From: a virus | Length of the DNA stretch: 64,000 nt | Direction: 5' to 3' (one strand) | IMG/VR virus record: IMGVR_UViG_3300025668_000745 | Location: 1-64,000 of that record | Part shown: in pieces, positions 1 to 64,000 of the stretch | Numbering within the stretch: position 1 is the first letter of the stretch | Layout: the number at the start of each line of letters is the position of its first letter | Notes under the pieces: generated by a model | Seen by the model: only the letters and a program-made list of their open reading frames with translations | What the model was told of the DNA's origin: nothing | Database searches by the model: none | Translations under genes and position numbers: made by a program

Positions 1-5
1 TTATG

Positions 6-114
6 AATATCTACGTCGTAGATATTAGTTTTCGCTAACGCTCAAACTAAACACTTCGTTTGTTGATAGAAGTAATTAATAAGATACAAATGCATTATTA
101 CGAATGTAATAATG
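6..114. repeat. Cluster of short inverted repeats (hairpins); possible terminator, origin element or 3' part of the adjacent RNA
   Basis: AATATCTACG (6-15) / CGTAGATATT (17-26) is a perfect 10-bp inverted repeat. TTAGTTT (25-31) / AAACTAA (44-50) encloses TCGCTAACGCTC. CATTATTAC (93-101) / GTAATAATG (106-114) is a third stem. Confidence 0.7.
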
Positions 115-118
115 TTTA

Positions 119-490
119 AGTTTCATGTAGATTGTTTAGTCAGACGGAACCTGTTACGGCCCCGTCGTCTTTTTGGATAACTTCATGTGAGTCCGTCCAG
201 CCGAGACATTGGAAGTAGGTAATTGTTTATACACAAAGTACAATGGGCTCTGACCTTTCCCAACCTACGTCGACATCGCTGTTTCCAGCTACCTCTTGCT
301 TCGTTCCTATTGCTAAAGAGTTTTTATGTACTGTGTTTGTGTTTTTCGACTGCCAACAAAACAATCTATATCAACCAGTGAGCCCAATTTGTTTGGTGGC
401 TTCCTACCTCTGGGTAGTCGATCAATATGTTACGTGTGCTTCTATACGAGAGCTTTTTCCACAGCGGTATTATTAAACTGGCCCGCTAAC
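119..490 (-). ncRNA. Putative large structured non-coding RNA directly downstream of the GIY-YIG gene
   Basis: No credible ORF. The hairpin 143-151/158-166 pairs fully only on the minus strand (two G-U pairs). A GCUG-GAAA-CAGC GNRA hairpin (278-289) lies on the minus strand. Local stems at 404-408/413-417 and 463-467/483-487. Long-range complementarities at 128-137/359-368 (10 bp), 244-250/380-386 and 215-220/263-268. Boundaries are approximate. Confidence 0.55.
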
Positions 491-491
491 C

Positions 492-941
492 TTATGTGTT
501 GGAATGTTTTGCCTGGATGTGTTGTTCTAACAATGCCTGTTTAAGTTTGTCTGACCCGCCTACTCTAACATTAATGATACCGTTATAGTATTCATCAGTT
601 TCAAGTACACGCCTATCAAATTGTTCTCTTGCCTCTATGTAGGACATTTCGCCCCTACCTTTACATAGGTATAATATTTCTCTTGTAAACTTGTCTTCGC
701 CTAATGCTGCTACGTCTGCGTTTAGTCTGTCTGAACTACCATAATAAGTTTTCCAGTCTGACTCTTTATAGCCTCGTCTTTTATTTTTTCTGCCTTTAAG
801 TGGTGGCTTAGTGGTTTTAAATTTTGCAAGTTTCTTGCCTATGTACTTTTGGCCTGTGGTAGTATTAGTAATAAGATAAACAAATCCTTCGTATTGATCT
901 TCAATACATTTAATTTCTTTACCTTGATAAGTCCAGCTCAT
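492..941 (-). CDS. Stand-alone GIY-YIG family endonuclease (149 aa)
   Basis: GFVYLITN...KYIGKK motif pair, downstream YYGSS and a conserved E...YYN. Basic insert KTTKPPLKGRKNKRR. No C-terminal DNA-binding domain. Confidence 0.85.
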   Translation of the reverse strand: MSWTYQGKEIKCIEDQYEGFVYLITNTTTGQKYIGKKLAKFKTTKPPLKGRKNKRRGYKESDWKTYYGSSDRLNADVAALGEDKFTREILYLCKGRGEMSYIEAREQFDRRVLETDEYYNGIINVRVGGSDKLKQALLEQHIQAKHSNT

Positions 942-958
942 ATGGTACTTACCGTTAG

Positions 959-1171
959 CTATTTATTATCGTTGCCTTTTCTGGTAATACGTGTAGTTGT
1001 ATGTTTTTCATGTATTTGATCCATGCGTTCTTTTGCAAGACTACGAATTTCTCTAAGCCATTTTCGTGAGTCTCGATGTGTTCGCACAGAATTTTTTCTT
1101 TCAAACTTTTCGTTTTCTTTAAAATATTCTAAGTATGCTTTTACTAACTTATCGTGTATGCTGTCTTCCAT
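959..1171 (-). CDS. Small basic helical protein, possibly histone H1-like Hc1-type nucleic-acid-binding protein
   Basis: 70 aa, K/R-rich, tightly packed behind gp46. The ENEKFE..NS...R.RK.L..I...AK.R pattern resembles the Hc1 N-terminal helical hairpin (recognised from memory only). Confidence 0.55.
   Translation of the reverse strand: MEDSIHDKLVKAYLEYFKENEKFERKNSVRTHRDSRKWLREIRSLAKERMDQIHEKHTTTRITRKGNDNK
960..966 (-). promoter_or_regulatory. Putative late promoter (ATAAATA) for the GIY-YIG gene
   Basis: Minus-strand ATAAATA 18 nt upstream of the ATG at 941. It is the same motif found before the structural genes and resembles the T4 late consensus TATAAATA. Confidence 0.5.
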
Positions 1172-1172
1172 A

Positions 1173-2945
1173 TTAGCTCAATACTTCGATGTCATTTTCG
1201 TAGCTTGTAAATCCGTTTTCTTTGATGACTTTCATTACAAAATTAACTCTTCCAATTAATTCATCTTTGTGCGAGATAAGATATATATTTTTATCACGCT
1301 CTCTACCAATCTTTTTAAGAACACTTAGCGAGTTTTCAACTCCAGCAGTATCCATGCCACTATCAATAAGTTCGTCAATAAACAACAAATTAATATTTTG
1401 ATATAAACTCTCCCAAACATCGCGGAATGCAAAGCTCATGCCAAGTATAAGTCTGTTACGTTCTCCACGTGATAGATTATCAAAGTCTAAGTCTTGACCA
1501 AGTTGTGTAATTTCAACACTAAGATCATTTTGGAATAATACTTGATGCGGCAATCCTAACTTGTCAAGATAGTATGTAAGTCTATTGTTTAGATATGCTA
1601 AGTTTTGCTCAATAATTTTTTTACGAATAAAACTATCTTTATTTGTTAACAATTTTAATAGGAACTCTTGATGCTCTTTATAATTTGTTAATTCATTAAC
1701 AGAGGTCCAATCAATATCCTGTAGTGCAGTATTAGTCAACTCGTCCACTTGAGTTTGATAAGGGTCAACATCATTTTCTTTTGTTGACAATGCTTGTTTT
1801 AAACTATCAACATTCTGTCTATGGTCATATGCTTCTTTAGCAGTTTCGTAAAAAGTAGTAGGTTTGCCGTTGATGTCACCAATTTCTTTAAGAGCGTCAA
1901 CAACACCTTGTCGTTTAGTGTCAATCTCAGTTGCATATGATATTGCATCTTCAAGTTCTTTTACTTTCTTCGATTCAATCTCTGCTTTTTTGTCTGCATG
2001 AAGCTCTTGTCCGCAAGTATAACAAGTTGCATCTTCAAGATTTGCGATGTCTTTTTGTGCTTTTTCTACACTCTTAGTTGCACGTAATAGTGCTGGCTCC
2101 AATGTGCTTAATTCTTTTTTAAGAGCCAAAATAGAATTGTTATGTTCGTTCCAGTTAGATAATTTTTCATGACTATCTAATTCAGAATCGATATCTAAAT
2201 GTTCTAATTCTTCTATAGATTTAGACAATCTTTCAGTGTCTAATGTCTGTTTTGCACGCCATGCACGTTGGTTCTTCTTCAAACTTTCGATTGTAACTTC
2301 AATTTTTTCATTAGCTGTTTGAATAGCTTCAATTTTTAAAGTTTCTGATGTAATTGCTTCTTTTGTTGTTTTTACTTGTTCTTTTAAGTTTTCGGCCTTC
2401 TCAGAAAGTATAGTAATGCCTAACAGTTGTTCAATGATTGCACGTTGATCGTTCTGCCGCATACTTAAAAACGGTTCAGTGTATGTGTTTAGAGCAACAA
2501 TATGTTTAAACATATCGTGACTCATGTTCAGTAGAACATTAATTGATTCTTGTGTTTTGCGACTGTCGCCTTGTGACTCGTCGACCATCTCTTGTTCTTG
2601 ATCATTGATATAAAACTTGAGTACGTTAGGCGATCTACCACGTTCGATTCGATAATCAACGCCATCTTTTTCAAAATGTAGTGTAACTAACATGCCTTTT
2701 GAGTTAGTTTTGTTAATCAAGTTATTGCGTTTGATGTTTGTAAGTGCTGTACCATACAACGCATACGATAGTGCATTGATGATAGTAGTTTTACCAGTAC
2801 CGTTACGTGATCCTGTGTCGTCACCACCTTGATCTAAGTTCTCACCAAGCACAAGTGTTAGTTGTTCTTTGTTAAAATCTACAGCCTGGGTTTGATTGCC
2901 CACACTCATAAAGTTTTTTACGGTTAAGTCTTTAATTCTTATCAT
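1173..2945 (-). CDS. gp46: SbcC/Rad50-like recombination ATPase (T4 gp46-like)
   Basis: N-terminal KNFMSVG, Walker A NGTGKTT, long coiled coil with zinc-hook CYTCGQ, signature LSRGE, Walker B LFIDE and H-loop ISHK. Confidence 0.95.
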   Translation of the reverse strand: MIRIKDLTVKNFMSVGNQTQAVDFNKEQLTLVLGENLDQGGDDTGSRNGTGKTTIINALSYALYGTALTNIKRNNLINKTNSKGMLVTLHFEKDGVDYRIERGRSPNVLKFYINDQEQEMVDESQGDSRKTQESINVLLNMSHDMFKHIVALNTYTEPFLSMRQNDQRAIIEQLLGITILSEKAENLKEQVKTTKEAITSETLKIEAIQTANEKIEVTIESLKKNQRAWRAKQTLDTERLSKSIEELEHLDIDSELDSHEKLSNWNEHNNSILALKKELSTLEPALLRATKSVEKAQKDIANLEDATCYTCGQELHADKKAEIESKKVKELEDAISYATEIDTKRQGVVDALKEIGDINGKPTTFYETAKEAYDHRQNVDSLKQALSTKENDVDPYQTQVDELTNTALQDIDWTSVNELTNYKEHQEFLLKLLTNKDSFIRKKIIEQNLAYLNNRLTYYLDKLGLPHQVLFQNDLSVEITQLGQDLDFDNLSRGERNRLILGMSFAFRDVWESLYQNINLLFIDELIDSGMDTAGVENSLSVLKKIGRERDKNIYLISHKDELIGRVNFVMKVIKENGFTSYENDIEVLS

Positions 2946-3952
2946 AATTCGTTATAAATGTCCAGTAGCATTTTCTTATTAAAGTTTTCAGAGTCAATTG
3001 CAGTAATTTCTTTAGACACAATCTCGTCAACACTTTCAAATGATGTTATATCTAAGTCTGTATTAATTTCTTCGATTGTTTTTTGTGATATAAGAGATAT
3101 TTCTCGACAATTATGTTGATTAATATAAGTTTCTTTAATGAAACTGGCTTCTTCGTAACTAATTGGTAAGTCAAGAGTTACTCGTATATACATATTTGAC
3201 TTAATAATATTTTTTGTATCATCAATTAACTGTGATAACTTAACTGTGCGATACTTTGGACAGTCAGGCCAGTTAACGTATACTGGCTCAGCATCATTCT
3301 CTTTATCAAGTATCATCATACCACGATCATCATCCCATGCATCTGCGTAGTTATGCGGAAAGGCATTTCCAAGATAGTGTATTTTACCTTGCTTTTGTCT
3401 TTTATGGAAGTGTCCTGAGAATACATACTCTTGATTTTTAAAATGTTCACTTTTAAGTTCACCATGATCGGGCATTTGTACCATTGCGTTCATATAAAAC
3501 GAAGGAAGTTCAAAGTGTCCAAACATGTACTTAGATTTAATCTTCTCAATCTTCTTCCATTCGTCGCCTACTAACCACGGGACTAATGTTACATCGTCGA
3601 TAGTTGTAATTTCGTCAATAAATGTTATACCTGGAATAAACTTACTGAATGCTGTACTATTAACATCACGCTTATCTTTATAATATAAGTCGTGATTACC
3701 ATCGAAAAAGAAGAACTGCTCAAATGCTTGTCCAAGTTTTTCGAGGCATCTTATAGTTGCATCCATTGTAGTAAGATTAAGACTATTTCTATTATGATGC
3801 CAGTCACCACAGAAGATACCAGTCTCGCAATTATTAGCCTTAGCTTGCTCAATAAACCAATCAATAAAGTTTTCACCATCTTGATTATGTTGTTTAGAGT
3901 TGCCTTTTAGACCAAAATGGATGTCAGTGAATACTGCTGCCTTTTTAAACAA
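2942..3952 (-). CDS. gp47: SbcD/Mre11-like recombination nuclease (T4 gp47-like)
   Basis: Metallophosphoesterase motifs DIHFG, GDWHH, GNHD, GHFE and SGHFH. Overlaps the gp46 start. Confidence 0.95.
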   Translation of the reverse strand: MFKKAAVFTDIHFGLKGNSKQHNQDGENFIDWFIEQAKANNCETGIFCGDWHHNRNSLNLTTMDATIRCLEKLGQAFEQFFFFDGNHDLYYKDKRDVNSTAFSKFIPGITFIDEITTIDDVTLVPWLVGDEWKKIEKIKSKYMFGHFELPSFYMNAMVQMPDHGELKSEHFKNQEYVFSGHFHKRQKQGKIHYLGNAFPHNYADAWDDDRGMMILDKENDAEPVYVNWPDCPKYRTVKLSQLIDDTKNIIKSNMYIRVTLDLPISYEEASFIKETYINQHNCREISLISQKTIEEINTDLDITSFESVDEIVSKEITAIDSENFNKKMLLDIYNEL

Positions 3953-3975
3953 AATTAGATCCTCGCTTTTTTATT

Positions 3976-4004
3976 AGCATAACACAAAAAGTTATTAATG
4001 TCAA
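3976..4004 (-). promoter_or_regulatory. Sigma70-type promoter for gp47/gp46
   Basis: Minus strand reads TTGACA-N17-TATGCT with an extended -10 TG. Confidence 0.7.
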
Positions 4005-4013
4005 TAGAAATGG

Positions 4014-4832
4014 TTACTTTCCGGCTTCTCTTTTAAGAGCAGCTTCCCATTCTCCAGCATGTAGTCTTGTATGCGAAGGATTTAAGTCGTTCATTTCGAG
4101 AATATCGTCTCTAATGTTCTGCGCTCGTTTTTCAATGTTAATAATTCGTACAAATGAGTTTGTAACGGCGGCTGTATAATACGCAAATGGATTGTTGGAC
4201 TTTGATTCATCAAACTGTAGACCAATTTGTGCCAATTGTAAGATTGCCTGTCCTCGCATTTCGTCGTTGTATGTATATCCACGTACATTTCCTCTTGTTG
4301 CGTACCTATCACATAACTTCATCCACATCATAGCAAGTTTATTAGTTGCTTTTCCGCCTGTTAACGTAAAGCAACCGTTTTCCATGCCTCCTGCCCAGTG
4401 ACTTTTACCAACACATACTAATTCTCCATCAGATGTAAATTTATAATGCTGAAATGGAGGAAAATTAAGTTTAACTCTGGTATCTGCAACTGTCTTTGGG
4501 TTCTTTTTGCGCCCAGGCTCTTCAGGAATATGGTCAAAAGTGTAAATTCTAAAAATTATCTCTTCTTTTGTAACTTTTTTATAGTCATGTTCACATTCTG
4601 CCATCTTTACTTTTCGACCAGCTGCTTTAGCATCGTCGTATGCTTGGACACTAAGGCGTTTTGCTTTGTTACGTTTAGCTTCTGCAATAGTCCTGATATT
4701 AATTTTTTCAATAGTTGGTAGGATAATATCAAATTGATGATAATCCTTATCAACAAAGCTACAAAATGTAGATTTTGATTTATGTATCTCTTTAAGGATA
4801 TCTTTGTTGTTTAAATAATTTACTCTTTTCAT
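4014..4832 (-). CDS. gp55: Late transcription sigma factor (T4 gp55-like)
   Basis: N-terminal NYLNNKDIL and C-terminal RGYTYNDEM...FDESKSNNPFAYYT...F.R.I..EK match the gp55 pattern. Located next to gp47/gp46 as in T4-like phages. Confidence 0.85.
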   Translation of the reverse strand: MKRVNYLNNKDILKEIHKSKSTFCSFVDKDYHQFDIILPTIEKINIRTIAEAKRNKAKRLSVQAYDDAKAAGRKVKMAECEHDYKKVTKEEIIFRIYTFDHIPEEPGRKKNPKTVADTRVKLNFPPFQHYKFTSDGELVCVGKSHWAGGMENGCFTLTGGKATNKLAMMWMKLCDRYATRGNVRGYTYNDEMRGQAILQLAQIGLQFDESKSNNPFAYYTAAVTNSFVRIINIEKRAQNIRDDILEMNDLNPSHTRLHAGEWEAALKREAGK

Positions 4833-4862
4833 ATAATTTCCTATAGTTTAAGTATTTCTTAT

Positions 4863-4891
4863 ATTATACACGTAAATTTACTAAAAGTCAA
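4863..4891 (-). promoter_or_regulatory. Sigma70-type promoter for the late sigma gene
   Basis: Minus strand reads TTGACT-N17-TATAAT. Confidence 0.75.
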
Positions 4892-4914
4892 GTATATTCA
4901 TTAAAAAAATTAAA

Positions 4915-4941
4915 TGCGTAGTTTATTTATAGTGATAAATA
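4915..4941 (+). promoter_or_regulatory. Late promoter TGCGTA-N14-ATAAATA upstream of the baseplate module
   Basis: ATAAATA at 4935-4941, followed by an AGGAG RBS and the ATG at 4959. Confidence 0.7.
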
Positions 4942-4958
4942 CACTATAGGAGTAATCT

Positions 4959-5852
4959 ATGTCAGGATTTTTTAACGCAGCAAATAGAGTTGCAAATCAA
5001 TTTCAAAGTTTGCAACAGAGTATAGGATCTGAGTTTGTAAATATTGTAGAAAACAGCAAATTTGGAAATGTATTACAAGGTGCAAGGTCACTACAAGGAA
5101 TTGCACAAGGTGTTGCAGATTTTGCAAACGGACTTGCAGATCCATCAAAATTGCTTTCGCAGTTTAGATCGAGAAATATATTTCCCGGAGCAGAACCTGA
5201 ACAAAGTTCACGAGTTAGTGCAGAAATTGCTGGCGGAGTAGAAAGAGATTGGAGAGTACGTCTAAGTATTCCTGGATCGATGAAAGGTAGTAAAATGTTT
5301 ACTCCGTTAAGTCGAACTGCTGGTTTTGTATTTCCATATACTCCTACAATTTATGTACAACACAGTGCAGATTATAATAGTTTACAGCCTGTACACACAA
5401 ATTATCCGTTTCCTGTTTATGAAAATAGCAGAACTGATCAATTTACAGTGAGTGGAGACTTTTTAGTTGAAACATCTTTTGAAGCAGAATACTGGGTAGC
5501 AGCAGTCCACTTCTTAAGAACGATAACAAAAATGGATTATGGTGGAACAGGCGCACCGCCACCAATTTGTAGACTAAACGGATACGGAGATTTTGTTTTT
5601 AACAACGTTCCTGTTGTTATAACAAACTTTCAAATAGATTTACCTGCAGAAGTTGACTACATATCTACGAGTTTAGAAAGTCAAGGCGTTAGTACAAATA
5701 GCGCAAATGGTAAAGCTATAAGTTGGGTACCGTCACAAAGTTTGATCAGTGTTACATTACAGCCGATTTATAGTAGACGAAAGGTTGAAAAGTTCAATCT
5801 TAATAGTTTTATGAATGGATCATATATTAAAGATGGGGATGGATTTATCTAA
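4959..5852 (+). CDS. Virion structural protein, probable tail-tube initiator / baseplate (gp48/gp54-like)
   Basis: GFVFPYTPTI, GAPPPICRLNGYG and NVPVVITNF motifs typical of contractile-tail tube-fold proteins. First gene of the baseplate operon. Confidence 0.6.
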   Translation: MSGFFNAANRVANQFQSLQQSIGSEFVNIVENSKFGNVLQGARSLQGIAQGVADFANGLADPSKLLSQFRSRNIFPGAEPEQSSRVSAEIAGGVERDWRVRLSIPGSMKGSKMFTPLSRTAGFVFPYTPTIYVQHSADYNSLQPVHTNYPFPVYENSRTDQFTVSGDFLVETSFEAEYWVAAVHFLRTITKMDYGGTGAPPPICRLNGYGDFVFNNVPVVITNFQIDLPAEVDYISTSLESQGVSTNSANGKAISWVPSQSLISVTLQPIYSRRKVEKFNLNSFMNGSYIKDGDGFI

Positions 5853-6148
5853 TGTCAAGTGTTACAAGCCCTTATTATAAAACAAAAAAAGCAAACGGAA
5901 ATTATTTAGATTTACTTACTATTAGGCCTGTCCCTGCAGACCCAGATGATATACAATACACTATTGAACCTCAATATAACTTTAGACCAGATCTGTTAGC
6001 ATTTGACCTATACGGTAGTTCAAAATTATGGTGGATTTTTGCACAGCGTAATTTAGATATTATCTACGATCCTATATTTGATTTTAAAGTTTCAACTACA
6101 ATTTATCTACCTAAGAATAGTAGATTAAAAGCAGTATTAGGTCTATAA
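5852..6148 (+). CDS. LysM-like baseplate wedge protein (gp53-like)
   Basis: RPDLLAFDLYGSSKLWWIFAQRN motif; baseplate gene context. Confidence 0.8.
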   Translation: MSSVTSPYYKTKKANGNYLDLLTIRPVPADPDDIQYTIEPQYNFRPDLLAFDLYGSSKLWWIFAQRNLDIIYDPIFDFKVSTTIYLPKNSRLKAVLGL

Positions 6149-6149
6149 T

Positions 6150-8855
6150 ATGTCAACAGAATACGAAAACGCAGCATTTGGAACAAGTCGAAGGAACCTT
6201 GCTAATAAAGTAAACAATACTGTTAGATCGGGAATTGGTAGTTTAGATGCAGCAGCAGCTTCTGCACAATCAGCAACAGCTCGTATTGCAACAGTAGGGT
6301 TTGGACCCGGCCAAGTTGATCCTGCCTTAGCAAGAGCTCAAGCTGCAATTGAAGGAGTAACAAATCCGGATACATGGGTTGAAGGTATAGGATGGGGTAC
6401 AACTCCTGCTAATACTAATATCTCTGTAGGAGAACAAGTATCAAATGCAGCTACTATTGTGCCATCGGCAACTCCACAATCTGAATCACCTACTCAGTTT
6501 AACTATTCAACATCGACACCTATACAACCTAATGCTTTAGAAGAATTTGCATCCTTTAATAATATTTTTACATTAGGTGTACTTACCGCAGAAGAAACAA
6601 ATTTTCCAAATAGAACATATAGACAAAATGGACCATCTATTACAATATTAAGGTCCGGCGGCGGATTAGGTAATAGTAAAGTAACAACAGCATTTGAAAC
6701 CCAGGGCAAGGTAGAATATTTTATTGATAACCTTGATATTGATAGTATAATTTCTCCAGGGAACCGTGTAGGCACAACTAATGCAACTACAATAAATTTT
6801 CAAGTTACTGAACCTTATAGTATGGGATTGTTTATGCAATCCTTAATGGAAGGCGCACTAAACGCCGGCTTTGCAAATTATATACAAGCACCGTATGTTT
6901 TACAAATAGACTTTGTTGGTTGGGACGATAACGGTAATGCAAAAGTTATAGAAAATACTACAAGGTATTTTCCATTAAGATTTATAGATATTAAATTTAA
7001 TGTTACTGCTGGCGGATGCGTCTACGATGTAACAGCAATTCCTTATAACGAAGTAGCACTAAGTGATACAGTACAGCGTATAAAGACAGACATTGCTCCG
7101 ACTGGCGCTACACTACAAGAAATATTTCAAACCGGACAAAACAGTTTAACAAATATTATTAATAGAAGATATAGAGAACAAGCCAGTGCTGGCGAAATAA
7201 GTACACCAGATGAAATAGCAATTATTTTTCCAAATCCTAATTTAGATTTATCAGCAGCAATAACTTCAGATACGCCGCAATCGGCTACAGTTACTTTGGA
7301 AGAAGCAGCAAGAAGTTTAGGTCAAGTTGGATTAGCAGGTGCTGCAAATATAGATAGAATAGAAGAATTACAAGCTAATACTGTTGGTTCAATTGGTAGA
7401 GATAATATAACTGATAGGATAGTAGGTTTATCAAGCAGAAGGCCAAACGTAATCGGTGGCGCAACGATTGTACAAAGCATATTAGAAAAAGGTATTTCAC
7501 CAATGGCTATTGATGCATTTGTACTTGACGAAAACACAGGAAATTATTCAAGAGGAAAAATTAGTATTTCGTCAGACTTAAGAACATTTAGTTTTGGCCA
7601 AGGAATGAAAATACAAAATATTATTGAAAGTATTATACTTACCAGTAGTTATGCAAGAAGTATTGCGGATTACACAGTAGACTTTGTTGGCATGGTTGAT
7701 TGGTTTAGAATAGAAACAGATGTGTATATTAATGAAGATTTAAACAATGAATCTCAAAATGGTAGACCTGGTCTTGTTTATATTTTTAAAGTTGTACCGT
7801 ACAAAGTACATAGTAGTATTTTTAGTAGAGGTAGTACTGGCGGCGCAAATTATGCCAATTTATCTAAAAACGTTGCAAAAGAATACAATTATATCTATAC
7901 AGGAAAAAATAAAGATATATTAGATTTTGATATTCAAATGAATTTTGCATTTTTTACAGGGCTACAAGAAGATAGAGGACAAGGATCTGCTGATATTGTA
8001 AATAATGGATCTGATTCTGGGTTGCAAAGCGACCCTACAATTTACGGTCAATCTGAAGGTACTGGAGATTTTCAACCTGATGGACAGACTCCGATAGAAT
8101 CAGTAACCGACGTCTCAGGAGATTTAACTCCGGGTACAGAGATAGATGATCAAAAAATTAGAATAGCAAGACAATTTCATGATGCTATTATTAATAGTGA
8201 TGTAGACTTAGTTCAATTAAAATTAGATATTATGGGAGATCCTTATTATATATCAGATAGCGGTTTAGGAAACTATAATAGTCCTAATGTTGGAGTTCTA
8301 AATATTAACGGTGACGGCGCTATGGCATATCAGAATAGCGAAGTTGATATACTGATTAACTTTAAAACTCCTATTGATTATAAAGACGATGATAGCGGTA
8401 CTATGTTATTTCCTGAACAAACTACTAAACTAACACCATTTAGTGGATTATATAGAGTTATTTTTGTTAGAAATGCTTGGCAAAATAATAAATTTGTGCA
8501 AACACTAACATTAATACGCAGACCAAATCAAGAAGTAGAAGGTACAGTTACAGATCAAAGAATGTTTACAGACGCCAGATCGCCAATTGGACAAGTAGAT
8601 GCATCATTGCCAGCAAACCAACTCCAACAAGAAGCTGACAGAGTTTTAGCTGGGCTAAGTACATCAGTAGGTGACGTAGTTTCGGGATTAGCTTCCGGAC
8701 AAGCTGGAGCACTTGCTGCTGCAAGACAATTACAAGCAGATGCTACACGAATTAGTGGGTTAATTAGTGATTCAACAGGCCAAGCACAAGCGGCAATTAA
8801 TGACGTTAGAAATAGTGTCAATTCAGCATTATCAAATGTAATAGGACCGAGGTAA
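6150..8855 (+). CDS. Probable baseplate hub protein (gp27/VgrG-N-like), 901 aa
   Basis: Lies between the gp53-like and gp5-like genes. C-terminal L.I.GDP...FSGLYRV......F.Q.L.L.R hub-type motif. Ala-rich terminal extensions. Confidence 0.6.
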   Translation: MSTEYENAAFGTSRRNLANKVNNTVRSGIGSLDAAAASAQSATARIATVGFGPGQVDPALARAQAAIEGVTNPDTWVEGIGWGTTPANTNISVGEQVSNAATIVPSATPQSESPTQFNYSTSTPIQPNALEEFASFNNIFTLGVLTAEETNFPNRTYRQNGPSITILRSGGGLGNSKVTTAFETQGKVEYFIDNLDIDSIISPGNRVGTTNATTINFQVTEPYSMGLFMQSLMEGALNAGFANYIQAPYVLQIDFVGWDDNGNAKVIENTTRYFPLRFIDIKFNVTAGGCVYDVTAIPYNEVALSDTVQRIKTDIAPTGATLQEIFQTGQNSLTNIINRRYREQASAGEISTPDEIAIIFPNPNLDLSAAITSDTPQSATVTLEEAARSLGQVGLAGAANIDRIEELQANTVGSIGRDNITDRIVGLSSRRPNVIGGATIVQSILEKGISPMAIDAFVLDENTGNYSRGKISISSDLRTFSFGQGMKIQNIIESIILTSSYARSIADYTVDFVGMVDWFRIETDVYINEDLNNESQNGRPGLVYIFKVVPYKVHSSIFSRGSTGGANYANLSKNVAKEYNYIYTGKNKDILDFDIQMNFAFFTGLQEDRGQGSADIVNNGSDSGLQSDPTIYGQSEGTGDFQPDGQTPIESVTDVSGDLTPGTEIDDQKIRIARQFHDAIINSDVDLVQLKLDIMGDPYYISDSGLGNYNSPNVGVLNINGDGAMAYQNSEVDILINFKTPIDYKDDDSGTMLFPEQTTKLTPFSGLYRVIFVRNAWQNNKFVQTLTLIRRPNQEVEGTVTDQRMFTDARSPIGQVDASLPANQLQQEADRVLAGLSTSVGDVVSGLASGQAGALAAARQLQADATRISGLISDSTGQAQAAINDVRNSVNSALSNVIGPR

Positions 8856-8864
8856 AAAATTTAA

Positions 8865-11231
8865 ATGGCAACACATACAAGAACACTTAATGATGGCAAA
8901 GTACGCAATCCTGGACCGTTTTTGGCAAAAGTTATAAGTCATCTTGATCCTTCATACATGGGAAATTTGCAAGTACAATTGCTTAAAATTGCTTCAAGTG
9001 GAAATACATATGAAGCATACGGTGAAAGTTTAACTGTTAGATACTTGTCTCCATTTTACGGAGTTACTCCACTAAGTGCGTCTTTACCAAATGATAATTA
9101 TCCGTCAACGCAACAGTCGTATGGCTGGTGGGCAGTGCCTCCAGATGTAGGACAACGAGTATTATGTTTCTTTGTAGAAGGAGATAAATCTCGAGGTTAT
9201 TGGGCAGGATGTGTGCAAGATGAACACATGAATATGATGGTGCCGGGCGGCACGCCAGCCTCTGCATTTAATGCTACTGGAGATAAAGTACCAGTAGGAG
9301 AATATAATAAGAAAATTAATAGACCAGCACAAACAGATGCAACTCGATATTCAAAGGCTGTGAATACATACGCATTAGGATCTTTAATACAGCAAGGTTT
9401 AGACTTGGATGAAATTAGAGGACTAACGAGCTCCAGCGCAAGACGAGAAGTGCCCAGTATGGTATTTGGCGTTAGTACTCCGGGACCGATAGATAAAAAC
9501 GGACCACGTGGTAGAATAGGCACCAGTGACGTTAAAGCCCTTAAACACACCAGCAGATTAGGTGGTAGTAGTTTTGTAATGGATGACGGAGATCCTTCAT
9601 TAATAAGAAAAACACCAGCAGGTGGAGCTAATCAAGGGCCGTCAGAGTATGTAAATGTTGAAGGTGGTGAAACAGGAGGAGATCCATCTTTACCGCATAA
9701 CGAACTTATGAGATTTAAAACACGCACCGGTCATCAGATATTAATGCATAATACTGAAGACTTAATATACATCGGTAATGCTCGAGGAACTACTTGGATA
9801 GAAATGACCAGTAATGGTAAGATAGATATCTATGCTCAAGATAGTATAAGTGTACATTCTAATCAAGACTTAAATTTTACAGCGGATCGAGATATAAATT
9901 TTACAGCCGGTCAAAATGTAAATTGGGTTGTTGGTAAAGAATGGAAGCAAGATGTTGGAAGTAATATTAATGTTACTTCGGGAGATTATATATCACAAAA
10001 TGCTGCCGAAGCTATTACAAACAATGCAGGAAGTTTTATTAATAATTATGCAGGAGATAGTATTACTTGTACAGCCCAAGGAAAAATTGCAATATTAGCA
10101 GCAGATAATTTAAATTTAGGATCTACAGCAGAAATTGGCATTGAATCATGCGGCGATTTAAAATTAAGTACAGACGGTAATTTCCATAATAAAGCTCTTG
10201 GCAATATGAATACACAAGCTGATTTAGAAATAAATTCGTTATCTGGATTAGCAACAAAAATAACAAGTGGTCAAGTTATGGGAATAAAAAGCACAGGAGC
10301 AAATGTGCTTTTAACTGGTAGTAGCGACATACATTTAAATGGTCCTGTAGCACCATCAGCAACAGCAGCAGTTCTGCCATCGATTGCAGATCCTACAGAT
10401 CCAGTTGCTCCATTACGTGCTGCACAAACAGCAAGAGTTCCGCAGCATGAACCTTGGCCACAACACGAAAATACTGATCCAAGTTTGTTTACACCTGATA
10501 AAACAAGAGCAGGACTTGAGCAATCTACAGCATATCCGCCAGAAGTTTATGATACATTTAATAAAAACGTAGGACGAACCCCCGGACAGCAGAACGTTTC
10601 AAGAGGAACTAATCCAGATCCAGGATCTAATTATGATGCAACACAAAATGTTCCACAAGGTGAAAGCAACAACAGAACATCAACAAGTGGTAACGCATCT
10701 CAACCGTTAACTTCTGCTCCAGCAGGAGTAATAACAGGATTAACAAACGCTCAAACTGTTGCGTATCTTAATGCTATTGGACAACGAGAAAGTAATCTTG
10801 CATACGATGCTGTAAACACTTTAGGGTTTAGCGGAAAATATCAATTTGGTAAATTAGCATTATATGACGAAGGTTATTTAAAAAGTTACAGCGGAACAAA
10901 TAAACAAGCAATTCAAAATGCATCTAATTGGACAGGCACAGACGGAATGACCAGTCAACAAGCCTGGCTTGATTCGGTTAGTGTTCAAGAAGCAGCAATG
11001 ATATCATATACAAATAAAAATCTTAGAGCTCTTAAAAGAAACGGCGGATTAAGCGACAGCGATAGTGTTGCTCAAATTATGGGTATGCTGGCAGGCTCAC
11101 ACTTATTAGGTGCCGGCGGGATGAATAGATGGCGTCGAGGTGAAGGCGGCAGAGATGCATACGGAACAACCGGCGATGAGTATTTTGCATTAGGCGCTAA
11201 TGCAGCAGGAGGAGCAACAAGTAATGCTTAG
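8865..11231 (+). CDS. gp5: Baseplate central spike (gp5/VgrG-like) with C-terminal lysozyme-like domain
   Basis: N-terminal OB fold (DPSYMG.LQV, YGWWAVPPDVG), TRTGHQI motif and beta-helix repeats. C-terminal AIGQRES...Y...N..G..GKYQF is a lysozyme/transglycosylase-like motif. Confidence 0.8.
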   Translation: MATHTRTLNDGKVRNPGPFLAKVISHLDPSYMGNLQVQLLKIASSGNTYEAYGESLTVRYLSPFYGVTPLSASLPNDNYPSTQQSYGWWAVPPDVGQRVLCFFVEGDKSRGYWAGCVQDEHMNMMVPGGTPASAFNATGDKVPVGEYNKKINRPAQTDATRYSKAVNTYALGSLIQQGLDLDEIRGLTSSSARREVPSMVFGVSTPGPIDKNGPRGRIGTSDVKALKHTSRLGGSSFVMDDGDPSLIRKTPAGGANQGPSEYVNVEGGETGGDPSLPHNELMRFKTRTGHQILMHNTEDLIYIGNARGTTWIEMTSNGKIDIYAQDSISVHSNQDLNFTADRDINFTAGQNVNWVVGKEWKQDVGSNINVTSGDYISQNAAEAITNNAGSFINNYAGDSITCTAQGKIAILAADNLNLGSTAEIGIESCGDLKLSTDGNFHNKALGNMNTQADLEINSLSGLATKITSGQVMGIKSTGANVLLTGSSDIHLNGPVAPSATAAVLPSIADPTDPVAPLRAAQTARVPQHEPWPQHENTDPSLFTPDKTRAGLEQSTAYPPEVYDTFNKNVGRTPGQQNVSRGTNPDPGSNYDATQNVPQGESNNRTSTSGNASQPLTSAPAGVITGLTNAQTVAYLNAIGQRESNLAYDAVNTLGFSGKYQFGKLALYDEGYLKSYSGTNKQAIQNASNWTGTDGMTSQQAWLDSVSVQEAAMISYTNKNLRALKRNGGLSDSDSVAQIMGMLAGSHLLGAGGMNRWRRGEGGRDAYGTTGDEYFALGANAAGGATSNA

Positions 11232-11240
11232 GAGAAAAAT

Positions 11241-12014
11241 ATGTGTCAAGTAGTTATACCGAGTACTCCGGTAGTTAATCCTAACATAGTAATCACAGAA
11301 CAAGATACTGCTGGCTTCGCACAATCTTTAAGAGCAAGCAGAAATACTGGTGAAGGTTGGGGCGACCTTGCAGGCAACGGTGATTTTTCTACAGGGTATT
11401 ATGGTGCTTCCGGCGGCGCTGGCGCACAAGGTAATTACGCTCAATCAATACCTCCTGCAGAAACTGTGCCTGAAGGAGAAGGGTTTGACGCTATTAACAG
11501 TGTCTTAGAACAAAACTTAAATCAAAATTGGCAAGAAATAGGAACTCCAGGAAATCCTAATATTCTTGGGTGTTACGAAGTTGCTGGTCAAAGCTATAGC
11601 GGAGACGGAACTCCGTGGTGTGCAGGGTATGTGAGTTATGTTTTAAATACAGCAGGGATTGAATGTTTACGAACTCTAAGTAGCCAAGGTTATAAACAAT
11701 ATGGTTCAGAAATTGATTGGAGGACATTTGAAAATGTTCGCACTAATGACATAGTAATTTTAACAAGAAATTCTGACCCGCGCTTCGGACATGTTGGATT
11801 TTTTAGAGGTTACAATCCGTCAACAAGGCGTGTACAGATGTTAGGCGGAAATCAAAGCAATACTGTAAAGTTAAGTAATTTTTTAGTAAGGGGCGATAAA
11901 ATGACATTAACATCAATAAAAAGAAATTGGACTGTTCCGGAGAAATATAATTTTCCAGTTATTGGAACAGATTTAGCTTCAGGTAACCTTGATAGTTATG
12001 CAAGTACGAGGTAA
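11241..12014 (+). CDS. CHAP/NlpC-P60 peptidoglycan hydrolase (TIGR02594-like)
   Basis: TPWCAGYV (catalytic Cys), GHVGFF (His) and LGGNQSNTVK. Confidence 0.85.
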   Translation: MCQVVIPSTPVVNPNIVITEQDTAGFAQSLRASRNTGEGWGDLAGNGDFSTGYYGASGGAGAQGNYAQSIPPAETVPEGEGFDAINSVLEQNLNQNWQEIGTPGNPNILGCYEVAGQSYSGDGTPWCAGYVSYVLNTAGIECLRTLSSQGYKQYGSEIDWRTFENVRTNDIVILTRNSDPRFGHVGFFRGYNPSTRRVQMLGGNQSNTVKLSNFLVRGDKMTLTSIKRNWTVPEKYNFPVIGTDLASGNLDSYASTR

Positions 12015-12017
12015 AAA

Positions 12018-12452
12018 ATGGAACAAGATTTATATAAAAATATTAAAGTTGTAGGGTACGAAGATAAAACATCTCAAATATCAAAGAGGTATAGAGGTAT
12101 TAGTACAGTTAACAACAAAAATGAAAGTAAGGTATTATACGATGTTTCTATTATCAAACAAGATATAATAAATCACTTTCATATACGACAAGGCGAAAAG
12201 TTAGAAAATCCTACATTTGGAACTATAATTTGGGACGTTATATTTGAGCCGTTAACTGACGATCTTAGAGAAGCAGTATTAGAAAATGTAACAGATATTA
12301 TTAACTCAGACCCACGTGTTCAAGTTGATAGTGTTTTTGTAGAACAGCAAGAAAGTGGTATTTCGATAGAATGTACACTACGATATTTGTCGTACAATAT
12401 ATCTGAAAAAATGCGTTTAGATTTTGATCAAGCAAATGGACTCATTAGTTAA
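12018..12452 (+). CDS. gp25: Baseplate wedge subunit (gp25-like)
   Basis: IKQDIINHF.IRQGEK..NPTFG..IWD.IFEP...DPRV motif. Confidence 0.9.
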   Translation: MEQDLYKNIKVVGYEDKTSQISKRYRGISTVNNKNESKVLYDVSIIKQDIINHFHIRQGEKLENPTFGTIIWDVIFEPLTDDLREAVLENVTDIINSDPRVQVDSVFVEQQESGISIECTLRYLSYNISEKMRLDFDQANGLIS

Positions 12453-12453
12453 G

Positions 12454-12480
12454 TGCGTATATATTTCAAGCAAATAAATA
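12454..12480 (+). promoter_or_regulatory. Late promoter TGCGTA-N14-ATAAATA upstream of the gp6-like gene
   Basis: ATAAATA at 12474-12480, then an AGGAG RBS and the ATG at 12498. Confidence 0.7.
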
Positions 12481-12497
12481 CATTGTAGGAGAAACGA

Positions 12498-15400
12498 ATG
12501 TCAGTAACTGATAGGCAAAATAAGTTAATTGTTGCAGAAGATTGGAAAAGAATTTATCAATCGTATAGGAATGCGGACTTTCAAAGTTACGACTTTGATA
12601 GTTTAAGACGCACAATGATCAATTATCTAAGGGAAAATTATCCCGAGGATTTTAACGATTATATTGAAAGTTCAGAGTACCTTGCACTTATTGATTTGAT
12701 TGCATATCTTGGACAAAATTTAAGTTTCCGTATAGATTTAAATGCAAGAGAAAACTTTCTCGAAACAGCAGAGCGTAGAGAAAGTATCTTACGTTTAGCA
12801 AGACTTATTAATTACAATCCAAAAAGAAATTCAGCAGGTAACGGATTTCTAAAAATACAAAGTATACAAACAAGTGAAGATATTATTGATAGTAATAATA
12901 TTAATCTTAACAATCAAAATATTGTTTGGAATGATAGTGCCAATTTAGATTGGTATGAACAGTTTATTAAAATTTTAAATAGTTCTTTAACAACAAGTAA
13001 CAAGTTTGGCAATCCAATTGCATCAGATACAGTTAGTGGGATTAATTCGGAACAATATAGAGTTGCAGGTGTATCGTCAGATGTACCAGTTTTTAGTTTT
13101 TCTAAAGCCATTAACGGATCAAATTTACCTTTTGAAATTACAAGTTGTCAAATACAAAATGGAAAGATTACAGAAGAAGCACCTTATCCTGGCAATAGTT
13201 TAAGTTTTGTTTATAAAGATGACGGCAAAGGCGCAGCAAGTTCTAATAACGGATTCTTCTTACATTTTAGACAGGGTACGTTACAAAACGGAAACTTTAA
13301 TATTAGTAACCCAAGTTCTAACCAAGTTGTAAATATAGAATCTACAAATATAAACGACTCAGATGTGTGGCTTTATAAATTAGATGACTCGGGTAATGAA
13401 ATTGAACTATGGAACAAAGTAGATAGTTTAACAGGAAATAACATTATATACAACACACTTACATCTGGATCTAAAAATATTTATAATGTATTAACTAAAG
13501 CACAAGATAAAATTAACGTTATATTTTCAGATGGAATATTTGGTAAATTACCTAAAGGTAATTTTAAAATTTATTATAGAACAAGTGCAAATTCAAGTTA
13601 TCAAATTGTTCCAAACGAAATTAGAAATATTTCAATTAAAGTTCCTTATATAAATGCTAACGGAAACTTGCATAATTTAACAATTACAGGAAGTTTAGAA
13701 TATACTGTTACTAACGCATCAACTACAGAAACAAATGAAAGTATTAAGCGTAATGCACCTGCAACATATTATACACAAAATAGGCTTATAACAGCTGAGG
13801 ACTATAACATTGGTCCTTTAAGTACCAGTCAAGATATTATTAAAGTAAAGAGTGTTAATAGGAATGCAAGCGGCATAAGCAGATATTTTGATCTTAAAGA
13901 TAGTACAGGAAAGTATTCTAACACTAACGTATTTGCTGATGATGCTATTATATACAAGCAGGAAATAGTAGAAAAGACTGCATTTAATTTTGAAACAAAA
14001 ACAGATATCGAAAATGTATTAATTAATACAATACAACCTATTATAAAAGAAAATAATACAAGAAATTATTACTTTGAAAAATACAACGAAATTCTTCTTA
14101 CAGAAAATAACGTAGTATGGACACAAACTACAACAGATACAAATAGAGATACAGGGTACTTTAAAGATTTAAGTGACAATGTGTATAATCTTGGTAGCTT
14201 TACAAGTGGCAATTTACAGTATGTAGAACCAAGTGCATTAGTTAAATTTTCTGCTCCTACTGGTTATCATTTTATGACAACAGATAATAATAAACTTATG
14301 CTCGGAGATGCAGATCATCCTGGAGCAGTTTCTTATATATGGACAAAAATCATTAATGTTGTAAATGACGGAACAGCAAATTCAACTGGAATTTTAGACA
14401 ACGGCGATAGTCCTGTAGTTATTACTGATAAAATCCCATCAGGCGCAATACTTACTGCTATAAGACAAAAATATACAAAAGAGTTTGGTACAGATATTTT
14501 AAGTAAAGCAATTGATTTAATTTTTGCACTTAAAACTTTTGGATTACGTTATGATGCAATATTGCGTCAATGGAAAATAATACTAAATGAAGATTTAGAT
14601 ATTATAAATCCTTTTAGTTTAGGTAAGTCTGGTGACACAACAAAGACAAATCAAGATAGTAGTTGGATAGTATTGCTTGAAACAAATGGCATTAGTTACA
14701 CAATTACTAATAGAAAATTAGAATACGTTGCTGAAAGTAAAGATCAAGTTAGATTTTTGTTTGAAAAAGATAACACAGTATTTGATACAAAAACAGGACA
14801 GTATGTTTCCGATACAGTTAAAATTTTAAGTATAAACAAGCAGCCTAATAGTCTTATACCTTTTACAAAAGATTACACTTGGCAAATTATTGATGTGTTT
14901 AATAATGTCGAAGGATATGTCGATAGTAGAAAAGTTAAAGTAGACTTTTTTGATAGTGATTTTGATAATACCGTTGACGATCCTGATATTTTTAATACAT
15001 TAGTTGATCAAACAGCAAGTAACCTTAATAGGTTTGTATTTCAAAAGCAATATATTACTTCAGAAAACTTAGAAGATTTTAAGTACGTATCACAAGCTGA
15101 CGAAGGTATTATTATTGTTAATAATGAAGGACAAATTGGACCATTAACTAATGCATACCCTGATGGACAAATATTCTATCTTGTAGAATCTGATTTATTT
15201 AAAAAATATACAGAATCGGCATCTTCGCTATCGATTGTTAGTAATTACAAAGCATTTGTTGGCAGAGACGGATTAAAAGTACAATATACTCATAGTGCTG
15301 ATCAAACAACAAGAATTGATCCAAGTGTGAGTAATATAATTGATACATATGTTTTAACTAAATCTTATGATATAGATTTTAGAAAGTACCTTTCTGGTGC

Positions 15401-15968
15401 AACAACAGTAAAACCTAATCCGCCAAGTAGTGATGAATTATTTTTAAATTATGCTGAAAAAATTAATGCAATTAAAAGCATAAGTGACGAAGTTATTATG
15501 CAGCCGGCAAAGTATAAGGTTTTATTTGGTAATAAGTCTAATACTAATTTACAAGCAACTATAAAAGTTGTAAAAAATCCTGCAATTACTATAAATGATA
15601 ATTTGATAAAGAGTCAAATAATTGATTATATGAATGTTTATTTTGCATTAGACAATTGGGATTTTGGTGATACATTTTATTTCCAAGAAATGGCGACTTA
15701 TATTATGAACAAAATGTCGCCTATAATTGTTAGTATGTTAATTGTACCAAACGACCCGGCACTATCGTTCGGCGGCCTTTTTGAAATAACAAGTGAAGAT
15801 AATGAAATTTTAATAAGCGGAGCAACAGTTGAAAATATTGATATTATATCAAGTAATACAGAATCGCAATTAAGAAGTTTAGGATCACAAGTAATATCTT
15901 ATTCTGAAGCAGGATCCACAAGCGGGTCTTTAGCAGTTAATAATAGTAATAGAGGAAGTAGTTACTAA
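12498..15968 (+). CDS. gp6: Baseplate wedge subunit (gp6-like), 1156 aa
   Basis: DFDSLR...DFNDY.ESS, NARENFLETAERRESILRLA, FSDGIFGKLP and TQNRLITAEDY are gp6/baseplate-J motifs. Confidence 0.9.
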   Translation: MSVTDRQNKLIVAEDWKRIYQSYRNADFQSYDFDSLRRTMINYLRENYPEDFNDYIESSEYLALIDLIAYLGQNLSFRIDLNARENFLETAERRESILRLARLINYNPKRNSAGNGFLKIQSIQTSEDIIDSNNINLNNQNIVWNDSANLDWYEQFIKILNSSLTTSNKFGNPIASDTVSGINSEQYRVAGVSSDVPVFSFSKAINGSNLPFEITSCQIQNGKITEEAPYPGNSLSFVYKDDGKGAASSNNGFFLHFRQGTLQNGNFNISNPSSNQVVNIESTNINDSDVWLYKLDDSGNEIELWNKVDSLTGNNIIYNTLTSGSKNIYNVLTKAQDKINVIFSDGIFGKLPKGNFKIYYRTSANSSYQIVPNEIRNISIKVPYINANGNLHNLTITGSLEYTVTNASTTETNESIKRNAPATYYTQNRLITAEDYNIGPLSTSQDIIKVKSVNRNASGISRYFDLKDSTGKYSNTNVFADDAIIYKQEIVEKTAFNFETKTDIENVLINTIQPIIKENNTRNYYFEKYNEILLTENNVVWTQTTTDTNRDTGYFKDLSDNVYNLGSFTSGNLQYVEPSALVKFSAPTGYHFMTTDNNKLMLGDADHPGAVSYIWTKIINVVNDGTANSTGILDNGDSPVVITDKIPSGAILTAIRQKYTKEFGTDILSKAIDLIFALKTFGLRYDAILRQWKIILNEDLDIINPFSLGKSGDTTKTNQDSSWIVLLETNGISYTITNRKLEYVAESKDQVRFLFEKDNTVFDTKTGQYVSDTVKILSINKQPNSLIPFTKDYTWQIIDVFNNVEGYVDSRKVKVDFFDSDFDNTVDDPDIFNTLVDQTASNLNRFVFQKQYITSENLEDFKYVSQADEGIIIVNNEGQIGPLTNAYPDGQIFYLVESDLFKKYTESASSLSIVSNYKAFVGRDGLKVQYTHSADQTTRIDPSVSNIIDTYVLTKSYDIDFRKYLSGATTVKPNPPSSDELFLNYAEKINAIKSISDEVIMQPAKYKVLFGNKSNTNLQATIKVVKNPAITINDNLIKSQIIDYMNVYFALDNWDFGDTFYFQEMATYIMNKMSPIIVSMLIVPNDPALSFGGLFEITSEDNEILISGATVENIDIISSNTESQLRSLGSQVISYSEAGSTSGSLAVNNSNRGSSY

Positions 15969-18900
15969 TGGCTTATAATGATAACCAAAATGAAAATGAG
16001 TTGCCTACAGGAAACGTTAAAAAAACGTCAAGCCAGTTTCTTCCAAGATATTTTAGAAGTGATTTTAACAAAAAGTTTTTACAATCTACAGTAGATCAAT
16101 TTATTAGTAATGGTAACATTGAAAAAATAAACGATTATGTAGGTAAGCGCAGCGCTCGAAGTGTAATAGAACAAGATACGTTTCTTCCTGATGTTTCAAA
16201 AGAACGTGAAGATTATCAACTTGAACCTGCCTTAGTTAATTTTGACGAAGTTAACAATGTTACCTTTTTCAAAGATTATAACGATTTTCTAAACCAGTTA
16301 AAAATATTTGGCGCTGACACTACTAACCACAATAGATTGAACCAGCAAGAATTTTATAGTTGGGATCCAAAGATTGACTTTGATAAATTTACTAACTTCC
16401 GTGAATACTATTGGTTACCAAATGGTCCTTCGGCTATTACAGTAGTTGGTCAAGAAGAAATTATTGAAAGTACGTATACTGTAAAATTAGGTGACGACCT
16501 TGATAATACACCTTATATATTTGATCCAAACGGATTAACAAGAAACCCTACACTAACTTTGTACAAAGGAAGAACTTATAGATTTGAAGTAGACTGTAAA
16601 GATGCTCCGTTATTCTTTAGAACGTCAAACATTAATGATGACGATTATAATTTTGGTATGGCTGTTAATAATGGTGCTGAAGAAGGCATTATTGAAATTA
16701 ATTTATTAGACACTGCACCTGATACATTATATTATATAAACGGAAATGATCAAAATCAGTCCGGCATAATAAATGTTTTGAAAGCAGAGGACGCATCTTC
16801 TTTAGATGTTGAGTTAGAAATTTTAGGTAAAAAGAATTTTAAACTTTCAAACAACGTTGAAATATCAAACGGAATGAAACTAAACTTTGCTGGAAAAACA
16901 AATCCATCAAAGTACGAAGAGGGTAATTGGTATGTTGAAGGTGTTGGTAACAGCATAGTTCTTGTCTCAGATAAAGATTTAGAAATACCAGCAAAATATT
17001 CAGATGCGACTCAAGTTGAATTTGATAATGTACCGTTTGATAGCATACCTTTTTCTGATCAAGCAACCTTTGCTGGAACTAAAGATTATATTGTTATAAA
17101 CAGATCTTCACCAGAAAAATCGCAATGGAGTAGATATAATAGATGGTATCATAAAGATATAATAGAAACAAGTGCAAAAGTTACTAATACTACAGCAGAA
17201 CTTAATCAAGACAATAGAGCATTTAAGCCTATCATTGAATTTAATTCAGGCTTAAAACTATATAATTATGGTACTCGAAATATTACTAATGTAGATCTTA
17301 TTGATACATTTACAAATGATGTTTTTAGTATTATTGAAGGTCAACAAGGTTATAACATTGACGGTGTTAACTTAGTTGATGGCATGAAAATTATTTTTAA
17401 TGCCGATACAGATACCAGAGTACTTGGAAAAATTTATCAAGTTAAATTTATTAAATTTAAAAATAATAATCAATTAACATTAGTTGAACTCGAAAGTCCA
17501 CAGCCAGTATTAAATGACACAGTATTAGTTCAGCAAGGAACTAATAATTCAGGTACAGTTTATTGGTTTAATGGATCTAAATGGATTAAAGCTCAAGAAA
17601 AGACAGCAGTAAACCAGTGTCCGTTATTTGATCTATTTGACGAAGACGGTAATAGTTTTGCTGACGAAACTGTTTATAATGCAACTTCATTCAAAGGAAA
17701 CAAAATCTTTAGTTATAGTGAAGGCACTGGAACTAACGATGATGATTTAGGATTTCCTCTATCGTATAGAACTATTGAAAATACAGGTGACTTATTATTT
17801 AATTTTAATTTTATTAAAGAAACATACAATTATACAACGTCTAATTTGTTGTTAACTGAGAAAATTTCTTCAAACTCTTATGTAAGAGTGTATGATAGAA
17901 TAGGAAATTATACAACTGAAAATGCTTGGAAAAAGTCTAAAGTTACAAATACACAGCGTATTGTATTACAATATTTTGCTAATATTGACAATCAAAATAA
18001 TTTTGAAATCAATTGTTTTGATACAATTCCATTAGATGTAACTGCACAAGTGTATGTTAACAATGACTTAAAATTTGAAAATACTGACTATAACTTAGTT
18101 AATGAAAATAATAAACTGTATGTAAGATTTTTACAAAATCAATTAGATAAATCGATAACTATTAAAGTTTCTTCTAAACAGGATAAAAATTCTAACGGAA
18201 CTTATGAAATTCCTATAAACTTAGAAAGAAATCCTAAAAACGAAGAACTACCAGAATTTACATTTGGTGAAGTAGCAGATCACGTATTATCAATTGTTGA
18301 AGAGCATCCAAAGTTTTCAGGAATATTTCCAGGAACAGGCAATTTAAGAGATTTACCTGATAATTGTTTATATGGTAAAAAGGTAGTTAGGCACAGTAGT
18401 CCATTTATGTTATCTGGATATCATATCTTAAATAAAGATGCAAACATTATAAAATCTTTAAGATATGCAAAAAGAGAATATTCTAAATTTAAAAGATTAC
18501 TTTTGCAAACAGCAATGACTTTAGGATATGAAGGTAGTGCTGGCAACCATCTTAATATAATATTAGGCGAAATTACTAAAAATAAAACTAACACAATGCC
18601 TTTCTATTTTAGTGATATGATTGCATATAAAGGATTTGTTACTGTTGAACATCTTGTAAAGGATAGTAGAATATTAAATTATCCAATGAATCAACAATTT
18701 AGTTTAACTAACTTAACTGACAAATCTGTATTAGTTTATAAAAATAATATATTACTTACATATGGTAAAGATTACACATTTAATCAAGACTTTGTAAAAT
18801 TAACTGAAGTGTCACGTAATGACACTATCAAGATACAAGAATATGAAACTACCAATGGTAGTTTTGTACCACCTACTCCTACTAAATTAGGTCTTTATCC

Positions 18901-21900
18901 GGCAACCGAACCTTTAATATTTGTAGACAATACTTATCAAACTCCTACAAAGATGATACAGGGGCACGACGGCAGCCTTATAAGGGCATATGATGATTTT
19001 AGAGATGACATAATACTTGAATTTGAAACAAGAATATACAATAATTTAAAAGTTTCGTATAATACAAGATTTTTTGATTATGATAAATTATATGTTAGTG
19101 CAGAAAGAAAAGACGGTCTTAGTTTAGAGTCACTAAACACATCGTTGTCAATTGATTTTGGTCAATGGTTAACATTTACTGGCGGAGTTGATTACCAAAA
19201 GAATTCTTATCTAAATTTAGATAATGCATTTACATATAACTATAACAATTTTGCATTATTCAATAATGACCCAGCTCCTGGGTTCTGGCGTGGAGTGTTT
19301 AATTATGTTTATGATACTGATAGGCCGCACACACATCCTTGGGAAATGTTAGGATTTAGTGTTAAACCTAACTGGTGGGAAGAACAGTATGGTCCGGCAC
19401 CGTATACTGACGGTAATATGGTTCTATGGAGCGATATTGCACAAGGTAAAATTAAAAAACCAGGCGTACCTGTAACTACTATTAAAACAAAAATAAGACC
19501 TTGGCTATTAACACATATTCCTGTTACTGAATTTGGAACTCTCAAAACACCATTAGAAGCAGGCTTAATAAAACAATACAGTAATGCTTTGGCAACAGGA
19601 GATTTTAGATTTGGCGATATGTCTCCTGTCGAAAATGCTTGGCGTAAAAGTAGTGAGTACCCGTTTGCATTACTTGCAGCAACAATTGTAAATTATCCGC
19701 ACTTAGTGTTTGCAACAGGATTTGACAAGTCCAGACAAGTAGTATCTTCACAGGATCAAATAGTTTATAATCCTACAAATAATCAGATTACAATGCAAGA
19801 TATTGTATTTCCAAACATTGCAACAGATACATCAAAGTCGAACACTATAGGGTTAATAAATTACATACAAAATTATTTAACAAGTAAAAGTCAAATTCCA
19901 ATAAGTGTTTATCAAAATGAATTAACAAATATAGATATACGTATTTGTAGTAAGTTAGGCGGATTTACAAATAAAGATAATTTTAAATTAATACTTGATA
20001 GTAGAACACCATTAAATGAAGGTAATGTGTTTGTTCCTTCAGAAAATTATGACATATTTTTAAATACAAGTTCTCCTATAGATCAAGTAATTTATAGCGG
20101 TGTTATAATTGAAAAACTTGAGAATGGTTATTCAGTAAAAGGCTATGACAAAGAAAAAAGTTTATTTTATATTAATGAGCATTTAGAATCAGCTAACGAT
20201 TCTACTTTTGTTACCGGCGGCGTGTCTGATACATATAGTGATTGGCGAGCAACTACTTGGGGCAAAGGACAAATAGTTTTATACAATGGCAATTATTATA
20301 GAGCATTAGATAATATTGAATTAGGTGAGTTTAATCCAGACGAATGGCAAAAATTATTAAGTCTTCCTGTAGTTGGAGGAGTTAGGGCTACTGTAAGAAA
20401 GCGTTTTACAAATAATGTAGTTACTGTGCCCTATGGAACAGTATACGAGACTGTACAAGACGTAGTTGATTTTCTATTAAGTTACGAAAAATATTTACAG
20501 ACTTCTGGGTTTGAATTTAATACCTTTAACAAAGAATTAGAATTAGTTGCTAATTGGTTAACAAGTGCAAAAGAATTTATGTTTTGGACAACACAAAACT
20601 GGGAATTAGGAAGTGTAATTACTTTATCGCCGTCGGCGGACAGATTGGTTTATAATAATAAAAATGCTGTTATAGATAATATATTTGATCCGTTTTACGG
20701 AAATGAAATATTTAAAGCAGACGGTACAAAATTAGACAGAAGCACACTTTCTACATACAGACAAAATAGTGAATTTGTCATTGAAACAAAAACTAATGAC
20801 GGATTGTATTTCTGTAAATTGTATCCAATACAAAAAGAACATGTATTAGTATTAGACAATCGAACAAAATTTAAAGATTATATTTACGATCCAGCAATGG
20901 GCTATAGACAAGATAGAGTTAAAATATTAGGTTATAGAACAAGTGACTGGAATGGCGGTTTTGATATACCTGGTTTTGTTTACGATAATATTAAAGTTAC
21001 ATCTTGGGAAAGTTACAAAGATTATAAAATTGGCGACACAATTAAATTTAAAGAGTACTATTATGTTGCAGATAAAAATATAACAGGTACAGAAACGTTT
21101 GACGCAAGTGTTTGGGTACAATTATCCGAAGCACCAACACCTAAACTAAAACCTAATTGGGATTATCGATCAGCACAATTTGCAGACTTTTATGATCTGG
21201 ATACTGATAATTTTGATACTGAACAACAAAAGTTAGCACAGCATTTGATAGGCTATCAGCCAAGAAAGTATCTTGAAAATATTATTAATGATGAAGTTTC
21301 TCAGTATAAATTTTATCAAGGTATGATAAGAGAAAAGGGTACTAAGAATAGTTTAACAAAATTATTTGATAGTTTAGGAAAATCTGATAAAGATAGTCTA
21401 AAGTTTTACGAAGAATGGGCAGTACGTACAGGTCAATACGGAGCAGTTGATAATTTTAGAGAAGTAGAATACTTAATTGACGAGCAAAAATATATTTTAC
21501 AACCACAACCTGTAAAATTAACTAATTTAATTAGTGCGTCAGACACATCTTTAGTATACAAAATACCAGAAGCTGATGTTTATACTAAACCGTTAGACTA
21601 TAATCATAGCAATTCTTTTGTTAGTAAAACTGATTACTCACAATTTTTAAAAGATGCAGGTTATGTTGCTGAGGAAGATGTCGCTTTTGTAATAAAAGAA
21701 ATAGACGAAATTTTAAATTTAGATTTTTCACAAGTAACAAGATCATCATATATTTGGGTATCTAATAATAATGGTGACTGGGACATACTAAAGCCAACGA
21801 AAACAGAACTTGTAATAGAAAGTATTACAAGTGAAGCTCGAGAAATAACTTTTGATACTAATATACAAGTTACTGATATAAAAGTAAATGATTATATTGG

Positions 21901-24900
21901 CGTTTATGGTATTGTAGAAGATGCAGGTCTTATTAATGACGATAAAATAGGAAGATGTTTTAAAGTTAAGAAAATACAAGGAAGTGCAATTACAGTAGAT
22001 AGTATTGCGCAGGCTCCTGAATCAATTACTACAGGAAGTGCATTTATATACAAATTTGTGTCATATAGAACAAAAGATATAGAAACATTTAACAATAATC
22101 TTAATTCAAATTATCTAACAACTAATGATAAAGTTTGGATCGACAGTGTTGACAACAGTAAGTGGAATGTAGTTTCTAATACTAATCCGTACTATCAACA
22201 TCAAGAAATAACTACTGAGCTTACATTTAAAGATGCTTGGGTAGCAGATACTCGATATAAGAGAAATGACATTGTGTTGTTTAGCGGAGATCGTTATGTT
22301 GCTATTAACGAAGTTACCAGTGCAGTTGATCCAAGTGCGGATACAACAAACTGGCAATTAACAGAGTTTGTTGCAGACGGATTTGGTAGTAAAGTAGTAA
22401 GTGGTAAAAAGAATCAAAATGTATTTGTACTTGCGCAAGATTCGTACAACGGATTAGGCACTATTTTCTATTATCAAAGAAACAGCGAAACTTTAAATTT
22501 AGCATATATGAATAAGTTTGAGTCATTAGAAGAATATGCTACTAACTTTAAATATGATAACATTGCAGTCAGCGACGACGAAGAAATCGTTGTTGTGTCG
22601 TCAAGCCAAGCATCAAATGTAAAAACAAATTATAAAGGTCTGTTTAATGATGCTGCACCTGGCGGAACTTATGTAGAAGGCGATATTGTAGAATATCAAG
22701 ATACATTGTGGAAGTTTAATGCAGATTATATAGACGATGCAAGTACATTGTTTACTGAAGTTCAAGATGTAGTACCAGTCAACAACATACCTGTAGAAAG
22801 TTTAGGATCTACAAGTTACGGAACTTATAACGAACAGGGTGTAATTTTTGTTTATAAAAAATCCGGACCAAGATCATACGCTTTAGTTAATAGTACAATT
22901 AGTAGACGTCCGCAACTTTCTGAATTTTTTGGTAAAGAAGTAGTTATAACACAAAAAGACGGAACATACGAATTATTTGTAAGTGCTCCAGGTACAAATA
23001 CAAATAGAATATACTTTTTAAAATATGACGGCGAAAACAATATTTTAAGTTATAATGAAGACAGAAGATACAAAGGTCAATTTGACGAAAATAAAAGTTA
23101 TAGAAAAGGTGACATTGTTCAATTACTTGTAGAAGGCCAGTCAGCACAACAAGGGCAGCAACTATTTGTAGCAAACAATACATTACCTGCACAGACATTT
23201 TCATCTGATAATTGGAAATTACAAGACCCAGATATAAACTACTTAGAGTATGTTCCTAATACGTTATTTCCTGTTTTAAATGACGATAGTACTGTTCTAT
23301 CTGATGAAGAAAAAGAAAACTTCGGAGATTCATTTGCTGTATCAAGTAACGGAGAAGTATTAGCAGTAGGTATATCAAATTATGCAAAATACGATAACGA
23401 AGCAACTTATTTAACTGGTGACATTGTAAGTAATAATGGAAAAACTTACGAAGCAGTTTCGTCTGTGCCTCCTGTAGTTGAACGAATAATATATTTAGAT
23501 AGTGATGGAATTAGCACAAAAGTTGATATTGCTCCAGGAAGTATTCTTACTCAAGCAAATACTAACGCAACTGGCGTTGTAAAAAACTTAGTTGTTGATA
23601 GTAATAGAATTTTGCTTACTGAAGTTTCTGGAGTATTTGATACTCAATCCGGTAATGAAGTTACAGTTACAACAACAGACAGTTCTCAATTAGAAGATAC
23701 CCCATCTGGTAGATTTATCGGAGAGGTTGTAAATGTTCCTAATGCAGACACTACAAATACAAGTGCTTGGAGAGAAATTGCCGCAGAAAAAGTTGCAATT
23801 TACAGAAAAAATAATACAAGATTTGCATTAGCACAAGTAATTAATGGCACAGTTGAAAATCAAGGCTTTGGCTCAAAGATTGAAATATCAGATGACGGAA
23901 ATACTTTATTGATAGGTGCACCGTTAGCTGATGTAAACAATTACGACGATAGCGGAAAGATTTATGTTTACAAATGGCAGTTACAAAACTGGACATTAAC
24001 ACAGACAATTGAAGCACCGCAAGATTTAAGAAATCAAAAGTTTGGTGATAAGTTTTCGTTTAATGAAGACACTCTTTTTGTAATAACAGAAGGTACTTAT
24101 AAGTTTGATAACGAAGTTACAGACATAACACTTGATGGTAACTTTACAAGATTTGGAGAAAAAAGCAATAACTCAACTAATCTACATGTTTATGATAATT
24201 TACAAGGCGGCTTACTTTATGCTGGTAAAATTATTTTAGATAAAGTTACTAACTTTGTTGATTATAGTGTATATGCAAAAAATAATCATGTTTATATTGG
24301 ACTTCCGTATGCAGGACCTGTTAATGATTATGGTAAAGTATTTGATATCCGACGCCAGGTAAACACAACAAGCTGGAAAGTAGATAAACAACAAACAGAT
24401 ATTATAGATACTACAAAATTAAAAACAGTATTTGCATACAATAAAGATACTAAAAAACTAATAAGTGATATAGATTATATTGATGTATTGCAAGGCAAAA
24501 TTGCTGCTCCGTTAGAACAGGAAATTAACTTTAAAACACATTATGATCCTGCAATTTATGATATAGGAAATGATAGCGTTGTTGTAGATAGCAATCAAAG
24601 TTGGGCTGAAAGATACATAGGAACAGTTTGGTGGAACTTATCAACAAGTAAATTTTATAATCCTTATCAAGGCGATGTATTATATAAAACAAATTATTGG
24701 AACAAAATATTTCCAGGTTATAACGTAGAAGTATGTGAATGGGTCGAAAGTAATTATATACCGAGTCAGTGGGATAGTTTATCCGGAACATCTGAAGGAT
24801 TTGCGCAAGGTATAACAGGTGATACAAAATACGGTGATGATGTTTATGCTACTGGAAGAAAATATGATCCAGAGGCACAAGCATTTACAACAAAATATTA

Positions 24901-27900
24901 TTATTGGGTTGCTCAGAAGAAAACATTACCTAACAATAATTCATATAGAAAACTAACAGCGCAAGAAATTGCGTTAATGATCGAAGATCCTGCAGGACAA
25001 GGATATCGCTTTGTAGCATTATTAGACAATGACGAATTTGCAATGTTTAATCTTAAAGGACTAATTAGTGGTAAAACTACAGCACTTAATTTTAGTTACT
25101 ATGTAAAAGACAATATTAATACAAATATTCATACACAGTATAAAATATTTACAGACGGGCTTGCAACAAGTGTGCCATCAAACGACTTACAAGAAAAATG
25201 GTTTGATAGTTTAATTGGGTATGACAAGTTTTTTAGAGATGTGCCTAACAAAGATCTATCAGAAAAGCAAAAATACGGAACATTAAACACACCTCGACAG
25301 TCGATGTTTAAGAATAAATTTGAAGCTCGTAAACAATTTTTTGAAAGAGTAAATTATGAATTAAACAAACGGATAATATTAGATGATTACGATTTATCTA
25401 ATTTACTGTTAAGCGATATCGAGCCTGACTTTAAAGAAAATAAGTATGATGTAGCTATTGATAATAATTTGCAATTAGAAACTATTAGTTTAGATAATAA
25501 AACTACAGCTGAGATATCAATAGAATTAGTTGATGGTAAAATTAATAAAGTAAAAATTACAAATCCTGGTATTGGGTATGTAACAGCACCAAGTGTAACT
25601 ATCGGAGGTGACGGACAACAGGCTGTTTTAGAAACTGAAATTACAGATGGTAAAGTAACTAATGTTATAATCAAAAACAAAGGCAAAAACTATAATACTA
25701 TTAGTGCAGTAGTTAGACCGTATACAGTTTTAATTCGAGCAGATAATACAGTAGAAAACAAATGGTCGTTGTATAGTTATGATTATGTTGAATTTACGTG
25801 GAAAAGAATAACAGGACAGCAATATGATAATACATTATACTGGTCTTATAAAGATTGGTATGCAGCAACCGTAAGTGAATTAACATCTATTGATTACGTT
25901 GTAGAAAATAATTATGAATTAGAATTACTAAGTGATAAAATTGGTGATATTATCAAGATTCAAACTATCGGAACTGGCGGCTGGCTGTTATTAAGAAAGG
26001 TTGATAATACTAATACTGACACAAGTATTGATTATGAAACTATAGGTAGACAAAACGGCACAATAGAATTTAATAAAAGTTTATGGGACTATAATCAGCA
26101 ACAAATTGGTTTTGACTTAGAAAGTTTTGACACTCAGTTATATGATAACGAACCTGTTAGAGAATTAAGAAATATTTTAAATGCTTTGGCAAATAATATA
26201 TTTGTAGATAATTTACGTCTTGAATGGAATCAATTATTCTTAGCAGGTATTCGTTATGTATTTACAGAACAGCGATATGTAGACTGGGCGTTTAAAACAA
26301 GTTTTGTAAAAGCAGAACATAGACTTGGAGAATTTGAGCAAAAAATTACATTCCAAAATGATAATTTATCCAGCTACGAAGATTATGTACGTGAAGTAAA
26401 ACCTTATAAAACTAAAATTAGAGAATATTTAAGTACATATGAAAAGGTAACTAATACAAATACATTAGTAACAGACTTTGATCTTATGCCGTTGTTTAAT
26501 CCTATTAGTGGTAAAATTGAACCTTTAAATATTAAATTACAACAAGGACAGATATTTGTACAAGAAGGAAAAGCCGACAGCGTTAATAGGAACTGGGCAA
26601 ATAATGTAGGGTTTCAAGTTGAAGAAATCAACGTTTATGATGGCGGAAGAGGATATACTTACACACCTAAAGTTACAATAGAAAGCGTTTCGGGTACAGG
26701 CGCCGAGGCAAGAGCAATAATGCGTAACGGCGAAATTCTTAAAATTGAAGTACTAAAATCTGGCACAGGATATTTGACACAGCCACAAGTAGTTATTGAA
26801 CAACCGACTGGTGAAGATGCAATTAATCCTGTAATTGTTGCACGTATTGGAACAGGACTTCCTCGAGCATTTACAAATAAAATTAAATTTGATAGAATAT
26901 CAGCATTGTCAGATTACGATAGTATATCTGTTGTTGATGAAACATTTACAGGAGTTTCAAATTCACAAATTTATAATCTTGAAAATTCTATGGATTTAAA
27001 TAAAGCAAATGTTTTAGTAAAAATTGACGGTATTGAATTGTTATCAAGTGAATATACTTTTGGCAATACTACAGAAGTTGGTACTACAACATTAAGAGAT
27101 ACTTATGATCTTACAACTGGCAACAATTATTATAATAACTTTAATAGCTTAATAACAAGCGGTACAGATGTTGAACATGGATTTATTAACTTAACAAATA
27201 CTCCTGCACAAGATAGTGTAATAACAGTTTCATATAAGAGATCAGTTGATTCGTTAAATGTAGCAGATAGAATTAGTAATTACTATAAGCCGGCTGTTGG
27301 AATGTATGGCAATGAGTTAACTCAATTAATGGAAGGTGTTGACTACGGAGGCGTAGAAGTTACGTCATTTAACTTTGAAACAGAAAATATTGTAGGATGG
27401 GACCAAGGTGCATGGGATACAGTTGCATGGTCAACTTATACTGAAACTGGCGATGAATTTACATTTTTAAGTGACGGTATTACAACATCGTTTACACTAC
27501 CGGAAGGATCAACACTTGAACAGGATGTAGAATATAATGTTTATATTAATAGTGTGAGAATTGACGCACCTGATTTTGTAGCAGGCACAGATGAAATTCC
27601 TGGCACAGATGAAATTCCTGGTAGTCCGGCAGATGCAGAATACAACAACGGAGCAATTAGTAATGTTACTGGTGCCGGTAGTGATTTCTTCAAACGTGAA
27701 GTTACAACCAACGGCGTAAGAATTATGGGTGCTGGCACAGTAGGTGGGCAAACAGCAGTTCCAGATGCGTGGTTAGAAAAGGTAGCACGTATGTTTGAAT
27801 TGTTTTTAGATCCAACCGGCGCAGGTATTAACGAAGCATTCCAAAGAAACTTAATTAAAACATTAAGTGGTGATGCAGGAACTTGGCACGAAGGATTACC

Positions 27901-30900
27901 GACACTACAACGAGTGGCAAGAGGCGCAGGAGCAGATTATACTCCAAACTTCCTAACTGACGCAGGTGTTATTAGTTGGAACTTAACTCCATTGTTTGAT
28001 ACTCACGTTGCTAACGATATGGTTTGGTACTTGAACTCAACCGGTGACGGATACGGCGTTGGTGAGATCGACGCACAAGAAGTTATTGAACACGTATTCC
28101 ACACACTACATATGCACGGTCTAACAGACGATATAAAACTGTATTCATACATTAGTGCAGATTGGGCAACTGGTCCATTATATGCAGCAATGGAAGAAGC
28201 ATTTGACGCAGGCAAGTGGGATCCATCAGGTTACCAAGCAAATCCAGATGATTGGAAAACAGATGCAGATGCATTTGAAGTGGCAGCAAAAGAATATATG
28301 TTCTTGTTAAACTTTGCTATGTTTGATTACACTGGGCTATGGGACGGCGACAGTCTTGCTCCTGAGTGGGCAGATGATGTACGTACCCCTGCACAAATCC
28401 AAACAACACTTCCAGTAAGTTATGCGTTCTTTAATACATACATTGCTCCGGTTATTAGTAAGCCTTCATTAGCAACTATTAATAGCATATTTGGAGACGG
28501 CAATACACCAGCACAAGACGATCCAAGTTTATCAGGAGCATCAGGTTATGTTGTTGATGCGCTTGTAGGAGGAACTGACGCAGTTGCAGCTATTCCTGGT
28601 GTACCCGGAACATCGGCTACTAATGAAGATGCATTTATGCTTACGATTACAGGTAACGGTACTAATGTATTTGAATTCCCAGATGCAGCAGAATTCCAAG
28701 CATATGTGAGTGATAAGCCTGATGCAGAAATTACTTTACGAAAAGAAACATTTGACGGAGGAACACTACCGGATGAAACATCGTATGACACTTTATTAAC
28801 AGGTGGTGATTTAGCATATGCTTCAGCAACTGGTGTTGCATCAGAAGATATTGTAATTGACGGTGACGGATTTGTTACAATAGCTACAAGTGCAGGACCT
28901 GAAGAAGTTGTTCCTGGACATGTTGCAGATACTCTTGATATAAGAGTTTACAATAGGCCTGATGATGGCGGCAATGTAATTACTACAAGGACATATACAT
29001 ATACTGATACTTCTACTTTTGATATTGGGTTAAATCCGTCATCAACTGAAGGATTCATTGTAAAAATTAATAAACTTATTGTTGATAGTACAAATTATAC
29101 TCTTGACTTTGCACAACGTCAAGTTACTATTACAATGCCACTTTCGGCTAACGACGAAGTAACAATATATTCAATAAGCGGCGGCGCAAGTAATATATTA
29201 GATGTTGATAATTTTATTGCAGATGGTAGTACAAGTGAATATATTACGAATGTATTATATAGAGAAGATGCAAATGCATTAGTAACAGTAAATGGTACTG
29301 AAGTTATATTTGAAATATTTAAAACTGACAGCAGTTATGGCAGTGAAGCTAATTTAATTGGTATTAGATTTGGTGAAGCACCAGTTGCAAATGATTATAT
29401 TTATTTTGCAATAGTAGCAGGAACAACTATTCCACACTCACAAGTTAAGATACAAAACTTTACTGGCGACGGATCATCTACACAATTTTTGTTAGAACAA
29501 TTACCGTATACACTAACTACACCAGTTTACACAAATACTATTATTAATGTAGGCGATGTATTCTTAAATCAAGGATATAATAAAAAGTTTACAGTCAACA
29601 ATGCATTAAACCAATATCAACTTGATGTATGGCAAATACCTACAGGAAGTTTTGATATACAATCTGCAAAAGTGTTTGTAAATAATACATTGTTAGCTTA
29701 TGAAACTGAGTTTTTATGGGACGAGACGACTAATATATTCTCACTTGTGGCAGGTACTGCCCAAGATGGCGATGATTTAAAAATCTTTATTTTAGGTGAA
29801 GAAGAATTTAGTATAGACACTACAAATAATCTAACAACATTAGTATTAGGAAGTGCAGCAGCACTTGATACAAATATTGTAGTGTATTCATTAGGCGACG
29901 ATAGAACTCAATTATTTGAAAGATTCCATTACGATATTGCAATTGATCAAAGTGTATCAACTGAATCGGCTCAATTTAAATTATATCAAAGACTAAAGTC
30001 AGGAAAGATCAAATTAAGAAATAAAGCAGCAAGTCCTGATTTTGTTTGGGTATTTGTTAATGGCATATTACAAACACCAAATCTTGATTATGTATTATCT
30101 GAAGAAATGAACGAAGTAATATATAAAGAATCATTACAATTAAATGACAAAATAGAAGTATTAGAATTTACTACTGGAGGAATTGGCCGTAGATTTGGTT
30201 ATAGAGTATTCAAAGATGTCACAAATAAAACTATTTACAAACGTCTTACAGATGACAGAATATATAAAGTAGCAAAAGATTTTAATTTTTATGATAAAAC
30301 ACTTGAGCTTAATACAACTGCTGGTTTACCTACACCGAGTAAAGATGAGAACATTCCTGGAGTTGTGTTTATTGAAGGCGAAAGAATAGAATACTTTATT
30401 AAGTTAGGCAACACTTTACGTCAATTACGTAGAGGAACACGAGGTACTGGTGTAGGAGAATTATACACAGCTGATACACCAGTTACGGACCAGAGTTTCA
30501 TCCATACTATTCCATATAATGATAATATAGAAGTAGTGAATGAAACAGGAGATGCTACATCGTATGAATATAACTTGCCATATGTACCTAATGTAGTATC
30601 TAATACATTGAACACATCAGCGTGGAATAGAAGTACTATACCATTAACATTTGGACAGTGTAACGAAATAGAAGTATTTGTAGGAGGCAAAAGGTTGCAT
30701 AAAGAGCCATATACAGTTTATGATGTAGTTACAAATACAAATATTACTTATGAAGCAGAATTTTCTGTTAATGGGTATAACTATGGAACACAAGGTAACC
30801 CAATGGGAAGAGTTAGATTAACTAACCCTGCAGGCGACAATACAAATGTAAAAATAGTTAGAAAAATAGGCAAAACTTGGATCAAAGATGGCGAAAAACT

Positions 30901-30964
30901 TTCAGATGCAAATAATTTAATAGCAAGATTTATAAGATCTACAACACAGGGACTACCCGAATAA
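15968..30964 (+). CDS. Giant virion structural protein (baseplate wedge gp7-like with adhesin-type modules), 4998 aa
   Basis: Uninterrupted 15-kb ORF after gp6. Carries FYQGMIREKGT and EVKPYKTKI wedge-type motifs, FG-GAP-like repeats, CBM5/12-like aromatic repeats and G.GY...P.VTI repeats. Confidence 0.75.
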   Translation: MAYNDNQNENELPTGNVKKTSSQFLPRYFRSDFNKKFLQSTVDQFISNGNIEKINDYVGKRSARSVIEQDTFLPDVSKEREDYQLEPALVNFDEVNNVTFFKDYNDFLNQLKIFGADTTNHNRLNQQEFYSWDPKIDFDKFTNFREYYWLPNGPSAITVVGQEEIIESTYTVKLGDDLDNTPYIFDPNGLTRNPTLTLYKGRTYRFEVDCKDAPLFFRTSNINDDDYNFGMAVNNGAEEGIIEINLLDTAPDTLYYINGNDQNQSGIINVLKAEDASSLDVELEILGKKNFKLSNNVEISNGMKLNFAGKTNPSKYEEGNWYVEGVGNSIVLVSDKDLEIPAKYSDATQVEFDNVPFDSIPFSDQATFAGTKDYIVINRSSPEKSQWSRYNRWYHKDIIETSAKVTNTTAELNQDNRAFKPIIEFNSGLKLYNYGTRNITNVDLIDTFTNDVFSIIEGQQGYNIDGVNLVDGMKIIFNADTDTRVLGKIYQVKFIKFKNNNQLTLVELESPQPVLNDTVLVQQGTNNSGTVYWFNGSKWIKAQEKTAVNQCPLFDLFDEDGNSFADETVYNATSFKGNKIFSYSEGTGTNDDDLGFPLSYRTIENTGDLLFNFNFIKETYNYTTSNLLLTEKISSNSYVRVYDRIGNYTTENAWKKSKVTNTQRIVLQYFANIDNQNNFEINCFDTIPLDVTAQVYVNNDLKFENTDYNLVNENNKLYVRFLQNQLDKSITIKVSSKQDKNSNGTYEIPINLERNPKNEELPEFTFGEVADHVLSIVEEHPKFSGIFPGTGNLRDLPDNCLYGKKVVRHSSPFMLSGYHILNKDANIIKSLRYAKREYSKFKRLLLQTAMTLGYEGSAGNHLNIILGEITKNKTNTMPFYFSDMIAYKGFVTVEHLVKDSRILNYPMNQQFSLTNLTDKSVLVYKNNILLTYGKDYTFNQDFVKLTEVSRNDTIKIQEYETTNGSFVPPTPTKLGLYPATEPLIFVDNTYQTPTKMIQGHDGSLIRAYDDFRDDIILEFETRIYNNLKVSYNTRFFDYDKLYVSAERKDGLSLESLNTSLSIDFGQWLTFTGGVDYQKNSYLNLDNAFTYNYNNFALFNNDPAPGFWRGVFNYVYDTDRPHTHPWEMLGFSVKPNWWEEQYGPAPYTDGNMVLWSDIAQGKIKKPGVPVTTIKTKIRPWLLTHIPVTEFGTLKTPLEAGLIKQYSNALATGDFRFGDMSPVENAWRKSSEYPFALLAATIVNYPHLVFATGFDKSRQVVSSQDQIVYNPTNNQITMQDIVFPNIATDTSKSNTIGLINYIQNYLTSKSQIPISVYQNELTNIDIRICSKLGGFTNKDNFKLILDSRTPLNEGNVFVPSENYDIFLNTSSPIDQVIYSGVIIEKLENGYSVKGYDKEKSLFYINEHLESANDSTFVTGGVSDTYSDWRATTWGKGQIVLYNGNYYRALDNIELGEFNPDEWQKLLSLPVVGGVRATVRKRFTNNVVTVPYGTVYETVQDVVDFLLSYEKYLQTSGFEFNTFNKELELVANWLTSAKEFMFWTTQNWELGSVITLSPSADRLVYNNKNAVIDNIFDPFYGNEIFKADGTKLDRSTLSTYRQNSEFVIETKTNDGLYFCKLYPIQKEHVLVLDNRTKFKDYIYDPAMGYRQDRVKILGYRTSDWNGGFDIPGFVYDNIKVTSWESYKDYKIGDTIKFKEYYYVADKNITGTETFDASVWVQLSEAPTPKLKPNWDYRSAQFADFYDLDTDNFDTEQQKLAQHLIGYQPRKYLENIINDEVSQYKFYQGMIREKGTKNSLTKLFDSLGKSDKDSLKFYEEWAVRTGQYGAVDNFREVEYLIDEQKYILQPQPVKLTNLISASDTSLVYKIPEADVYTKPLDYNHSNSFVSKTDYSQFLKDAGYVAEEDVAFVIKEIDEILNLDFSQVTRSSYIWVSNNNGDWDILKPTKTELVIESITSEAREITFDTNIQVTDIKVNDYIGVYGIVEDAGLINDDKIGRCFKVKKIQGSAITVDSIAQAPESITTGSAFIYKFVSYRTKDIETFNNNLNSNYLTTNDKVWIDSVDNSKWNVVSNTNPYYQHQEITTELTFKDAWVADTRYKRNDIVLFSGDRYVAINEVTSAVDPSADTTNWQLTEFVADGFGSKVVSGKKNQNVFVLAQDSYNGLGTIFYYQRNSETLNLAYMNKFESLEEYATNFKYDNIAVSDDEEIVVVSSSQASNVKTNYKGLFNDAAPGGTYVEGDIVEYQDTLWKFNADYIDDASTLFTEVQDVVPVNNIPVESLGSTSYGTYNEQGVIFVYKKSGPRSYALVNSTISRRPQLSEFFGKEVVITQKDGTYELFVSAPGTNTNRIYFLKYDGENNILSYNEDRRYKGQFDENKSYRKGDIVQLLVEGQSAQQGQQLFVANNTLPAQTFSSDNWKLQDPDINYLEYVPNTLFPVLNDDSTVLSDEEKENFGDSFAVSSNGEVLAVGISNYAKYDNEATYLTGDIVSNNGKTYEAVSSVPPVVERIIYLDSDGISTKVDIAPGSILTQANTNATGVVKNLVVDSNRILLTEVSGVFDTQSGNEVTVTTTDSSQLEDTPSGRFIGEVVNVPNADTTNTSAWREIAAEKVAIYRKNNTRFALAQVINGTVENQGFGSKIEISDDGNTLLIGAPLADVNNYDDSGKIYVYKWQLQNWTLTQTIEAPQDLRNQKFGDKFSFNEDTLFVITEGTYKFDNEVTDITLDGNFTRFGEKSNNSTNLHVYDNLQGGLLYAGKIILDKVTNFVDYSVYAKNNHVYIGLPYAGPVNDYGKVFDIRRQVNTTSWKVDKQQTDIIDTTKLKTVFAYNKDTKKLISDIDYIDVLQGKIAAPLEQEINFKTHYDPAIYDIGNDSVVVDSNQSWAERYIGTVWWNLSTSKFYNPYQGDVLYKTNYWNKIFPGYNVEVCEWVESNYIPSQWDSLSGTSEGFAQGITGDTKYGDDVYATGRKYDPEAQAFTTKYYYWVAQKKTLPNNNSYRKLTAQEIALMIEDPAGQGYRFVALLDNDEFAMFNLKGLISGKTTALNFSYYVKDNINTNIHTQYKIFTDGLATSVPSNDLQEKWFDSLIGYDKFFRDVPNKDLSEKQKYGTLNTPRQSMFKNKFEARKQFFERVNYELNKRIILDDYDLSNLLLSDIEPDFKENKYDVAIDNNLQLETISLDNKTTAEISIELVDGKINKVKITNPGIGYVTAPSVTIGGDGQQAVLETEITDGKVTNVIIKNKGKNYNTISAVVRPYTVLIRADNTVENKWSLYSYDYVEFTWKRITGQQYDNTLYWSYKDWYAATVSELTSIDYVVENNYELELLSDKIGDIIKIQTIGTGGWLLLRKVDNTNTDTSIDYETIGRQNGTIEFNKSLWDYNQQQIGFDLESFDTQLYDNEPVRELRNILNALANNIFVDNLRLEWNQLFLAGIRYVFTEQRYVDWAFKTSFVKAEHRLGEFEQKITFQNDNLSSYEDYVREVKPYKTKIREYLSTYEKVTNTNTLVTDFDLMPLFNPISGKIEPLNIKLQQGQIFVQEGKADSVNRNWANNVGFQVEEINVYDGGRGYTYTPKVTIESVSGTGAEARAIMRNGEILKIEVLKSGTGYLTQPQVVIEQPTGEDAINPVIVARIGTGLPRAFTNKIKFDRISALSDYDSISVVDETFTGVSNSQIYNLENSMDLNKANVLVKIDGIELLSSEYTFGNTTEVGTTTLRDTYDLTTGNNYYNNFNSLITSGTDVEHGFINLTNTPAQDSVITVSYKRSVDSLNVADRISNYYKPAVGMYGNELTQLMEGVDYGGVEVTSFNFETENIVGWDQGAWDTVAWSTYTETGDEFTFLSDGITTSFTLPEGSTLEQDVEYNVYINSVRIDAPDFVAGTDEIPGTDEIPGSPADAEYNNGAISNVTGAGSDFFKREVTTNGVRIMGAGTVGGQTAVPDAWLEKVARMFELFLDPTGAGINEAFQRNLIKTLSGDAGTWHEGLPTLQRVARGAGADYTPNFLTDAGVISWNLTPLFDTHVANDMVWYLNSTGDGYGVGEIDAQEVIEHVFHTLHMHGLTDDIKLYSYISADWATGPLYAAMEEAFDAGKWDPSGYQANPDDWKTDADAFEVAAKEYMFLLNFAMFDYTGLWDGDSLAPEWADDVRTPAQIQTTLPVSYAFFNTYIAPVISKPSLATINSIFGDGNTPAQDDPSLSGASGYVVDALVGGTDAVAAIPGVPGTSATNEDAFMLTITGNGTNVFEFPDAAEFQAYVSDKPDAEITLRKETFDGGTLPDETSYDTLLTGGDLAYASATGVASEDIVIDGDGFVTIATSAGPEEVVPGHVADTLDIRVYNRPDDGGNVITTRTYTYTDTSTFDIGLNPSSTEGFIVKINKLIVDSTNYTLDFAQRQVTITMPLSANDEVTIYSISGGASNILDVDNFIADGSTSEYITNVLYREDANALVTVNGTEVIFEIFKTDSSYGSEANLIGIRFGEAPVANDYIYFAIVAGTTIPHSQVKIQNFTGDGSSTQFLLEQLPYTLTTPVYTNTIINVGDVFLNQGYNKKFTVNNALNQYQLDVWQIPTGSFDIQSAKVFVNNTLLAYETEFLWDETTNIFSLVAGTAQDGDDLKIFILGEEEFSIDTTNNLTTLVLGSAAALDTNIVVYSLGDDRTQLFERFHYDIAIDQSVSTESAQFKLYQRLKSGKIKLRNKAASPDFVWVFVNGILQTPNLDYVLSEEMNEVIYKESLQLNDKIEVLEFTTGGIGRRFGYRVFKDVTNKTIYKRLTDDRIYKVAKDFNFYDKTLELNTTAGLPTPSKDENIPGVVFIEGERIEYFIKLGNTLRQLRRGTRGTGVGELYTADTPVTDQSFIHTIPYNDNIEVVNETGDATSYEYNLPYVPNVVSNTLNTSAWNRSTIPLTFGQCNEIEVFVGGKRLHKEPYTVYDVVTNTNITYEAEFSVNGYNYGTQGNPMGRVRLTNPAGDNTNVKIVRKIGKTWIKDGEKLSDANNLIARFIRSTTQGLPE
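27584..27621 (+). repeat. 18-bp tandem duplication (GTDEIP x2)
   Basis: GGCACAGATGAAATTCCT occurs at 27584-27601 and again at 27602-27619. Confidence 0.95.
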
Positions 30965-30967
30965 ATA
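30961..30967 (+). promoter_or_regulatory. Putative late promoter ATAAATA
   Basis: Overlaps the stop of the giant gene, 17 nt before the ATG at 30985. Confidence 0.55.
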
Positions 30968-30984
30968 CATATAGGTGAAGGACT

Positions 30985-31599
30985 ATGATGAAACAAACAG
31001 ATGAACACAGCGGCATTTACGTAAAAGGACACATCAAAATTAGTGATCCAGATTCGGGTGAAGTTTATATTGATAAACCAAATGCTATACACTATGAGAA
31101 CATGAGTATTGCACTTGCTGAAAGTATCGGCAATGCAGGTCAAGGATTTATATTTGAAATGGCATTCGGCAACGGTGGCACAAATGTAGATCCAACAGGT
31201 ATTATTACATACCTTACTCCAAACAGTACAGGAACAAATGCAAGTTTATATAAACAAACATTTTCGAAAGTTGTAGACGATAGGAGTGTTAATAATACAG
31301 ATCCTATAAGAAATAAGATCGAAACAAGACACCTTAGCGGAACTAATTACACCGATATTGTAATAAGTTGTTTATTAGATTACGGCGAGCCAGATGGTCA
31401 AGATGCATTTGACACAGCAACTAATACAGAAAGTTTATATGTATTTGATGAATTAGGACTTAAAAGTTATTCACCTACTGGCGAAGGAAGATTACTTACA
31501 CATGTTATTTTCCATCCTGTACAAAAGTCACTTAACAGACTTATACAAATTGACTATACTGTAAGAGTACAAAGTTTAACAGGGTTTAACGAGGAGTAA
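30985..31599 (+). CDS. Virion structural protein (baseplate/fibre attachment)
   Basis: G...I.D...GE....K.NAI, MAFGNGG and FDELGL...LLTHVIFHPVQK motifs; structural context. Confidence 0.65.
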   Translation: MMKQTDEHSGIYVKGHIKISDPDSGEVYIDKPNAIHYENMSIALAESIGNAGQGFIFEMAFGNGGTNVDPTGIITYLTPNSTGTNASLYKQTFSKVVDDRSVNNTDPIRNKIETRHLSGTNYTDIVISCLLDYGEPDGQDAFDTATNTESLYVFDELGLKSYSPTGEGRLLTHVIFHPVQKSLNRLIQIDYTVRVQSLTGFNEE

Positions 31600-31601
31600 T
31601 A

Positions 31602-33620
31602 ATGGCAATAATAATTTATCATACTGACGGTACAAGATCGTTAACCATTACTGACAATACTGTTAATAATGAAACAAGTTTAGATTTACCCGGCAGAGGG
31701 TATACTGGTTATGGCACCAAGGTTAATGAAAACTTATTACACTTATTAGAAAACTTTGCTAATACTTCTGAGCCCAGCGGTCCGGTTATAGGACAACTTT
31801 GGTACGACACAGGCGCAGCAGGCGGCTTAAAAGTGTTTAACGGTTCGTCATTTTTAGATGCTGGCGGATTAAAGTCTGGAGCAATTAGACCTGCTGATGC
31901 TAAAAGTGCTCCTGGAGATTTATGGGTTGATACAACTAATGCACAATTATATTTGTGGAACGGAACTAAATGGATATTAATTGGTCCTGAATATTCCGAT
32001 GGATTAATTACTGGAGCAAAGCCAGATACAATTACTGATATTAGTAATTTAGAAAAAACAGTTTTATTTTTATATGTAGCTGGACAACCGCTTGCTGTAT
32101 TATCAACTGAAGATTTTACTCCAAAAACAGCGTTATCTGGTTATACTCAAATAAAATCAGGATTAAATATTTCATCTAACGTAGTAATGAACGGAATTGC
32201 TGAAAAGGCAAATAGTTTATTAGTTGACGGAACAAGTGTTGCTGGTAATCAGTTTTTAAGAAAAGATACTGCTAATATAACAAACGAATCACTAACAGTT
32301 CGAAATAACCAAGGTATTTCTGTAGGACTTGATAGTTCTATGAGATTAGAAGTTGGCGGAGTTACAGGTACAATCAAACACCCTTCGGCTAATAGTAATA
32401 TTAACCTTTCAGTTACTACATCACAAGGTTTGGCAAAAAATGTTTTAAGAGTTAGCGGAAGCGAAAAAGTTGGTATTAATAGAAACCCTGATGTTGCATT
32501 ACATGTAGCGGGTAACATACAGACTAATTTAGGTAATGCTGGTGAAAACGGCGATTTAATTATTGCTGGAGATGCTAACATAGGAGAAAACTTAGATGTT
32601 TCTGGAACATCGTTATTTGACGGTCTTGCTACATTTGGTACAGCAACAGCTACTAACTCTTTTTCAACTAACACATTATTACCAATATCAGAAGATTCAA
32701 ATATTGGTGCAGCAAATAATAGATGGAATACAGTATATGCACAAACAGTAAGAGCTGATACTATTGAAGGACAGTTTTCTGGTTCGGCAAGTACAGCAGG
32801 TAGATGGTCAAGTCCTATATCATTACAGTTTGGTGGCGGCAATAGTGACATTACAAGCTCCCCTATTGAAATTGATGGATCTGATAATGTTGTAATTAGT
32901 GCAAGTGTTTCAAGTAGTTTTATTGTAAACAAAAGTACAGTTAGTGATGCGGCTGTAGACGATTTATTATTAATACAGCGAGGCGGTCAATTATTTAAAT
33001 TAGCATATAGATCGATACAAGATGCATTACCTACTATTCCGGTCGGCACTATTATGCCGTATGGTGGCCCGACAGCACCTGTTGGATACCATTTATGTGA
33101 CGGAAGTCAAAAAATTATATCAGAATTTGAAGATTTATACGAAGTTATAGGTTATAATTATGGATCTATTAATAGTGTTTCAGCAGGTAGTTTTAAACTA
33201 CCCGACCTTAGAGGTAGAGTACCGTTAGGAGTTGATAACATGGGCGGATCAAGCGCAAATAGAACACTTGACACTTCAGCAGACACACTTGGATTATCAA
33301 ACGACGGTAAATCAAGTGAATTACTAATTCAACAAAGAAATTTACCTGAACACCAGCATACTTTTGAATCTTTTCCTGAAGGTAGCAATGTTGCAGTAGA
33401 TACATTTTATGCACTAAACGATAGTGTATCTGATACTACTGCTGTAGGTGTTAGTAATGACTTAGGCGTACAAAAAGACCCAGGAGGTACTACGTCTGCT
33501 ATAGATAGAACAGGTAAAATTTATAGACAAAATATTAACGAACCAGTAAATGAAGCAGTCAATATTATGCCTCCGTATCAAACATTTAATTATATTATCT
33601 ATCACGGAGTGCTATCATGA
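31602..33620 (+). CDS. Tail fibre protein with C-terminal tail-collar domain
   Basis: Shared fibre N-terminus (NENLLHLLENFA...GQLWYD). PVGTIMPYGG...GYHLCDG...FKLPDLRGRVPLG is a collar motif. Confidence 0.85.
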   Translation: MAIIIYHTDGTRSLTITDNTVNNETSLDLPGRGYTGYGTKVNENLLHLLENFANTSEPSGPVIGQLWYDTGAAGGLKVFNGSSFLDAGGLKSGAIRPADAKSAPGDLWVDTTNAQLYLWNGTKWILIGPEYSDGLITGAKPDTITDISNLEKTVLFLYVAGQPLAVLSTEDFTPKTALSGYTQIKSGLNISSNVVMNGIAEKANSLLVDGTSVAGNQFLRKDTANITNESLTVRNNQGISVGLDSSMRLEVGGVTGTIKHPSANSNINLSVTTSQGLAKNVLRVSGSEKVGINRNPDVALHVAGNIQTNLGNAGENGDLIIAGDANIGENLDVSGTSLFDGLATFGTATATNSFSTNTLLPISEDSNIGAANNRWNTVYAQTVRADTIEGQFSGSASTAGRWSSPISLQFGGGNSDITSSPIEIDGSDNVVISASVSSSFIVNKSTVSDAAVDDLLLIQRGGQLFKLAYRSIQDALPTIPVGTIMPYGGPTAPVGYHLCDGSQKIISEFEDLYEVIGYNYGSINSVSAGSFKLPDLRGRVPLGVDNMGGSSANRTLDTSADTLGLSNDGKSSELLIQQRNLPEHQHTFESFPEGSNVAVDTFYALNDSVSDTTAVGVSNDLGVQKDPGGTTSAIDRTGKIYRQNINEPVNEAVNIMPPYQTFNYIIYHGVLS

Positions 33621-35338
33621 GCTATATTATTAACACTACAAACGGTTCTATTTTAACTACATTGGTAGACGGTACACGGGACATATCTACTACAAGTATA
33701 AGTTTAATAGGAAAAAATTATACAGGTTTTGGAGAAAGCATAAATGAAAATTTTGTTAATATACTCGAAAACTTTGCTAACACATCGGCACCGAGTGCTC
33801 CATTAGCTGGACAACTTTGGTGGGACACAAGTGAATCTCGATTAAAAGTTTACGACGGAACAACAAAAAGTTGGAGAACAAGTGGTGGACCTATATTATC
33901 TTCAGAAGAACCAATTATGGTTGCTGGCGATTTATGGATAGATACTTTCAATAGACAAATTTATTTTAAAGACTCTGCTGGATTAGATCCAGTATTAGTT
34001 GGACCAAGTTATAAAAACAGCCAAGGCAAAACTGGATTATTTTCAGAAGATATAATCAACGATGCTGGCTTAGAAAAAACAGTAAGTTCGTTATATGTAG
34101 CTGGATTAAAAATTGCAATTGTTTCAAAAGAAACAATTACTCCAAATGGTGTAATTGTAGGACTTACTGGAGATATTAAACCTGGTATAAATTATTTAAA
34201 TGTAACTGGAGAAACTAATCCTAAACTAATCGGTACAGCAACAAATGCAGAAAGTATAGGCGGCGTTAATATAAGTAATTTATTAAGAGGCGACTCTAAT
34301 GACCAAACAGTTGGTACTTTGCGTATAAAAAATGATGGAGGGTTATCGATAGGTAATGCTCAACCATATCATCAAATACTTATAAATGGTACACGAGATA
34401 CAATTTTTAAAAATAGTAGTAGTGGTTCAAAGATATCATTTGAACTACGTAATGCACAAGCACAAAGTGAAACAGCTATTGATATTAACCCTTCAGCAAG
34501 ACAGATTAAATTTTATCCTGTTACAGGAGATGCAGATGTAAATGTAAATGGTGATCTTACAGTAGAAGGCGATCTTACAGTTAACGGTTCAACTACAACA
34601 GTAAACTCAACAGAGCTATCAGTAGACGACAAAAATATCGAGTTAGCAGCTACCGATAGTCCGTCAGATGCTATAGCAGCAGGCGGCGGTATTATACTTA
34701 AAGGTAGTTCAGACCATAGCATTATTTGGAACTTAGATATTCCAAACGGTGATTACTGGACAGTTAACGATCATTTAAATCTTACAACAGGAAAGGCATT
34801 TAAAATTAACAATACAAGTATTTTAGATGCAGTTAGATTACATAACTCTGTTACAGAGAGTAATTTACAAACACTGGGAGATTTAAATAATCTTCAAATT
34901 AATAACGGTCCGTTTATGAGCGGAAACAATATTAGTACAACAGCGTCACTTACATTTGACGTAGACGGTATTGTTACGTTTACAAATAATACAGCTGATA
35001 TTAATATTAGAGGTATAGCAAACCCTGCGGCTAATAATGACGTTGCAAACAAAGCATATGTTGATCTTAAAACACGAGATACAAAGGTATCATTATCCTT
35101 TGATGCAACAAACTATAACGTAGGGCCTTACGCAAAATACGATCAATCAATTACACAAACTTGGTTACAACAGATTGCACCAGCATCTGACAGAAACGCA
35201 ACAACTACAGCGGCACTTCATTGCATCTTTTACTTACCTGGCGGTATAGAAAGAGAAGTAAGAAGATATGTAGTATCAATCATTAACAATGCAAAAACGT
35301 GGGATTTTCAAGGTGTTGAAAATATATCACAGCCATAA
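33617..35338 (+). CDS. Tail fibre protein
   Basis: Same N-terminal domain (NENFVNILENFA...GQLWWD), GDLTVEGDLTVNGSTTTVNST repeat and DVANKAYVD motif. Confidence 0.8.
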   Translation: MSYIINTTNGSILTTLVDGTRDISTTSISLIGKNYTGFGESINENFVNILENFANTSAPSAPLAGQLWWDTSESRLKVYDGTTKSWRTSGGPILSSEEPIMVAGDLWIDTFNRQIYFKDSAGLDPVLVGPSYKNSQGKTGLFSEDIINDAGLEKTVSSLYVAGLKIAIVSKETITPNGVIVGLTGDIKPGINYLNVTGETNPKLIGTATNAESIGGVNISNLLRGDSNDQTVGTLRIKNDGGLSIGNAQPYHQILINGTRDTIFKNSSSGSKISFELRNAQAQSETAIDINPSARQIKFYPVTGDADVNVNGDLTVEGDLTVNGSTTTVNSTELSVDDKNIELAATDSPSDAIAAGGGIILKGSSDHSIIWNLDIPNGDYWTVNDHLNLTTGKAFKINNTSILDAVRLHNSVTESNLQTLGDLNNLQINNGPFMSGNNISTTASLTFDVDGIVTFTNNTADINIRGIANPAANNDVANKAYVDLKTRDTKVSLSFDATNYNVGPYAKYDQSITQTWLQQIAPASDRNATTTAALHCIFYLPGGIEREVRRYVVSIINNAKTWDFQGVENISQP

Positions 35339-35358
35339 ATATTATATTGGCATAAATA
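35335..35358 (+). promoter_or_regulatory. Two ATAAATA late-promoter motifs
   Basis: ATAAATA at 35335-35341 and 35352-35358, ahead of the ATG at 35380. Confidence 0.6.
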
Positions 35359-35379
35359 CGTTATACATAGGGGTCAACA

Positions 35380-36933
35380 ATGGCATATAGCATACAAAAA
35401 ACAAGTGGTCAAACGTTATCTACAATTGCTGACGGCACAGTAGATAATACAACTGACTTAAAACTAATAGGTAAAAACTTTGCAGGGTACGGCGAAATAC
35501 AAAACGAAAACTTTGTATTTTTATTAGAAAACTTTGCAAGTGCGCAACAACCACCACGTCCGATAGCAGGGCAAGTTTGGTTTGATAGCGGAGAGAATAA
35601 ACTTAAATTTTACGACGGAAGTGCGTGGAAAACTACTGGTGGAACCACAAGTACTACTTCACAACCTGTAAATTTATCAGAAGGTGATCTTTGGTTTGAT
35701 AACGTAAATCAAAAATTATACATTTATAACGGCGCTGACTTTTCATTCATTGGACCCCAGGATGCAGGTGACGGCTTAACACAAATGCAAAGTAGAGAAA
35801 TAATTGCTACAGATAATACATCTAAGGCAGTTGTTGTTGCTACTATAGAAGATGAAGAAATTGCAATTTTTAGTAATTCTAATTTTACTATTAAAGATAC
35901 AGGAACACAATTTGCTGATTTTGCAGGATTTGTTGACAATAACAGAACAATCAAAAAAGGTATTACATTAAAAGGTAATGACGAAAATGGTGTTAACACT
36001 GAAACATTCTTTTACGGCACAGCTACTAATGCAACTAAGTTAGGTGGATTTAGTGCAGCTAATTATGTAAGATCAGATCAAGCAAACTTTTCCGGCACAG
36101 TAGTTAACTTTGATGATAACGGTATTAATATTGGTAATGATCAAGATATGTCTATTGTTATAGATGGTAGCGGCGGCAATGAAGGTCATCTAAAAATGAA
36201 CCAACAGTTGTTAAAGTTTAGTACTTATAACGGTGCATCATATGATGAAGTATTTAAAATTAACGGCTCGCAAATATTGCCAGGCGGCACACCAGTAAAC
36301 CAAGTTAGTGCAAGATCAATCGGCGATGCAACAAATCAGTTTAACGAAGTTCATGCACAATCATTTAAAGGTACATCGGATAGAACAAACGAAATGCGTG
36401 TAGGTCTACCTGCAAATAATGAATATATTACAGCAAGCTATACATATGCTGGAGCAGCGGATGCTAATACAGTTGTAGCAAGAGACGACAACGGTAATAT
36501 TGCTGCTAATGAACTTTACGGCGTATCGAGTCGTGCAAAGTATGCTGACTTAGCAGAAATATATAAATCAGAAAACAACGATATTCCTAATGGAACAATT
36601 GTTGGTATTACAGGCGGCGCCGGCGATACAGAAATAGGTCCGGCATTTATAAACGGTGCAAACGCAACTGCTATCGGTGTAATTAGTACAGCGCCAGCAT
36701 ATTTAATGAATGCCGATGCTTCCGGACAAGCAGTTGGATTAATAGGTAGAGTTCCAACACTTGTAAAAGGTCCAGCAAAAATGGGAGCTCCGGTGTATGT
36801 AAGTAATGATCCAGGTATAGGTACAACAGAACCAGACCCGGATGGGCCATTATGTCTTGTAGGATACATATTAGAAGAAGACGCCGGCGTTAGTGAAGCC
36901 GCACGATTAGTTGAATGTTTTATTAAGTGCTAA
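35380..36933 (+). CDS. Tail fibre protein with putative C-terminal autocleaving chaperone domain
   Basis: Same N-terminal domain. C-terminal YADLAEIY...GVIST.PAYLMN...GLIGRVP resembles peptidase-G2/intramolecular chaperone domains. Confidence 0.8.
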   Translation: MAYSIQKTSGQTLSTIADGTVDNTTDLKLIGKNFAGYGEIQNENFVFLLENFASAQQPPRPIAGQVWFDSGENKLKFYDGSAWKTTGGTTSTTSQPVNLSEGDLWFDNVNQKLYIYNGADFSFIGPQDAGDGLTQMQSREIIATDNTSKAVVVATIEDEEIAIFSNSNFTIKDTGTQFADFAGFVDNNRTIKKGITLKGNDENGVNTETFFYGTATNATKLGGFSAANYVRSDQANFSGTVVNFDDNGINIGNDQDMSIVIDGSGGNEGHLKMNQQLLKFSTYNGASYDEVFKINGSQILPGGTPVNQVSARSIGDATNQFNEVHAQSFKGTSDRTNEMRVGLPANNEYITASYTYAGAADANTVVARDDNGNIAANELYGVSSRAKYADLAEIYKSENNDIPNGTIVGITGGAGDTEIGPAFINGANATAIGVISTAPAYLMNADASGQAVGLIGRVPTLVKGPAKMGAPVYVSNDPGIGTTEPDPDGPLCLVGYILEEDAGVSEAARLVECFIKC

Positions 36934-36936
36934 ATA
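36930..36936 (+). promoter_or_regulatory. Putative late promoter CTAAATA
   Basis: TAAATA core upstream of a GAGG RBS and the ATG at 36959. Confidence 0.45.
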
Positions 36937-36958
36937 GTACGTATAACGAGGAAAAGCA

Positions 36959-38011
36959 ATGGCAGTAAATGTTGGAGATTTAATCACTGATACGGATTAT
37001 AATAATATGCGTACAACAGTAGAATCAGTTTTAGGAGCACCGGTAGGGACACATGGAAGTCCAACTACTAACTTAGGTTATGGTCAACCTTTAGAAAGTT
37101 CAACAGTAGCCAACGGTGCAACTGTTACTGCTGATGATTTAAATAAACTTTATCTTGATATATATGCATGTAAATTACACCAAGTAGGTGGCACAGGGTT
37201 TACAGTACAAGAAGTTTCTGTTGGTAACATTATTGGTGCAGACGCAAGTGGCACTTCGGTATCAAATCTTAATCTAACACAACAGGGCGTTAATGATTTT
37301 ATAAGCGAGTCTGATCAAGTTTTTACTGATCGTGAAGATAAAGATACAGGATATATGCAAGCATTAGCAGCTAATACACGATCACGTACTACAGCTTGGG
37401 GATATGGCGGGTTAACAACAATAACACATATTTTTAGTGTAAGTTTTGGCGGACAAACAAAGTCAGCTGACTCGGGCAATACTCAAGTACTTACAGCAGC
37501 CGATCATTATCGAGCATTTTTTAATACTGGCGGAGAAATTCGCTGGTACGGTAGTCGTTCAGGCGGCGCCGCTCATACTAAAAACACTGACTGGACAAAT
37601 ATGTTTGCTGACTTAGGAACAGTGAAAATAGATCGTGATAGTGTTACAGTTACTGGTAATACTACAAATACAACAGTATTATCAAAAGGCGGATTTGAAT
37701 TATCTACAACATATCAAGATATAATAGTTCGAACTGGTGCTAATTATTCTGTTAACAATTTAACATTATCAGCCAAAGTTGATAGTAATACTAATCCGAC
37801 AGTAGTTACACTGCGCTTACAATTAACTGATACAGATGATGACTACGGTGGCGCAACTTTTGACGACGGCTATGTAGAACCAGCAGTTGATCCAAGTGTT
37901 GACGGTACATTATCAAGTAATACTCAAATATATCTTGCTCAAGATAGTAATAATATTATTGAAATAACAGCGCCAACAGTTAATATGAATGTATCTGGAA
38001 CTGATCTTTAA
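36959..38011 (+). CDS. Virion structural protein (tail/fibre associated)
   Basis: G..I...DYN, GYGQ and R.FFNTGGEIR motifs; T/G/S-rich composition; last gene of the structural block. Confidence 0.6.
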   Translation: MAVNVGDLITDTDYNNMRTTVESVLGAPVGTHGSPTTNLGYGQPLESSTVANGATVTADDLNKLYLDIYACKLHQVGGTGFTVQEVSVGNIIGADASGTSVSNLNLTQQGVNDFISESDQVFTDREDKDTGYMQALAANTRSRTTAWGYGGLTTITHIFSVSFGGQTKSADSGNTQVLTAADHYRAFFNTGGEIRWYGSRSGGAAHTKNTDWTNMFADLGTVKIDRDSVTVTGNTTNTTVLSKGGFELSTTYQDIIVRTGANYSVNNLTLSAKVDSNTNPTVVTLRLQLTDTDDDYGGATFDDGYVEPAVDPSVDGTLSSNTQIYLAQDSNNIIEITAPTVNMNVSGTDL

Positions 38012-38018
38012 ATTTTAA

Positions 38019-38047
38019 TTGACAAACTGTATTTAAGACTGTATACT
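38019..38047 (+). promoter_or_regulatory. Near-consensus sigma70 promoter heading the enzyme cluster
   Basis: TTGACA (38019-38024)-N17-TATACT (38042-38047), then a GGAG RBS and the ATG at 38067. Confidence 0.8.
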
Positions 38048-38066
38048 AACAGTATGGAGTATACGT

Positions 38067-38420
38067 ATGGATAAAAAACTTGAAGCAGCATTAGACTTTA
38101 CTAATTATTCGCTTACATTAGAAAAACAAAAACTTATAGCAAAAAACCACTTCAAAAAATCTATTATTTTGAATTACGAAGGCGGTATGTTTACAGTATC
38201 GATGGAGTTATTGTCTTATTGTAAATTAATGGAAAAAGATAGCAACTACGAACAATACATTATTATTGACGATAATGATATCCCAATTGAAATAACAAAC
38301 TTAGAAGAATTTTATACACAGGCTCGTAGGTTGTATTACAAACACTGTAAACAATATCTAAATGAGTATAAACGTTTAATTGGCAAAAGAGACGTAAAGG
38401 GTATTGTATTTGATGAGTAG
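38067..38420 (+). CDS. Hypothetical protein (117 aa)
   Basis: Good RBS and first gene after the promoter. No function recognised. Confidence 0.75.
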   Translation: MDKKLEAALDFTNYSLTLEKQKLIAKNHFKKSIILNYEGGMFTVSMELLSYCKLMEKDSNYEQYIIIDDNDIPIEITNLEEFYTQARRLYYKHCKQYLNEYKRLIGKRDVKGIVFDE

Positions 38421-39231
38421 CGGAGTATTGTTATTTGCAAGTAATAATAAATCAGTTGATTATGTAAAGCAAGCTATTTTCCTTGCTAAACGCATACGCA
38501 AGTATATGGACTTGCCCACTTCGATTGTTACGACTGACAAAGACTATAACATCGAACCCAGTGTGTTTGATAAGATCGTTTATGTTGATGATACAAAAAA
38601 GATTAATAATCGAATATATAATGATGCAGCTAAATCTATTACATTAAATTTTAAAAATAATTTACGTCCGTTGGCGTACGATCTTTCACCGTATGATAAT
38701 ACTTTTTTAATGGATACTGATTATATAGTTTCCAGTAATTATTTAAAAGGTTTTTTGCAACAGTATGAGGATTTTTTAATTTTTAAAGATAGCATTAATA
38801 TAGGATATGAAGATAATGCTGATACGTTTAAGTACATAGGTAAAAATAGTATTGACTTTTATTGGGCTACAGTAGTTTATTTTACTAAATCAAATAAGAA
38901 TAAAGTATTTTTTGACTTATTAAAACATATACAAGAAAATTATTATAATTATGCAGTAAATTATAACTTACAAAATACAATGTATAGGAACGATCATGCA
39001 TTTAGTATTGCAATTCATATAATGAATAATTTTGGACAGTCTAATCTTTTCAAAACTTTTCCAACTCCTATAATTTATACTTTAGACAAAGAAGAATTAT
39101 TAGAAATTAACGATACAGAATTAACATTATTATCTCGAAACTCAGATAAAATTAATACTGTATTACATAAAACAAAAGACATAGATGTTCATGTAATGAA
39201 TAAGTTTAGTTTAGAAAAGTTAATATCATGA
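38413..39231 (+). CDS. GT-A fold glycosyltransferase (GT8/nucleotide-diphospho-sugar transferase-like)
   Basis: DY...A..LA.RI N-terminus, SPYDNTFLMDTD (DxD) and RND.AF. Likely starts at ATG 38413 (ORF track gives 38404). Confidence 0.75.
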   Translation: MSSGVLLFASNNKSVDYVKQAIFLAKRIRKYMDLPTSIVTTDKDYNIEPSVFDKIVYVDDTKKINNRIYNDAAKSITLNFKNNLRPLAYDLSPYDNTFLMDTDYIVSSNYLKGFLQQYEDFLIFKDSINIGYEDNADTFKYIGKNSIDFYWATVVYFTKSNKNKVFFDLLKHIQENYYNYAVNYNLQNTMYRNDHAFSIAIHIMNNFGQSNLFKTFPTPIIYTLDKEELLEINDTELTLLSRNSDKINTVLHKTKDIDVHVMNKFSLEKLIS

Positions 39232-40082
39232 GTAAGGGTTTTCTGTTATTTGCTCAAAATAACTCAACAACAGATTATGTGCGACAAGCATATGCATTAG
39301 CATGTAGTATAAAAGCTACACAAAAAACTCACTCTAATGTTTGTTTAATTACTGATAAAAATGTTAGTGACAATTATTCAAAAGTTTTTGATCAAGTTAT
39401 AGTAATACAGTCTGACGATGCATTAAACAGTGAATGGAAGATTGAAAATAGATATAAAATTTATGATCTTAGTCCGTATGAAGAAACTATTGTGTTAGAT
39501 ACTGATATGTTAGTATTATCAGATTTGTTAGACTACTGGCAAGACTTTTCAACACACGATATTTGCTTTACTACTGATGTAAGAACATTTAGAAATAAAC
39601 CTATAACAACTGGACTATGGTATTATAGAAAAGCATTTGTAAGATTTGAGCTACCTAATACATATGTTGCACTACATTATTTTAAAAAGACAACTCTAAC
39701 AAAGATGTTTGCAAAATATTTAGAAATTATTAATAAAAATTGGGAAGTAATATATGGTACATTTACAGGTGGCAATGCTTTTCAAAAATGGGCAAGTATT
39801 GATGTTAGTGCTGCATTAGCAATTCGAGTTTTAGATATTGAAAAGGAAGTTACTCCAAAGAATTCTGTAATTAATTTTACTCATATGAAAGTATACCATC
39901 AAGAGTTTGATAATTTGCAAAATAATTGGCAAGATTATATTACTGCTTATATGACAGACGAATTAGAACTTTTTATTGGCAACTATAAACAAGGTGGAGT
40001 TTTTCATTATATTGAAGATTCGTTCTTAAGCGATAAAATTATAAAAAAATATGAAAAGTATTTGAATTATGCAGAATTATAA
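39228..40082 (+). CDS. GT-A fold glycosyltransferase, paralogue of the preceding gene
   Basis: DYVRQAYALA.SI, LSPYEETIVLDTDML (DxD), FTHMK and FHY motifs. Confidence 0.8.
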   Translation: MSKGFLLFAQNNSTTDYVRQAYALACSIKATQKTHSNVCLITDKNVSDNYSKVFDQVIVIQSDDALNSEWKIENRYKIYDLSPYEETIVLDTDMLVLSDLLDYWQDFSTHDICFTTDVRTFRNKPITTGLWYYRKAFVRFELPNTYVALHYFKKTTLTKMFAKYLEIINKNWEVIYGTFTGGNAFQKWASIDVSAALAIRVLDIEKEVTPKNSVINFTHMKVYHQEFDNLQNNWQDYITAYMTDELELFIGNYKQGGVFHYIEDSFLSDKIIKKYEKYLNYAEL

Positions 40083-40644
40083 AAAGAGAATTTCCTATCT
40101 AAATAAAATTAATAATAAAGTACCTATCTGGTATTGCGAATATGATAGCAAGTCTAACGATATTATATGTTTTACAACAATTGATAATAAAACATCTACA
40201 CGAATTGAAGTTTCACATGACACTGCAATGAAGTTTAATAGTGGAGAAAAACATTTATATCAATATTTTGTCAATGTTGACAGTAATGCTGTTGAAATTA
40301 AACAACAGTTTTTAAAGCCTAAAACAACAAACTTTTTTGAAGTAATACAACAAACAGATATATGTGATATTATAATACAAAAGGACTACAAAAACAACAA
40401 GTGGAAATTTAGTTGTAATAATGTTGAGAACAACATTGACGGATCATTACATTTCAGCATTACTCAGAAAGACAACCCAAATTTGCTATATAGAAGTATA
40501 ACCATTTCTGTAAATGAGATAACTGATAATACTGTAGAAGTTGACTTTACAGAACACGATAAAAACACTAAAGACTATAGTGTGTTCACAGTTAAAAAGT
40601 TTCAATCGTATACATTAGAGGAAAAACATGCATCAAACACTTAA
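40069..40644 (+). CDS. Hypothetical protein (191 aa)
   Basis: Overlaps both neighbours within the operon. No motif recognised. Confidence 0.7.
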   Translation: MQNYKKRISYLNKINNKVPIWYCEYDSKSNDIICFTTIDNKTSTRIEVSHDTAMKFNSGEKHLYQYFVNVDSNAVEIKQQFLKPKTTNFFEVIQQTDICDIIIQKDYKNNKWKFSCNNVENNIDGSLHFSITQKDNPNLLYRSITISVNEITDNTVEVDFTEHDKNTKDYSVFTVKKFQSYTLEEKHASNT

Positions 40645-42244
40645 AGTAAAAGATTTAGATATAATATATCTATCTTACGATGAACCAAACGCAGAAAAAA
40701 ATTATGAAGACTTACTTACAAAAGTGCCTTGGGCAAAGCGTGTACACGGAGTAGAAGGCAGCGATGCCGCACACAAAGCATGTGCTAAACTTAGTAATAC
40801 AGATCGATTTATTACTATAGACGGTGACAACATAATTAATCCTAAGTTTCTGCAAGAAGAAATATATTTCTATGATGGTGCAGATATCGACAAGGCTGTT
40901 ATTAGTTGGACTGCTAAAAATTCAATTAACAATTTAATGTATGGTAATGGCGGCATTAAGTGTTGGCCAAAATCTCATGTTTTAAATATGCAAACACATG
41001 AAAATGCTGAACCAGATAATGTCAAAGCACAAGTCGATTTCTGCTGGGACATGGAGTACATACAACAAGATACTTGTTATTCGATGATAATGAATAATTA
41101 TACTCCTCATCAAGCGTGGCGTGCTGGGTTTCGTGAAGGGGTTAAGATGGCACTCAACGAAGGAACACAACTATCTAAAGACGGATTGTTATCTCAACAT
41201 TGGAAAAATCTAAATAGACTCTATATTTGGACAATGGTCGGCTGCGATACTATAAACGGCGACTGGGGAATACTTGGGGCAAGAGCAGGTTTGTATATGG
41301 CTATGTGTACAGATTGGGATTTTATACAAGTAAGAGATTTTGAACATTTAAACGACTTATGGAAACAGTCCTTTGAATCGATTGAAAACGTTGAAGATGA
41401 AATTGTTGAATACGGTATCAAACTCATTAATGCACTTGATCTTCCAATTGCTGAAAATCCGTTATCAGCTCAACAGAGTAAATTCTTCAAAACAGTGTAT
41501 CGAAACCCTCCAAGATTAATATCGCCTAAAGTTGTCAAAGCATCTCCAGTAGCAAAAACAGAATACGATATTGTAATGATAACATATAACGAAGAATATA
41601 TGAATCAAAACTACAAGAGATTATTAGAAAGATTTCCTTATGCAAAGCGTATACACGGAGTAGATGGAATTCATAATGCACATATAAAAGCAGCAGAGCT
41701 ATGCACAACTGATATGATTTGGATAGTTGACGGTGATGCTGTTATTGACGACGATTTTAATTTTAACTATGCAGTTCCTAAATGGGATTTAGACACAGTG
41801 CATGTATGCAATAGTAAAAATCCTATTAATGATTTAATTTACGGTTATGGTGCTATTAAACTATTTCCGAGAGAACTTACTCTTAATATGGATAAGTCTA
41901 AGCCGGATATGACTACAAGTATAAGTAATAAATTTAAAAAAGTATACGAAATAAGTAATATTACTGAATTTAATACAAGTCCGCTAAACACTTGGAAAAG
42001 TGCATTTAGAGAATGTTGTAAACTTTCAAGCAAAGTAATAGACAGACAAAAAGACGACGAAACAAACGAACGATTAAATATTTGGTGTACAGTTGGCAAC
42101 GACAGACAATACGGAGAATATGCAATCGATGGTGCCAACGAAGGCAGAAAATACGGAGAATACTATCGTGATTCACTGCAAGATCTGCGTAGAATAAATG
42201 ATTTTATGTGGTTAGAGGAGAGATTTAATGAGCATTACAAATAA
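40628..42244 (+). CDS. Tandem two-domain GT-A glycosyltransferase-like protein
   Basis: Two internal copies of DI....Y.E....NY..LL...P.AKR.HGV.G...AH...A.L..TD.....DGD, GxG.IK..P and W...FRE..K. Confidence 0.75.
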   Translation: MHQTLKVKDLDIIYLSYDEPNAEKNYEDLLTKVPWAKRVHGVEGSDAAHKACAKLSNTDRFITIDGDNIINPKFLQEEIYFYDGADIDKAVISWTAKNSINNLMYGNGGIKCWPKSHVLNMQTHENAEPDNVKAQVDFCWDMEYIQQDTCYSMIMNNYTPHQAWRAGFREGVKMALNEGTQLSKDGLLSQHWKNLNRLYIWTMVGCDTINGDWGILGARAGLYMAMCTDWDFIQVRDFEHLNDLWKQSFESIENVEDEIVEYGIKLINALDLPIAENPLSAQQSKFFKTVYRNPPRLISPKVVKASPVAKTEYDIVMITYNEEYMNQNYKRLLERFPYAKRIHGVDGIHNAHIKAAELCTTDMIWIVDGDAVIDDDFNFNYAVPKWDLDTVHVCNSKNPINDLIYGYGAIKLFPRELTLNMDKSKPDMTTSISNKFKKVYEISNITEFNTSPLNTWKSAFRECCKLSSKVIDRQKDDETNERLNIWCTVGNDRQYGEYAIDGANEGRKYGEYYRDSLQDLRRINDFMWLEERFNEHYK

Positions 42245-43127
42245 AGAATTTTTACATGGATTACAAGAATATAGTGAATTTAAGACAGAAGGTTCGGTTG
42301 CACGAAATGTAAAATCTTTCTTAGATATCCTATATGCAGAGGATCAAAAGTCTGCTTTTGTTAATCATTTCTTACCAAAAGATCTTGCAAATATTTACGG
42401 ATCTGATAATTTTGAGCAAGACCTTATTGTATATCTTTTAAATAATTATGAAGGCAACGATACTCGTTATTTTAGATTTATTAAGGACTTTATCAAAAAA
42501 GATAAAGACATGAATATACTCTCAGATGCATTAAGTAGAAGCCAAATCAAGAGTAAGATATGGTTAGTAAATGAGCTTGAAAAAATATCTAATCATTATG
42601 GCAATGTTGTACTATTAGCTGGTTGGTACGGACAGTTAGTTGAGTTGTTTGGAGATAGTGTAGACAAGATTACATTTAAAAAATTTAGAAACGTTGAAAT
42701 TGATATAGATGCATGTAATGAAAGTGACTATAATTTTAACTTACGTCGAATAGATGATTACAAAGTAAAATCTATACACGGCGATATTAATAATCTTAAT
42801 CTGCACGGAAGCGGATATCAGTGGGACGTAGAAAATTTTAAAACTGAAGAAAAATATAATGAGCAATTTTACCCAGACCTAATTATAAACACAAGTGCTG
42901 AACATATGACAACTGAATGGTTTAATCAAATTAGATTTAACCCTTGGAAAGATCATAAACCTATTGTTGCTATACAAAGTAATAATTATTTTGACTTAGA
43001 AGAACACGTAAATTGCGTACATAGTATTAATCATATGAAAAAACTATTTCCTATGAGTAAAATATTATATGAAGGTGAATTACAACTTAAAGGTTATAAG
43101 AGAGTTATGTTGATCGGTGAAGCATAA
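42228..43127 (+). CDS. Class I SAM-dependent methyltransferase-like protein
   Basis: SKIWL, VVLLAGWYG (motif I-like), acidic EID, DLIINTSAEH and QSNN. Confidence 0.6.
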   Translation: MSITNKEFLHGLQEYSEFKTEGSVARNVKSFLDILYAEDQKSAFVNHFLPKDLANIYGSDNFEQDLIVYLLNNYEGNDTRYFRFIKDFIKKDKDMNILSDALSRSQIKSKIWLVNELEKISNHYGNVVLLAGWYGQLVELFGDSVDKITFKKFRNVEIDIDACNESDYNFNLRRIDDYKVKSIHGDINNLNLHGSGYQWDVENFKTEEKYNEQFYPDLIINTSAEHMTTEWFNQIRFNPWKDHKPIVAIQSNNYFDLEEHVNCVHSINHMKKLFPMSKILYEGELQLKGYKRVMLIGEA

Positions 43128-43801
43128 TGAAACGAATACTATGTATCGGCGACAGTCATACTGCTGGACATAATAGACGCACTAACGTATCTGGCCCTGA
43201 CGATATTGTAACTCCTAAGAATTGGTCAGCCTATTTACAAAAAACATTTCGTAATTCAGAAGTTTGGAATTTATCATTATCAGGTTCAAACAACTTTTTC
43301 TCTGGTATAATACTTGATAGTTTTTTAGAAACTTATACTCCTGATGTAGTAATTTATCAGATATCTGATCATAGAAGATTTATAAAAATAAAACGTACAA
43401 CTAAATTAAATTTATTAGAAAGTACAAATTGTGTTGCTCCTAATTATTATGCATTACAAAGACGACCTTTCCCCTTTGGAATGATGGTTAGTCCACAGAG
43501 CTTTTCATCTGCATCACGTAAAGAGATAATTCGGCTGTATACAGCGTTATCTGATGACGACATTGTATATTTAAATAGTATTGCAGTAGAAAGGAATCTT
43601 CTAAAATTACAGAATATTCCACATTACGCATTTTATTGGCGCAAAGAAGATGCTGTTATTACAGGCTACGACAGTGTAGATGATATATTAGGATCACAAT
43701 TTCATAGTTTTGTTGAAGACAACGGATGTCACTTAAATACTACAGGACACGGACTTGTTTACAATAACATTATTCATACAAAGGTAGTAAACTTACTATG
43801 A
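43127..43801 (+). CDS. SGNH/GDSL hydrolase-like protein
   Basis: IGDSHTAG (block I), NLSLSGSNN and C-terminal DNGCHLNTTGH. Confidence 0.75.
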   Translation: MKRILCIGDSHTAGHNRRTNVSGPDDIVTPKNWSAYLQKTFRNSEVWNLSLSGSNNFFSGIILDSFLETYTPDVVIYQISDHRRFIKIKRTTKLNLLESTNCVAPNYYALQRRPFPFGMMVSPQSFSSASRKEIIRLYTALSDDDIVYLNSIAVERNLLKLQNIPHYAFYWRKEDAVITGYDSVDDILGSQFHSFVEDNGCHLNTTGHGLVYNNIIHTKVVNLL

Positions 43802-44025
43802 TAGATTTAAAAGATCTCCCTGTTAGGGAATTACAAAAAGAAAGTGCAAGAGCTCTAAGTACAATACAAGCAACTAACAATAATATTTGGCAGTTTAATA
43901 AAAAAGCTCATCACAATAGTCATAATTGGTATTGTGCTGTAATAGACTGGTATATTGATCAATATGGAGATTTGCCCAGTAAAGCAGGCCCTGGTAAAGA
44001 TGTAAAATTGGTGTTAGATGTATGA
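43798..44025 (+). CDS. Small hypothetical protein (75 aa, H/N/W-rich)
   Basis: 4-nt ATGA overlaps with both neighbours, indicating translational coupling. Confidence 0.75.
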   Translation: MIDLKDLPVRELQKESARALSTIQATNNNIWQFNKKAHHNSHNWYCAVIDWYIDQYGDLPSKAGPGKDVKLVLDV

Positions 44026-44654
44026 GAAAAAATGTATTCTGTTTTGGATGCAGCTTTACTAACGGTATCCATTTTGCCCAAAAAGACTGGAGAGCTTCAT
44101 ATCCGTATCAGCTATCTCTACTCATGCCGGACGTAGATGTTTATAATCTTGGGGTATCTGGTGGAAATAATATACTGAATGATATGATAATAAAAAAAGC
44201 ACTTGAGGAGTATTCCGTAGATTTTTCTATTGTACAGTTTACATTTCCAAATAGATTTTATATTTCGTTATCTGATAGTTCTGAAAAAATAGGTATTAGG
44301 TACGGGGTTAAGCAGCTAAGTGATAATTATTACTTGTTATCCAAAGAGTACATAGCAGAATATTTTAATATTTTTACGCCAAGCTACTTGAAAAGCAATG
44401 TTCAAAGGATTAAGCAACTGTATAAATTACTACCAAAAAGACAAATAGCTCATATAAATGAAACAGCTTATTTGTCAACATTATATAGATTAAAAGACTT
44501 GCATCATTATACTTGGTCTTGGAACGAAGACACGTTAGGCACTAATGTAGTACCTAATAGCCTAAAATTAGAAAAATTTGATGACGGTACTGGACATTTG
44601 ACTCAAAAAGGTAATCGGGTACTTGCAGGCTATTTAAAAGGTGAAATAGCATAA
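44022..44654 (+). CDS. SGNH hydrolase-like protein (GCS variant)
   Basis: FGCSFTNG, NLGVSGGNN, QFTFPNR and DDGTGHLTQKGN. Confidence 0.75.
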   Translation: MRKNVFCFGCSFTNGIHFAQKDWRASYPYQLSLLMPDVDVYNLGVSGGNNILNDMIIKKALEEYSVDFSIVQFTFPNRFYISLSDSSEKIGIRYGVKQLSDNYYLLSKEYIAEYFNIFTPSYLKSNVQRIKQLYKLLPKRQIAHINETAYLSTLYRLKDLHHYTWSWNEDTLGTNVVPNSLKLEKFDDGTGHLTQKGNRVLAGYLKGEIA

Positions 44655-45737
44655 ATGTATAGATACGAAGACATCAAAGAAGTACACTTAGAAATTACGC
44701 AAAAGTGTCAAGCGGCCTGTCCTATGTGCGATCGTAACATGAATGGCGGAGATGATAATCCTCATATTACAAATGCAGAACTTAGTTTAGAAGATGCAAA
44801 AAGAATGTTTAGTCCTGCTTTTATAAAGCAATTAAATGTTATGTATATGTGCGGCAACTTAGGAGATCCTATTGTTGCTAAAGATACGCTTGAAGTATTC
44901 AAATATTTCCGCGAACATAACGATAAGATATGGTTGAGCATGAATACTAATGCTGGAGCCAAGAGTGCTGAATGGTGGACAGAACTTGCAGGAGTTATTG
45001 GTCGCAAGGGAGCAGTAATTTTTAGTGTAGACGGTTTAAAGGATACAAATCATTTATATCGACAGAACGTTGTTTGGAATAATGTTGAACGTAACATGCG
45101 AGCATTTATTAATGCTGGAGGCAGAGCCCGTTGGGACTTCTTAATTTTTGCACACAATGAACATCAAGTAGATGAAGCAGAAGCACTTGCTACTCAGTGG
45201 GGATGTGAAAAGTTTATCAAGAAAAAATCAGGTAGATTTATTACAAGTGATATTAAACCTAAAACATCTCATCAAGCAATAAATCGTAAAGGGGCTGAAA
45301 CACAAAACTTAGCACAGCCTAAAGATGAAAAGAATAAAAACATAGCACTACTAAAACAAAAAGAAATTGAAAAGTCTTATGGTAGTATGAAAGAGTATTT
45401 AGATAAGTGCAGTATTACTTGTAAAGTTGCAAACCAAGGAAGTATTTTTGTAACAGCAGAAGGACTTTTAATGCCGTGTTGTTGGACTGCTGGACGTATG
45501 TACAAATGGTGGCATGCAGATCCCCGTGTAGAACAGGTATGGGATCATATAGATAATGCTGGCGGAAAACAAGGCATAAGTATTATAGACAATGACATTA
45601 AACACGTGGTTAATGGAAAATTAATAGATAGTATCACTGCAAGTTGGCAAAAAAATAGTATTGCTGACGGAAAACTTGGCGTTTGCGCTCAAAAATGCGG
45701 TAGTGAATTTGACCCGTATAAGGAGCAATTTGTATGA
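44655..45737 (+). CDS. Radical SAM protein with C-terminal SPASM/twitch-like domain (type B)
   Basis: CQAACPMC, CGNLGDP, FSVDG; C-terminal C...G..MPCC...CAQKC. Confidence 0.92.
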   Translation: MYRYEDIKEVHLEITQKCQAACPMCDRNMNGGDDNPHITNAELSLEDAKRMFSPAFIKQLNVMYMCGNLGDPIVAKDTLEVFKYFREHNDKIWLSMNTNAGAKSAEWWTELAGVIGRKGAVIFSVDGLKDTNHLYRQNVVWNNVERNMRAFINAGGRARWDFLIFAHNEHQVDEAEALATQWGCEKFIKKKSGRFITSDIKPKTSHQAINRKGAETQNLAQPKDEKNKNIALLKQKEIEKSYGSMKEYLDKCSITCKVANQGSIFVTAEGLLMPCCWTAGRMYKWWHADPRVEQVWDHIDNAGGKQGISIIDNDIKHVVNGKLIDSITASWQKNSIADGKLGVCAQKCGSEFDPYKEQFV

Positions 45738-46450
45738 TATACGTAGGCGGCGACAGCTATGCATATGGATCAGAATTATTAGATATATCAAATCGTTTTG
45801 GTGATATTGTATCAGATGCTATGGGAACAACAAATCAAAACGATGCAATAGGCGGCGCAAGTAATCAAAGAATTTACCGTAAATTTTTTGAAGCGTTTGA
45901 TCCTAATAAATTTTCACATGTAATTTTAGGATGGACTGGCCTAAACAGATTTGAACATTATTCTGTCTTTGATCAAGATTATGACGGTTATAGAAGAATA
46001 ACTGCACATCGATTACTTCCTTCTAACAAACATGAAGATTACATAGATGAAAAACTTAGAAAAAGAATCGCAAAATTGCGAGATGATGTAAAGGTATCTA
46101 AAGAAAATAAAGTATTATTGCAGTACATGGCTAATGTACGTACTGACAGAGTTATACATGCTGAAATTTTAAATATGATACTGCAAGTACAAAGGATGTG
46201 TAAATATACTGACACAAAATTATGCATGTTTTTTGGAGTACAGAATAATATCATAAAATTCAATGAATTAATAACAGATCATTTAATGTACAATAGTGTA
46301 GACTGGAATGATACATGGCTTTATCAACCAGATTATTCTTTACAGGAATGTATGAATGATTTAAAATTACCAATAGGCCCAGGGAAACACTTTTTAGAAG
46401 AAGGCCATCAAGTTGCTGCTGACAAAATATTGGAGCATTTTAGTGTCTGA
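45734..46450 (+). CDS. SGNH hydrolase-like protein
   Basis: GGDSYAYG, GGASNQRI, WTGLNRFE and GKHFLEEGH. Confidence 0.75.
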   Translation: MIYVGGDSYAYGSELLDISNRFGDIVSDAMGTTNQNDAIGGASNQRIYRKFFEAFDPNKFSHVILGWTGLNRFEHYSVFDQDYDGYRRITAHRLLPSNKHEDYIDEKLRKRIAKLRDDVKVSKENKVLLQYMANVRTDRVIHAEILNMILQVQRMCKYTDTKLCMFFGVQNNIIKFNELITDHLMYNSVDWNDTWLYQPDYSLQECMNDLKLPIGPGKHFLEEGHQVAADKILEHFSV

Positions 46451-47078
46451 TAAATGTTTTCAACTTTCAATCTCAACGTATTGTCAAGCTAAATGTCGTA
46501 GTTGCTTACGTACCAATAGCGAAACAGGTGAGCCGGAAGATTGGCTTACGCCTACACATATGAGCGTAGAAGCAGTACAAAATTTAGTATCTGGCGATTA
46601 TTTTAAAAAGAACAAACTGGGATATTTACTTCTTTGCGGAGAATTAGGTGATCCAATGATGCATCCTAATATAGATAAAATTTTAGATATTACTCTTGCT
46701 GTTGTTCCTCGAGTAGAACTTTCGACAAACGGCGGCCTGCGTCAACCAGAATGGTATGCAAAGACAGCGCAAAAATATGGAAGTCGTATTCATATTAAAT
46801 GGGCAATAGACGGCACTGACCATGAGACAAATTGGAAATATAGAGAAGGTGTTGACTATTATCGAGCAATGGATAATATGAAAGCATGGATTGAAAACGG
46901 TGGTAACGGTGATTGGCATTATTTAATTTTTGAGTGGAACTGGAAACAAGTAAAAACAGCTAAACAAATAGCTAAAGATATAGGGATTGAAATACTATTT
47001 AAAATAAACAACAGGCCGTTTGGGTTAATTGATCCACTTCATAAACGTAAAGTAATGGAGGAATTGACCAATGGCTAA
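46443..47078 (+). CDS. Radical SAM core domain only (type B, split gene part 1)
   Basis: CQAKCRSC, CGELGDP, TNGG and AIDG. Likely GTG start at 46443 behind GGAG (ORF track gives 46413). Confidence 0.88.
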   Translation: MSDKCFQLSISTYCQAKCRSCLRTNSETGEPEDWLTPTHMSVEAVQNLVSGDYFKKNKLGYLLLCGELGDPMMHPNIDKILDITLAVVPRVELSTNGGLRQPEWYAKTAQKYGSRIHIKWAIDGTDHETNWKYREGVDYYRAMDNMKAWIENGGNGDWHYLIFEWNWKQVKTAKQIAKDIGIEILFKINNRPFGLIDPLHKRKVMEELTNG

Positions 47079-47463
47079 ACAGCAAAAGATTATGTGTATG
47101 TTTCATGATGGCGCTCGAAGTGAATACGATATAACTGTTGACGGTAGAGTGTGGCCGTGTTGTAAATTTGTAAATGTAATAACAAAGATCGAAGCCGGAT
47201 TGCAAAAAAAAGGTGCTCTTGACGGAGACGACTATTTTTTTAAATTACAAAAAGATGACCCTAATTGGAATAGTTTAGAACATCATTCATTAGACGAAAT
47301 ATTAGATCATGATTATTTTTCTACATATGTAAACAATGAAGGATGGGAAAGTGGAAACACCAGCGTATTGTGTAAAAAACGATGTACGGCAAATATGCAC
47401 CAAGACGGAACTTATACATATGTAGCAGATACAAGTAACAAAATACATAAGAGGATAAAATAA
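47071..47463 (+). CDS. Stand-alone SPASM/twitch-like Fe-S domain (split gene part 2)
   Basis: C...DGRVWPCC...CKKRC matches the C-termini of 44655 and 55525. Has its own GGAGG RBS. Confidence 0.8.
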   Translation: MAKQQKIMCMFHDGARSEYDITVDGRVWPCCKFVNVITKIEAGLQKKGALDGDDYFFKLQKDDPNWNSLEHHSLDEILDHDYFSTYVNNEGWESGNTSVLCKKRCTANMHQDGTYTYVADTSNKIHKRIK

Positions 47464-47464
47464 A

Positions 47465-48214
47465 ATGATATATGTAGGCGGGGACAGTTATACATACGGA
47501 ATTGAATTAAATAATCCTCTGAAAGGTCGATATTCTTTTTTGATGCAACAAAAATTAAAAATGTCTGTAGTAAATGATTCTTGGGGCGGAGCAAGTAATG
47601 ACAGGATAGCCAGAAAATTTTTAGAGTTTATGAGCGGTCATAAAGTAAAACCTGACTTGGTGTTTATTATGTGGGCTCCTATTACAAGATCAGAGCAGTA
47701 TGCTCCTGAGGAGGATATGTGGGAGGAAAGAGACGGATTTAGACAAGTAAGATCGCCTGATATTTTTTTACCTGCCAAAGGTAAGCCGACAAAAAAACAA
47801 CTACACTGGCGCCGATCTCTTAGTCAGTTAAGTGCTACGCAAAAATGGTGGCTTAATATATTTGACCAAAAAGGAGCAATTGATAGTTATATTAGAAATA
47901 TAATGATAGTTCAAACTGTTTGTCGTGCAGGAAATATACCGTTTATTATGACTAATTGTAATTCTTCAATGACACTCAAACAACTTGATGATTTTGTAAG
48001 TCGTAATAGAAAAGTAGAAAACTACACACAACAACGAGTAAATCTCATTGATAGTAGTAACTGGTTATTTGATAAAACATGGTCTTTTGCTGAATGGGCA
48101 AAAGATAACGAATATCCAATAGGTCCACAACATCATCCGTTAGAGGAAGCACATATAAACTTTGCTAATATATTAACAGACAAAGTTAAGGAGAGATTAA
48201 ATGCCTCCGATTAA
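47465..48214 (+). CDS. SGNH hydrolase-like protein
   Basis: GGDSYTYG, GGASNDRI and QHHPLEEAH. Close paralogue of 45734. Confidence 0.75.
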   Translation: MIYVGGDSYTYGIELNNPLKGRYSFLMQQKLKMSVVNDSWGGASNDRIARKFLEFMSGHKVKPDLVFIMWAPITRSEQYAPEEDMWEERDGFRQVRSPDIFLPAKGKPTKKQLHWRRSLSQLSATQKWWLNIFDQKGAIDSYIRNIMIVQTVCRAGNIPFIMTNCNSSMTLKQLDDFVSRNRKVENYTQQRVNLIDSSNWLFDKTWSFAEWAKDNEYPIGPQHHPLEEAHINFANILTDKVKERLNASD

Positions 48215-49415
48215 ATGCTTCTTTGCAAAAAATGCAATTAATTACAAGCCCAATGATAGAATAACTGCGTGTCCCAGAGGTCACGGATCTTTGGCTAAAA
48301 TTAGTGACTCGGTAAAACCAAGTGATTTTTTAAATAACGAAGGATTTAGAAATCTTAGGAAAACTTTACAAGATGGTGAATGGGATACATCGCATTGTGA
48401 TACTTGTATGGAAAGAGAACAACGAAATATCACAAGTATGCGTCAAAACATTAACTCTGAATTTAATCCTAACACTAAAATTAATGCAAACGGCAAAGTG
48501 CGTTATAGAGAATTAAAATTTATAGAGCTTAGATTCAGTAATACTTGTAACTTATGCTGTTTGCATTGTGGCCCCGATTACAGCAGTCAATGGGCATCAC
48601 TTATAAAAAATAATCCCTTACAAAAAGATGACGTTGCTCATAATATTAGAGGATGGGTTAATCCGAGTAAAAATACAAATTGGACAAGTAAGCAAGTAAG
48701 AGACTTTGTAGAAGACTTAAATAGAAACTTTCCAAATGTTGAAAGATTTGATATTGCCGGCGGCGAGCCATTGTATCAAAAACAATTTTGGCTATTTTTA
48801 GATTTAATAAAAGACCATCCTAACATAAAACGTATGACTATTAGTATTACTTCTAACTTTAATGTTGACATTAATTATAAAGATTTTGCTAAAAAACTTA
48901 ATAAATTTAAATGTGCAAATGTGCGAATAAGTTTAGATGCTGGAAAAAACTTGTACGATTATTTTAGAGGCGGCAGCTGGGAAAAAGTAGAAGACAATAT
49001 AAAACAGTTTAACAAAACCAGAAGGAATACACAATTAGAGGTTACAAATACAATCGGAGTTCATCAAATTTTAGATCTTGAGGATGTAATTGTAAGTATG
49101 TTAGAACTTCCGGTTGACAAGTTACATCATAGTATTATACAATATCCTGACTATTTAAGTCCGCACGTATTTGAATCTAATAATCAAAGAGTCATTGATG
49201 AAATTGATAGGGCTAAAGCAGCAATTAATTGTTATAAAAGTGATATAAAATACGTTAGCGCTCATAGAATGATTAAATCACTTGAAAAGGAGTATAGTAA
49301 CTCAAAGTATAAATCTACTTTACTAAAAAGTTTTCAATACTATACTAATAAAATGGATAAAATTAAAAATACAAATTTTGAATCAGTGTTTGGATATAAA
49401 ATAGATGAACTCTAA
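48201..49415 (+). CDS. Radical SAM protein with N-terminal twitch-like domain (type A)
   Basis: N-terminal C...C...CDTC, then LRFSNTCNLCCLHC, AGGEP and SLDA. Confidence 0.9.
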   Translation: MPPIKCFFAKNAINYKPNDRITACPRGHGSLAKISDSVKPSDFLNNEGFRNLRKTLQDGEWDTSHCDTCMEREQRNITSMRQNINSEFNPNTKINANGKVRYRELKFIELRFSNTCNLCCLHCGPDYSSQWASLIKNNPLQKDDVAHNIRGWVNPSKNTNWTSKQVRDFVEDLNRNFPNVERFDIAGGEPLYQKQFWLFLDLIKDHPNIKRMTISITSNFNVDINYKDFAKKLNKFKCANVRISLDAGKNLYDYFRGGSWEKVEDNIKQFNKTRRNTQLEVTNTIGVHQILDLEDVIVSMLELPVDKLHHSIIQYPDYLSPHVFESNNQRVIDEIDRAKAAINCYKSDIKYVSAHRMIKSLEKEYSNSKYKSTLLKSFQYYTNKMDKIKNTNFESVFGYKIDEL

Positions 49416-50499
49416 CTATTGTGTCCTTCCTTTTGTTCATAGTTGTACAAATGTAGGCGGCAGAAATAAACCTTGCTGTAGATTTTCTGACCAAAGTTAT
49501 AACGATCAAGTTAGTCCGTTAGATTATTTCAATGGAGATAAGATAAATTTACTTAGAAATAAAATGCTTAACGGAGAAATAATAAAAGGATGCGACAAGT
49601 GTCACGCAGAAGAGTCGTTAGGTAAACAAAGTTATAGGCAACGGTCAAACAATCAATATAAAGAATATATTGACAAACAACCTACTTTAAAATTTATCGA
49701 AATTGGACTAAGCAATGCCTGTAATTTTGGATGTGTAACTTGTGATGCAGCATATAGCACAACTTGGTGGCAGGATATTGATGATGTAAATGCTATAGGC
49801 GCTAATAAAGCAAAACCTAATCAAAAAGTTGTATACACAGATAGTAAGTTTAATGACTTTTCTAATATAGATAGAATAAAAATATTAGGCGGCGAACCAT
49901 TTATGGAGCCGAGAAACTTAGAGTTTTTAAAAAAATGTAATTTAAAAAATATCGAATTAGAACTTGTTACAAATGGTAGCATTTTGCCAAACAATGAGTG
50001 GCAAGAAATATTGCAACAACTAAAATATGTAAACTTAGATATAAGTTTAGACGGCCATGGTGAAATTGCCGAGTATGTGCGTTATGGAACAAACTGGAAA
50101 AAATTAGAATCTAATATTAATTGGTGGAAACAGTGGTGGAGCAATAATAACAATATCACTATAAAAAGTCATTTTGTAGTTCATGCTCTAAATGCATTTG
50201 ATTTACATAATTATTTAGAATGGCAAAAAAAGTTTAAATGGAAAACTACGTTTGATATACTACAAATGCCAGAATATTTAAATATTAAAATTCTGCCAAC
50301 AGAAATGAAGAAAGAAATTTTAGAAAAGGTAGATATTAAGAATGTTACAAACTATTTAACTAAGCATATGAACATTTTTGACAAGGACCAGTGTAGTCTG
50401 CTAACTAACTATGTTAGTGTTTTAAATAAAAAACGTAATCATGACTTACAACAAATTAACAAACTAATGGATAGACTTAATGAAGCAACCAACAGATAG
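49405..50499 (+). CDS. Radical SAM protein with N-terminal twitch-like domain (type A)
   Basis: CVLPF...PCC...CDKC, CNFGCVTC, LGGEP, TNG and SLDG. Confidence 0.92.
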   Translation: MNSNYCVLPFVHSCTNVGGRNKPCCRFSDQSYNDQVSPLDYFNGDKINLLRNKMLNGEIIKGCDKCHAEESLGKQSYRQRSNNQYKEYIDKQPTLKFIEIGLSNACNFGCVTCDAAYSTTWWQDIDDVNAIGANKAKPNQKVVYTDSKFNDFSNIDRIKILGGEPFMEPRNLEFLKKCNLKNIELELVTNGSILPNNEWQEILQQLKYVNLDISLDGHGEIAEYVRYGTNWKKLESNINWWKQWWSNNNNITIKSHFVVHALNAFDLHNYLEWQKKFKWKTTFDILQMPEYLNIKILPTEMKKEILEKVDIKNVTNYLTKHMNIFDKDQCSLLTNYVSVLNKKRNHDLQQINKLMDRLNEATNR

Positions 50500-51724
50500 T
50501 AAAACTTTTTGTATTTTACCTTGGATACATGTGAATGGTAGTGTCGGCGGAGGTTATCGACCATGCTGTAATAGTGAAAGTTATTTTGATTTTAAAGACG
50601 ACAACAACAGTATCAAACAAGCGTTTGAAAGCAACAGTATGGACGAAATCCGCCAGTTTATGCAGCAGGAAAAAGAACATCCTGCATGTGAAGTTTGCTA
50701 TTCAAGAGAGCGCAATAATGGATTAAGTTTTCGACATACATACACAGTTGATAAGTTTAAAGAATTTGTAGATCCGAATGCAGACGAAAAAATAAAATAT
50801 TTAGACTTACGTTTTGATAACACTTGTAATCTTGCTTGTAGAATGTGTGATCCAAGTAGTAGTAATCAGTTATATAGTAGTATCGAATGGTATAGGCAAG
50901 AGGATAAACCACTACCAGAACACTGGAAAGGGTTTACTAATTATAAACAAAAAGATCAAACACAGATTAGTGCAAATCGTAAAGACTATGTAATAGAATT
51001 ATTACCGGGTATAGAAGTTTTAAAAGTAACTGGCGGCGAACCTTTTATTAGCAAGGATTTTTTAGAAGTATTAGATCATGCAATTGAAAATGATTATGCA
51101 AAAAATATTAGATTGCTAATAACTACAAATGGCACTAAGTTTGTAAAGGCAGTTTTACAACGTCTTAAACATTTTAAGGGCGTTGACATGAATGTAAGTG
51201 TTGACGGAACCAGTCATGTGTATGACTATGTTAGATATCCTTTTACATGGAATAAATGGAATGATAGATTCTTAGAGTTTTTAAATTTTGCTGATGAAAA
51301 CGAAATGTATAAAAACAAATACTTTCGAATTCGAACAAGTACAGTTGTTACAATGTACAATTGGTTGAATTGTCCAGAGCTATATACACATTTGAAATCT
51401 TATACTGAACAATTTCCGTGGTTAATTAATAAAAATTATATACCACGTATAGATTTTAATTTAAATCTGCGCCCAAAAGATAGTGAAATGTCGGCCAAGT
51501 GGTTACCTAATAACATTTTAGATAAGGGTTTAGAGTTATGGCAGCACACTGATTGTAGACAATATAAAGAATTTGAAAAGTATGTAGTTAATGCAAAAAA
51601 ACTAAGTTCAGACGATAAAAATCTTTATCGAGAAAAAATTAAATACACTACTACGACATTAGACAAACAGCGGAAACAAACTTTTGCTGTATTAGATAGC
51701 GAGATTGTTAAATGGCTAAAATAG
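50480..51724 (+). CDS. Radical SAM protein with N-terminal twitch-like domain (type A)
   Basis: CILPW...PCC...CEVC, CNLACRMC, TGGEP and SVDG. Confidence 0.92.
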   Translation: MKQPTDSKTFCILPWIHVNGSVGGGYRPCCNSESYFDFKDDNNSIKQAFESNSMDEIRQFMQQEKEHPACEVCYSRERNNGLSFRHTYTVDKFKEFVDPNADEKIKYLDLRFDNTCNLACRMCDPSSSNQLYSSIEWYRQEDKPLPEHWKGFTNYKQKDQTQISANRKDYVIELLPGIEVLKVTGGEPFISKDFLEVLDHAIENDYAKNIRLLITTNGTKFVKAVLQRLKHFKGVDMNVSVDGTSHVYDYVRYPFTWNKWNDRFLEFLNFADENEMYKNKYFRIRTSTVVTMYNWLNCPELYTHLKSYTEQFPWLINKNYIPRIDFNLNLRPKDSEMSAKWLPNNILDKGLELWQHTDCRQYKEFEKYVVNAKKLSSDDKNLYREKIKYTTTTLDKQRKQTFAVLDSEIVKWLK

Positions 51725-53115
51725 ATAAAAAAGAAGCAGAGCGTTTAGAAAGTTTAGTACCAAATAAAAAGTTTTGTCCTGCTCCCTTTATGCATACATA
51801 TATAAATTCAAATAATAGAGGATATAAACTTTGCTGTATGAGTCATATTGTTGGTCGTTGGGATACTGAACAAAGTCTTAAAGAACAACACGAAGAATTT
51901 TGGACTGGTGAAACTATGCAAAGTATTCGCCAAGATTTTCTTGATGGCAAAATGCCAGAATCGTGTGAGTGGTGGTGCGGTCGTTGGGAAAAAGAAGGTA
52001 TATATCATAAGAGTGATAGATTAGATTTTATAAAACGCTACGAATTAGAATTAAAAGCAGGATTTACAGAAATAAATTGGGACATAACTCATGGTACTCT
52101 TGAATTCCAGAAGCCAGTTGATATTGATTTACGACCAAGTAAAATGTGTAATTTAAAATGTCGTAGCTGTAATAGTCTTTGGTCCGATAAGATTGAACAA
52201 GAAGTACTTGCTAATCCAGAAATACAAGGATGGAGCCATTGGGACATGGTAACACAAAGCCCTAATGCTATGCGTAAAGCAAAACAGATTGATTACTCAG
52301 ATCCTAAGTTTGATGTTGTTAGTAATTTAGACTTTTCAAATGTATTTCGTTTAAAAATGAGCGGAGGGGAAACGTTAGTTGATCCAAGAGTTTATAATAT
52401 TATGAAAAAACTTGTTGATAGTGGCGAAGCAAAGAATGTACGTCTTCATCAAATTACAAACTGTACCAGCCTTCCAAGCAGAATATACGATTTACTGGCA
52501 CAGTTCAAAGAAGTTAGTTTCAATATTAGTGTAGATGGCGTAAAAGAAACAGATGAATTTTTACGTGACGGGACCAGATGGGATCGAAAACAAAAAGTAT
52601 TTGATAAAATCTTTACATTACCTAATTTAAAATGGGCTGGCATAATGCATGTCTTCCAACCTGTTAGCGCATTTCAAGTAAAGCGTAATGTAGAATGGTT
52701 TTTAGAAGGATACAGAAAATATACAAAACAACATAACGGTGTTACTTTTAATCCTATTGTTGATCCTTGGTATCTAAGTGTAAGTTGGTTAGATGAAGAT
52801 CATAAAGAGTACATAAGACAGCAAGTAAAAGAATGTATAACAGAATTTAATATGTGTAAACAAGAACAACAATGGTTTGATCTGTTACATAGTGAATTAG
52901 ATAAGACACAAACTGACGAGCGTCGAAAAAGATATGCAAATGATTATGTGCGAGCAGAGTTAGCATTGGATAAAATAAGAAATACAAGTTCTCTTACTAT
53001 AGAGCCTATGCTACAAAGATATTTTGATAGATACGATCCAAACAATGTTACACACGGTGACAAAACAGGAAGACCAGGAGCCCACTTTGATGGAAAACCA
53101 AAACCAACAGTCTAA
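51712..53115 (+). CDS. Radical SAM protein with N-terminal twitch-like domain (type A)
   Basis: CPAPF...LCC...CEWWC, CNLKCRSC, SGGE and SVDG. Confidence 0.92.
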   Translation: MAKIDKKEAERLESLVPNKKFCPAPFMHTYINSNNRGYKLCCMSHIVGRWDTEQSLKEQHEEFWTGETMQSIRQDFLDGKMPESCEWWCGRWEKEGIYHKSDRLDFIKRYELELKAGFTEINWDITHGTLEFQKPVDIDLRPSKMCNLKCRSCNSLWSDKIEQEVLANPEIQGWSHWDMVTQSPNAMRKAKQIDYSDPKFDVVSNLDFSNVFRLKMSGGETLVDPRVYNIMKKLVDSGEAKNVRLHQITNCTSLPSRIYDLLAQFKEVSFNISVDGVKETDEFLRDGTRWDRKQKVFDKIFTLPNLKWAGIMHVFQPVSAFQVKRNVEWFLEGYRKYTKQHNGVTFNPIVDPWYLSVSWLDEDHKEYIRQQVKECITEFNMCKQEQQWFDLLHSELDKTQTDERRKRYANDYVRAELALDKIRNTSSLTIEPMLQRYFDRYDPNNVTHGDKTGRPGAHFDGKPKPTV

Positions 53116-54349
53116 AAAGGTATTTTGTACAGCACCTTTTTTTAATTTATATTATAAGGGTAATAAGGATTATAATAAAATAATGCCTTGTTGTGAAGGT
53201 CGTTTGGGATCTTTAGGTAACTTTAGTCATTATGAAGAATATAGTAAAAGTAAATGGTTACGAAATATAAGAAAGAAAATGCTTAACAACGAACCTGCAG
53301 AAATATGTACTCGATGCGTATCTGTTGAAGAAGCTGGCGGGTTCAATGCAAGAGAACATTATAGAAATTTACTTGAAAAAATAGAATTTAGGACAAAGGA
53401 AAAAGTAGAGTTTAATTTTAAAAACGGGAACCAACACGGCCATCCGATGGCATTAGATTACAGAGGTAGTAATCTTTGTAATTTAAAATGCAGAATGTGT
53501 CATCAAGGAAGTAGTTCGGAAATTGCTAAAGAAATTAATAAAAATCAAGATCTGTATCGTCCAATGGGATACGGTAACGGAGTAAGTCATTTATATATTA
53601 ATAACAAACTGCCTAACGAGTTTATAGACGAGCTTAAATTAGACAACGTGTATAGATTTAAAATCTTAGGCGGCGAACCGTTAATGCAAGAAGATGTGTA
53701 CATAGGATTAGAAAAAATGGCACAGTTGCCACACAGGAAGGAAGTTGATATAAGTTTTACAACTAATGCAACTAACTTTCCAAAAAGATTCTATGACTTA
53801 ATTGGAAAATTTAGACGTATATTGATGCGAGTAAGTCTTGACGGTGTTGATGATGTATTTGAATATTGTAGATCAAACGGCAACTGGGACAAAATTATGA
53901 AAAATATAACTTCGTTGTCTGAGCGGGGGTATACACAAAATGAATTAGCTCTCGGTTTTAGTTTTGTTATACAATTTTATAATGTTTTTAGGATTTATGA
54001 TATAATGGAATGGTGTGCTAAATGGGAAGATGAACATCCTATAGAAACTTCGATATGGTCAATGCATACATTTTTTAGTCCAATTGAACAAAATCATTTA
54101 TCAACAGCAATGTGTACTACAGAAGATAGAGAATTTCTTAGACAAGAGCTTGACAGATTCCTTAAAGATTATGGACGTAGGTCCTGGTTTGATCGTGTAG
54201 AAAACATTATATTCAATTTTGATGAAAATAGAAATTTTGATAAAGAAAAAGCCAAAGAAACACTAATTGTATACAGTAAAAATTTAGATAAAATTAGAAA
54301 AACCAATTTACCAGATTTACATGAAAGATATAGCAAATATTATGAATGA
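53090..54349 (+). CDS. Radical SAM protein with N-terminal twitch-like domain (type A)
   Basis: CTAPF...PCC...CTRC, CNLKCRMC, LGGEP and SLDG. Likely ATG at 53090 behind AGGAG (ORF track gives 53024). Confidence 0.92.
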   Translation: MENQNQQSKKVFCTAPFFNLYYKGNKDYNKIMPCCEGRLGSLGNFSHYEEYSKSKWLRNIRKKMLNNEPAEICTRCVSVEEAGGFNAREHYRNLLEKIEFRTKEKVEFNFKNGNQHGHPMALDYRGSNLCNLKCRMCHQGSSSEIAKEINKNQDLYRPMGYGNGVSHLYINNKLPNEFIDELKLDNVYRFKILGGEPLMQEDVYIGLEKMAQLPHRKEVDISFTTNATNFPKRFYDLIGKFRRILMRVSLDGVDDVFEYCRSNGNWDKIMKNITSLSERGYTQNELALGFSFVIQFYNVFRIYDIMEWCAKWEDEHPIETSIWSMHTFFSPIEQNHLSTAMCTTEDREFLRQELDRFLKDYGRRSWFDRVENIIFNFDENRNFDKEKAKETLIVYSKNLDKIRKTNLPDLHERYSKYYE

Positions 54350-55532
54350 AACATACAATAGTATTAACCCCAGTAAAACAAATGAATTTATCATAACATG
54401 GGACACTGGCAAACGATGTAATTTTGACTGCGGCTATTGCGGCGATGACAGACATGACTTAGTGAGCAAGTTTCCAGACTTCGACGAGCTTGTTAAAGGT
54501 GTTGACTTTATTAAGAAATATTTAACAGTAATGATGCCGCATAGGAATAATCAAGTTGCTACACTTAGTTTAACAGGCGGAGAACCTACAGTTAATCCTA
54601 ATTTTTTACGATTAGCAACATATCTAAACGATCAATTTAAAGACTTTGAATACGAAGTTAAAACTATCTTAACTACAAACGGCAGTTTCCCTCAAAAAAA
54701 TATTCAACATTTGGTAGATAATTTTAGAGGAATCACTCTTAGTTATCATTGTGATAGTAAAGAAAAACTTAAAGAAAAAGTAAGAGAAAATATCCTTATT
54801 TTACATAAGAGTATGAAAAGTTTTAAAGTAAATCTTATGATGCATCCGTATGATAATTATTGGCAAGAATGTTTAGATTTAATCGATGTAATGGACGAGC
54901 ATAAAGTTAAGTATGTTCCAAGAGTAATTAATGGTTTAAAATATAGTCCAGAGCAAAGTGAATTTCTTACAAATTATTGGCAAAGGAAAAATAAAACTAA
55001 AACTGAAATAAAAGTAGAAAAAGTTGAATCAAAGCCACAAGAAGTTAAAAAAGAAAATGTCATACATCGAAAAATGAAAAAAGATGTTGAAAAAACATTT
55101 AACGAATTACGAAAAGATGAAACTAAAACTAATGTTATTCACGGCAGGCATTGTTGTAGTAAACACGAATTATCCTGCGGGTCAATGTGTGGATCTACGC
55201 AAAATCTTACATATGTTACCGATACAAGATTTCCAGAATGGTACTGCGGTGTAAATTGGTTCTTTTTACATCTCGAAAGTCAAACAGATCAAATATTTCA
55301 TCATCAAACCTGTCAAGCACAATACGGCAAAGGTAGGGGAGCAGTTGGTAAAATAAGTGAGTGGACAACTTTTACTGACAAAGTTGAAACTATGATAAAC
55401 ACAGGTAAAATGGAAACTATTCAATGTCCAAATAAAAAGTGTGGTTGCGGATTGTGTGCTACAAAGAGTATAGATAAAAATATGTTTAACAACTTAATGT
55501 CTAATCATATTAAGGGCGTAACATATGTCTGA
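54321..55532 (+). CDS. Radical SAM protein with C-terminal Cys cluster (type C)
   Basis: WDTGKRCNFDCGYC, TGGEPT, TNG; C-terminal CPNKKCGCGLC. The true start may be 54342. Confidence 0.9.
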   Translation: MKDIANIMNETYNSINPSKTNEFIITWDTGKRCNFDCGYCGDDRHDLVSKFPDFDELVKGVDFIKKYLTVMMPHRNNQVATLSLTGGEPTVNPNFLRLATYLNDQFKDFEYEVKTILTTNGSFPQKNIQHLVDNFRGITLSYHCDSKEKLKEKVRENILILHKSMKSFKVNLMMHPYDNYWQECLDLIDVMDEHKVKYVPRVINGLKYSPEQSEFLTNYWQRKNKTKTEIKVEKVESKPQEVKKENVIHRKMKKDVEKTFNELRKDETKTNVIHGRHCCSKHELSCGSMCGSTQNLTYVTDTRFPEWYCGVNWFFLHLESQTDQIFHHQTCQAQYGKGRGAVGKISEWTTFTDKVETMINTGKMETIQCPNKKCGCGLCATKSIDKNMFNNLMSNHIKGVTYV

Positions 55533-56751
55533 TAACAGTCTTGGTATTCATATCGAAATATCTTCTAACTGTAACAGCAGATGTTTAGACTGTGGACGAT
55601 TTGTCAAAGGTACAGACACTATTAATCCGTATGTTGATATTGGAAGTAAAGGCAATATCAGTATTTCGGCTATAGAAAATATTTTTGATAAATCTATATC
55701 AGAAACTGCACGATACGTAAATTTTACTGGAACTTATGGTGACTTTACCTTACATCCCAATGCATTAGATATAATGAAATGTATTTCTAATAAAATACAC
55801 CCGCACATAAAAAATAGAAATAAAAATGAGTTAACAGATAAAATAAGATTACTTGCTGAAACAAATGGCGGAGCAAGAGACGACGAATGGTGGCACAAGT
55901 TTGGTGACTACATCTTAAAATATTTTGATAAAGGTAGTTTAGTTATATTTGCATTAGACGGCACCGACAACGACACGCACCAAATGTACCGTCGAGGTGT
56001 TGACTTTGATACAGTGTTACGACATGCAAAAATTTTAATTGATAAAGGTATACGAACACGTTGGAGCTTTATAAGTTTTGCGCACAATGAACATCAACTC
56101 GACGAAGCAAAGCAAATGGCTAACGAAATAGGATTTACACAATTTCGAATTAGAAGATCAAGGCTACGCCATAATCCAAAAACAATTACAAATGTAAAAC
56201 AAAAAAAGAAAAACATAAGTGATAAACAAATATCAAAGTCTCAGATGTATACAGACTTAGTAAAAGAAAAAGAACATAGTGTTGTAAATGATGTTCCTAA
56301 GCCGTGGTATAAAAAGAAGATTGACGATTATGTAAATGAAACTTCTATTGAGTGCGAATGGAAAAAGAAACAACAAATTAGTATAGACTATACAGGAAGA
56401 GTTTGGCAATGTTGTTACTTTAGTAATTTTTATCATTATAACTTAAATCTGCCAGACTACGAACATGTGTCAAATAATGCATATGATTACAATTATAATA
56501 ACCAAAACTACGAACGGTTAAGTGTCTACGAGGATAGATACAATGACAAATGGAATAATATAAATCATAGAACACTTAGTAATATTTTAGGACACGATTT
56601 CTTCACAACAGATTTGCCTGATAGTTTTAATAACACTACAGAGCATAAACATAATCCAAGAATTGTACGATGTAGCAAATTTTGTGGAGAAAAGTCAAGA
56701 ACTTTAGATAAGAAGCTAACATCTATTAATAAAGAAAAAGAGGAACAATAA
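55525..56751 (+). CDS. Radical SAM protein with C-terminal SPASM/twitch-like domain (type B)
   Basis: CNSRCLDC, GTYGD, TNGG, FALDG; C-terminal GRVWQCC...CSKFC. Confidence 0.9.
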   Translation: MSDNSLGIHIEISSNCNSRCLDCGRFVKGTDTINPYVDIGSKGNISISAIENIFDKSISETARYVNFTGTYGDFTLHPNALDIMKCISNKIHPHIKNRNKNELTDKIRLLAETNGGARDDEWWHKFGDYILKYFDKGSLVIFALDGTDNDTHQMYRRGVDFDTVLRHAKILIDKGIRTRWSFISFAHNEHQLDEAKQMANEIGFTQFRIRRSRLRHNPKTITNVKQKKKNISDKQISKSQMYTDLVKEKEHSVVNDVPKPWYKKKIDDYVNETSIECEWKKKQQISIDYTGRVWQCCYFSNFYHYNLNLPDYEHVSNNAYDYNYNNQNYERLSVYEDRYNDKWNNINHRTLSNILGHDFFTTDLPDSFNNTTEHKHNPRIVRCSKFCGEKSRTLDKKLTSINKEKEEQ

Positions 56752-58158
56752 ATGACTTACAAATCGCCGTCAGACACATTTTGCTTACTGCCTTGGGTAC
56801 ATTTAAGTACAAGACCGGACGGCAGTATGCGAGTATGTTGCACAGCTAATGCAAGTAGTGTTGGCGCAACCAATGACAAAGAGCACGGCGGCCAAGTTGG
56901 CATCCTTAAAACTGAAGACGGTAAGCCTAATAATTTAAATGTTAGTGATTTTGAATCAGCATGGAACAGCACATACATGAAAAATGTGCGTAAGCAGATG
57001 CTTAATGGTGAAAAGCCACCCAGTTGTATAAAATGCTTTAAAGAAGAAGCGGCTGGTCACAATTCAAAGCGTATGTGGGAAACACATTATTGGAGCCAGA
57101 GAGTTGATGTTGATAAAATTATTGCTGACACAAAAGAAGACGGATCAGTTCCACCTCAACTTGCGTACATTGATTTACGCTTTGGTACTAAGTGTCAGTT
57201 AGCATGTGTTATGTGTAGCCCACATGATAGTTCAGGTTGGATTAAAGATTATAAAGCAATTTTTCCTGCTGTAGAAAACGCCAGTCTTAAAGAAACAATG
57301 CAATGGCAAGACAAAGGAAGTTATAATGGTAGTAGTTATAACTGGCATAAACAAAATCCTACTTTCTGGAAACAGTTTTATGAACAAATGCCAAGTATGC
57401 AGCAGATCTATTTTGCAGGCGGCGAAAGTCTTATTATTGAAGAACACTATGAAATACTTGAACACGCAATTAAAATGGGATATGCTAAAGATTTAGAGCT
57501 ACGCTATAATTCAAACGGTGTTGAATGGCGTGAGGATTTATTTGATTTATGGAAAGAATTTAAACTTGTACGATTCCATTATTCAGTAGACAGTATACAC
57601 GAAATGAATGACTATATACGTTATCCAAGTGTATGGAGTAGAACAAGTGAAGTCTTTCATATATTAGATAACGAAACAAGTAATAACGTAGAAGTTACAG
57701 TTGCATGTGCAGTGCAAGCTCTTAATATATATTATTTGCCCGACTTTATAAAATGGAAACTTAACGAAGGATTTAAAAAGATTAATATGTGGCCTTTTGG
57801 CGCCGGCGGTATTAACTATCACTTTGTATATCATCCACCGCATTTAAATGTAAAAGTTTTACCCAAATGGTTTAAAGAAGAATGCCGTAAGAAGTATGAA
57901 GAATTTTATCCGTGGTGGGAAGCTAATTGGGAAAAGGGTGTACCGAGCTGGCACAAAGGCAAAGTTGATTACGACAAATGGCGCAGTGCAAGTTATGGTA
58001 TTGATAGATTAGAAGGAATGTTAACGTTTATGGAAAGCGAAGACTGGAGTGTGCGACTTCCTGAAATGAAAGAATTTTTAGATTTATGTGACACACAACG
58101 CGGCATAACTTTTGCAGAAACTTTTCCTGAAATGAAGGATATATTTAAGGATGTCTAA
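56752..58158 (+). CDS. Radical SAM protein with N-terminal twitch-like domain (type A)
   Basis: CLLPW...RVCC...CIKC, CQLACVMC and AGGE. Confidence 0.92.
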   Translation: MTYKSPSDTFCLLPWVHLSTRPDGSMRVCCTANASSVGATNDKEHGGQVGILKTEDGKPNNLNVSDFESAWNSTYMKNVRKQMLNGEKPPSCIKCFKEEAAGHNSKRMWETHYWSQRVDVDKIIADTKEDGSVPPQLAYIDLRFGTKCQLACVMCSPHDSSGWIKDYKAIFPAVENASLKETMQWQDKGSYNGSSYNWHKQNPTFWKQFYEQMPSMQQIYFAGGESLIIEEHYEILEHAIKMGYAKDLELRYNSNGVEWREDLFDLWKEFKLVRFHYSVDSIHEMNDYIRYPSVWSRTSEVFHILDNETSNNVEVTVACAVQALNIYYLPDFIKWKLNEGFKKINMWPFGAGGINYHFVYHPPHLNVKVLPKWFKEECRKKYEEFYPWWEANWEKGVPSWHKGKVDYDKWRSASYGIDRLEGMLTFMESEDWSVRLPEMKEFLDLCDTQRGITFAETFPEMKDIFKDV

Positions 58159-59473
58159 CACCTTTTGTCCTATTCCCTGGATATTTCAAGCAGTACGTAA
58201 TAACGGCGATATTAGAGTATGTTGTCAAGCAAACGTAACTAAAAATCAAGGTGTTGTTAGACACGAAGACGGCAAACCGTATAATGCCGGAAGAGATGAT
58301 ATGTCAAAAGCACGTAATGCAACTCTTATGAAAGAAATACGGAAAAATATGCTTGACGGAGTATGGAGTGAAGAGTGTACTCGGTGTATGAACGAAGAAG
58401 CAAGTGGGTTAAACAGTCGAAGACAGTACGAATTAGAAAATTGGAAATTTGATTTAGACGAAGCAGCATCTATAACTGAGTTAGACGGATCTATATCTCA
58501 ACCTCCAATAAGTTATTATGATTTACGCTTTGGTAATATGTGCAACCTTGCATGTCGTATGTGTGGCCCAACTGACAGCCATACCTGGTATGAACAGTGG
58601 ATAGATTATCACGGCGGCGACGGATATGATGATACTCATGGTAGAGTTACGTTAAAGAAAAATGAAAAAGGAAGATTATATACCAACGATTATGATTGGC
58701 ACAACAGCGAAAGTTTTTGGGAACAAATAGAAAAAAATATTTCAAATATTGACCATGTATATATGGCCGGCGGCGAGCCAATGATGATTGAACGTCATTA
58801 CGAGTTTTTACAAAAGTGTATAGACAGCGGTTATGCAAAAAAAATTATTATTGAATATAATACAAATATGACAACTTTGCCTGATCGAGTATTAAAAATG
58901 TGGACATATTTTAAACAAGTAAGAGTTGGCGCAAGTATAGACGGAATGGGTGATGTTGTTGAATATCAACGTTGGCCACTAAAATGGAAAAGTGCATATC
59001 GTAATTTAAAAAAACTTGATGACTATGCGTATAACAATAAAAATATTATTGCTTGGATAGCATTTACAGTTACAGCATACAACGTATGGCATACACCAGA
59101 ATTTATGTGGTGGAAATTAAAAGAAAGCGGATTTAAAGCAATTAACAGCACTAAGAAACGTCCTATTATTACACATCATGTTGCTCACGGACCAAAAAGA
59201 GCAAACATTAAGATTTTGACACCTGAGCTTAAAATAAAATTACAAGAATATTATAACGAATGGATTGATCGTGTTAATGGCGATAACGAAATTACACCTT
59301 TACAAAAAGAAAAATTTGCTGATATATTAGCAAGTATTTTAAAATTCTCCAATAGTGCAGATATGAGTGATCAAATACCGCAGTTTATAAAATTTACTAA
59401 ATATCTCGACGATACTCGTAAGCAAGATATATTATCAATTGCGCCAGAATACAAGGATTTATTTGATGGCTGA
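58151..59473 (+). CDS. Radical SAM protein with N-terminal twitch-like domain (type A)
   Basis: CPIPW...RVCC...CTRC, CNLACRMC, AGGEP and SIDG. Confidence 0.92.
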   Translation: MSNTFCPIPWIFQAVRNNGDIRVCCQANVTKNQGVVRHEDGKPYNAGRDDMSKARNATLMKEIRKNMLDGVWSEECTRCMNEEASGLNSRRQYELENWKFDLDEAASITELDGSISQPPISYYDLRFGNMCNLACRMCGPTDSHTWYEQWIDYHGGDGYDDTHGRVTLKKNEKGRLYTNDYDWHNSESFWEQIEKNISNIDHVYMAGGEPMMIERHYEFLQKCIDSGYAKKIIIEYNTNMTTLPDRVLKMWTYFKQVRVGASIDGMGDVVEYQRWPLKWKSAYRNLKKLDDYAYNNKNIIAWIAFTVTAYNVWHTPEFMWWKLKESGFKAINSTKKRPIITHHVAHGPKRANIKILTPELKIKLQEYYNEWIDRVNGDNEITPLQKEKFADILASILKFSNSADMSDQIPQFIKFTKYLDDTRKQDILSIAPEYKDLFDG

Positions 59474-60473
59474 CTTTCTACCAATGATGTATCAAGATAG
59501 TCCAATAACTAAAGTACTCCAAGAATCAACAACTTTTAACTTTGCTACTACAGTATCAGATTATTGTAATTACTCGTGTCATTACTGCTGGCCTGGAGCA
59601 CATGCTGGAACAATGAAACTTCCGCCACCTACAGATATATTCAAGCATAATATTAAAAAATATTGCAAATGGGTTAAAAAACATAACCCAAAAATAGAAA
59701 ATTTTTATTTTCATTATAGCGGCGGCGAGCCTTCTATGTTCCCCCATATGTCTGATTACCTAAAGTTTGTTGCTGATGAAATACCTAATGGGTATAGCGG
59801 ATTGCAAACAAACGGATCTCGAACAATTAGATGGTGGGAGAAAAATTTACCAAATCTTCATTCATTATCGATAAGTGTACATGTTGGTAGCGCAGATCCT
59901 AATCATTTAATAGAACTTGCAAAACTTTGTGAAGAACACAAAGTAGATTACAATCTAAATGTTGCAGCCGATCTTCGAAATAAAAAGAAAGTATTAAAAT
60001 TTTTAGAATTATTTTCTAAAAATAATCTACAAACGGGATTTCATCTAATACAAGAAATACACGAAACCTGGGACGATAATGATCTACACACTAATAAAGA
60101 GTTTTATGAGGCGTGTGATAGTTTTACAGCGCATTATCAAGATCGTAATAGTAATTCAGAGTTACAACGTAAAGTAACATTTGAAACAGAAGATTCAAAG
60201 AAACCAATTAAGTTTGATGAAATGCAGAGAAGTTCAATGAGGGGAGATTGGACTGGATATGATTGTAATACACCGGCACAATTTATGATGATTAATTCAC
60301 AAGGTCATTTATATATATCTTGTGGTAATAAAATTGGACCACTAATTAAAAAAATTGATTTATTTAAATCTAAATTATCAGTTATTCCTGCACAACCTTG
60401 GGTGCGTTGTACAACTGGATATTGTAAGTGTACAGGCTTATGGCATGCCAATAAACAATTAGTAATAAAGTAG
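59466..60473 (+). CDS. Radical SAM protein with C-terminal Cys cluster (type C)
   Basis: CNYSCHYC, SGGEP, TNGSR; C-terminal G..C...C...CTTGYCKC. Likely ATG at 59466 (ORF track gives 59439). Confidence 0.9.
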   Translation: MADFLPMMYQDSPITKVLQESTTFNFATTVSDYCNYSCHYCWPGAHAGTMKLPPPTDIFKHNIKKYCKWVKKHNPKIENFYFHYSGGEPSMFPHMSDYLKFVADEIPNGYSGLQTNGSRTIRWWEKNLPNLHSLSISVHVGSADPNHLIELAKLCEEHKVDYNLNVAADLRNKKKVLKFLELFSKNNLQTGFHLIQEIHETWDDNDLHTNKEFYEACDSFTAHYQDRNSNSELQRKVTFETEDSKKPIKFDEMQRSSMRGDWTGYDCNTPAQFMMINSQGHLYISCGNKIGPLIKKIDLFKSKLSVIPAQPWVRCTTGYCKCTGLWHANKQLVIK

Positions 60474-60502
60474 TTGACTTTTGCAAACAAAGAATGTAAT
60501 AT
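60474..60502 (+). promoter_or_regulatory. Internal sigma70-type promoter, probably giving a leaderless mRNA
   Basis: TTGACT (60474-60479)-N17-TAATAT (60497-60502). The ATG at 60509 is 6 nt later and has no Shine-Dalgarno sequence. Confidence 0.55.
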
Positions 60503-60508
60503 ATTAAT

Positions 60509-61627
60509 ATGAGCGAAGATTTAAAATGGTCAAATTATGACTTTACTAAAATACCTTTTGACGACATTGTCTCTGTGGGGCAACGTACTCTGCTGTATCG
60601 TGATATATTTACTGTATCATGGTTACTTGGACGTTTCTGCAACTACAAGTGTTCCTACTGTTGGCCCTATGCCCGAAGTGACCGTAAAGATCACAGACCT
60701 ACCGAGCTCTGCTTGCGAACAGTGGATGAAATTAAACGTCAAGCCAGAGACAACGGCTTCAATTCTTTCCACTTCTCCTTGTCAGGAGGAGAGCCTACTT
60801 TCCATCCTGGATACTTGGACATACTAAAGCACTTAGCTGACGATGTAGATAATACTAACTATACAAGTGTACACATGACATCAAACTGTAGTCGCAACAT
60901 GCGTTGGTTTGAACAGTATGTAGAAGCAGTTAAACCATTTCATAGAGCAAGCATTACAGCAAGCCTGCACACAGAACACTTAAACACAAAGGAGAAGATG
61001 CAGGACTTTGCAGATAAACTAATCCTGTGTCAAGAACACGATGTACAAGTTACAATTAATATGGTCATGGTGCCGGACTGGTTTGAACGTGATTGGGAAA
61101 ATGCACTGTTCTTTCACGAACAAGGTATCAACGTTACTCTTAAACCACAATCAGACCCTACTGCTTCTAAAGTTGTTGACGGATACAAACCGGAAGACCT
61201 AAAACGTTTACATAACGGTATGCCGCAACGTGCATATACAGAAAGCAAACGTAAGTGGGAAGGTAGACCAAAACCTGCCTTTCAAATTCCACAAGGAGCA
61301 GACGGGAAACTTGATGCAAGTGTGCCTTGGCATTTTCAAGTAGAGTTTAAAGACTCAACAGGTAAAAAATGGTTCATGGATCAAGCAGAAAGATTTAATG
61401 CATTTAATTTTAATAAGTTTGAAGGATGGCGATGTAATGCAGGGTATCAAGGAATTATTATACGTGAACCGGACGGTTCAGTAAAGCGTAGTTATAGCTG
61501 TCATGATACGCCTCTTGGTAACATAGAAACAGGATTTAAGTTATTTGACAAACCTATGCCATGTATAACTAAATCCTGTGTAAGTAGTGCAGATAGTAAA
61601 ATACCTAAGACTAAAATTATTTCTTAA
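60509..61627 (+). CDS. Radical SAM protein with C-terminal Cys cluster (type C)
   Basis: WLLGRFCNYKCSYC, SGGEPT; C-terminal GWRCNAG...C...CITKSC. Confidence 0.92.
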   Translation: MSEDLKWSNYDFTKIPFDDIVSVGQRTLLYRDIFTVSWLLGRFCNYKCSYCWPYARSDRKDHRPTELCLRTVDEIKRQARDNGFNSFHFSLSGGEPTFHPGYLDILKHLADDVDNTNYTSVHMTSNCSRNMRWFEQYVEAVKPFHRASITASLHTEHLNTKEKMQDFADKLILCQEHDVQVTINMVMVPDWFERDWENALFFHEQGINVTLKPQSDPTASKVVDGYKPEDLKRLHNGMPQRAYTESKRKWEGRPKPAFQIPQGADGKLDASVPWHFQVEFKDSTGKKWFMDQAERFNAFNFNKFEGWRCNAGYQGIIIREPDGSVKRSYSCHDTPLGNIETGFKLFDKPMPCITKSCVSSADSKIPKTKIIS

Positions 61628-62249
61628 ATACTACCGGAATTTCTTCTTTTATACGTCTTTCAATCTTTACATTTTCTGTATGATGCTCACGTCTTTGTCT
61701 TGTGCTATCTTTAAATCCGATACCCATTAAAAGTATACTTGGATTATCAAACCCTAAAATTTCTTCAACTTCTGATTTATCGTAACATGCACAACACCCT
61801 GTTTGATAACCTAACATTGTAGCAATAACATTTAAATAGCCAGCAGCAATACCTACAGCCATTTCTCTATCACGTCTTAACATGTTGTTATCTGATTCGT
61901 CATTATTTTTAAACTTTTTGTTATATTGTGCAGACATATCATTTGCTTCAAATGCAACAAGTAAGTTTGCAAGTGTTTGTGGATTTGTACATTCTACTCT
62001 ATCTCCTGTTTCAGGATCAGCATATCCTAATCCTAATGAATTGGCATGTACTTGTTCTATAATATTTCTGTCTGTAATAAAGTGGGCTTTGTAAAACGCA
62101 AAGTTTTGTTTGCTCGGACAGTTAGTAACAGCGTGTACTAAAACATCAATATCCTCTTCTGGAATACTTTTACTAAGATCCCAATTTCGTTGTGTATGTT
62201 GGCTTTTGATTACTGATTTTTTAATCTCGTTGCGAAAGTCTAATTCCAT
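61617..62249 (-). CDS. Nitroreductase-family (FMN-binding) protein
   Basis: QRNWD...IPEEDI......PSKQN, GIAAG......LGY.TGCC and GIG motifs. Confidence 0.8.
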   Translation of the reverse strand: MELDFRNEIKKSVIKSQHTQRNWDLSKSIPEEDIDVLVHAVTNCPSKQNFAFYKAHFITDRNIIEQVHANSLGLGYADPETGDRVECTNPQTLANLLVAFEANDMSAQYNKKFKNNDESDNNMLRRDREMAVGIAAGYLNVIATMLGYQTGCCACYDKSEVEEILGFDNPSILLMGIGFKDSTRQRREHHTENVKIERRIKEEIPVVFKK

Positions 62250-62270
62250 AATGAATACTCCTTGTACTAT

Positions 62271-62277
62271 TATTTAT
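62271..62277 (-). promoter_or_regulatory. Putative late promoter ATAAATA for the nitroreductase gene
   Basis: Minus-strand ATAAATA followed by an AAGGAG RBS and the ATG at 62249. Confidence 0.5.
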
Positions 62278-62333
62278 TCAAATATGTATTATAACTAAAC
62301 CGATATGCATAATTACTTATAAAGGAAGCAAAA

Positions 62334-63086
62334 ATGGATTCAAAAACACATGATAAGGACGGTAATCCTTTAAACTTGATGCCTAAGGCAAACAGATTGC
62401 ATCAAGCAAGTTATTACGATACATGGTTAACTACTCCTGAAAGATATGAACCAACTCCTGAAGATATAAAATGCGAACTGCAACTTCAAGCCTTGGGTAA
62501 TTTTGAGCAGTTGTGTTTCAACTTTAATTACGAAAAGTTTACAAAAGAACTCGAAAATTTTGAGTTTGTGCCTTACTTGCGTAGAGAAGGTATCACCAAT
62601 GACCGAGACGGATTAATGTTAGTTGGATTAGAGGGCGATAAGTCAAACGATAGTTTAAGTAGACCCGAAGCTATTGCTCGTGCTGGCAGACACTTAGAAG
62701 AAACAGATTTTACATTTCCTACTGATGCATATATTGGACTAACTTCTCTACACGAAGTCTTAGATTATTGGGGTGGATTAGGACGCACAATGATTGTTAA
62801 AAGTAACAAGGGAGGCTGGTTCCCACCACATCGAGATGCTCCACAACTTACAAGAGATTGTTTTAGAGTTATTGTATTTCTTGGCCCTGCAACAGATTTT
62901 GATGCATATGAATGGTACTTGGGAGACGAAAGAAGAATAATTATTCCTAATACTGCATACTATGTAGACACACGTAAAGTACACAGAACACATGCTTGGG
63001 CAGACGATAGTTATCACTTAGTATTAAATGTTCCAAAAACTTGGCCTAATGTACTTAAACTTATGAGCAAATTAAGACACTATTGA
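62334..63086 (+). CDS. 2OG-Fe(II) oxygenase / aspartyl-asparaginyl beta-hydroxylase-like protein
   Basis: GGWFPPHRD (HxD) and distal YYVDTRKVH...HLVLN jelly-roll pattern. Confidence 0.7.
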   Translation: MDSKTHDKDGNPLNLMPKANRLHQASYYDTWLTTPERYEPTPEDIKCELQLQALGNFEQLCFNFNYEKFTKELENFEFVPYLRREGITNDRDGLMLVGLEGDKSNDSLSRPEAIARAGRHLEETDFTFPTDAYIGLTSLHEVLDYWGGLGRTMIVKSNKGGWFPPHRDAPQLTRDCFRVIVFLGPATDFDAYEWYLGDERRIIIPNTAYYVDTRKVHRTHAWADDSYHLVLNVPKTWPNVLKLMSKLRHY

Positions 63087-63087
63087 T

Positions 63088-63795
63088 ATGCGTTCTGAAA
63101 GCCAAATCAACTTATTAAAATCACATCATTCAGATCCGTTTTCATTATCTAATTTCCTTACATCGCAAGAGGTTGAGGATCTATTAGATTACTATTTTAA
63201 TAATCAAGACAATGTTATTAAAAAAACAACAGGACCGAGTGTACTAAAAATAAAAGATAACTTATTAGATAATATAATAAGCAGACTAAAATTACAAATA
63301 GGTGACTTTGATATAAGGTATGCACATTTCTTTGATGTAACCGGTCCGCATGTAATTCACAATGATGACGAATTTGATTATCCAGAATCGTATAAAGCAT
63401 TTACAATACCGCTTAAAATATATGGTAATAGTGATGATGTAAAATTAGTTATATATGATCAATATTACTACGGAGGCCCTGCTAAATTTTTTAATAATCA
63501 AGACACAAGTACTTGGAATGTGCATTATAATCCACCGCTTACTGATTATACTAATGTTGAAAATACAAATAACAGTGGTATATCAAAAACTGAAAAGGAA
63601 GAATATCTTACACACTTGGAAGATAAATGGTTGGAAGGGTTAAGCATCAAAAGTATGTTAGATTGGAAAATACAAAATGTTTTATGTTTTGACAGTTTAC
63701 AATTACATTCGTCTACAGATTTTAATGCTAAAGGCATTGAACGAAAAATAGGATTAAGTATATTTACAGTTTTATCTGATCAAGCAAAAGACTAA
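63088..63795 (+). CDS. 2OG-Fe(II) oxygenase-like protein
   Basis: N-terminal NFLT..EV..L, IHND (HxD), IPL and FDS.QLHSS. Confidence 0.65.
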   Translation: MRSESQINLLKSHHSDPFSLSNFLTSQEVEDLLDYYFNNQDNVIKKTTGPSVLKIKDNLLDNIISRLKLQIGDFDIRYAHFFDVTGPHVIHNDDEFDYPESYKAFTIPLKIYGNSDDVKLVIYDQYYYGGPAKFFNNQDTSTWNVHYNPPLTDYTNVENTNNSGISKTEKEEYLTHLEDKWLEGLSIKSMLDWKIQNVLCFDSLQLHSSTDFNAKGIERKIGLSIFTVLSDQAKD

Positions 63796-64000
63796 CATCT
63801 AATTTTTTATTTTTGTAGTCGTTTTCTTTTATTAAGAATTTTTCTATATCGTTTGATGTATAAGATCCTGTTCCTATAAGACTCCTTAAACTTTTAAGCC
63901 AAATACATACATTATTCTTACATGCTTCTGCATGTTCGCCTTTAGAATTTAATACTATTTGTATTGCTTCGTCGACATATTTTCTAAATTCAATAGGTAA
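63764..64000 (-). CDS. 3' end of a gene truncated by the window edge (possibly another radical SAM protein)
   Basis: Open frame from 64000 reads LPIEFRKYVDEAIQ...LLLDQIKL to a TAA stop at 63764-63766. The LP.EF..Y start loosely resembles type-A C-terminal helices. Confidence 0.55.
   Translation of the reverse strand, partial: LPIEFRKYVDEAIQIVLNSKGEHAEACKNNVCIWLKSLRSLIGTGSYTSNDIEKFLIKENDYKNKKLDVSLLLDQIKL

What the first reader, a model, noticed from the sequence alone, without database searches (positions are those of the whole stretch)
119..941. Minimal GIY-YIG nuclease followed immediately by a ~370-490 nt structured RNA: candidate nuclease-RNA (possibly RNA-guided) system
Seen in sequence: this is the only long non-coding stretch in an otherwise gene-packed 64 kb, and it starts within a few nt of the GIY-YIG stop codon. 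It has strand-specific RNA signatures on the gene's strand: GACGGGGCC-GUAACA-GGUUCCGUC with two G-U pairs (143-166) and a GAAA tetraloop hairpin (278-289). It also has several long-range, mutually crossing complementarities (128-137/359-368, 244-250/380-386, 215-220/263-268, 211-215/400-404, 237-242/327-332), which suggest a pseudoknotted fold. The 149-aa protein is just the catalytic domain plus a very basic insert (KTTKPPLKGRKNKRR). Established: homing GIY-YIG enzymes such as I-TevI carry a separate C-terminal DNA-binding domain, and compact nucleases with an adjacent ncRNA (IscB/HEARO, TnpB) act as RNPs. Inference: the RNA is co-transcribed from the ATAAATA promoter at 960-966 and may bind or guide the nuclease, or it may be an independent large ornate phage RNA.
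Basis: partly seen in the sequence, partly recalled or inferred. Interest (0 to 1): 0.88.

Follow-up and report, generated by a model that had tools for sequence, protein, structure and literature searches.

The report
Twin-box structured RNA beside phage nuclease
The gene-free stretch behind a small DNA-cutting enzyme gene of this uncultured marine T4-like phage encodes a real, knotted RNA of about 400 bases that is in no RNA catalogue, carries one 7-letter word twice, and looks like an RNA gene of its own and not the enzyme's guide.

Summary
Window 491 to about 93 (minus strand) encodes a structured non-coding RNA. On 81 relatives, 92.8% of cells pair, against 33-40% with slid partners. 49 of 85 pairs show compensatory changes, and two covarying helices cross to form a pseudoknot. 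No Rfam 15 family matches the window or 26 relatives, including Polynucleobacter-1. Two single-stranded 7-mers, ACAUGAA at 188-182 and 128-122, stay identical while changing between lineages. No complementary partner was found.

The 149-aa ORF is an intact SegE-type GIY-YIG domain under purifying selection. Its linkage to the RNA is complete only inside one T4-like clade, always behind gp46. The RNA also occurs without the nuclease in another phage type. Nuclease homologues occur without the RNA in 3 of 3 isolates. A guide role is therefore not supported, and the function is unknown.

The scan found this RNA family many times before on other DNA. Earlier notes link it to Polynucleobacter-1; I could not reproduce that link.

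The parts
492..941 (-). 149-aa stand-alone GIY-YIG nuclease gene (SegE-type catalytic domain only)
   Evidence: Pfam PF19835 at E 4.2e-35 covers residues 3-123 and the whole 123-position profile. phrog_447 matches at E 1.8e-39 over its full length. Median dN/dS is 0.12 over 1813 pairs of 61 intact ORFs. Y22, Y33, G35, R55, E88 and N120 are invariant in a 4-sequence alignment.
93..500 (-). Structured non-coding RNA of the 'twin-box' family. The 5' edge is uncertain: conservation starts about 10-30 nt inside the ORF's 3' end. The 3' edge is taken as the hairpin 114-93.
   Evidence: Alignment A1 of 81 sequences. Pair counts: 92.8% paired against 33-40% slid; 49 of 85 pairs with changes on both sides; 0 of 500 shuffles as high. 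The 5' word ACA(R)CACAUAAGG is kept in the loci that lack the nuclease. No Rfam match.
463..487 (-). 5' hairpin 487-483/467-463 with a 15-nt loop
   Evidence: 98.5% paired; 4 of 5 pairs with compensatory changes (helix 1)
434..462 (-). Helix 462-460/436-434 enclosing hairpin 453-448/442-438
   Evidence: GUG/CAC changes to GAG/CUC in 10 sequences; the inner hairpin covaries (helices 2-4)
368..428 (-). Long helix 428-420/376-368 enclosing a swappable peripheral domain (hairpin 417-404 and more)
   Evidence: 94% paired; 6 of 9 pairs compensatory. At least three alternative inner domains are visible among relatives (helices 5-6).
348..366 (-). Hairpin 366-362/352-348 with a conserved 9-nt loop
   Evidence: 96.8% paired; 4 of 5 pairs compensatory (helix 8)
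237..332 (-). Long-range helix 332-327/242-237, one strand pair of the pseudoknot
   Evidence: 99.8% paired; 3 of 6 pairs compensatory (helix 9)
293..320 (-). Stem 320-316/297-293 plus 313-312/299-298, capped by the invariant 12-nt loop AAUAGGAACGAA
   Evidence: 96.9% paired; 5 of 7 pairs compensatory (helix 10). Loop columns are invariant in A1.
278..289 (-). GAAA-capped hairpin; site of a variable insert of up to about 100 nt in relatives
   Evidence: 4 of 4 pairs compensatory (helix 11); inserts seen
215..268 (-). Helix 268-263/220-215, which crosses 332-327/242-237 (pseudoknot) and encloses the invariant word GGGAAAGGUCAGAGCCCAUUG (261-241)
   Evidence: 99.4% paired; 2 of 6 pairs compensatory (helix 12). 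Invariant columns are listed.
182..188 (-). Box 1: ACAUGAA, single-stranded
   Evidence: Identical to box 2 in 96 of 107 sequences and changes with it
143..166 (-). Conserved 9-bp hairpin between the boxes. The following UGACU (142-138) can pair with the loop GGUCA (255-251).
   Evidence: 99% paired (helix 14). The candidate pseudoknot is 99.5% paired but invariant, so unproven (helix 13).
122..128 (-). Box 2: ACAUGAA
93..114 (-). AU-rich hairpin 114-106/101-93 followed by a U-rich tail; probable 3' end (inferred)
   Evidence: 9 of 9 pairs compensatory, 80.3% paired (helix 15). The consensus terminator scan did not call it.
6..47 (-). Conserved word GUUUGAGCGUUAGCGAAAAC (47-28) and a covarying hairpin (26-18/14-6). 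In relatives this lies just before a TATAAAT-like word and the next gene. It may be a 3' extension of the RNA or the leader of the next gene.
   Evidence: The last blocks of the alignment show at least 6 different stem sequences. A related word occurs in the nuclease-less loci.
959..1171 (-). 70-aa ORF between gp46 and the nuclease gene; conserved in relatives, no family match
1173..2945 (-). gp46 (Rad50-like recombination nuclease subunit); fixed upstream neighbour
   Evidence: Pfam AAA_23 and SMC_N; present upstream in 155 of 155 loci

Best explanation
Window 491 to about 93 (minus strand) is a gene for a roughly 400-nt pseudoknotted non-coding RNA. It belongs to a family common in uncultured marine phages and absent from Rfam. 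It is an RNA gene in its own right. In this T4-like clade it sits, by descent, directly behind a conserved stand-alone GIY-YIG nuclease gene downstream of gp46. It is probably transcribed with that gene and ends at the hairpin 114-93 (inferred).

Shown: an invariant, knotted core carries peripheral domains that are swapped between lineages.

Shown: two single-stranded 7-nt boxes flank a conserved hairpin and are kept identical to each other while their sequence drifts.

Inferred mechanism: the folded core displays the two boxes so that one complementary strand is read at both. That strand would be either a trans partner gripped twice, or a strand made on or paired to one box and handed to the other. 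The nuclease is a neighbour, not a required partner.
For: Structure. 92.8% of 6472 cells pair, against 33-40% for partners slid by 1-3 columns. 49 of 85 pairs and 617 cells show changes on both sides, against 64-134 cells when slid. 0 of 500 shuffles reach the observed values. Two covarying helices cross.

Strand. 597 G-U cells against 110 A-C cells.

Spread. One copy per record in 5 of 5 long relatives.

Not catalogued. No Rfam match for the window, for 26 relatives, or for the own genome with RF01718.

Independence from the nuclease. The RNA has other upstream genes, and a terminase gene about 1.2 kb downstream, in L107, L115, L201-203, L208, L218, L224 and L225. Nuclease homologues of 48-71% identity have no RNA downstream in 3 of 3 isolates examined. 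The basic segment is conserved in those RNA-less homologues.

Boxes. They are identical in 96 of 107 sequences. Ten matched box types were seen among 100 unique sequences, plus a 10-nt pair in L107. The ACGTGAA group differs from the consensus only at the two boxes.

RNA libraries. Contigs of 4 marine metatranscriptome runs from 4 studies cover window 209-900.
Against: Within the T4-like clade the linkage to the nuclease gene is complete. 57 of 57 protein-found loci with enough downstream sequence hold the RNA core. 101 of the 103 RNA-found loci that can be judged hold the nuclease gene; 15 more have under 300 nt upstream. The conserved 5' word of the RNA overlaps the last codons of the ORF. 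RNA-library contigs bridge the border. The ORF is under purifying selection. All of this would also fit a functional pair.

No partner for the boxes was found, so the mechanism is inference only. Transcription is not shown: the RNA-run data are contigs, were found by the stretch itself, and may hold DNA. None of them covers window 1-208. The RNA's ends were not mapped. Single-sequence folding energy is ordinary. The core pseudoknots beyond the two covarying helices are invariant and so unproven.
Confidence: 0.6

Rival explanations
1. Nuclease-RNA partnership. The RNA binds the minimal GIY-YIG protein and supplies the missing DNA-binding or targeting function, perhaps with the boxes as short guides.
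For: The protein is the catalytic domain alone. Linkage is complete in this clade and the RNA's 5' word overlaps the ORF's end. RNA-library contigs bridge the ORF/RNA border. The boxes are variable, single-stranded words.
Against: The RNA occurs without any GIY-YIG gene in another phage type. Homologues of the protein, with the same basic segment, have no RNA in 3 of 3 isolates. The clade-wide linkage sits at one fixed locus behind gp46 in 155 of 155 loci, so it is one event. No complement of the boxes lies within 2.5 kb, and the box word is not enriched in the genome. A library search found no paper on an RNA-guided GIY-YIG enzyme (listing).
Confidence: 0.07
2. Template or primer RNA. The two identical boxes let a nascent complementary strand jump from one box to the other, as in DRT2's ACA-1/ACA-2 and telomerase-like repeat synthesis. 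Alternatively the RNA primes DNA synthesis as an origin transcript.
For: The only constraint seen on the boxes is identity, not a fixed sequence or an internal complement. Mechanisms that re-anneal one strand at a second site predict exactly this. In DRT2, breaking the homology between the two ACA words abolished defence (passages of 10.1101/2024.05.08.593200).
Against: No reverse transcriptase domain in the own record or in 5 longer relatives (0 of 6 records, all incomplete). The box-to-box unit is 51-67 nt with no preference for multiples of three. A stop-free concatemer frame is no commoner than in shuffles: 22 of 94 against a mean of 22.0. With one added base the count is 45 of 94 against 33.4, but the rows are related. 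No arrays of more than one unit were seen. No junction reads were seen, but that part had no cover.
Confidence: 0.07
3. Self-processing or processed RNA. The conserved knotted core is a ribozyme or a processing signal, and the two boxes are the two cut or join sites that release or circularise the 60-nt hairpin piece.
For: An invariant multi-pseudoknot core with variable periphery is typical of catalytic RNAs. One RNA-library contig ends at the start of box 1, and none covers 1-208. This is weak, because contig ends are unreliable.
Against: No match to any ribozyme family of Rfam. No internal guide complementary to the boxes. Nothing shows cleavage.
Confidence: 0.1
4. Cis-acting part of an mRNA: a structured 3' UTR that stabilises or regulates the nuclease message, or a leader that controls the variable gene downstream.
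For: It lies directly after the stop codon on the same strand. A covarying hairpin and a late-promoter-like word precede the next gene in relatives.
Against: About 400 nt with an invariant knotted core is far more than known UTR elements need. The same RNA lies behind unrelated genes in the other phage type, and the downstream genes differ between relatives.
Confidence: 0.1
5. Not an RNA. It is a decayed C-terminal DNA-binding domain of a Seg-type homing endonuclease, or a small protein gene.
For: Seg-type enzymes usually carry a C-terminal domain that is missing here (recalled). ORFs of 45-77 aa can be drawn on both strands.
Against: Stops in all frames. The small ORFs shift frame between relatives. 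Gaps are of any length and changes are compensatory in stems. All 61 ORFs examined end at the same 149 codons under purifying selection.
Confidence: 0.01

Closest known systems
Polynucleobacter-1 RNA motif (Rfam RF01718; Weinberg et al. 2010, PMC2864571)
   Same: An orphan structured RNA motif from aquatic sequence. I saw only its table row, which says 'Burkholderiales, fresh water/estuary'. Earlier notes of this scan say that the first third of freshwater relatives of this RNA matches the model.
   Different: RF01718 does not match the window. There was no hit at E up to 10 in a 196-nt search, a 1300-nt search or the whole own record. None of 26 relatives matched. The model has 141 positions; this RNA is about 400 nt, and its twin boxes lie outside any such first third. 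I could not fetch a bridging freshwater member, so the link is untested here.
GOLLD and ROOL (large ornate non-coding RNAs often carried by phages)
   Same: Large, multi-helix, pseudoknotted, phage-borne, function unknown. The comparison is recalled; I saw only the abstract of PMC12286853 in the listing.
   Different: No sequence or model match. This RNA is smaller (about 400 nt). Identity-covarying twin boxes are not a described feature of those RNAs (recalled).
OMEGA systems (IscB with HEARO/omega RNA; TnpB with reRNA)
   Same: A compact nuclease gene with a long structured RNA encoded next to it.
   Different: Those nucleases are RuvC/HNH proteins and their RNAs end in a variable guide (recalled). 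Here the protein is a GIY-YIG domain. The RNA and the protein each occur without the other. No guide-like match to flanking DNA was found.
Free-standing Seg-type GIY-YIG homing endonucleases of T4-like phages (SegE family, PF19835; phrog_447)
   Same: The ORF is a full match to the SegE GIY-YIG domain and to phrog_447.
   Different: There is no C-terminal DNA-binding domain. The gene sits at a fixed locus in 155 of 155 loci with dN/dS 0.12, which is not the sporadic, decaying pattern of a selfish homing gene.
DRT2 non-coding RNA (ACA-1/ACA-2 template jumping)
   Same: A pseudoknotted RNA in which two identical short words flank a stem-loop region, and their identity is what matters (passages of 10.1101/2024.05.08.593200).
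   Different: No reverse transcriptase was found. The unit length is not conserved, and there is no clear never-ending frame. This RNA is phage-encoded, not part of a host defence locus.

Membership tests
Any Rfam 15 family (GOLLD, ROOL, HEARO, group I/II introns, RNase P, tmRNA and others) | Covariance-model match at or near the gathering score | tested here: not met
   Window 1-1300 gave only Ysr35 at 17.8 bits against a gathering score of 428. Window 330-525 gave two hits under 10 bits. 10 relatives at E up to 1 gave none on the RNA. 16 relatives at gathering score gave none. ARAGORN found no tRNA or tmRNA.
Polynucleobacter-1 (RF01718) | Match to the 141-position model (gathering score 37 bits) | tested here: not met
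   No match at E up to 10 in the own 84.6-kb record, in 196-nt and 1300-nt searches, or in 26 relatives. Earlier notes report matches in freshwater relatives; I did not reproduce them.
RNA-guided nuclease systems of the OMEGA/TnpB/IscB kind | RNA and nuclease co-occur across independent lineages | tested here: not met
   The RNA lacks the nuclease in L107, the L115 group and 4 metagenome loci. The nuclease lacks the RNA in 3 of 3 isolates.
RNA-guided nuclease systems of the OMEGA/TnpB/IscB kind | A variable guide segment complementary to a target next to the element | tested here: inconclusive
   The boxes are variable, but no complement lies within 2.5 kb or in the held loci. Targets elsewhere or in other genomes could not be searched.
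RNA-guided nuclease systems of the OMEGA/TnpB/IscB kind | RNA-dependent cleavage | not testable with these tools
   Needs biochemistry.
GIY-YIG nuclease, SegE-type domain (PF19835 / phrog_447) | Profile match over the whole domain with the catalytic residues kept | tested here: met
   E 4.2e-35 over profile positions 1-123 of 123. phrog_447 at E 1.8e-39. Y22, Y33, G35, R55, E88 and N120 are invariant in A2. Their catalytic roles are recalled from I-TevI.
Seg-type homing endonuclease (mobile gene) | C-terminal DNA-binding domain | tested here: not met
   149 aa, about 25 residues beyond the domain, with no second Pfam match. No solved relative by sequence.
Seg-type homing endonuclease (mobile gene) | Sporadic presence or variable insertion sites | tested here: not met
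   gp46 lies upstream in 155 of 155 loci. dN/dS is 0.12. In Melnitz a 71% homologue sits at another locus, so movement over longer times is possible.
DRT2/telomerase-like template RNA | Identical short words flanking the template | tested here: met
   Boxes are identical in 96 of 107 sequences and change together.
DRT2/telomerase-like template RNA | A cognate reverse transcriptase | tested here: not met
   PF00078 is absent from the own record and from 5 relatives of 115-236 kb. All records are incomplete (24-66%).
DRT2/telomerase-like template RNA | Concatemer with a stop-free frame | tested here: inconclusive
   22 of 94 against a shuffle mean of 22.0. With one added base, 45 of 94 against 33.4 (sd 2.6), but the rows are related.

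The most novel reading that the evidence does not exclude
The two boxes are under a pure identity constraint because a complementary strand is passed from one to the other. On this reading the RNA is a phage-encoded template or jumping platform that a polymerase copies round and round, in a DRT2- or telomerase-like way but with an unknown enzyme. Alternatively it is a bivalent adaptor that holds two copies of one nucleic-acid partner. Either would be a new way for a phage RNA to work.
Probability: 0.08. Interest if true: 0.9.

Novelty: new variant of a known kind. Interest (0 to 1): 0.62.

Why it matters
Large structured RNAs with invariant knotted cores are rare, and several of them have turned out to be ribozymes or molecular machines. 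Rfam has no model that finds it.

It also shows an unusual evolutionary signal. Two short words stay identical, not complementary, while they drift. That points to a mechanism based on re-pairing or double capture.

The result also removes a tempting but unsupported idea, an RNA-guided GIY-YIG nuclease. It gives concrete tests instead: mutate one box against both, map the ends, and look for bound partners.

Tried and rejected
Decayed protein domain or small ORFs: rejected.

Internal duplication of the RNA: the best self-alignment scores 22, against a shuffle mean of 28.9.

Internal partner for the boxes: no alignment column pairs with the box in more than 24 of 78 sequences. No exact complement lies within 2.5 kb or in L107, L115, L202 or L203. 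The box word is not enriched in the own genome: 13 occurrences against 20.0 +/- 9.0 for permuted words.

Anticodon-loop or start-codon readings of the box: considered from the variant list and dropped. Position 2 (C) would face a purine 37 that ANN-reading tRNAs do not have as G (recalled). AGG and AGA variants are not start codons. No tRNA gene lies in the 84.6-kb record.

The nuclease gene's own start region as box target: UUCAUG occurs before some relatives' ATG but not in the window or in most loci (listing).

Alternative or tertiary pairings (491-487/142-138, 404-400/215-211, 368-359/137-128, 307-303/150-146): 89% paired but no covariation; shuffles do as well.

Sigma-70 promoters: 0 found in 1-1300, against 4.0 expected. 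The one terminator-like site is on the plus strand at 156-168 and is the weaker reading of the 166-143 hairpin.

Cellular genomes: one scan of 185,579 species genomes with the core word gave one chance hit in coding DNA. Metagenome scan: 19 stretches, of which 5 are real members of types already seen and 14 are chance coding hits.

Isolated phages: blastn of window 1-1200 against 50,697 records matched only the ORF in 4 Melnitz records.

RNA runs: Logan contigs only, so no ends, strand or level can be read. There was no cover over window 1-208 and no joints at the boxes, which shows nothing either way.

Papers: searches found no description of this RNA. Fremin et al. 2023 (PMC10690425; I saw passages) predicted 8,495 short (29-151 nt) candidate RNAs from IMG/VR intergenic regions. 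Pieces of this RNA may be among them, but the supplements are closed, so I could not check.

My own slips. Window coordinates printed by my scripts are 5 too high; they were corrected from then on. One search used one bracket type for two crossing helices and mispaired them; one search is the valid count.
Full report
WHERE IT LIES. The window is the first 64 kb of an 84,643-bp IMG/VR virus record that CheckV rates 24% complete, so window position 1 is a contig end. The genes at the left end run on the minus strand. They are gp47 (3952-2942), gp46 (2945-1173, AAA_23/SMC_N), a 70-aa ORF (1171-959) and a 149-aa ORF (941-492). Below 492 every minus-strand frame holds stops. With ORFs of 100 aa or more, 1-491 is the longest uncovered stretch of the window: 491 nt, the next being 297 nt. 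G+C is 0.42-0.46 over 101-300, against about 0.28-0.39 around it.

THE PROTEIN. The ORF matches Pfam SegE_GIY-YIG (PF19835) at E 4.2e-35 over the entire 123-position profile. It matches phrog_447 over its full length at E 1.8e-39. PHROGs labels that family 'NAD synthetase', and the same label sits on several phage records under the tblastn match, but the profile is a GIY-YIG domain. The protein is 149 aa and has no second domain. No solved structure matches it by sequence.

Among 61 intact 149-codon ORFs, median dN/dS is 0.12 and the maximum is 0.32, over 1813 of 1830 pairs with dS above 0.1. This is a working gene, not a decaying selfish one. The basic stretch KTTKPPLKGRKNKRR is conserved in homologues from Melnitz and phiN3, so it is a family feature and not an insert.

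THE RNA IS REAL. Single-sequence folding gives no signal: z -0.49 on the minus strand, +0.35 on the plus strand. Comparison with relatives does.

In the best 80 loci the roughly 490 nt after the stop codon align at about 70-91% identity, while the genes beyond them differ.

I aligned 81 sequences that are under 93% identical to each other (A1) and counted a structure of 85 pairs. 92.8% of 6472 cells pair, against 32.9-40.5% when the 3' partners are slid by 1-3 columns. 49 pairs and 617 cells show changes on both sides, against 21-28 pairs and 64-134 cells when slid. 0 of 500 shuffles reach any of the five observed measures.

Thirteen helices carry compensatory changes. Two of them cross each other, 332-327/242-237 (99.8% paired, 3 pairs compensatory) and 268-263/220-215 (99.4%, 2 pairs), so the pseudoknot is supported by covariation. 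G-U cells outnumber A-C cells 597 to 110, so the structure belongs to the minus strand, the strand of the genes.

The core words are invariant in all 81 rows, including the most distant ones. They are GGGAAAGGUCAGAGCCCAUUG at 261-241, the 12-nt loop AAUAGGAACGAA, ACCUACUUCC and GGUUCCGUCUGAC. By contrast, the domain inside helix 428-420/376-368 and the GAAA hairpin 289-278 are swapped or expanded between lineages.

These are 255-251/142-138, 386-380/250-244, 404-400/215-211, 368-359/137-128, 491-487/142-138 and 307-303/150-146.

Conservation begins some 10-30 nt inside the ORF's 3' end, at the word ACA(R)CACAUAAGG, which is also kept in loci without the nuclease. A covarying AU-rich hairpin at 114-93 with a U-rich tail is the likely 3' end (inferred). 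A conserved word (47-28) and another covarying hairpin (26-6) follow it, and the contig then ends.

NOT IN THE CATALOGUE. Rfam 15 gives nothing credible for the window. It gives nothing for 10 relatives at E up to 1 or for 16 more at gathering score. ARAGORN finds no tRNA or tmRNA.

Earlier notes of this scan name Polynucleobacter-1 (RF01718) as the closest family, on the strength of freshwater relatives. RF01718 does not match the own record at E up to 10, nor any locus I tested. Here, then, the link is a lead and not a finding. In Weinberg et al. 2010 I saw only the table row for that motif.

THE TWIN BOXES. ACAUGAA stands at 188-182 and again at 128-122, on either side of the conserved hairpin 166-143. 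In 96 of 107 sequences the two 7-mers are identical.

Among 100 unique sequences the matched types, with their counts, are:
- ACATGAA: 72
- ACATAAT: 9
- ACATGAT: 5
- ACGTGAA: 4
- ACAGGAA: 2
- ACATGAG: 2
- GTATGAA: 1
- ACATAAA: 1
- ACAGAAA: 1

Two rows are mismatched by one letter. L107 was misaligned in that table; it carries a 10-nt word twice, 60 nt apart. The ACGTGAA group differs from the family consensus only at the two boxes.

No column of the RNA can pair with the box in more than 24 of 78 sequences. No complement lies within 2.5 kb. The word is not enriched in the genome.

Identity without a complement argues for one of two things. Either one outside partner is read at both sites and has co-evolved. 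Or, more simply, the mechanism needs only that the two sites be alike, as when a strand paired to one site re-pairs at the other. DRT2's ACA-1/ACA-2 words are a documented case of the second kind (passages).

The template-jump idea did not gain support here. No reverse transcriptase domain was found in 6 incomplete records. Unit lengths of 51-67 nt show no bias towards multiples of three. Stop-free concatemer frames occur at the shuffle rate. With one added base the observed count rises above the shuffles, but related rows make that excess unreliable.

IS IT TIED TO THE NUCLEASE? Inside the clade, yes. 57 of 57 protein-found loci with at least 330 nt downstream hold the RNA core. Of 118 RNA-found loci, 101 hold the nuclease gene upstream, 2 with a full 1200 nt upstream do not, and 15 have under 300 nt upstream and cannot be judged.

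All 155 loci with 1.5 kb or more upstream also have gp46 there, and each of 5 long relatives has one copy. The linkage is therefore one inherited arrangement. It does not amount to repeated independent association.

Outside the clade the two part company. In L107 and the L115 group the RNA follows unrelated ORFs with no Pfam or PHROG family. Four metagenome loci repeat these two types. In these loci the RNA lies about 1.2 kb before a gene that I read as a terminase large subunit from its N-terminal Walker-A-like motif; that reading was not run against a profile. These RNAs keep the core, the hairpin and the twin boxes.

Conversely, the 71%-identical homologue in Methylophilales phage Melnitz sits behind ribonucleotide reductase and has no RNA after it. 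The 48% homologues in phiN3 and S-SRM01 are followed by the next gene after 28 and 87 nt.

EXPRESSION. Four marine metatranscriptome runs from four studies hold contigs over window 209-900. One is a 132-nt contig with no differences (329-460). Two cross the ORF/RNA border (442-645 and 431-686). These are assembled contigs from runs chosen because they hold the stretch, and they may include DNA. They show presence in RNA libraries and are compatible with co-transcription, nothing more.

No sigma-70-like promoter is found in 1-1300. Three relatives (L072, L075, L078) carry an insert with a TTGACA-17-TATACT word about 60 nt before the RNA, which suggests the RNA can have its own promoter.

VERDICT. 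The 'guide for the nuclease' reading is not supported. The 'independent ornate phage RNA' reading is supported. The function is unknown.

My best mechanistic guess is that the knotted core presents two identical single-stranded words to one complementary strand. The scan met this family many times before on other genomes: 31 findings by words and look-alikes in 136 windows. My score does not depend on that.

Noticed in passing
window 15968-30964: A single 4998-aa ORF on the plus strand, very large even for a giant T4-like phage. It was also noted by first readers.
   Followed up: no
L004, L006, L008, L010, L013 and others; corresponds to window about 345-355: 11 of 80 related contigs end 100-149 nt after the nuclease stop codon. 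This is where alternative versions of the RNA's variable parts begin, so it is probably an assembly break caused by population micro-diversity.
   Followed up: partly
L072, L075, L078 (about 90-nt insert between ORF and RNA): The insert carries a near-consensus sigma-70-type promoter word (TTGACA, 17 nt, TATACT) about 60 nt before the RNA's conserved 5' word.
   Followed up: no
window 6-47 and the same place in relatives: A conserved word GUUUGAGCGUUAGCGAAAAC and a strongly covarying hairpin lie just before a TATAAAT-like word and the next, variable gene. A related word follows the RNA in the nuclease-less phage type.
   Followed up: partly
window 945-958 and relatives: A word GGTAAGTA (or ATATATA) lies 5-12 nt before the nuclease ATG in most of 67 loci. 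It may be the ribosome site or a phage promoter word.
   Followed up: no
phage records under hits H9-H44: Homologues of this GIY-YIG protein are widely annotated as 'NAD synthetase' in phage records and in phrog_447. This looks like a propagated misnomer.
   Followed up: partly
L203 13058-13255 (also L115): In the nuclease-less phage type, a 65-aa ORF with a WGIPWPPPKGWRKELL word reads through the RNA's conserved 5' word. It has no family match.
   Followed up: no
records G001-G005: CheckV completeness of 31-66% for contigs of 115-236 kb implies genomes of roughly 350 kb for this T4-like clade.
   Followed up: no

Follow-up and report, generated by a model that had tools for sequence, protein, structure and literature searches.

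What use might a phage have for 13 radical SAM (rSAM) genes packed behind its tail fibre genes? For the window (the whole 64,000-nucleotide stretch of viral DNA analyzed here), a first-pass annotation had proposed a single, uncharacterised pathway of ~25 kb that builds and decorates a glycan or similar polymer. Our follow-up (Table 1) reveals instead that the window holds the larger part of a modular and hypervariable tailoring island of ~38 kb in the tail-fibre (host-recognition) region, whose true end on the 84.6-kb contig is at ~75774 (~75.8 kb) and not at 63795. Past 63795, the contig adds two rSAM, two TauD, one Asp_Arg_Hydrox, and two FMN_red genes, along with a redoxin, a methyltransferase, and a desaturase. 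Judged from sequence, the modules of this island differ in history. These are a head module (a GT8-like pair, one twin GT-A-like gene, and a probable methyltransferase), an rSAM array (eight NF033640 N-terminal-twitch, or N-twitch, paralogs with SGNH proteins in between), and a distal module of redox and hydroxylase genes that are 33-75% identical to those of the cultured pelagimyophage Mosig, whose structural genes, in contrast, are not close.

Organization and origin of the island

In the ORF map, 24 ORFs on the + strand span 38067-60473, and at each of the 23 junctions neighbours overlap, abut, or stand no more than 1 nt apart (range -92 to +1 nt). One more rSAM gene follows after a 35-nt gap. 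The 24 co-oriented genes and the further rSAM gene of the first annotation are thereby confirmed. Gene starts follow the longest-ORF rule, with TTG chosen in four cases (38404, 46413, 53024, and 59439), and so the overlap lengths are possibly too large for some junctions. The near-consensus sigma70 promoter also proved the top-scoring site in 37500-45000 and lies within the 55-nt gap that precedes the island's first gene, while promoter-like sites overall show no excess (40 versus 44.5 ± 7 in shuffles). TTGACA occupies the equivalent slot before the island in the related locus L003, and in its place G001, a 233-kb relative with the island in the same slot, has the late-type TATAAATA before the head gene. 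The promoter in the window points to early expression, a timing that is as compatible with host remodelling as with virion decoration. As for the fibre-type genes upstream, the first three have a common N-terminal domain (phrog_14394 and phrog_15511 match all three N-termini), and for the fourth (36959-38011) profile searches gave no family match, while L003 carries its homolog ahead of the island. The island itself stands between fibre genes.

That the DNA is phage-encoded agrees with the CheckV call and the baseplate relatives. The source is probably an uncultured marine jumbo myovirus, its size class being suggested by a CheckV completeness of 24% for 84.6 kb and by the closest cultured baseplates, which are from myoviruses of 337-490 kb. 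The genes belong to conserved families dominated by phages, and the 30 nearest ESM Atlas clusters among those listed are each 88-100% viral. Where relaxed selection had been raised as a counter-argument, we found purifying selection (pN/pS 0.104, with 19 of 20 genes at or below 0.23), which together with the conservation of the core rSAMs shows the island genes to be real and in use. Short identical contigs in two metatranscriptome runs add weak evidence.

Table 1. Features in and next to the island within the window.
Feature	Coordinates	Strand	Basis
Four fibre-type flank genes	31602-33620, 33617-35338, 35380-36933, 36959-38011	+	PHROG tail fibre / tail collar matches (none for 36959)
Sigma-70-like promoter, TTGACA-17-TATACT	38019-38047	+	11/12 positions match consensus
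Conserved 117-aa protein, first head-module gene	38067-38420	+	Homologs in L003, G001, RsoM2USA
Paralogous GT8-like (GT-A, DxD) gene pair	38404-39231, 39228-40082	+	Weak family membership
191-aa protein	40069-40644	+	Pfam match below threshold only; weak L003 homolog
Twin GT-A-like protein	40628-42244	+	Two paralogous domains, ~1-300 and 310-538
Probable SAM methyltransferase, widespread phage family without Pfam model	42228-43127	+	Mosig_00090 homology
SGNH-like pair	43127-43801, 44022-44654	+	GDSL below cut-off; mutual paralogs, E 4e-13
Conserved 75-aa protein between SGNH-like pair	43798-44025	+	50-64% identity, 10 loci
rSAM family B (C-terminal SPASM/twitch type)	44655-45737	+	CxxxCxxC at residue 18
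DUF6071/SGNH-like protein	45734-46450	+	GDS at residue 6; paralog of 47465
rSAM family B, split in two ORFs	46413-47078 (core), 47071-47463 (Cys-rich C-terminal piece)	+	Aligns to 55525
DUF6071/SGNH-like protein	47465-48214	+	Paralog of 45734
N-twitch rSAM (NF033640)	48201-49415	+	225.3 bits
N-twitch rSAM (NF033640)	49405-50499	+	256.5 bits
N-twitch rSAM (NF033640)	50480-51724	+	257.5 bits
N-twitch rSAM (NF033640)	51712-53115	+	234.5 bits
N-twitch rSAM (NF033640)	53024-54349	+	245.8 bits
rSAM family C (C-terminal four-Cys domain; MoaA/viperin-like remotely only)	54321-55532	+	Motif, profile
rSAM family B	55525-56751	+	CxxxCxxC, PF04055, paralogy
Core N-twitch rSAM	56752-58158	+	417.7 bits NF033640; 70-86% identity in relatives
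Core N-twitch rSAM	58151-59473	+	372.8 bits NF033640; 70-72% identity in relatives
rSAM family C, variable cassette	59439-60473	+	pN/pS 1.13 vs L002
Core rSAM family C	60509-61627	+	PF04055 58.8 bits
Nitroreductase-family flavoprotein	61617-62249	-	PF00881 34.7 bits (cut-off 23.5)
Probable cupin/Asp_Arg_Hydrox-like oxygenase	62334-63086	+	Mosig_00081 homology, hhalign
235-aa protein	63088-63795	+	No family match
Eighth N-twitch-type rSAM, 3' end, runs off window	63764-64000 (contig 63764-64981)	-	162.7 bits NF033640

Head module and SGNH-like proteins

The first head-module protein gave no Pfam or PHROG match and has homologs in L003 and G001 (39%) and in the cultured soil Ralstonia phage RsoM2USA (ORF354, E 7e-14). 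Next to it, 38404 and 39228 are paralogous at E 4e-13, give a profile that matches glycogenin (GT8) at E 0.0056, and have orthologs in ORF353 (E 2.5e-50) and ORF352 (E 2.3e-51) of RsoM2USA. There, ORF351 takes the same position as 40069, but a sequence match between the two was not found. As for 40628, its two domains are encoded separately in L003 and RsoM2USA, and among its relatives (1571 representative proteins at E<=0.001) each domain also occurs solo or in up to 13 repeats. Its score against GT2 is 23.2 bits (cut-off 23.3) and its N-terminal domain weakly matches GmaR (E 0.073). With all such assignments at or below family thresholds, the glycosyltransferases named earlier are weakly supported, through the glycogenin match and the GT2 score. 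Likewise, the methyltransferase (42228) becomes a probable one, as suggested by 894 homologs at E<=1e-5, 28% identity to Mosig_00090 ('putative methyltransferase'), and Atlas neighbours that carry methyltransferase families; a PDB match was not found.

The four SGNH candidates all score under the Pfam cut-offs, and what stands of this earlier claim are the motifs, namely an N-terminal GDS in three of four and a C-terminal G-x-H-L/F in all four, with the 43127/44022 pair carrying GDS or GCS plus G-x-H-L. The 75-aa protein between them is conserved over its full length, has a single Cys, and in L003 and L014 stands immediately ahead of an rSAM gene. In RsoM2USA, DUF6071/SGNH-like homologs likewise lie on either side of the second N-twitch rSAM, and this pairing recurs in the window, RsoM2USA (ORF200-203), and, among bacteria, G157 and G085.

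Radical SAM array

The count of 13 rSAM genes in the window holds, with CxxxCxxC in all 13 (15 rSAM genes in the island overall) and the PF04055 cut-off passed by 11. Although 44655 (27.3 bits) and 51712 (22.8 bits) fall below it, both were kept because of paralogy, and 51712 also because of its NF033640 score (cut-off 170 bits). In family B, 44655 has 28% identity to 55525 and orthologs (50-64%) in L003, L007, L011, and L013, while the split 46413/47071, with an 8-nt ORF overlap, aligns to residues 9-204 and 282-387 of 55525. Each of the five N-twitch rSAMs in 48201-54349 belongs to a separate orthogroup shared with other phages. The eighth, at 63764, scores slightly below the NF033640 cut-off (PF04055 30.2 bits) and has its own orthogroup (7 rows). 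The N-terminal domain of the N-twitch enzymes, with four invariant Cys, matches the twitch domain of BtrN (E 5.8e-5), here relocated to the N-terminus. The closest solved core is 8vpo, apparently linked to a paper on RiPP cyclopropyl synthases, followed by SkfB.

More conspicuously, three core rSAMs share 71-73% identity with their G001 counterparts (72.6% for 56752 and 71.3% for 58151), well above the G001 baseplate wedge (39%), and the third, 60509, shows 71-88% identity in 13 of 14 related loci and four invariant C-terminal Cys. At the other extreme, changes in the 59439 cassette relative to L002 cluster after residue 140, and one DNA contig (run X3) joins 59465 to 60440 with a short side of 25 nt, and so gives just a hint of cassette loss. 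This cassette thus shows relaxed selection and, possibly, loss.

Distal module

The nitroreductase was correctly named and has orthologs (53%) in L009, L012, L013, and L016. From the two 2OG oxygenases proposed alongside it, 62334 finds weak backing in 28% identity to Mosig_00081 (E 4.6e-13) and in an hhalign match (E 0.028) that aligns its HxD motif, though no Pfam, NCBIfam, or PDB match. The second, 63088, gave no match in family and profile searches including Pfam, PHROG, and NCBIfam, and so is not supported as an oxygenase. The island also contains a desaturase, as well as B12-rSAMs whose NCBIfam neighbours are of lipid type. By its sequence relationships, the distal module has a separate history and may serve another purpose than the rest.

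Comparable islands

Synteny in relatives bears out both the co-occurrence of these genes and the position behind fibre genes, which is the same in the window, L003, G001, and RsoM2USA, while gene content is mosaic. RsoM2USA has a minimal version of the island, in the order fibre, 38067-like, GT8 pair, GT-A(N), N-twitch rSAM (316 bits), GT-A(C), and 42228-like, with the rSAM thus nested inside the GT-A-like pair. In L004, the next gene after the 58151 ortholog encodes a UDP-glucose/GDP-mannose dehydrogenase; the Mosig island has an ArnB-like aminotransferase, a carbamoyltransferase, an epimerase, and an N-acetyltransferase; and G001 has a carbamoyltransferase homolog. The bacterial genome G157 combines four N-twitch rSAMs with an SGNH gene, a GT2-methyltransferase fusion, an Alg9-like GT-C, and PMT_2. 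Such neighbours make the link to sugar chemistry firmer, though the target may instead be a protein or peptide. The bacterial cluster in G085 has five PhyH genes, one WelO5-like gene, a methyltransferase, a B12-rSAM, a dehalogenase-like gene, and an adjoining secreted fibre-like protein (842 aa, Peptidase_S74 and T9SS), and, lacking a glycosyltransferase, resembles natural-product or protein tailoring. As a kind, these islands are not new, since passages of Nishimura 2017 and Zaragoza-Solas 2020 (PMC5332604, PMC7029224) already touch on them and on the abundance of rSAM genes in T4-like phages from marine waters.

Possible functions of the island

Around the observed gene content, motifs, conservation, synteny, and selection, we infer a substrate class, reactions, and a target. 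With a probability of roughly 45%, the island carries out cytoplasmic sugar tailoring, with virion fibres as the favored target. The operon would be a single translationally coupled transcription unit, whose soluble GT8-like and twin GT-A-like transferases would place sugars onto a cytoplasmic acceptor, favorably the phage's own fibre or virion proteins, with the methyltransferase and four SGNH-type enzymes adding or removing small groups. The 15 rSAM enzymes, each with a predicted auxiliary Fe-S domain and eight with the BtrN-like twitch at the N-terminus, may edit unactivated C-H positions of sugar residues or nucleotide-sugar precursors, candidate reactions being oxidation to keto-sugars, epimerisation, deoxygenation, and, for the one B12-type enzyme, C-methylation. 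FMN reductases, nitroreductase, and peroxiredoxin could supply electrons and cluster protection in an aerobic host, and 2OG/TauD/Asp_Arg hydroxylases could add extra hydroxyl groups. Cytoplasmic action is suggested since 43 of 44 island proteins are without a hydrophobic 19-mer (KD >= 1.6; the desaturase alone looks membrane-bound) and since profile searches of the 44 gave no match to flippase, polymerase, AT3, GT-C, or GtrA/B/C-like families. Counting against this reading are the lack of a sugar-nucleotide synthesis gene in the phage's own island, the threshold-level glycosyltransferase calls, N-twitch cores closest to peptide chemistry (8vpo, SkfB), the G085 cluster, the early-type promoter, and the separate history of the distal module.

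Foremost among the alternatives, yet unlikely, is that the enzymes remodel the host envelope, rewiring nucleotide-sugar pools or lipid-linked O-units so that LPS or capsule is altered and competing phages are blocked from adsorbing. By presumed analogy with LpxO, the distal desaturase and Asp_Arg_Hydrox proteins could act on lipid A. The early-type promoters of the window and L003 and the membrane GT-C and PMT_2 genes of bacterial clusters would also fit, as would the passage of Zaragoza-Solas 2020 (PMC7029224) that proposes host-envelope change for glycosyltransferases of this island kind in pelagimyophages. However, the absent membrane machinery, the late-type site in G001, and the slot right after fibre genes, kept across distant phages including one from soil, argue otherwise.

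Somewhat less likely again is that RiPP-like radical chemistry (crosslinks, epimerisation, C-methylation, or hydroxylation) acts on proteins directly, with fibre or giant virion proteins as the likeliest targets and glycosylation as only one layer. SPASM/twitch rSAMs are typical peptide maturases, the N-twitch cores have the solved matches described, and the guild of rSAM, B12-rSAM, 2OG oxygenase, and methyltransferase presumably resembles heavily modified RiPP clusters; both the fibre-like neighbour in G085 and the location between fibre genes agree. Yet the packed operon leaves no room for a precursor-like ORF (largest intergenic gap 84 nt), the full-length conservation and one Cys of the 75-aa protein fit this role poorly, PqqD/RRE families had no match in 45 proteins by profile searches, the giant protein has just 0.2% Cys, and the RsoM2USA rSAM lies nested between glycosyltransferase-like genes.

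We consider it improbable that a soluble small molecule or lipid (aminocyclitol, aminoglycoside-like, or modified lipid) is made during infection and acts on host or competitors. BtrN, with its homologous twitch domain, is an aminocyclitol enzyme, the enzymes look soluble, and the PhyH, WelO5-like, and dehalogenase-like genes of G085, together with the desaturase and lipid-type B12-rSAMs, are consistent with this; in one passage, a cyanophage paper calls a similar trio 'antibiotic synthesis genes' (PMC12801897). Against it, family searches of the island proteins found neither an enzyme that would form a scaffold (cyclase, PKS, NRPS, or terpene synthase) nor an exporter, and the link to fibre and glycosyltransferase-like genes is tight.

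Still less probable is a dumping ground of independent cassettes co-transcribed by chance, which the mosaic content, the Mosig-like distal module, and the one relaxed cassette might suggest, since these genes keep the same partners across distant phages and in bacteria, the core trio is more conserved than structural genes, and purifying selection and tight junctions prevail. T4-type phages glycosylate DNA, and soluble, possibly early enzymes would suit base glycosylation with further editing, but hypermodification of phage DNA is very improbable given a fibre-region island in which family searches found no nucleotide kinase, hydroxymethylase, DNA glycosylase-like, or DNA-binding family, and bacterial homologs that have GT-C, secreted-protein, and SGNH genes as neighbours.

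If cytoplasmic sugar tailoring of virion fibres is indeed what these genes accomplish, the island would represent a variable coat that serves in recognition of the host or in evasion.

Gene order and extent of the island

The window takes in the first 64 kb of an IMG/VR virus contig of 84,643 bp, whose estimated completeness of 24% means that about three quarters of the phage genome is absent from it. Along this contig, the gene order is baseplate, a 4998-residue ORF, fibres, the tailoring island, and then an Mtd_N fibre (see the table). As a whole, the island conforms to the host recognition cluster (HRC) type, being a non-syntenic block in the structural region that comes after a giant virion protein and brings together fibres, glycosyltransferases, and radical SAM (rSAM) cassettes. 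A biosynthetic-like cluster had been placed at 38019–63795 by the first-pass annotation, and while such a cluster is indeed present, its end at 63795 is not borne out, as the island reaches ~75,774 on the contig. The co-oriented run of 24 genes said to open the cluster was recovered in full as 24 plus-strand ORFs (38067–60473), with all 23 junctions overlapping, abutting, or leaving 1 nt. Moreover, the near-consensus sigma70 promoter ascribed to this run (TTGACA-17-TATACT, 11/12 match) lies inside the 55-nt gap before ORF 38067. Altogether, rSAM enzymes are encoded by 15 of the 44 island genes.

Across 1168 residues, the 4998-residue ORF shares 22% identity with a protein that occupies the equivalent position in G001, a 233-kb phage relative, and the corresponding region of the cultured Ralstonia jumbo phage RsoM2USA holds the virion protein ORF361 (>288 kDa). 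We rejected this ORF as a homolog of VrlC, since similarity to the VrlC of Mosig, a cultured pelagimyophage, is undetectable and the only match, a marginal one, falls outside VrlC.

Table. Coordinates of island features, flanking genes, and counterparts in other genomes (genes with five-digit names are named by their start in the window)
Feature	Location	Strand	Remarks
SbcCD-like nuclease genes	upstream of island		
Baseplate hub and wedge genes	upstream of island		phrog_10646, 960 bits
4998-aa ORF	window 15968–30964	+	directly after baseplate wedge gene; Thr-, Asn-, and Asp-rich; 0.2% Cys
Three fibre genes and a fourth fibre-like gene	upstream of island		the three share an N-terminal domain
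CTAAATA or TAAATA-type words	window 36930, 35336		22–44 nt before two fibre genes
Further place listed with these words and TATAAATA	L034 ~1290–1300	−	
Family B rSAMs	44655, split 46413/47071, 55525		C-terminal SPASM/twitch-like part
Split family B rSAM	window 46413–47463	+	core ORF and Cys-rich C-terminal ORF, 8-nt overlap
Family C rSAMs	54321, 59439, 60509		four invariant C-terminal Cys
Family C rSAM 59439	window 59439–60473	+	
Nitroreductase	in window		one gene
Probable cupin oxygenase	62334		
Eighth N-twitch-type rSAM	contig 63764–64981	−	NF033640 162.7 bits
B12-type rSAM	contig, beyond window		PhpK/ladderane-like, remotely
Two FMN reductases, redoxin, two TauD, Asp_Arg_Hydrox, methyltransferase, desaturase	contig, beyond window, to ~75,774		
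Distal module	contig 65007–75774 (L001 2007–12774)		
Mtd_N (major tropism determinant N-terminal domain) fibre gene	contig 75816–77576 (L001 12816–14576)	−	closes island
RsoM2USA ORF355	RsoM2USA		shared fibre N-terminal domain
RsoM2USA ORF354	RsoM2USA		counterpart of 38067
RsoM2USA ORF353 and ORF352	RsoM2USA		counterpart of GT8-like pair
RsoM2USA ORF350	RsoM2USA		counterpart of N-domain of 40628
RsoM2USA ORF349	RsoM2USA		N-twitch rSAM, 316 bits
RsoM2USA ORF348	RsoM2USA		counterpart of C-domain of 40628
RsoM2USA ORF347	RsoM2USA		42228-like
Bacterial N-twitch cluster	G085 (L027), C2:1207001–1227000		chromosomal

Radical SAM families

The count of 13 rSAM enzymes in the window stands, with CxxxCxxC found in 13/13 genes and 11 of these above the PF04055 cut-off of 29.5 bits, while the two rSAM genes beyond the window gave 30.2 and 52.1 bits. 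Here, three architectures can be told apart, which we call families A, B, and C. In family A, seven genes match the N-terminal twitch (N-twitch) family NF033640 over model positions 1–398 with 225.3–417.7 bits (cut-off 170 bits), and an eighth scores just below the cut-off. Four of its cysteines (C6, C24, C76, and C79) are invariant in the eight paralogs and in 36 sequences, an arrangement that predicts an auxiliary cluster ligated by Cys alone. The N-terminal domain of family A (profile positions 5–76) matched the C-terminal twitch domain of BtrN with an E-value of 5.8e-5, and a Pfam SPASM match covers residues 11–95 of 56752. BtrN (PDB ID: 4m7t), a twitch rSAM that acts as 2-deoxy-scyllo-inosamine dehydrogenase, thus shares the four-Cys twitch domain with family A, but has it C-terminal rather than N-terminal to the core, and the family A core is not closest to BtrN. 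In sugar dehydrogenases of the BtrN type, a sugar or cyclitol hydroxyl is oxidised and the twitch cluster takes up the electrons; what family A shares with them is domain homology. Solved relatives of family C are all remote, the nearest being MoaA, anSME, and viperins. Because families A, B, and C each have an extra Cys- or twitch-type domain, an auxiliary cluster is probably carried by every island rSAM. The split family B rSAM could be an enzyme of two subunits, or else a gene that has been broken. In a DNA sequencing run, X3, 5 nt are deleted at 47455, close to where the second piece of this gene ends.

NF033640 is a named family without an assigned reaction, shared full-length by seven genes of the window phage, and our literature search found no paper describing NF033640 N_Twi_rSAM. 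The family is expanded in this phage and its relatives, as all five related records examined have 5–11 members each above the cut-off, and the nearest 30 clusters shown in the ESM Atlas are 88–100% viral. A quick tree of 73 family A proteins, in which the long branches, bacterial rows included, are unsure, put the eight window paralogs into eight separate orthogroups, each shared with other phages (SH-aLRT 99–100), and gave additional orthogroups absent from the window phage. Since each paralog groups with other phages in a separate orthogroup, the array is, as read from this tree, a collection of old and distinct enzymes and not a recent amplification.

Other island enzymes

Among the non-rSAM genes, the GT8-like paralog pair has no Pfam or NCBIfam match, but its profile matches glycogenin (E-value of 0.0056 over 100 residues) and its sequences show DTD motifs. 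Gene 40628 is made up of two paralogous GT-A-like domains, one 50-residue stretch of which scores 23.2 bits with PF00535 (GT2) against a cut-off of 23.3, and GmaR (E-value of 0.073) was its sole match in profile searches. Its family comprises 1571 representative proteins (E ≤ 0.001), with the domains found alone or repeated up to 13 times, and the 40628 type was seen in RsoM2USA alone among 50,697 phage records. A probable methyltransferase, 42228, has 894 homologs. All Pfam scores of the four SGNH-like proteins are under the cut-offs; GDS is found in three and GCS in the fourth, the C-terminal G-x-H motif occurs in all four, and a canonical DxxH is lacking in block V. A second 2OG oxygenase proposed earlier (63088) could not be confirmed and is counted among several island genes of no recognisable family. 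Sequence and profile searches of the PDB gave no significant match for 63088, 42228, 62334, or the C-domain of 40628. Searches with ten unknown island proteins in PHROGs returned 0 families, those with nine non-rSAM proteins in NCBIfam nothing useful, and a megablast of 48201–61627 against the 50,697 phage records no match.

Relatives among jumbo phages

Cultured jumbo myoviruses of 337–490 kb, among them SCTP-2, Phosso, Munch, Atu_ph07, and XbC2, have baseplate wedges 33–35% identical to that of the window phage. Synteny with a related jumbo phage was also apparent, in that G001 (233 kb, 65% complete) is collinear with the contig and its island occupies the corresponding place, flanked by the fibre genes and a downstream conserved block. 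The core rSAMs (56752, 58151, and 60509) of the two phages are 72.6%, 71.3%, and 72.1% identical, compared with 39% for the baseplate wedge and 52–53% for SbcC/SbcD. Within a set of 14 IMG/VR loci chosen for 58151 orthologs at 70–72% identity, orthologs of 60509 (71–88%) are present in 13 loci, those of 56752 (70–86%) in 8 of the 21-kb stretches, and a 75-aa protein in 10 loci, with the other island genes being mosaic. Marine sequencing runs from 12 studies contain this stretch, in whole or in part. Among species genomes, the sole match was a 32.9-kb contig of a Crocinitomicaceae MAG; several contigs of this MAG carry the rSAM family of the window phage, one gene being 85% identical to 56752. 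These contigs are probably binned phage DNA, or possibly a host hint, and are not evidence of the host.

Shared modules in Mosig and RsoM2USA

An HRC has been described for marine T4-like myophages, including Mosig EXVC030M (record MT647606), HTVC008M, and metagenomic relatives. It is a large non-syntenic island of the structural region, behind a giant virion protein, where tail fibres are found together with GT8-type glycosyltransferases and with "radical SAM cassettes" that the authors had already remarked on (Zaragoza-Solas et al., 2020; PMC7029224). A further marine T4-like genome, TARA_ERS488813_N000010, has 12 rSAM genes along with Fe–S-related genes; in the passage concerned, it is mentioned solely as an Fe–S cluster consumer, without family, array structure, or function (Nishimura et al., 2017; PMC5332604).

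The distal redox/hydroxylase module of our contig is 33–75% identical to a Mosig island block lying between VrlC and a tail fibre gene, a similarity far above any in the structural genes. Shared are Asp_Arg_Hydrox (75%), desaturase (75%), TauD (64%), methylase (46%), peroxiredoxin (44%), and FMN reductase (34–40%). The Mosig island also has an ArnB-like sugar aminotransferase, a carbamoyltransferase, an epimerase, an N-acetyltransferase, and three "MoaA-like" rSAMs, but no NF033640 member, as against eight in the window phage. Because the distal module resembles Mosig while the structural genes indicate another, jumbo lineage, this suggests that modules may be exchanged between unrelated marine phages.

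RsoM2USA (MG752970; Ahmad et al., 2021; PMC8504454) shows the same order of baseplate, giant virion protein, fibres, and a minimal head module, whose ORFs are all "hypothetical protein" in the record; the word "radical" is absent from the paper's text. A second N-twitch rSAM, ORF202 (305 bits), lies between homologs of the window DUF6071/SGNH proteins. In contrast to the window phage with its eight family A rSAMs, RsoM2USA has two and infects a soil plant pathogen, and families B and C were not found in the stretches examined. While an island of this kind is already in print in passing, the Mosig-shared module, the G001 collinearity, and the RsoM2USA minimal module are new here.

Selection and expression

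Relaxed selection, named in the first-pass annotation as a finding that would speak against the proposed pathway, is not what we observed. In comparison with L002, a 95–99.8% identical IMG/VR locus, pN/pS was 0.104 over 20 genes (331.5 synonymous and 146.5 non-synonymous differences) and ≤0.23 in 19 of them. The exception is 59439, with a pN/pS of 1.13 (39.5 non-synonymous and 8.5 synonymous changes), where the first 140 residues, Cys motif included, are nearly unchanged and the changes mostly come after residue 140. Given the nearby Mtd_N fibre, we considered diversity-generating-retroelement variation for these 48 differences and rejected it, as the changes are not adenine-specific. Read depth falls at 59439 in DNA run X3, and one contig of this run may join 59465 to 60440 and so skip the gene, a hint only given its short side of 25 nt. 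Either decay or diversification of this cassette is under way.

In the source study, two metatranscriptome runs gave four and five short contigs that lie on 54321, 59439, and 60509 and are for the most part identical. These are weak evidence of island transcription, with DNA carry-over being possible and gaps in coverage uninformative. The head of the island has a sigma-70-like site in the window and in L003, an IMG/VR relative, but TATAAATA in G001. Since the promoter type differs between relatives and TATAAATA occurs just three times on the 84.6-kb contig, timing is not readable from these motifs.

Bacterial counterparts

Our bacterial sampling covered Bacteroidota only, and of 301 genomes, 3 had an NF033640 member above the cut-off, including a MAG in which some contigs are probably of phage origin. 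One genome, G157, has four tandem N-twitch rSAMs together with an SGNH gene, a GT2-methyltransferase fusion, an Alg9-like GT-C, and a PMT_2 gene. Another, G085, combines two N-twitch rSAMs with five PhyH genes, a WelO5-like oxygenase, a methyltransferase, an SGNH gene, a B12-rSAM, a reductive-dehalogenase-like Fe–S protein, and a secreted 842-aa protein with Peptidase_S74 and T9SS parts. As the G157 and G085 clusters hold such partners, the guild of SGNH, methyltransferase, oxygenase, and GT genes is, by gene content, one that recurs outside phages. The G085 stretch represents a tailoring cluster of its own, so far uncharacterised.

Product and target of the island

We favour a sugar-based product that would be made in the cytoplasm and have the virion as its target, and put the probability of this reading at roughly 0.45. 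A sugar-based cytoplasmic product is favoured because, in homologous islands, an rSAM is nested between GT-A-like genes and sugar enzymes are present, and because family A has a BtrN-type twitch domain and neither precursor peptide, RRE, nor membrane machinery was found. The virion is favoured as target because the position of the island behind the fibre genes is fixed. Chloroviruses, mimivirus fibrils, and glycosylated mycobacteriophages are examples of virion glycosylation in which the virus itself encodes soluble glycosyltransferases and sugar-tailoring enzymes that need no membrane machinery of the host; to our knowledge, none of these systems has rSAM arrays. The island may be akin to such cytoplasmic glycosylation. 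A bolder proposal, which we hold to be possible but somewhat doubtful, is that the N-twitch paralogs serve as a combinatorial radical "editing kit", whereby at least 13 old orthogroups (in the phages examined) are shuffled as cassettes and would write a variable sugar (or sugar plus protein) code, without precedent in its chemistry, on the tail fibres of jumbo phages that abound in the ocean.

Phage serotype-conversion systems of the Gtr and Oac type carry flippase, GT-C, or AT3 acyltransferase components. None of these membrane families was matched in 45 proteins, and 43 of the 44 island proteins are without a hydrophobic 19-mer at KD ≥ 1.6. With membrane components absent, an O-chain change at the host surface is not favoured, and a host-surface role, the reading published for the HRC (PMC7029224), seems to us unlikely, even with promoter types that differ among relatives on its side.

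Still less likely is direct protein modification, to which two observations nonetheless point. Among solved structures, the N-twitch core best matches a chain tentatively linked to RiPP cyclopropyl synthases, and the G085 cluster looks closer to protein or small-molecule tailoring. We rejected a RiPP cluster, as the largest intergenic gap in the island (84 nt) leaves no space for a precursor gene and no RRE/PqqD-like Pfam family was matched at E ≤ 0.01 in 45 proteins. In fact, no precursor peptide gene was found, the 75-aa and 117-aa ORFs being conserved full-length and not Cys-, Ser-, or Thr-rich, though a substrate could be encoded elsewhere. Nor were nucleotide- or DNA-handling enzymes, which would mark a DNA hypermodification cluster, seen near the transferases among the 45 proteins, on a contig from which about three quarters of the genome is absent.

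Significance

Radical SAM enzymes perform some of biology's hardest reactions, and NF033640 is a family with no assigned reaction that is mainly found in phages, is under strong purifying selection, and is more conserved than the baseplate. Moreover, it is repeatedly tied to sugar-transferring and SGNH enzymes beside genes that decide host range. Because the cultured RsoM2USA carries a minimal, one-enzyme module, the question of what these enzymes make is open to bench work. Were the product a host-surface change, abundant marine bacteria would be subject to a form of superinfection exclusion that is new. The "editing kit", if true, would add both a new type of determinant for host range or anti-defence and a further branch to radical carbohydrate chemistry. 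Should the product be a virion glycan, phages of the ocean would wear a variable chemical coat, one that present models of host range and defence leave out of account.

Follow-up and report, generated by a model that had tools for sequence, protein, structure and literature searches.

What would a phage do with eleven adjacent, highly diverged radical SAM (rSAM) genes? The question is raised by positions 48201 to 61627 of IMG/VR record IMGVR_UViG_3300025668_000745, whose first 64,000 nucleotides (the window) were analyzed. The 84.6-kb record contains a gp55-like late sigma factor together with baseplate and tail-fiber matches, and its sequence identifies it as that of an uncultured marine T4-like phage. 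rSAM-rich T4-like marine phages have already been published (PMC5332604, PMC7029224). The description of one such environmental viral genome, TARA_ERS488813_N000010, reports 12 rSAM genes, a double-digit number as here, but includes a gene for an A-type Fe-S carrier (Nishimura et al. 2017, PMC5332604); a PF01521 search of this record and of five long relatives, none of them complete, found no such gene.

The eleven genes lie back to back on the plus strand, each an open reading frame with one CxxxCxxC motif, as the earlier note had described. A PF04055 search, which that note had proposed as a check, confirms rSAM identity in all ten of the array proteins scanned, nine of them above the 29.5-bit cut-off; the weakest match (22.8 bits) is that of 51712–53115. 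The eleventh, 60509–61627, was outside the Pfam scan and was typed by NCBIfam rSAM models, and PF04055 occurs in 120 of 120 of its homologs among the matches listed. Eleven is the right count for the array but too low for the record, which holds 15 rSAM genes, all intact, in three architectures plus a class-B-like one. The others are 44655–45737, 46413–47078, 63764–64981 (minus strand), and 67036–68544.

Since the source is a metagenome assembly and the paralogs are very divergent (22–34% mutual identity), the array might be a chimeric artefact, or a functionless graveyard of decaying duplicates. That explanation is scarcely credible and is refuted by the data. A separate IMG/VR record, L001, has the same gene order at 99–100% identity, with only 59439–60473 lower (89%). 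At least half of the sampled words occur in 15 non-source runs, and three of these independent marine runs, from other studies, give colinear contigs of 8–11 kb. Misassembly of several strains, the danger to which the earlier note had pointed, is thereby rejected, and the array is real. Every gene retains CxxxCxxC and an open frame, and dN/dS is 0.05–0.37; the paralogs are indeed divergent yet undecayed.

NF033640 scores, a SPASM match, and comparisons between groups support the division of the array into sets of seven, one, and three genes (Table 1). The seven genes of group A (starts 48201, 49405, 50480, 51712, 53024, 56752, and 58151) match NCBIfam family NF033640 (N_Twi_rSAM) at 225.8–418 bits over the full model length (cut-off 170). 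In the 53024 product the match to the family begins only at residue 32, so translation probably starts 3′ of the TTG given for that gene. An eighth gene of this type extends past the window to 64981, with CxxxCxxC at residue 126. The permuted architecture, in which the Cys domain stands N-terminal to the CxxxCxxC core, is not new, being already curated as NF033640; what differs here is its occurrence in an array alongside two other rSAM architectures. The family name carries no function. A literature search found no paper on NF033640 or on N-terminal twitch/SPASM rSAM proteins, and the titles concerning twitch domain-containing rSAM deal with other enzymes.

Table 1. Features of the array and its surroundings, in window coordinates. 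"L001 only" means that, of 39 other loci, L001 alone has the gene at ≥60% identity.
Feature	Coordinates	Strand	Evidence
Sigma-70-like promoter, TTGACA-17-TATACT	38019..38047	+	In 55-nt gap between last tail-fiber-like gene and first island gene
Conserved island gene, two-repeat protein, sub-threshold GT2 match	40628..42244	+	Pfam Glycos_transf_2
Conserved island gene	42228..43127	+	Orthologs 33–48% identical in most related loci
SGNH/GDSL-like protein, sub-threshold	43127..43801	+	Lipase_GDSL_2 E 6.4e-4, 20.7 bits; GDS near N-terminus
Possible SGNH-like paralog, GCS replacing GDS	44022..44654	+	Sequence judgement only; no family match
Group B rSAM, C-terminal twitch/SPASM-like domain; conserved anchor	44655..45737	+	CxxxCxxC at residue 18; PF04055 27.3 bits
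SGNH/GDSL-like paralog	45734..46450	+	N-terminal GGDSY; only weak DUF6071 match
Group B rSAM core alone, 221 aa; split gene, first half	46413..47078	+	CxxxCxxC at residue 24
Free-standing twitch/SPASM-like ORF, 130 aa; split gene, second half	47071..47463	+	Alignment A3 member
SGNH/GDSL-like paralog	47465..48214	+	Lipase_GDSL_2 E 3e-4, 21.8 bits, under cut-off
Group A N_Twi_rSAM cassette	48201..49415	+	NF033640 225.8 bits; L001 only
Group A N_Twi_rSAM cassette	49405..50499	+	NF033640 255.9 bits; L001 only
Group A N_Twi_rSAM cassette	50480..51724	+	NF033640 257.8 bits; L001 only
Group A N_Twi_rSAM cassette	51712..53115	+	NF033640 234.4 bits; L001 only
Group A N_Twi_rSAM cassette	53024..54349	+	NF033640 245.9 bits; L001 only
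Group C rSAM, different C-terminal Cys cluster	54321..55532	+	PF04055 38.8 bits
Group B rSAM, C-terminal twitch/SPASM-like domain	55525..56751	+	PF04055 40.1 bits
Group A N_Twi_rSAM conserved anchor	56752..58158	+	NF033640 418 bits; SPASM match
Group A N_Twi_rSAM cassette	58151..59473	+	NF033640 373.2 bits; ≥60% identity in L001 and L061 only
Group C rSAM cassette, presence/absence variable in nature	59439..60473	+	PF04055 44.7 bits
Second sigma-70-like site, TTGACT-17-TAATAT	60474..60508 (35-nt gap)	+	Sequence reading
Group C rSAM conserved anchor	60509..61627	+	NCBIfam rSAM models
Nitroreductase-family gene	61617..62249	-	PF00881 34.7 bits; preceded by ATAAATA on minus strand at 62277
Eighth N_Twi-type rSAM gene, 3′ end	63764..64000	-	NF033640 162.7 bits, just below cut-off

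Several comparisons bear on the nature of the N-terminal domain. Residues 11–95 of the 56752–58158 product match Pfam SPASM (21.7 bits). When a profile of 70 N-terminal domains is compared with solved structures, the sole significant match is to residues 163–246 of BtrN (E 1.9e-6), and all four conserved Cys columns of the domain fall on BtrN cysteines. In hhalign the domain resembles the one at the C-terminus of the group B rSAMs in this island (95.5% probability). Across 113 diverse members, C11, C92, and C95 are invariant and C29 is 98% conserved; divergence among these proteins is greatest in the C-terminal third (16% pairwise identity versus 24–26% elsewhere). These matches indicate that NF033640 proteins begin with a permuted twitch domain bearing four conserved cysteines. 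The earlier note had proposed such a permutation and had allowed that the domain might prove unrelated to SPASM, a possibility that the BtrN and hhalign matches contradict. BtrN (PDB 4M7S/4M7T), a 2-deoxy-scyllo-inosamine dehydrogenase with a sugar-type substrate and the founding twitch-domain rSAM, also resembles the phage proteins in its rSAM core. The order is reversed, however: twitch precedes the core in group A and follows it in BtrN, and the phage proteins are about 150–200 residues longer.

The group B member of the array, 55525–56751, has a SPASM match of 16.6 bits at residues 277–309, under the cut-off; it is 28% identical to 44655–45737 over 318 residues and groups with it and with 46413–47078. 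The latter, a core alone, shares 29–30% identity with 44655 and 55525, and the ORF at 47071 matches the C-terminal region of 55525 at 25–27% identity. The 46413 split recurs in L064/L065 and L068/L070 (32–37% identity), and separate ORFs of 92–104 aa come after the core ORF in four related loci. In group C (54321, 59439, and 60509) four C-terminal Cys columns are invariant (alignment A4); comparison of this cluster with the twitch domain did not establish a relation.

How is such diversity maintained? Some genes are conserved anchors: the rSAMs 44655, 56752, and 60509 and the non-rSAM genes 40628 and 42228. Orthologs in related loci are 60–91% identical for 44655 (a type present in 37 of 40 loci), 84–92% for 56752 (99% in L001), and 79–91% for 60509 (26 of 40 loci). 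At E ≤ 1e-5 the 56752 anchor retrieves 3833 proteins from a large database, and 60509 has 4824 matches at that threshold. The remainder is far less stable. Clustering at 60% identity sorts the 378 rSAM ORFs of the 40 loci into 143 groups, of which 91 are confined to one locus, and about nine of the eleven array genes are common only to the window and the near-identical L001 (58151 also occurs in L061). Copy number, for which the earlier note had proposed a comparison across related phages, is 6–12 rSAM genes (median 10) within 10 kb on each side of the anchor; synteny was compared over 39 fully flanked loci, and content differs among the 40 loci. In run X7 one contig connects 59465 directly to 60440 inside an ATGGC microhomology, with 945 and 309 letters flanking the junction; 59439–60473, the same gene that is divergent in L001, has alone been lost. 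This natural variant is a clean deletion of a single cassette; related phages exchange, acquire, and lose the non-anchor genes as cassettes.

In the family tree the window's seven N_Twi genes are spread over the whole breadth, and for five of them the nearest paralog from the same phage ranks only 8th to 19th. The paralogs are ancient lineages that different phages have in common, not recent local duplicates. Such antiquity argues against the proposal of the earlier note that positive, diversifying selection on the sequences keeps the genes diverse. The strong divergence of the C-terminal third might favor that proposal, but gene-wide dN/dS (NG86) is low. Anchor medians are 0.05–0.22 (0.15 for 40628, 0.13 for 44655, 0.053 for 56752, and 0.071 for 60509); those of the other cassettes are 0.08–0.10, with a maximum of 0.37, and 0.03–0.08 for pairs with dS < 1. 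Purifying selection acts on every cassette type, and diversifying selection is very improbable as the explanation. In spirit, the arms race envisaged in the earlier note persists in gene content, where cassettes turn over, but it finds no support in the sequences.

The surroundings suggest where the products might act. A gene for a giant 4998-aa protein lies just upstream of the island, and on its far side is a tail-fiber gene whose product has an Mtd_N domain. Tentatively, and with somewhat less than even confidence, the array may be regarded as the core of a hypervariable island of tailoring enzymes in the tail-fiber (host-recognition) region. A conserved sigma-70-like promoter, recognized by consensus matches, appears to head the island: with 11 of 12 matches, the 38019 site ranks first among 103 promoter-like sites, whose total is at chance level, and 8 of 12 related loci retain its hexamers around diverged spacers. 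No ATAAATA late-type motif occurs in 38012–61627. The second such site is not among the promoter-scan matches listed. Other island genes encode a methyltransferase, 2OG oxygenases (one of Asp/Asn beta-hydroxylase, or Asp_Arg_Hydrox, type and two of TauD type), two FMN_red proteins, a nitroreductase, a redoxin, and, at the island end, a fatty-acid desaturase; the FMN_red proteins, nitroreductase, and redoxin are a possible electron supply within the island. Neither 38404–40082 nor 42228–43127 matches anything in Pfam, PHROGs, NCBIfam, or PDB. A host recognition cluster likewise forms a hypervariable island among tail-fiber genes in T4-like marine pelagimyophages and cyanomyophages, as outlined by Zaragoza-Solas et al. 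(2020, PMC7029224), whose account places glycosyltransferases and rSAM cassettes of pelagimyophages in one island. The phages studied here probably have much larger genomes, since CheckV rates five long relatives as 46–72% complete at 165–257 kb.

Modification of a surface, one of the two targets suggested in the earlier note, is plausible, and nothing found in the analysis points to the other, DNA. The favored though still tentative reading is that the array tailors a glycoconjugate, a sugar-bearing surface molecule being the most likely object of editing. It is favored because two of three bacterial loci, from three genomes of a single phylum (Bacteroidota), place N_Twi genes amid carbohydrate-type genes. 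In G152 four N_Twi genes adjoin GDSL-like, GT2-methyltransferase fusion, and GT22-like genes; in G284 two N_Twi-like genes adjoin a polysaccharide deacetylase, a carbamoyltransferase, a GT11-like gene, three GDSL-like genes, and a B12-rSAM. The four SGNH-like ORFs of the phage island, and the retrieval of BtrN as the only solved twitch protein, point the same way. On the other side, all four SGNH-like calls are under family cut-offs, and no nucleotide-sugar synthesis gene was found in the island. The window's one glycosyltransferase match, in 40628–42244, is sub-threshold (23.2 bits versus 23.3, E 7.1e-5); this protein, whose orthologs are 55–66% identical in related loci, has no match in PDB, PHROGs, or NCBIfam.

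The peptide maturases SkfB, CteB, and YydG are among the best solved-structure matches of the rSAM core, and this also counts against a glycan. They carry auxiliary Cys-ligated clusters, as the phage rSAMs would; anSME is another rSAM/SPASM maturase of this kind. The array might accordingly consist of RiPP-like maturases that introduce cross-links, epimerizations, or other marks into virion proteins, candidate targets being the tail fibers whose genes flank the island or the 4998-aa protein. The beta-hydroxylase-type, nitroreductase, and methyltransferase genes belong to classes also found in peptide pathways, and the beta-hydroxylase-type and TauD-type enzymes could act on proteins or lipids. 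We nevertheless consider this alternative unlikely, though not negligible. No PqqD/RRE-type domain appears among Pfam matches of the ten scanned array proteins at E ≤ 0.1, and the sole non-coding gap in 48201–61627 is 35 nt, which leaves no room there for a precursor ORF. A Cys-His-x-Ser/RGRR virion-protein motif was looked for and occurs in none of the six frames of the record. The auxiliary domain of the main phage group is N-terminal, its profile finds the twitch domain of BtrN and that of no peptide maturase, and two of the three bacterial contexts are of polysaccharide type.

Less probable again is that the enzymes tailor a small metabolite or a lipid belonging to the infected cell, such as an envelope lipid or the acyl chains of lipid A. 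At the remaining bacterial locus, G080, N_Twi genes occur together with five PhyH dioxygenases, a WelO5-type halogenase, and a CMAS-like methyltransferase, a context suggestive of tailoring of small molecules or lipids and not of glycans. The desaturase at the island end fits such a role, as does the Asp_Arg_Hydrox-type gene, from the family to which the lipid A hydroxylase LpxO belongs. The lipid rSAM GDGT-MAS is among the core matches, and 67036–68544 is weakly like B12-rSAM lipid and P-methyltransferases, far below cut-offs. In the cultured Vibrio phage K566, a few kb separate four N_Twi-type ORFs from a lipid A gene annotated as PagP, an arrangement that may speak for either a glycoconjugate or a lipid. 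Each of these observations is either weak or stands alone, G152 and G284 have carbohydrate-type surroundings, and acyl-carrier or lipid-synthesis genes were not found in the island.

If a glycoconjugate is indeed the substrate, the enzymes would be made from the host-type promoter and would work in the cytoplasm. The CxxxCxxC cluster and SAM would abstract one hydrogen atom from a sugar-bearing precursor unit, and the fully Cys-ligated twitch cluster would accept an electron, as in the sugar dehydrogenase BtrN, to yield keto, epimerized, or further processed sugars. SGNH-like proteins, the methyltransferase, 2OG oxygenases, and flavin reductases could add or support later steps, and the divergent C-terminal third of each enzyme may determine the position attacked. 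Phages are known to convert serotype through O-antigen modification by Gtr and Oac, and mycobacteriophage virions can be glycosylated; such systems employ glycosyl- and acetyltransferases, not rSAM arrays. The likeness would be one of logic: phage enzymes would alter a surface glycan, with a content that varies among related phages. Swapping of cassettes is thus proposed to alter glycoconjugate structure on the virion or on the envelope of the infected cell.

In the interval 48201–61627 lie eleven plus-strand ORFs of 344–468 residues, each overlapping or abutting the next. All contain a single CxxxCxxC motif and match radical SAM (rSAM) models, so that the run of eleven consecutive rSAM genes with intact motifs described in an earlier note stands. 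Its division into seven genes with an N-terminal auxiliary Cys domain, one with a C-terminal domain of this kind, and three with a different C-terminal Cys cluster (groups A, B, and C) was recovered by blastp grouping and family matches. The scan with PF04055 proposed in that note gave a match for all ten array proteins scanned, nine of them over the cut-off, with 51712-53115 scoring 22.8 bits against a cut-off of 29.5. For 60509-61627, rSAM models were matched in NCBIfam, and PF04055 is found in 120 of its 120 listed homologues. Since further rSAM genes lie outside the interval, the total for the record is 15, of which 11 are in the array, and CxxxCxxC is present in all 15. The record, at 84,643 bases, is about 24% complete (CheckV); five long relatives (165–257 kb, 46–72% complete) give 8–19 PF04055 matches each.

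Genes and motifs of the rSAM island and its surroundings. Genes are named by start coordinate, and positions beyond 64,000 belong to the same record past the end of the window. Identities of recurrent orthologues are those in 39 loci with full 10-kb flanks; dN/dS values are rough NG86 medians, window versus orthologues.
Feature	Position (strand)	Identity	dN/dS	Remark
Group A rSAM	starts 48201, 49405, 50480, 51712, 53024, 56752, 58151 (+); 63764-64981 (-)	22-33% pairwise (blastp)
Group B rSAM	44655, 55525, split pair 46413 + 47071	28-30% (blastp)
Group C rSAM	54321, 59439, 60509	25-29% (blastp)
Further rSAM	67036-68544			weak resemblance to B12-binding class B enzymes
Recurrent orthologue	40628	55-66%	0.15	non-rSAM
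Recurrent orthologue	42228	33-48%		non-rSAM
Recurrent orthologue	44655	60-91%	0.13	rSAM anchor
Recurrent orthologue	56752	84-92%	0.053	rSAM anchor; 79 pairs, 65 with finite dS
Recurrent orthologue	60509	79-91%	0.071	rSAM anchor
Array gene	58151		0.22
Two NADPH-dependent FMN reductase-type genes and redoxin	65833-66471, 68534-68941, 73329-73967			in island, beyond window
ATAAATA	4935, 12474, 30961, 35335, 35352 (+)			window
ATAAATA	966, 4930, 13484, 29404, 62277 (-)			window

The curated cut-off of the NCBIfam family NF033640 (N_Twi_rSAM, twitch domain-containing radical SAM protein) is 170 bits, and seven array genes have whole-protein scores of 225.8, 255.9, 257.8, 234.4, 245.9, 418.0, and 373.2 bits. 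The N-terminal-twitch architecture is thus already a curated family. The remaining four of the eleven score at most 43.8 bits or give no match, and so are not members; 63764-64981 falls below the cut-off at 162.7 bits. The family is large, with 10,121 representatives at E≤1e-30 in a library clustered at 50% identity, and the nearest Atlas clusters are 88–100% viral.

An alignment of 113 diverse group A proteins has three invariant Cys, C11, C92, and C95 in the numbering of 56752-58158; C29 occurs in 111 of the proteins and C30 in 91, and 92–183 residues precede CxxxCxxC. A profile of 70 N-terminal domains finds one significant match among solved proteins, residues 163–246 of the twitch-domain enzyme BtrN (E 1.9e-6). 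All four Cys columns of the profile align with Cys of the C-terminal twitch domain of BtrN, which we take to be the ligands of its auxiliary cluster. The same profile matches that of the group B C-terminal domain with an hhalign probability of 95.5% (E 1.4e-8), and Pfam SPASM matches residues 11–95 of 56752-58158 at 21.7 bits. By these matches the N-terminal domain of group A is the domain found at the C-terminus in group B and BtrN, and at the level of sequence the permuted SPASM/twitch-related domain proposed earlier is borne out. In characterised SPASM/twitch rSAM enzymes the auxiliary Cys domain is C-terminal to the core, a placement that group B shares, whereas in the seven group A genes it is N-terminal.

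The group C proteins have four invariant Cys in their C-terminal domain. Comparisons of this region with twitch domains gave nothing significant: hhalign gives a probability of 5% against the twitch profile, and an HMM of the domain, run on the 113 sequences of group A, had no match at i-E<0.01. No solved structure matching the C-terminal part of group C was found. Piecewise alignments to bacterial N_Twi N-termini lacked domain-level significance and were dropped.

A possible route to the permuted domain order is suggested by a conserved split gene taken together with double-length fusions. The group B gene at 46413–47463 is divided into a 221-residue core ORF and a 130-residue free twitch/SPASM-like ORF, with an 8-nt overlap. 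Because this two-ORF layout is kept at 32–37% identity in four related loci (L064/L065 and L068/L070, two distinct sequences), the split looks functional rather than a sequencing error. About 30 of the best 150 library matches (P0241–P0272) are 750–1400 residues long and contain two or three full N_Twi profile matches; these are tandem copies that have fused, or else gene calls that read through. Proteins of about 800 residues with two family matches are present among the library representatives. It may be speculated that, in a tandem array, a twitch module detaches from one gene and fuses to the start of the next. The N-terminal order may have arisen within arrays by such a shift of gene boundaries, with the split gene and the double fusions of about 800 residues as surviving intermediates.

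The earlier note had raised the prospect that the array is a misassembly of several strains. Several observations show instead that it is real and not a chimera. A separate IMG/VR record (L001) has the same gene order and 99–100% protein identity across the array, with 89% at 59439-60473 versus 99–100% for the neighbours of that gene. At least half of the 31-mers sampled from 50000–59900 are contained in 18 public sequencing runs, three of which are possibly the source. The other 15, all marine and dated 2011–2022, come from 10 named studies and one unnamed, eight 2017 studies among them perhaps being a single campaign. None of the runs with array 31-mers is recorded as RNA; two are only guessed to be. 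Colinear contigs were obtained from three runs, X4 (46000–57210, 83 differences), X7 (46452–54432), and X8 (46000–55330).

The X7 assembly also affords a view of natural variation. In one contig 60440 follows immediately on 59465, and the two sides match at near-identity over 945 and 309 letters. The junction lies in a 5-nt ATGGC repeat, and the deletion removes gene 59439-60473 alone and leaves the gene upstream of it longer by five residues. A contig of X8 retains 59439-60473, so that gain or loss of a single cassette evidently occurs in nearly identical genomes. The same joint is seen in X4, where one side is only 25 letters long.

Searching IMG/VR with 56752-58158 gave 299 confirmed relatives, and the best 80 loci were kept; in a large protein database the same protein has 3833 relatives at E≤1e-5, the best 120 of which are 81–90% identical to it. 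In the 39 loci with full 10-kb flanks, the anchors and the two non-rSAM orthologues recur (see table), and the rSAM genes between the anchors are different paralogues, only 22–57% identical to anything in the window. All 39 loci have 6–12 rSAM genes within these flanks (median 10). The 378 rSAM ORFs of these loci and the window fall into 143 single-linkage clusters at 60% identity, 91 of them confined to one locus, and nine of the eleven window array genes are common only to L001 among the 40 loci, in a sample biased toward relatives because loci were picked as closest to one anchor gene. In a FastTree tree of 113 group A proteins the seven window copies span the whole tree, and for five of the seven the nearest paralogue from the window itself ranks 8th to 19th. 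The only neighbouring window pair is 51712 and 53024, with weak support. The array was therefore put together from old lineages and not by recent local duplication. Among cultured phages, the array has no match by megablast, and tblastn with 56752-58158 yields only three distant records.

Diversifying selection, invoked in the earlier note to explain the divergence of the paralogues, is not supported gene-wide, since dN/dS lies far below 1 in anchors and cassettes alike. For the non-anchor cassettes, 150 pairs per group were sampled among pairs 70–97% identical; the median is 0.087 for A, 0.098 for B, and 0.087 for C, and no value exceeds 0.367. These are rough figures, as dS is often close to saturation and the pairs are non-independent, though none approaches 1. 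Pairs with dS<1 give medians of 0.081 (A, 68 pairs), 0.080 (B, 28), and 0.032 (C, 3). Each cassette type is under purifying selection. Divergence in group A is greatest in the C-terminal third, with 16% mean pairwise identity versus 24–26% elsewhere. Overall, then, what the first reading observed is confirmed and its interpretation is upheld in part: the permutation stands, and gene-wide diversifying selection on the sequences is not supported.

The surroundings are those of a T4-like phage. Upstream genes match a T4-type SbcCD-like nuclease, a gp55-like late sigma factor, baseplate hub and wedge, and tail and tail-fibre proteins (PHROGs). Between the gene for the baseplate wedge and those for the tail fibres is a 4998-residue ORF (15968-30964). 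Downstream of the array are a nitroreductase, two FMN_red proteins, a redoxin, two TauD-type dioxygenases, an Asp/Asn beta-hydroxylase-type protein, a methyltransferase, a fatty-acid desaturase, and, beyond the island, a tail-fibre gene with an Mtd_N domain. The FMN reductase-type genes and redoxin may supply electrons or protection to the many Fe-S enzymes. The TauD-type genes flank the beta-hydroxylase-type gene (69779–72830), and this group and 62334-63795, which has no family match, make up a further block of oxidative enzymes. Interspersed with the first rSAM genes are four SGNH/GDSL-like ORFs, none of which reaches a family cut-off. None of ten non-rSAM island proteins matched PHROGs, and none of nine matched NCBIfam beyond one chance-level match. 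PDB matches are absent for 40628-42244 and 42228-43127 and at chance level for 39228-40082. In the Atlas, 40628-42244 matches unnamed viral clusters only, one of which (score 0.87) has GT2 on 13% of its members, a lead only.

On both strands the late-promoter-like motif ATAAATA precedes structural genes by about 20 nt, and there is no copy within 38012–61627. Copies of the full T4 octamer TATAAATA are far fewer in the window than expected (2 versus 16), with none upstream of any island gene. In the 55-nt gap ahead of the first island gene is TTGACA-17-TATACT; both hexamers are kept in that gap in 8 of 12 related loci, in which the spacers have diverged. Taken as a whole, the scans gave chance-level totals, 103 promoter-like sites versus 99.8 expected and 88 terminator-like sites versus 78.6, and of these only the one conserved promoter-like site is used here; no plus-strand terminator-like site was found in the array. 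The one sizeable gap in the island is 43802–44021, 220 nt with no ORF of 90 residues or more and a short hairpin at 43816–43830. Judged by these consensus matches, the island would be one long operon read from a host-type promoter.

The reading we favour is that the array may encode enzymes that tailor a glycoconjugate. Evidence for glycosyltransferases in the window is a single sub-threshold GT2 match, to which the sub-threshold GDSL matches may be added as signs of sugar modification; of three bacterial loci with N_Twi-type genes, two clearly contain genes of these kinds. One Bacteroidota genome (G152) has four N_Twi genes with a GDSL-like gene, a methyltransferase-GT2 fusion, and a GT22-like gene; RecQ and a tRNA synthetase are encoded on the same contig. 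In a second (G284), two N_Twi-like genes that fall short of the cut-off are accompanied by a B12-rSAM, a methyltransferase, a polysaccharide deacetylase, a GT11-like gene, three GDSL-like genes, and a carbamoyltransferase. Contexts of carbohydrate type are thus found in two of the three loci, and GDSL-like genes are paired with rSAM genes in the phage island as well. The G080 locus (contig C2, about 1.21–1.22 Mb) holds two N_Twi genes, five PhyH dioxygenase genes, a WelO5-type halogenase, a CMAS-like methyltransferase, and a dehalogenase-like Fe-S protein, and resembles an uncharacterised tailoring cluster in its own right.

The best solved relatives of the rSAM core include peptide maturases, as would be expected if the enzymes matured a protein or peptide. 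We consider this rather unlikely; for a RiPP maturase, no RRE/PqqD-type Pfam match was seen in ten array proteins at E≤0.1, and the array, in which no gap exceeds 35 nt, has no adjacent precursor peptide gene, although a precursor may be encoded at a distance or lack annotation. The virion-protein motif of another phage rSAM cassette is absent from the record. Given the weak glycosyltransferase evidence in the window and the peptide-maturase relatives of the core, we place glycoconjugate tailoring only a little short of probable. Tailoring of a lipid or small molecule seems quite improbable. In the cultured Vibrio phage K566 (255 kb), four ORFs at 161.5–168.3 kb match the group A profile, three of them annotated as radical SAM, and an annotated PagP lipid A acylation gene is a few kb away.

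Matches over the cut-off occur in 3 of 301 Bacteroidota genomes, one of them a MAG probably containing phage contigs. A Crocinitomicaceae (Bacteroidota) MAG has a single 85%-identical copy of 56752-58158 and over-cut-off N_Twi genes on five contigs. Since these are probably binned phage contigs, they give at best a weak hint, and we draw no conclusion about the host.

Related loci have been noted before. Nishimura et al. (2017, PMC5332604) describe a marine genome of T4-like type in which 12 rSAM genes occur along with a gene for an Fe-S carrier. That carrier is of the A type; none (PF01521) was found in the present record or in five long relatives, all incomplete genomes that may yet encode one. 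Zaragoza-Solas et al. (2020, PMC7029224) describe a hypervariable host recognition cluster of pelagimyophages with tail fibres and glycosyltransferases, and rSAM gene cassettes that differ between two similar genomes. The present locus is similar in being a hypervariable island of a T4-like phage with tail fibres, its gene content varying between relatives. In PMC7150976, rSAM genes are listed among those that are prevalent in some viromes from the sea. We found no paper on N-terminal twitch/SPASM radical SAM enzymes, or on phage- or virus-encoded radical SAM enzymes as a topic, and no assayed member of the N_Twi_rSAM family in print. The present analysis adds the three-architecture anatomy, the proof of the permutation from sequence, and the anchor-plus-cassette structure with its numbers; it also adds the finding that each cassette type is under purifying selection, the deletion of a single cassette in nature, the conserved split gene, and the bacterial contexts.

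The array belongs to a kind of phage locus that recurs and whose function is unexplored. Radical SAM enzymes perform some of the hardest chemistry in biology. To our knowledge characterised pathways use only one or a few of them, and here one phage invests in 15 rSAM genes. With more than 140 rSAM sequence types in 40 loci, and a family of more than 10,000 clusters at 50% identity, one may picture an open-ended, swappable library that serves as a combinatorial toolbox for rewriting a surface glycoconjugate, one C–H-activating step per cassette, with the N-terminal twitch perhaps born in the array; we regard this as somewhat unlikely. The anchor-plus-cassette anatomy offers a concrete entry point, with anchors 44655, 56752, and 60509 first, and the small arrays of Vibrio phages K566 and K567 make these two a possible cultured system. 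If tailoring of surface glycoconjugates proves true, these loci would constitute a large untapped source of sugar-editing radical enzymes, and would explain how abundant marine phages, or the hosts they infect, vary what they display.
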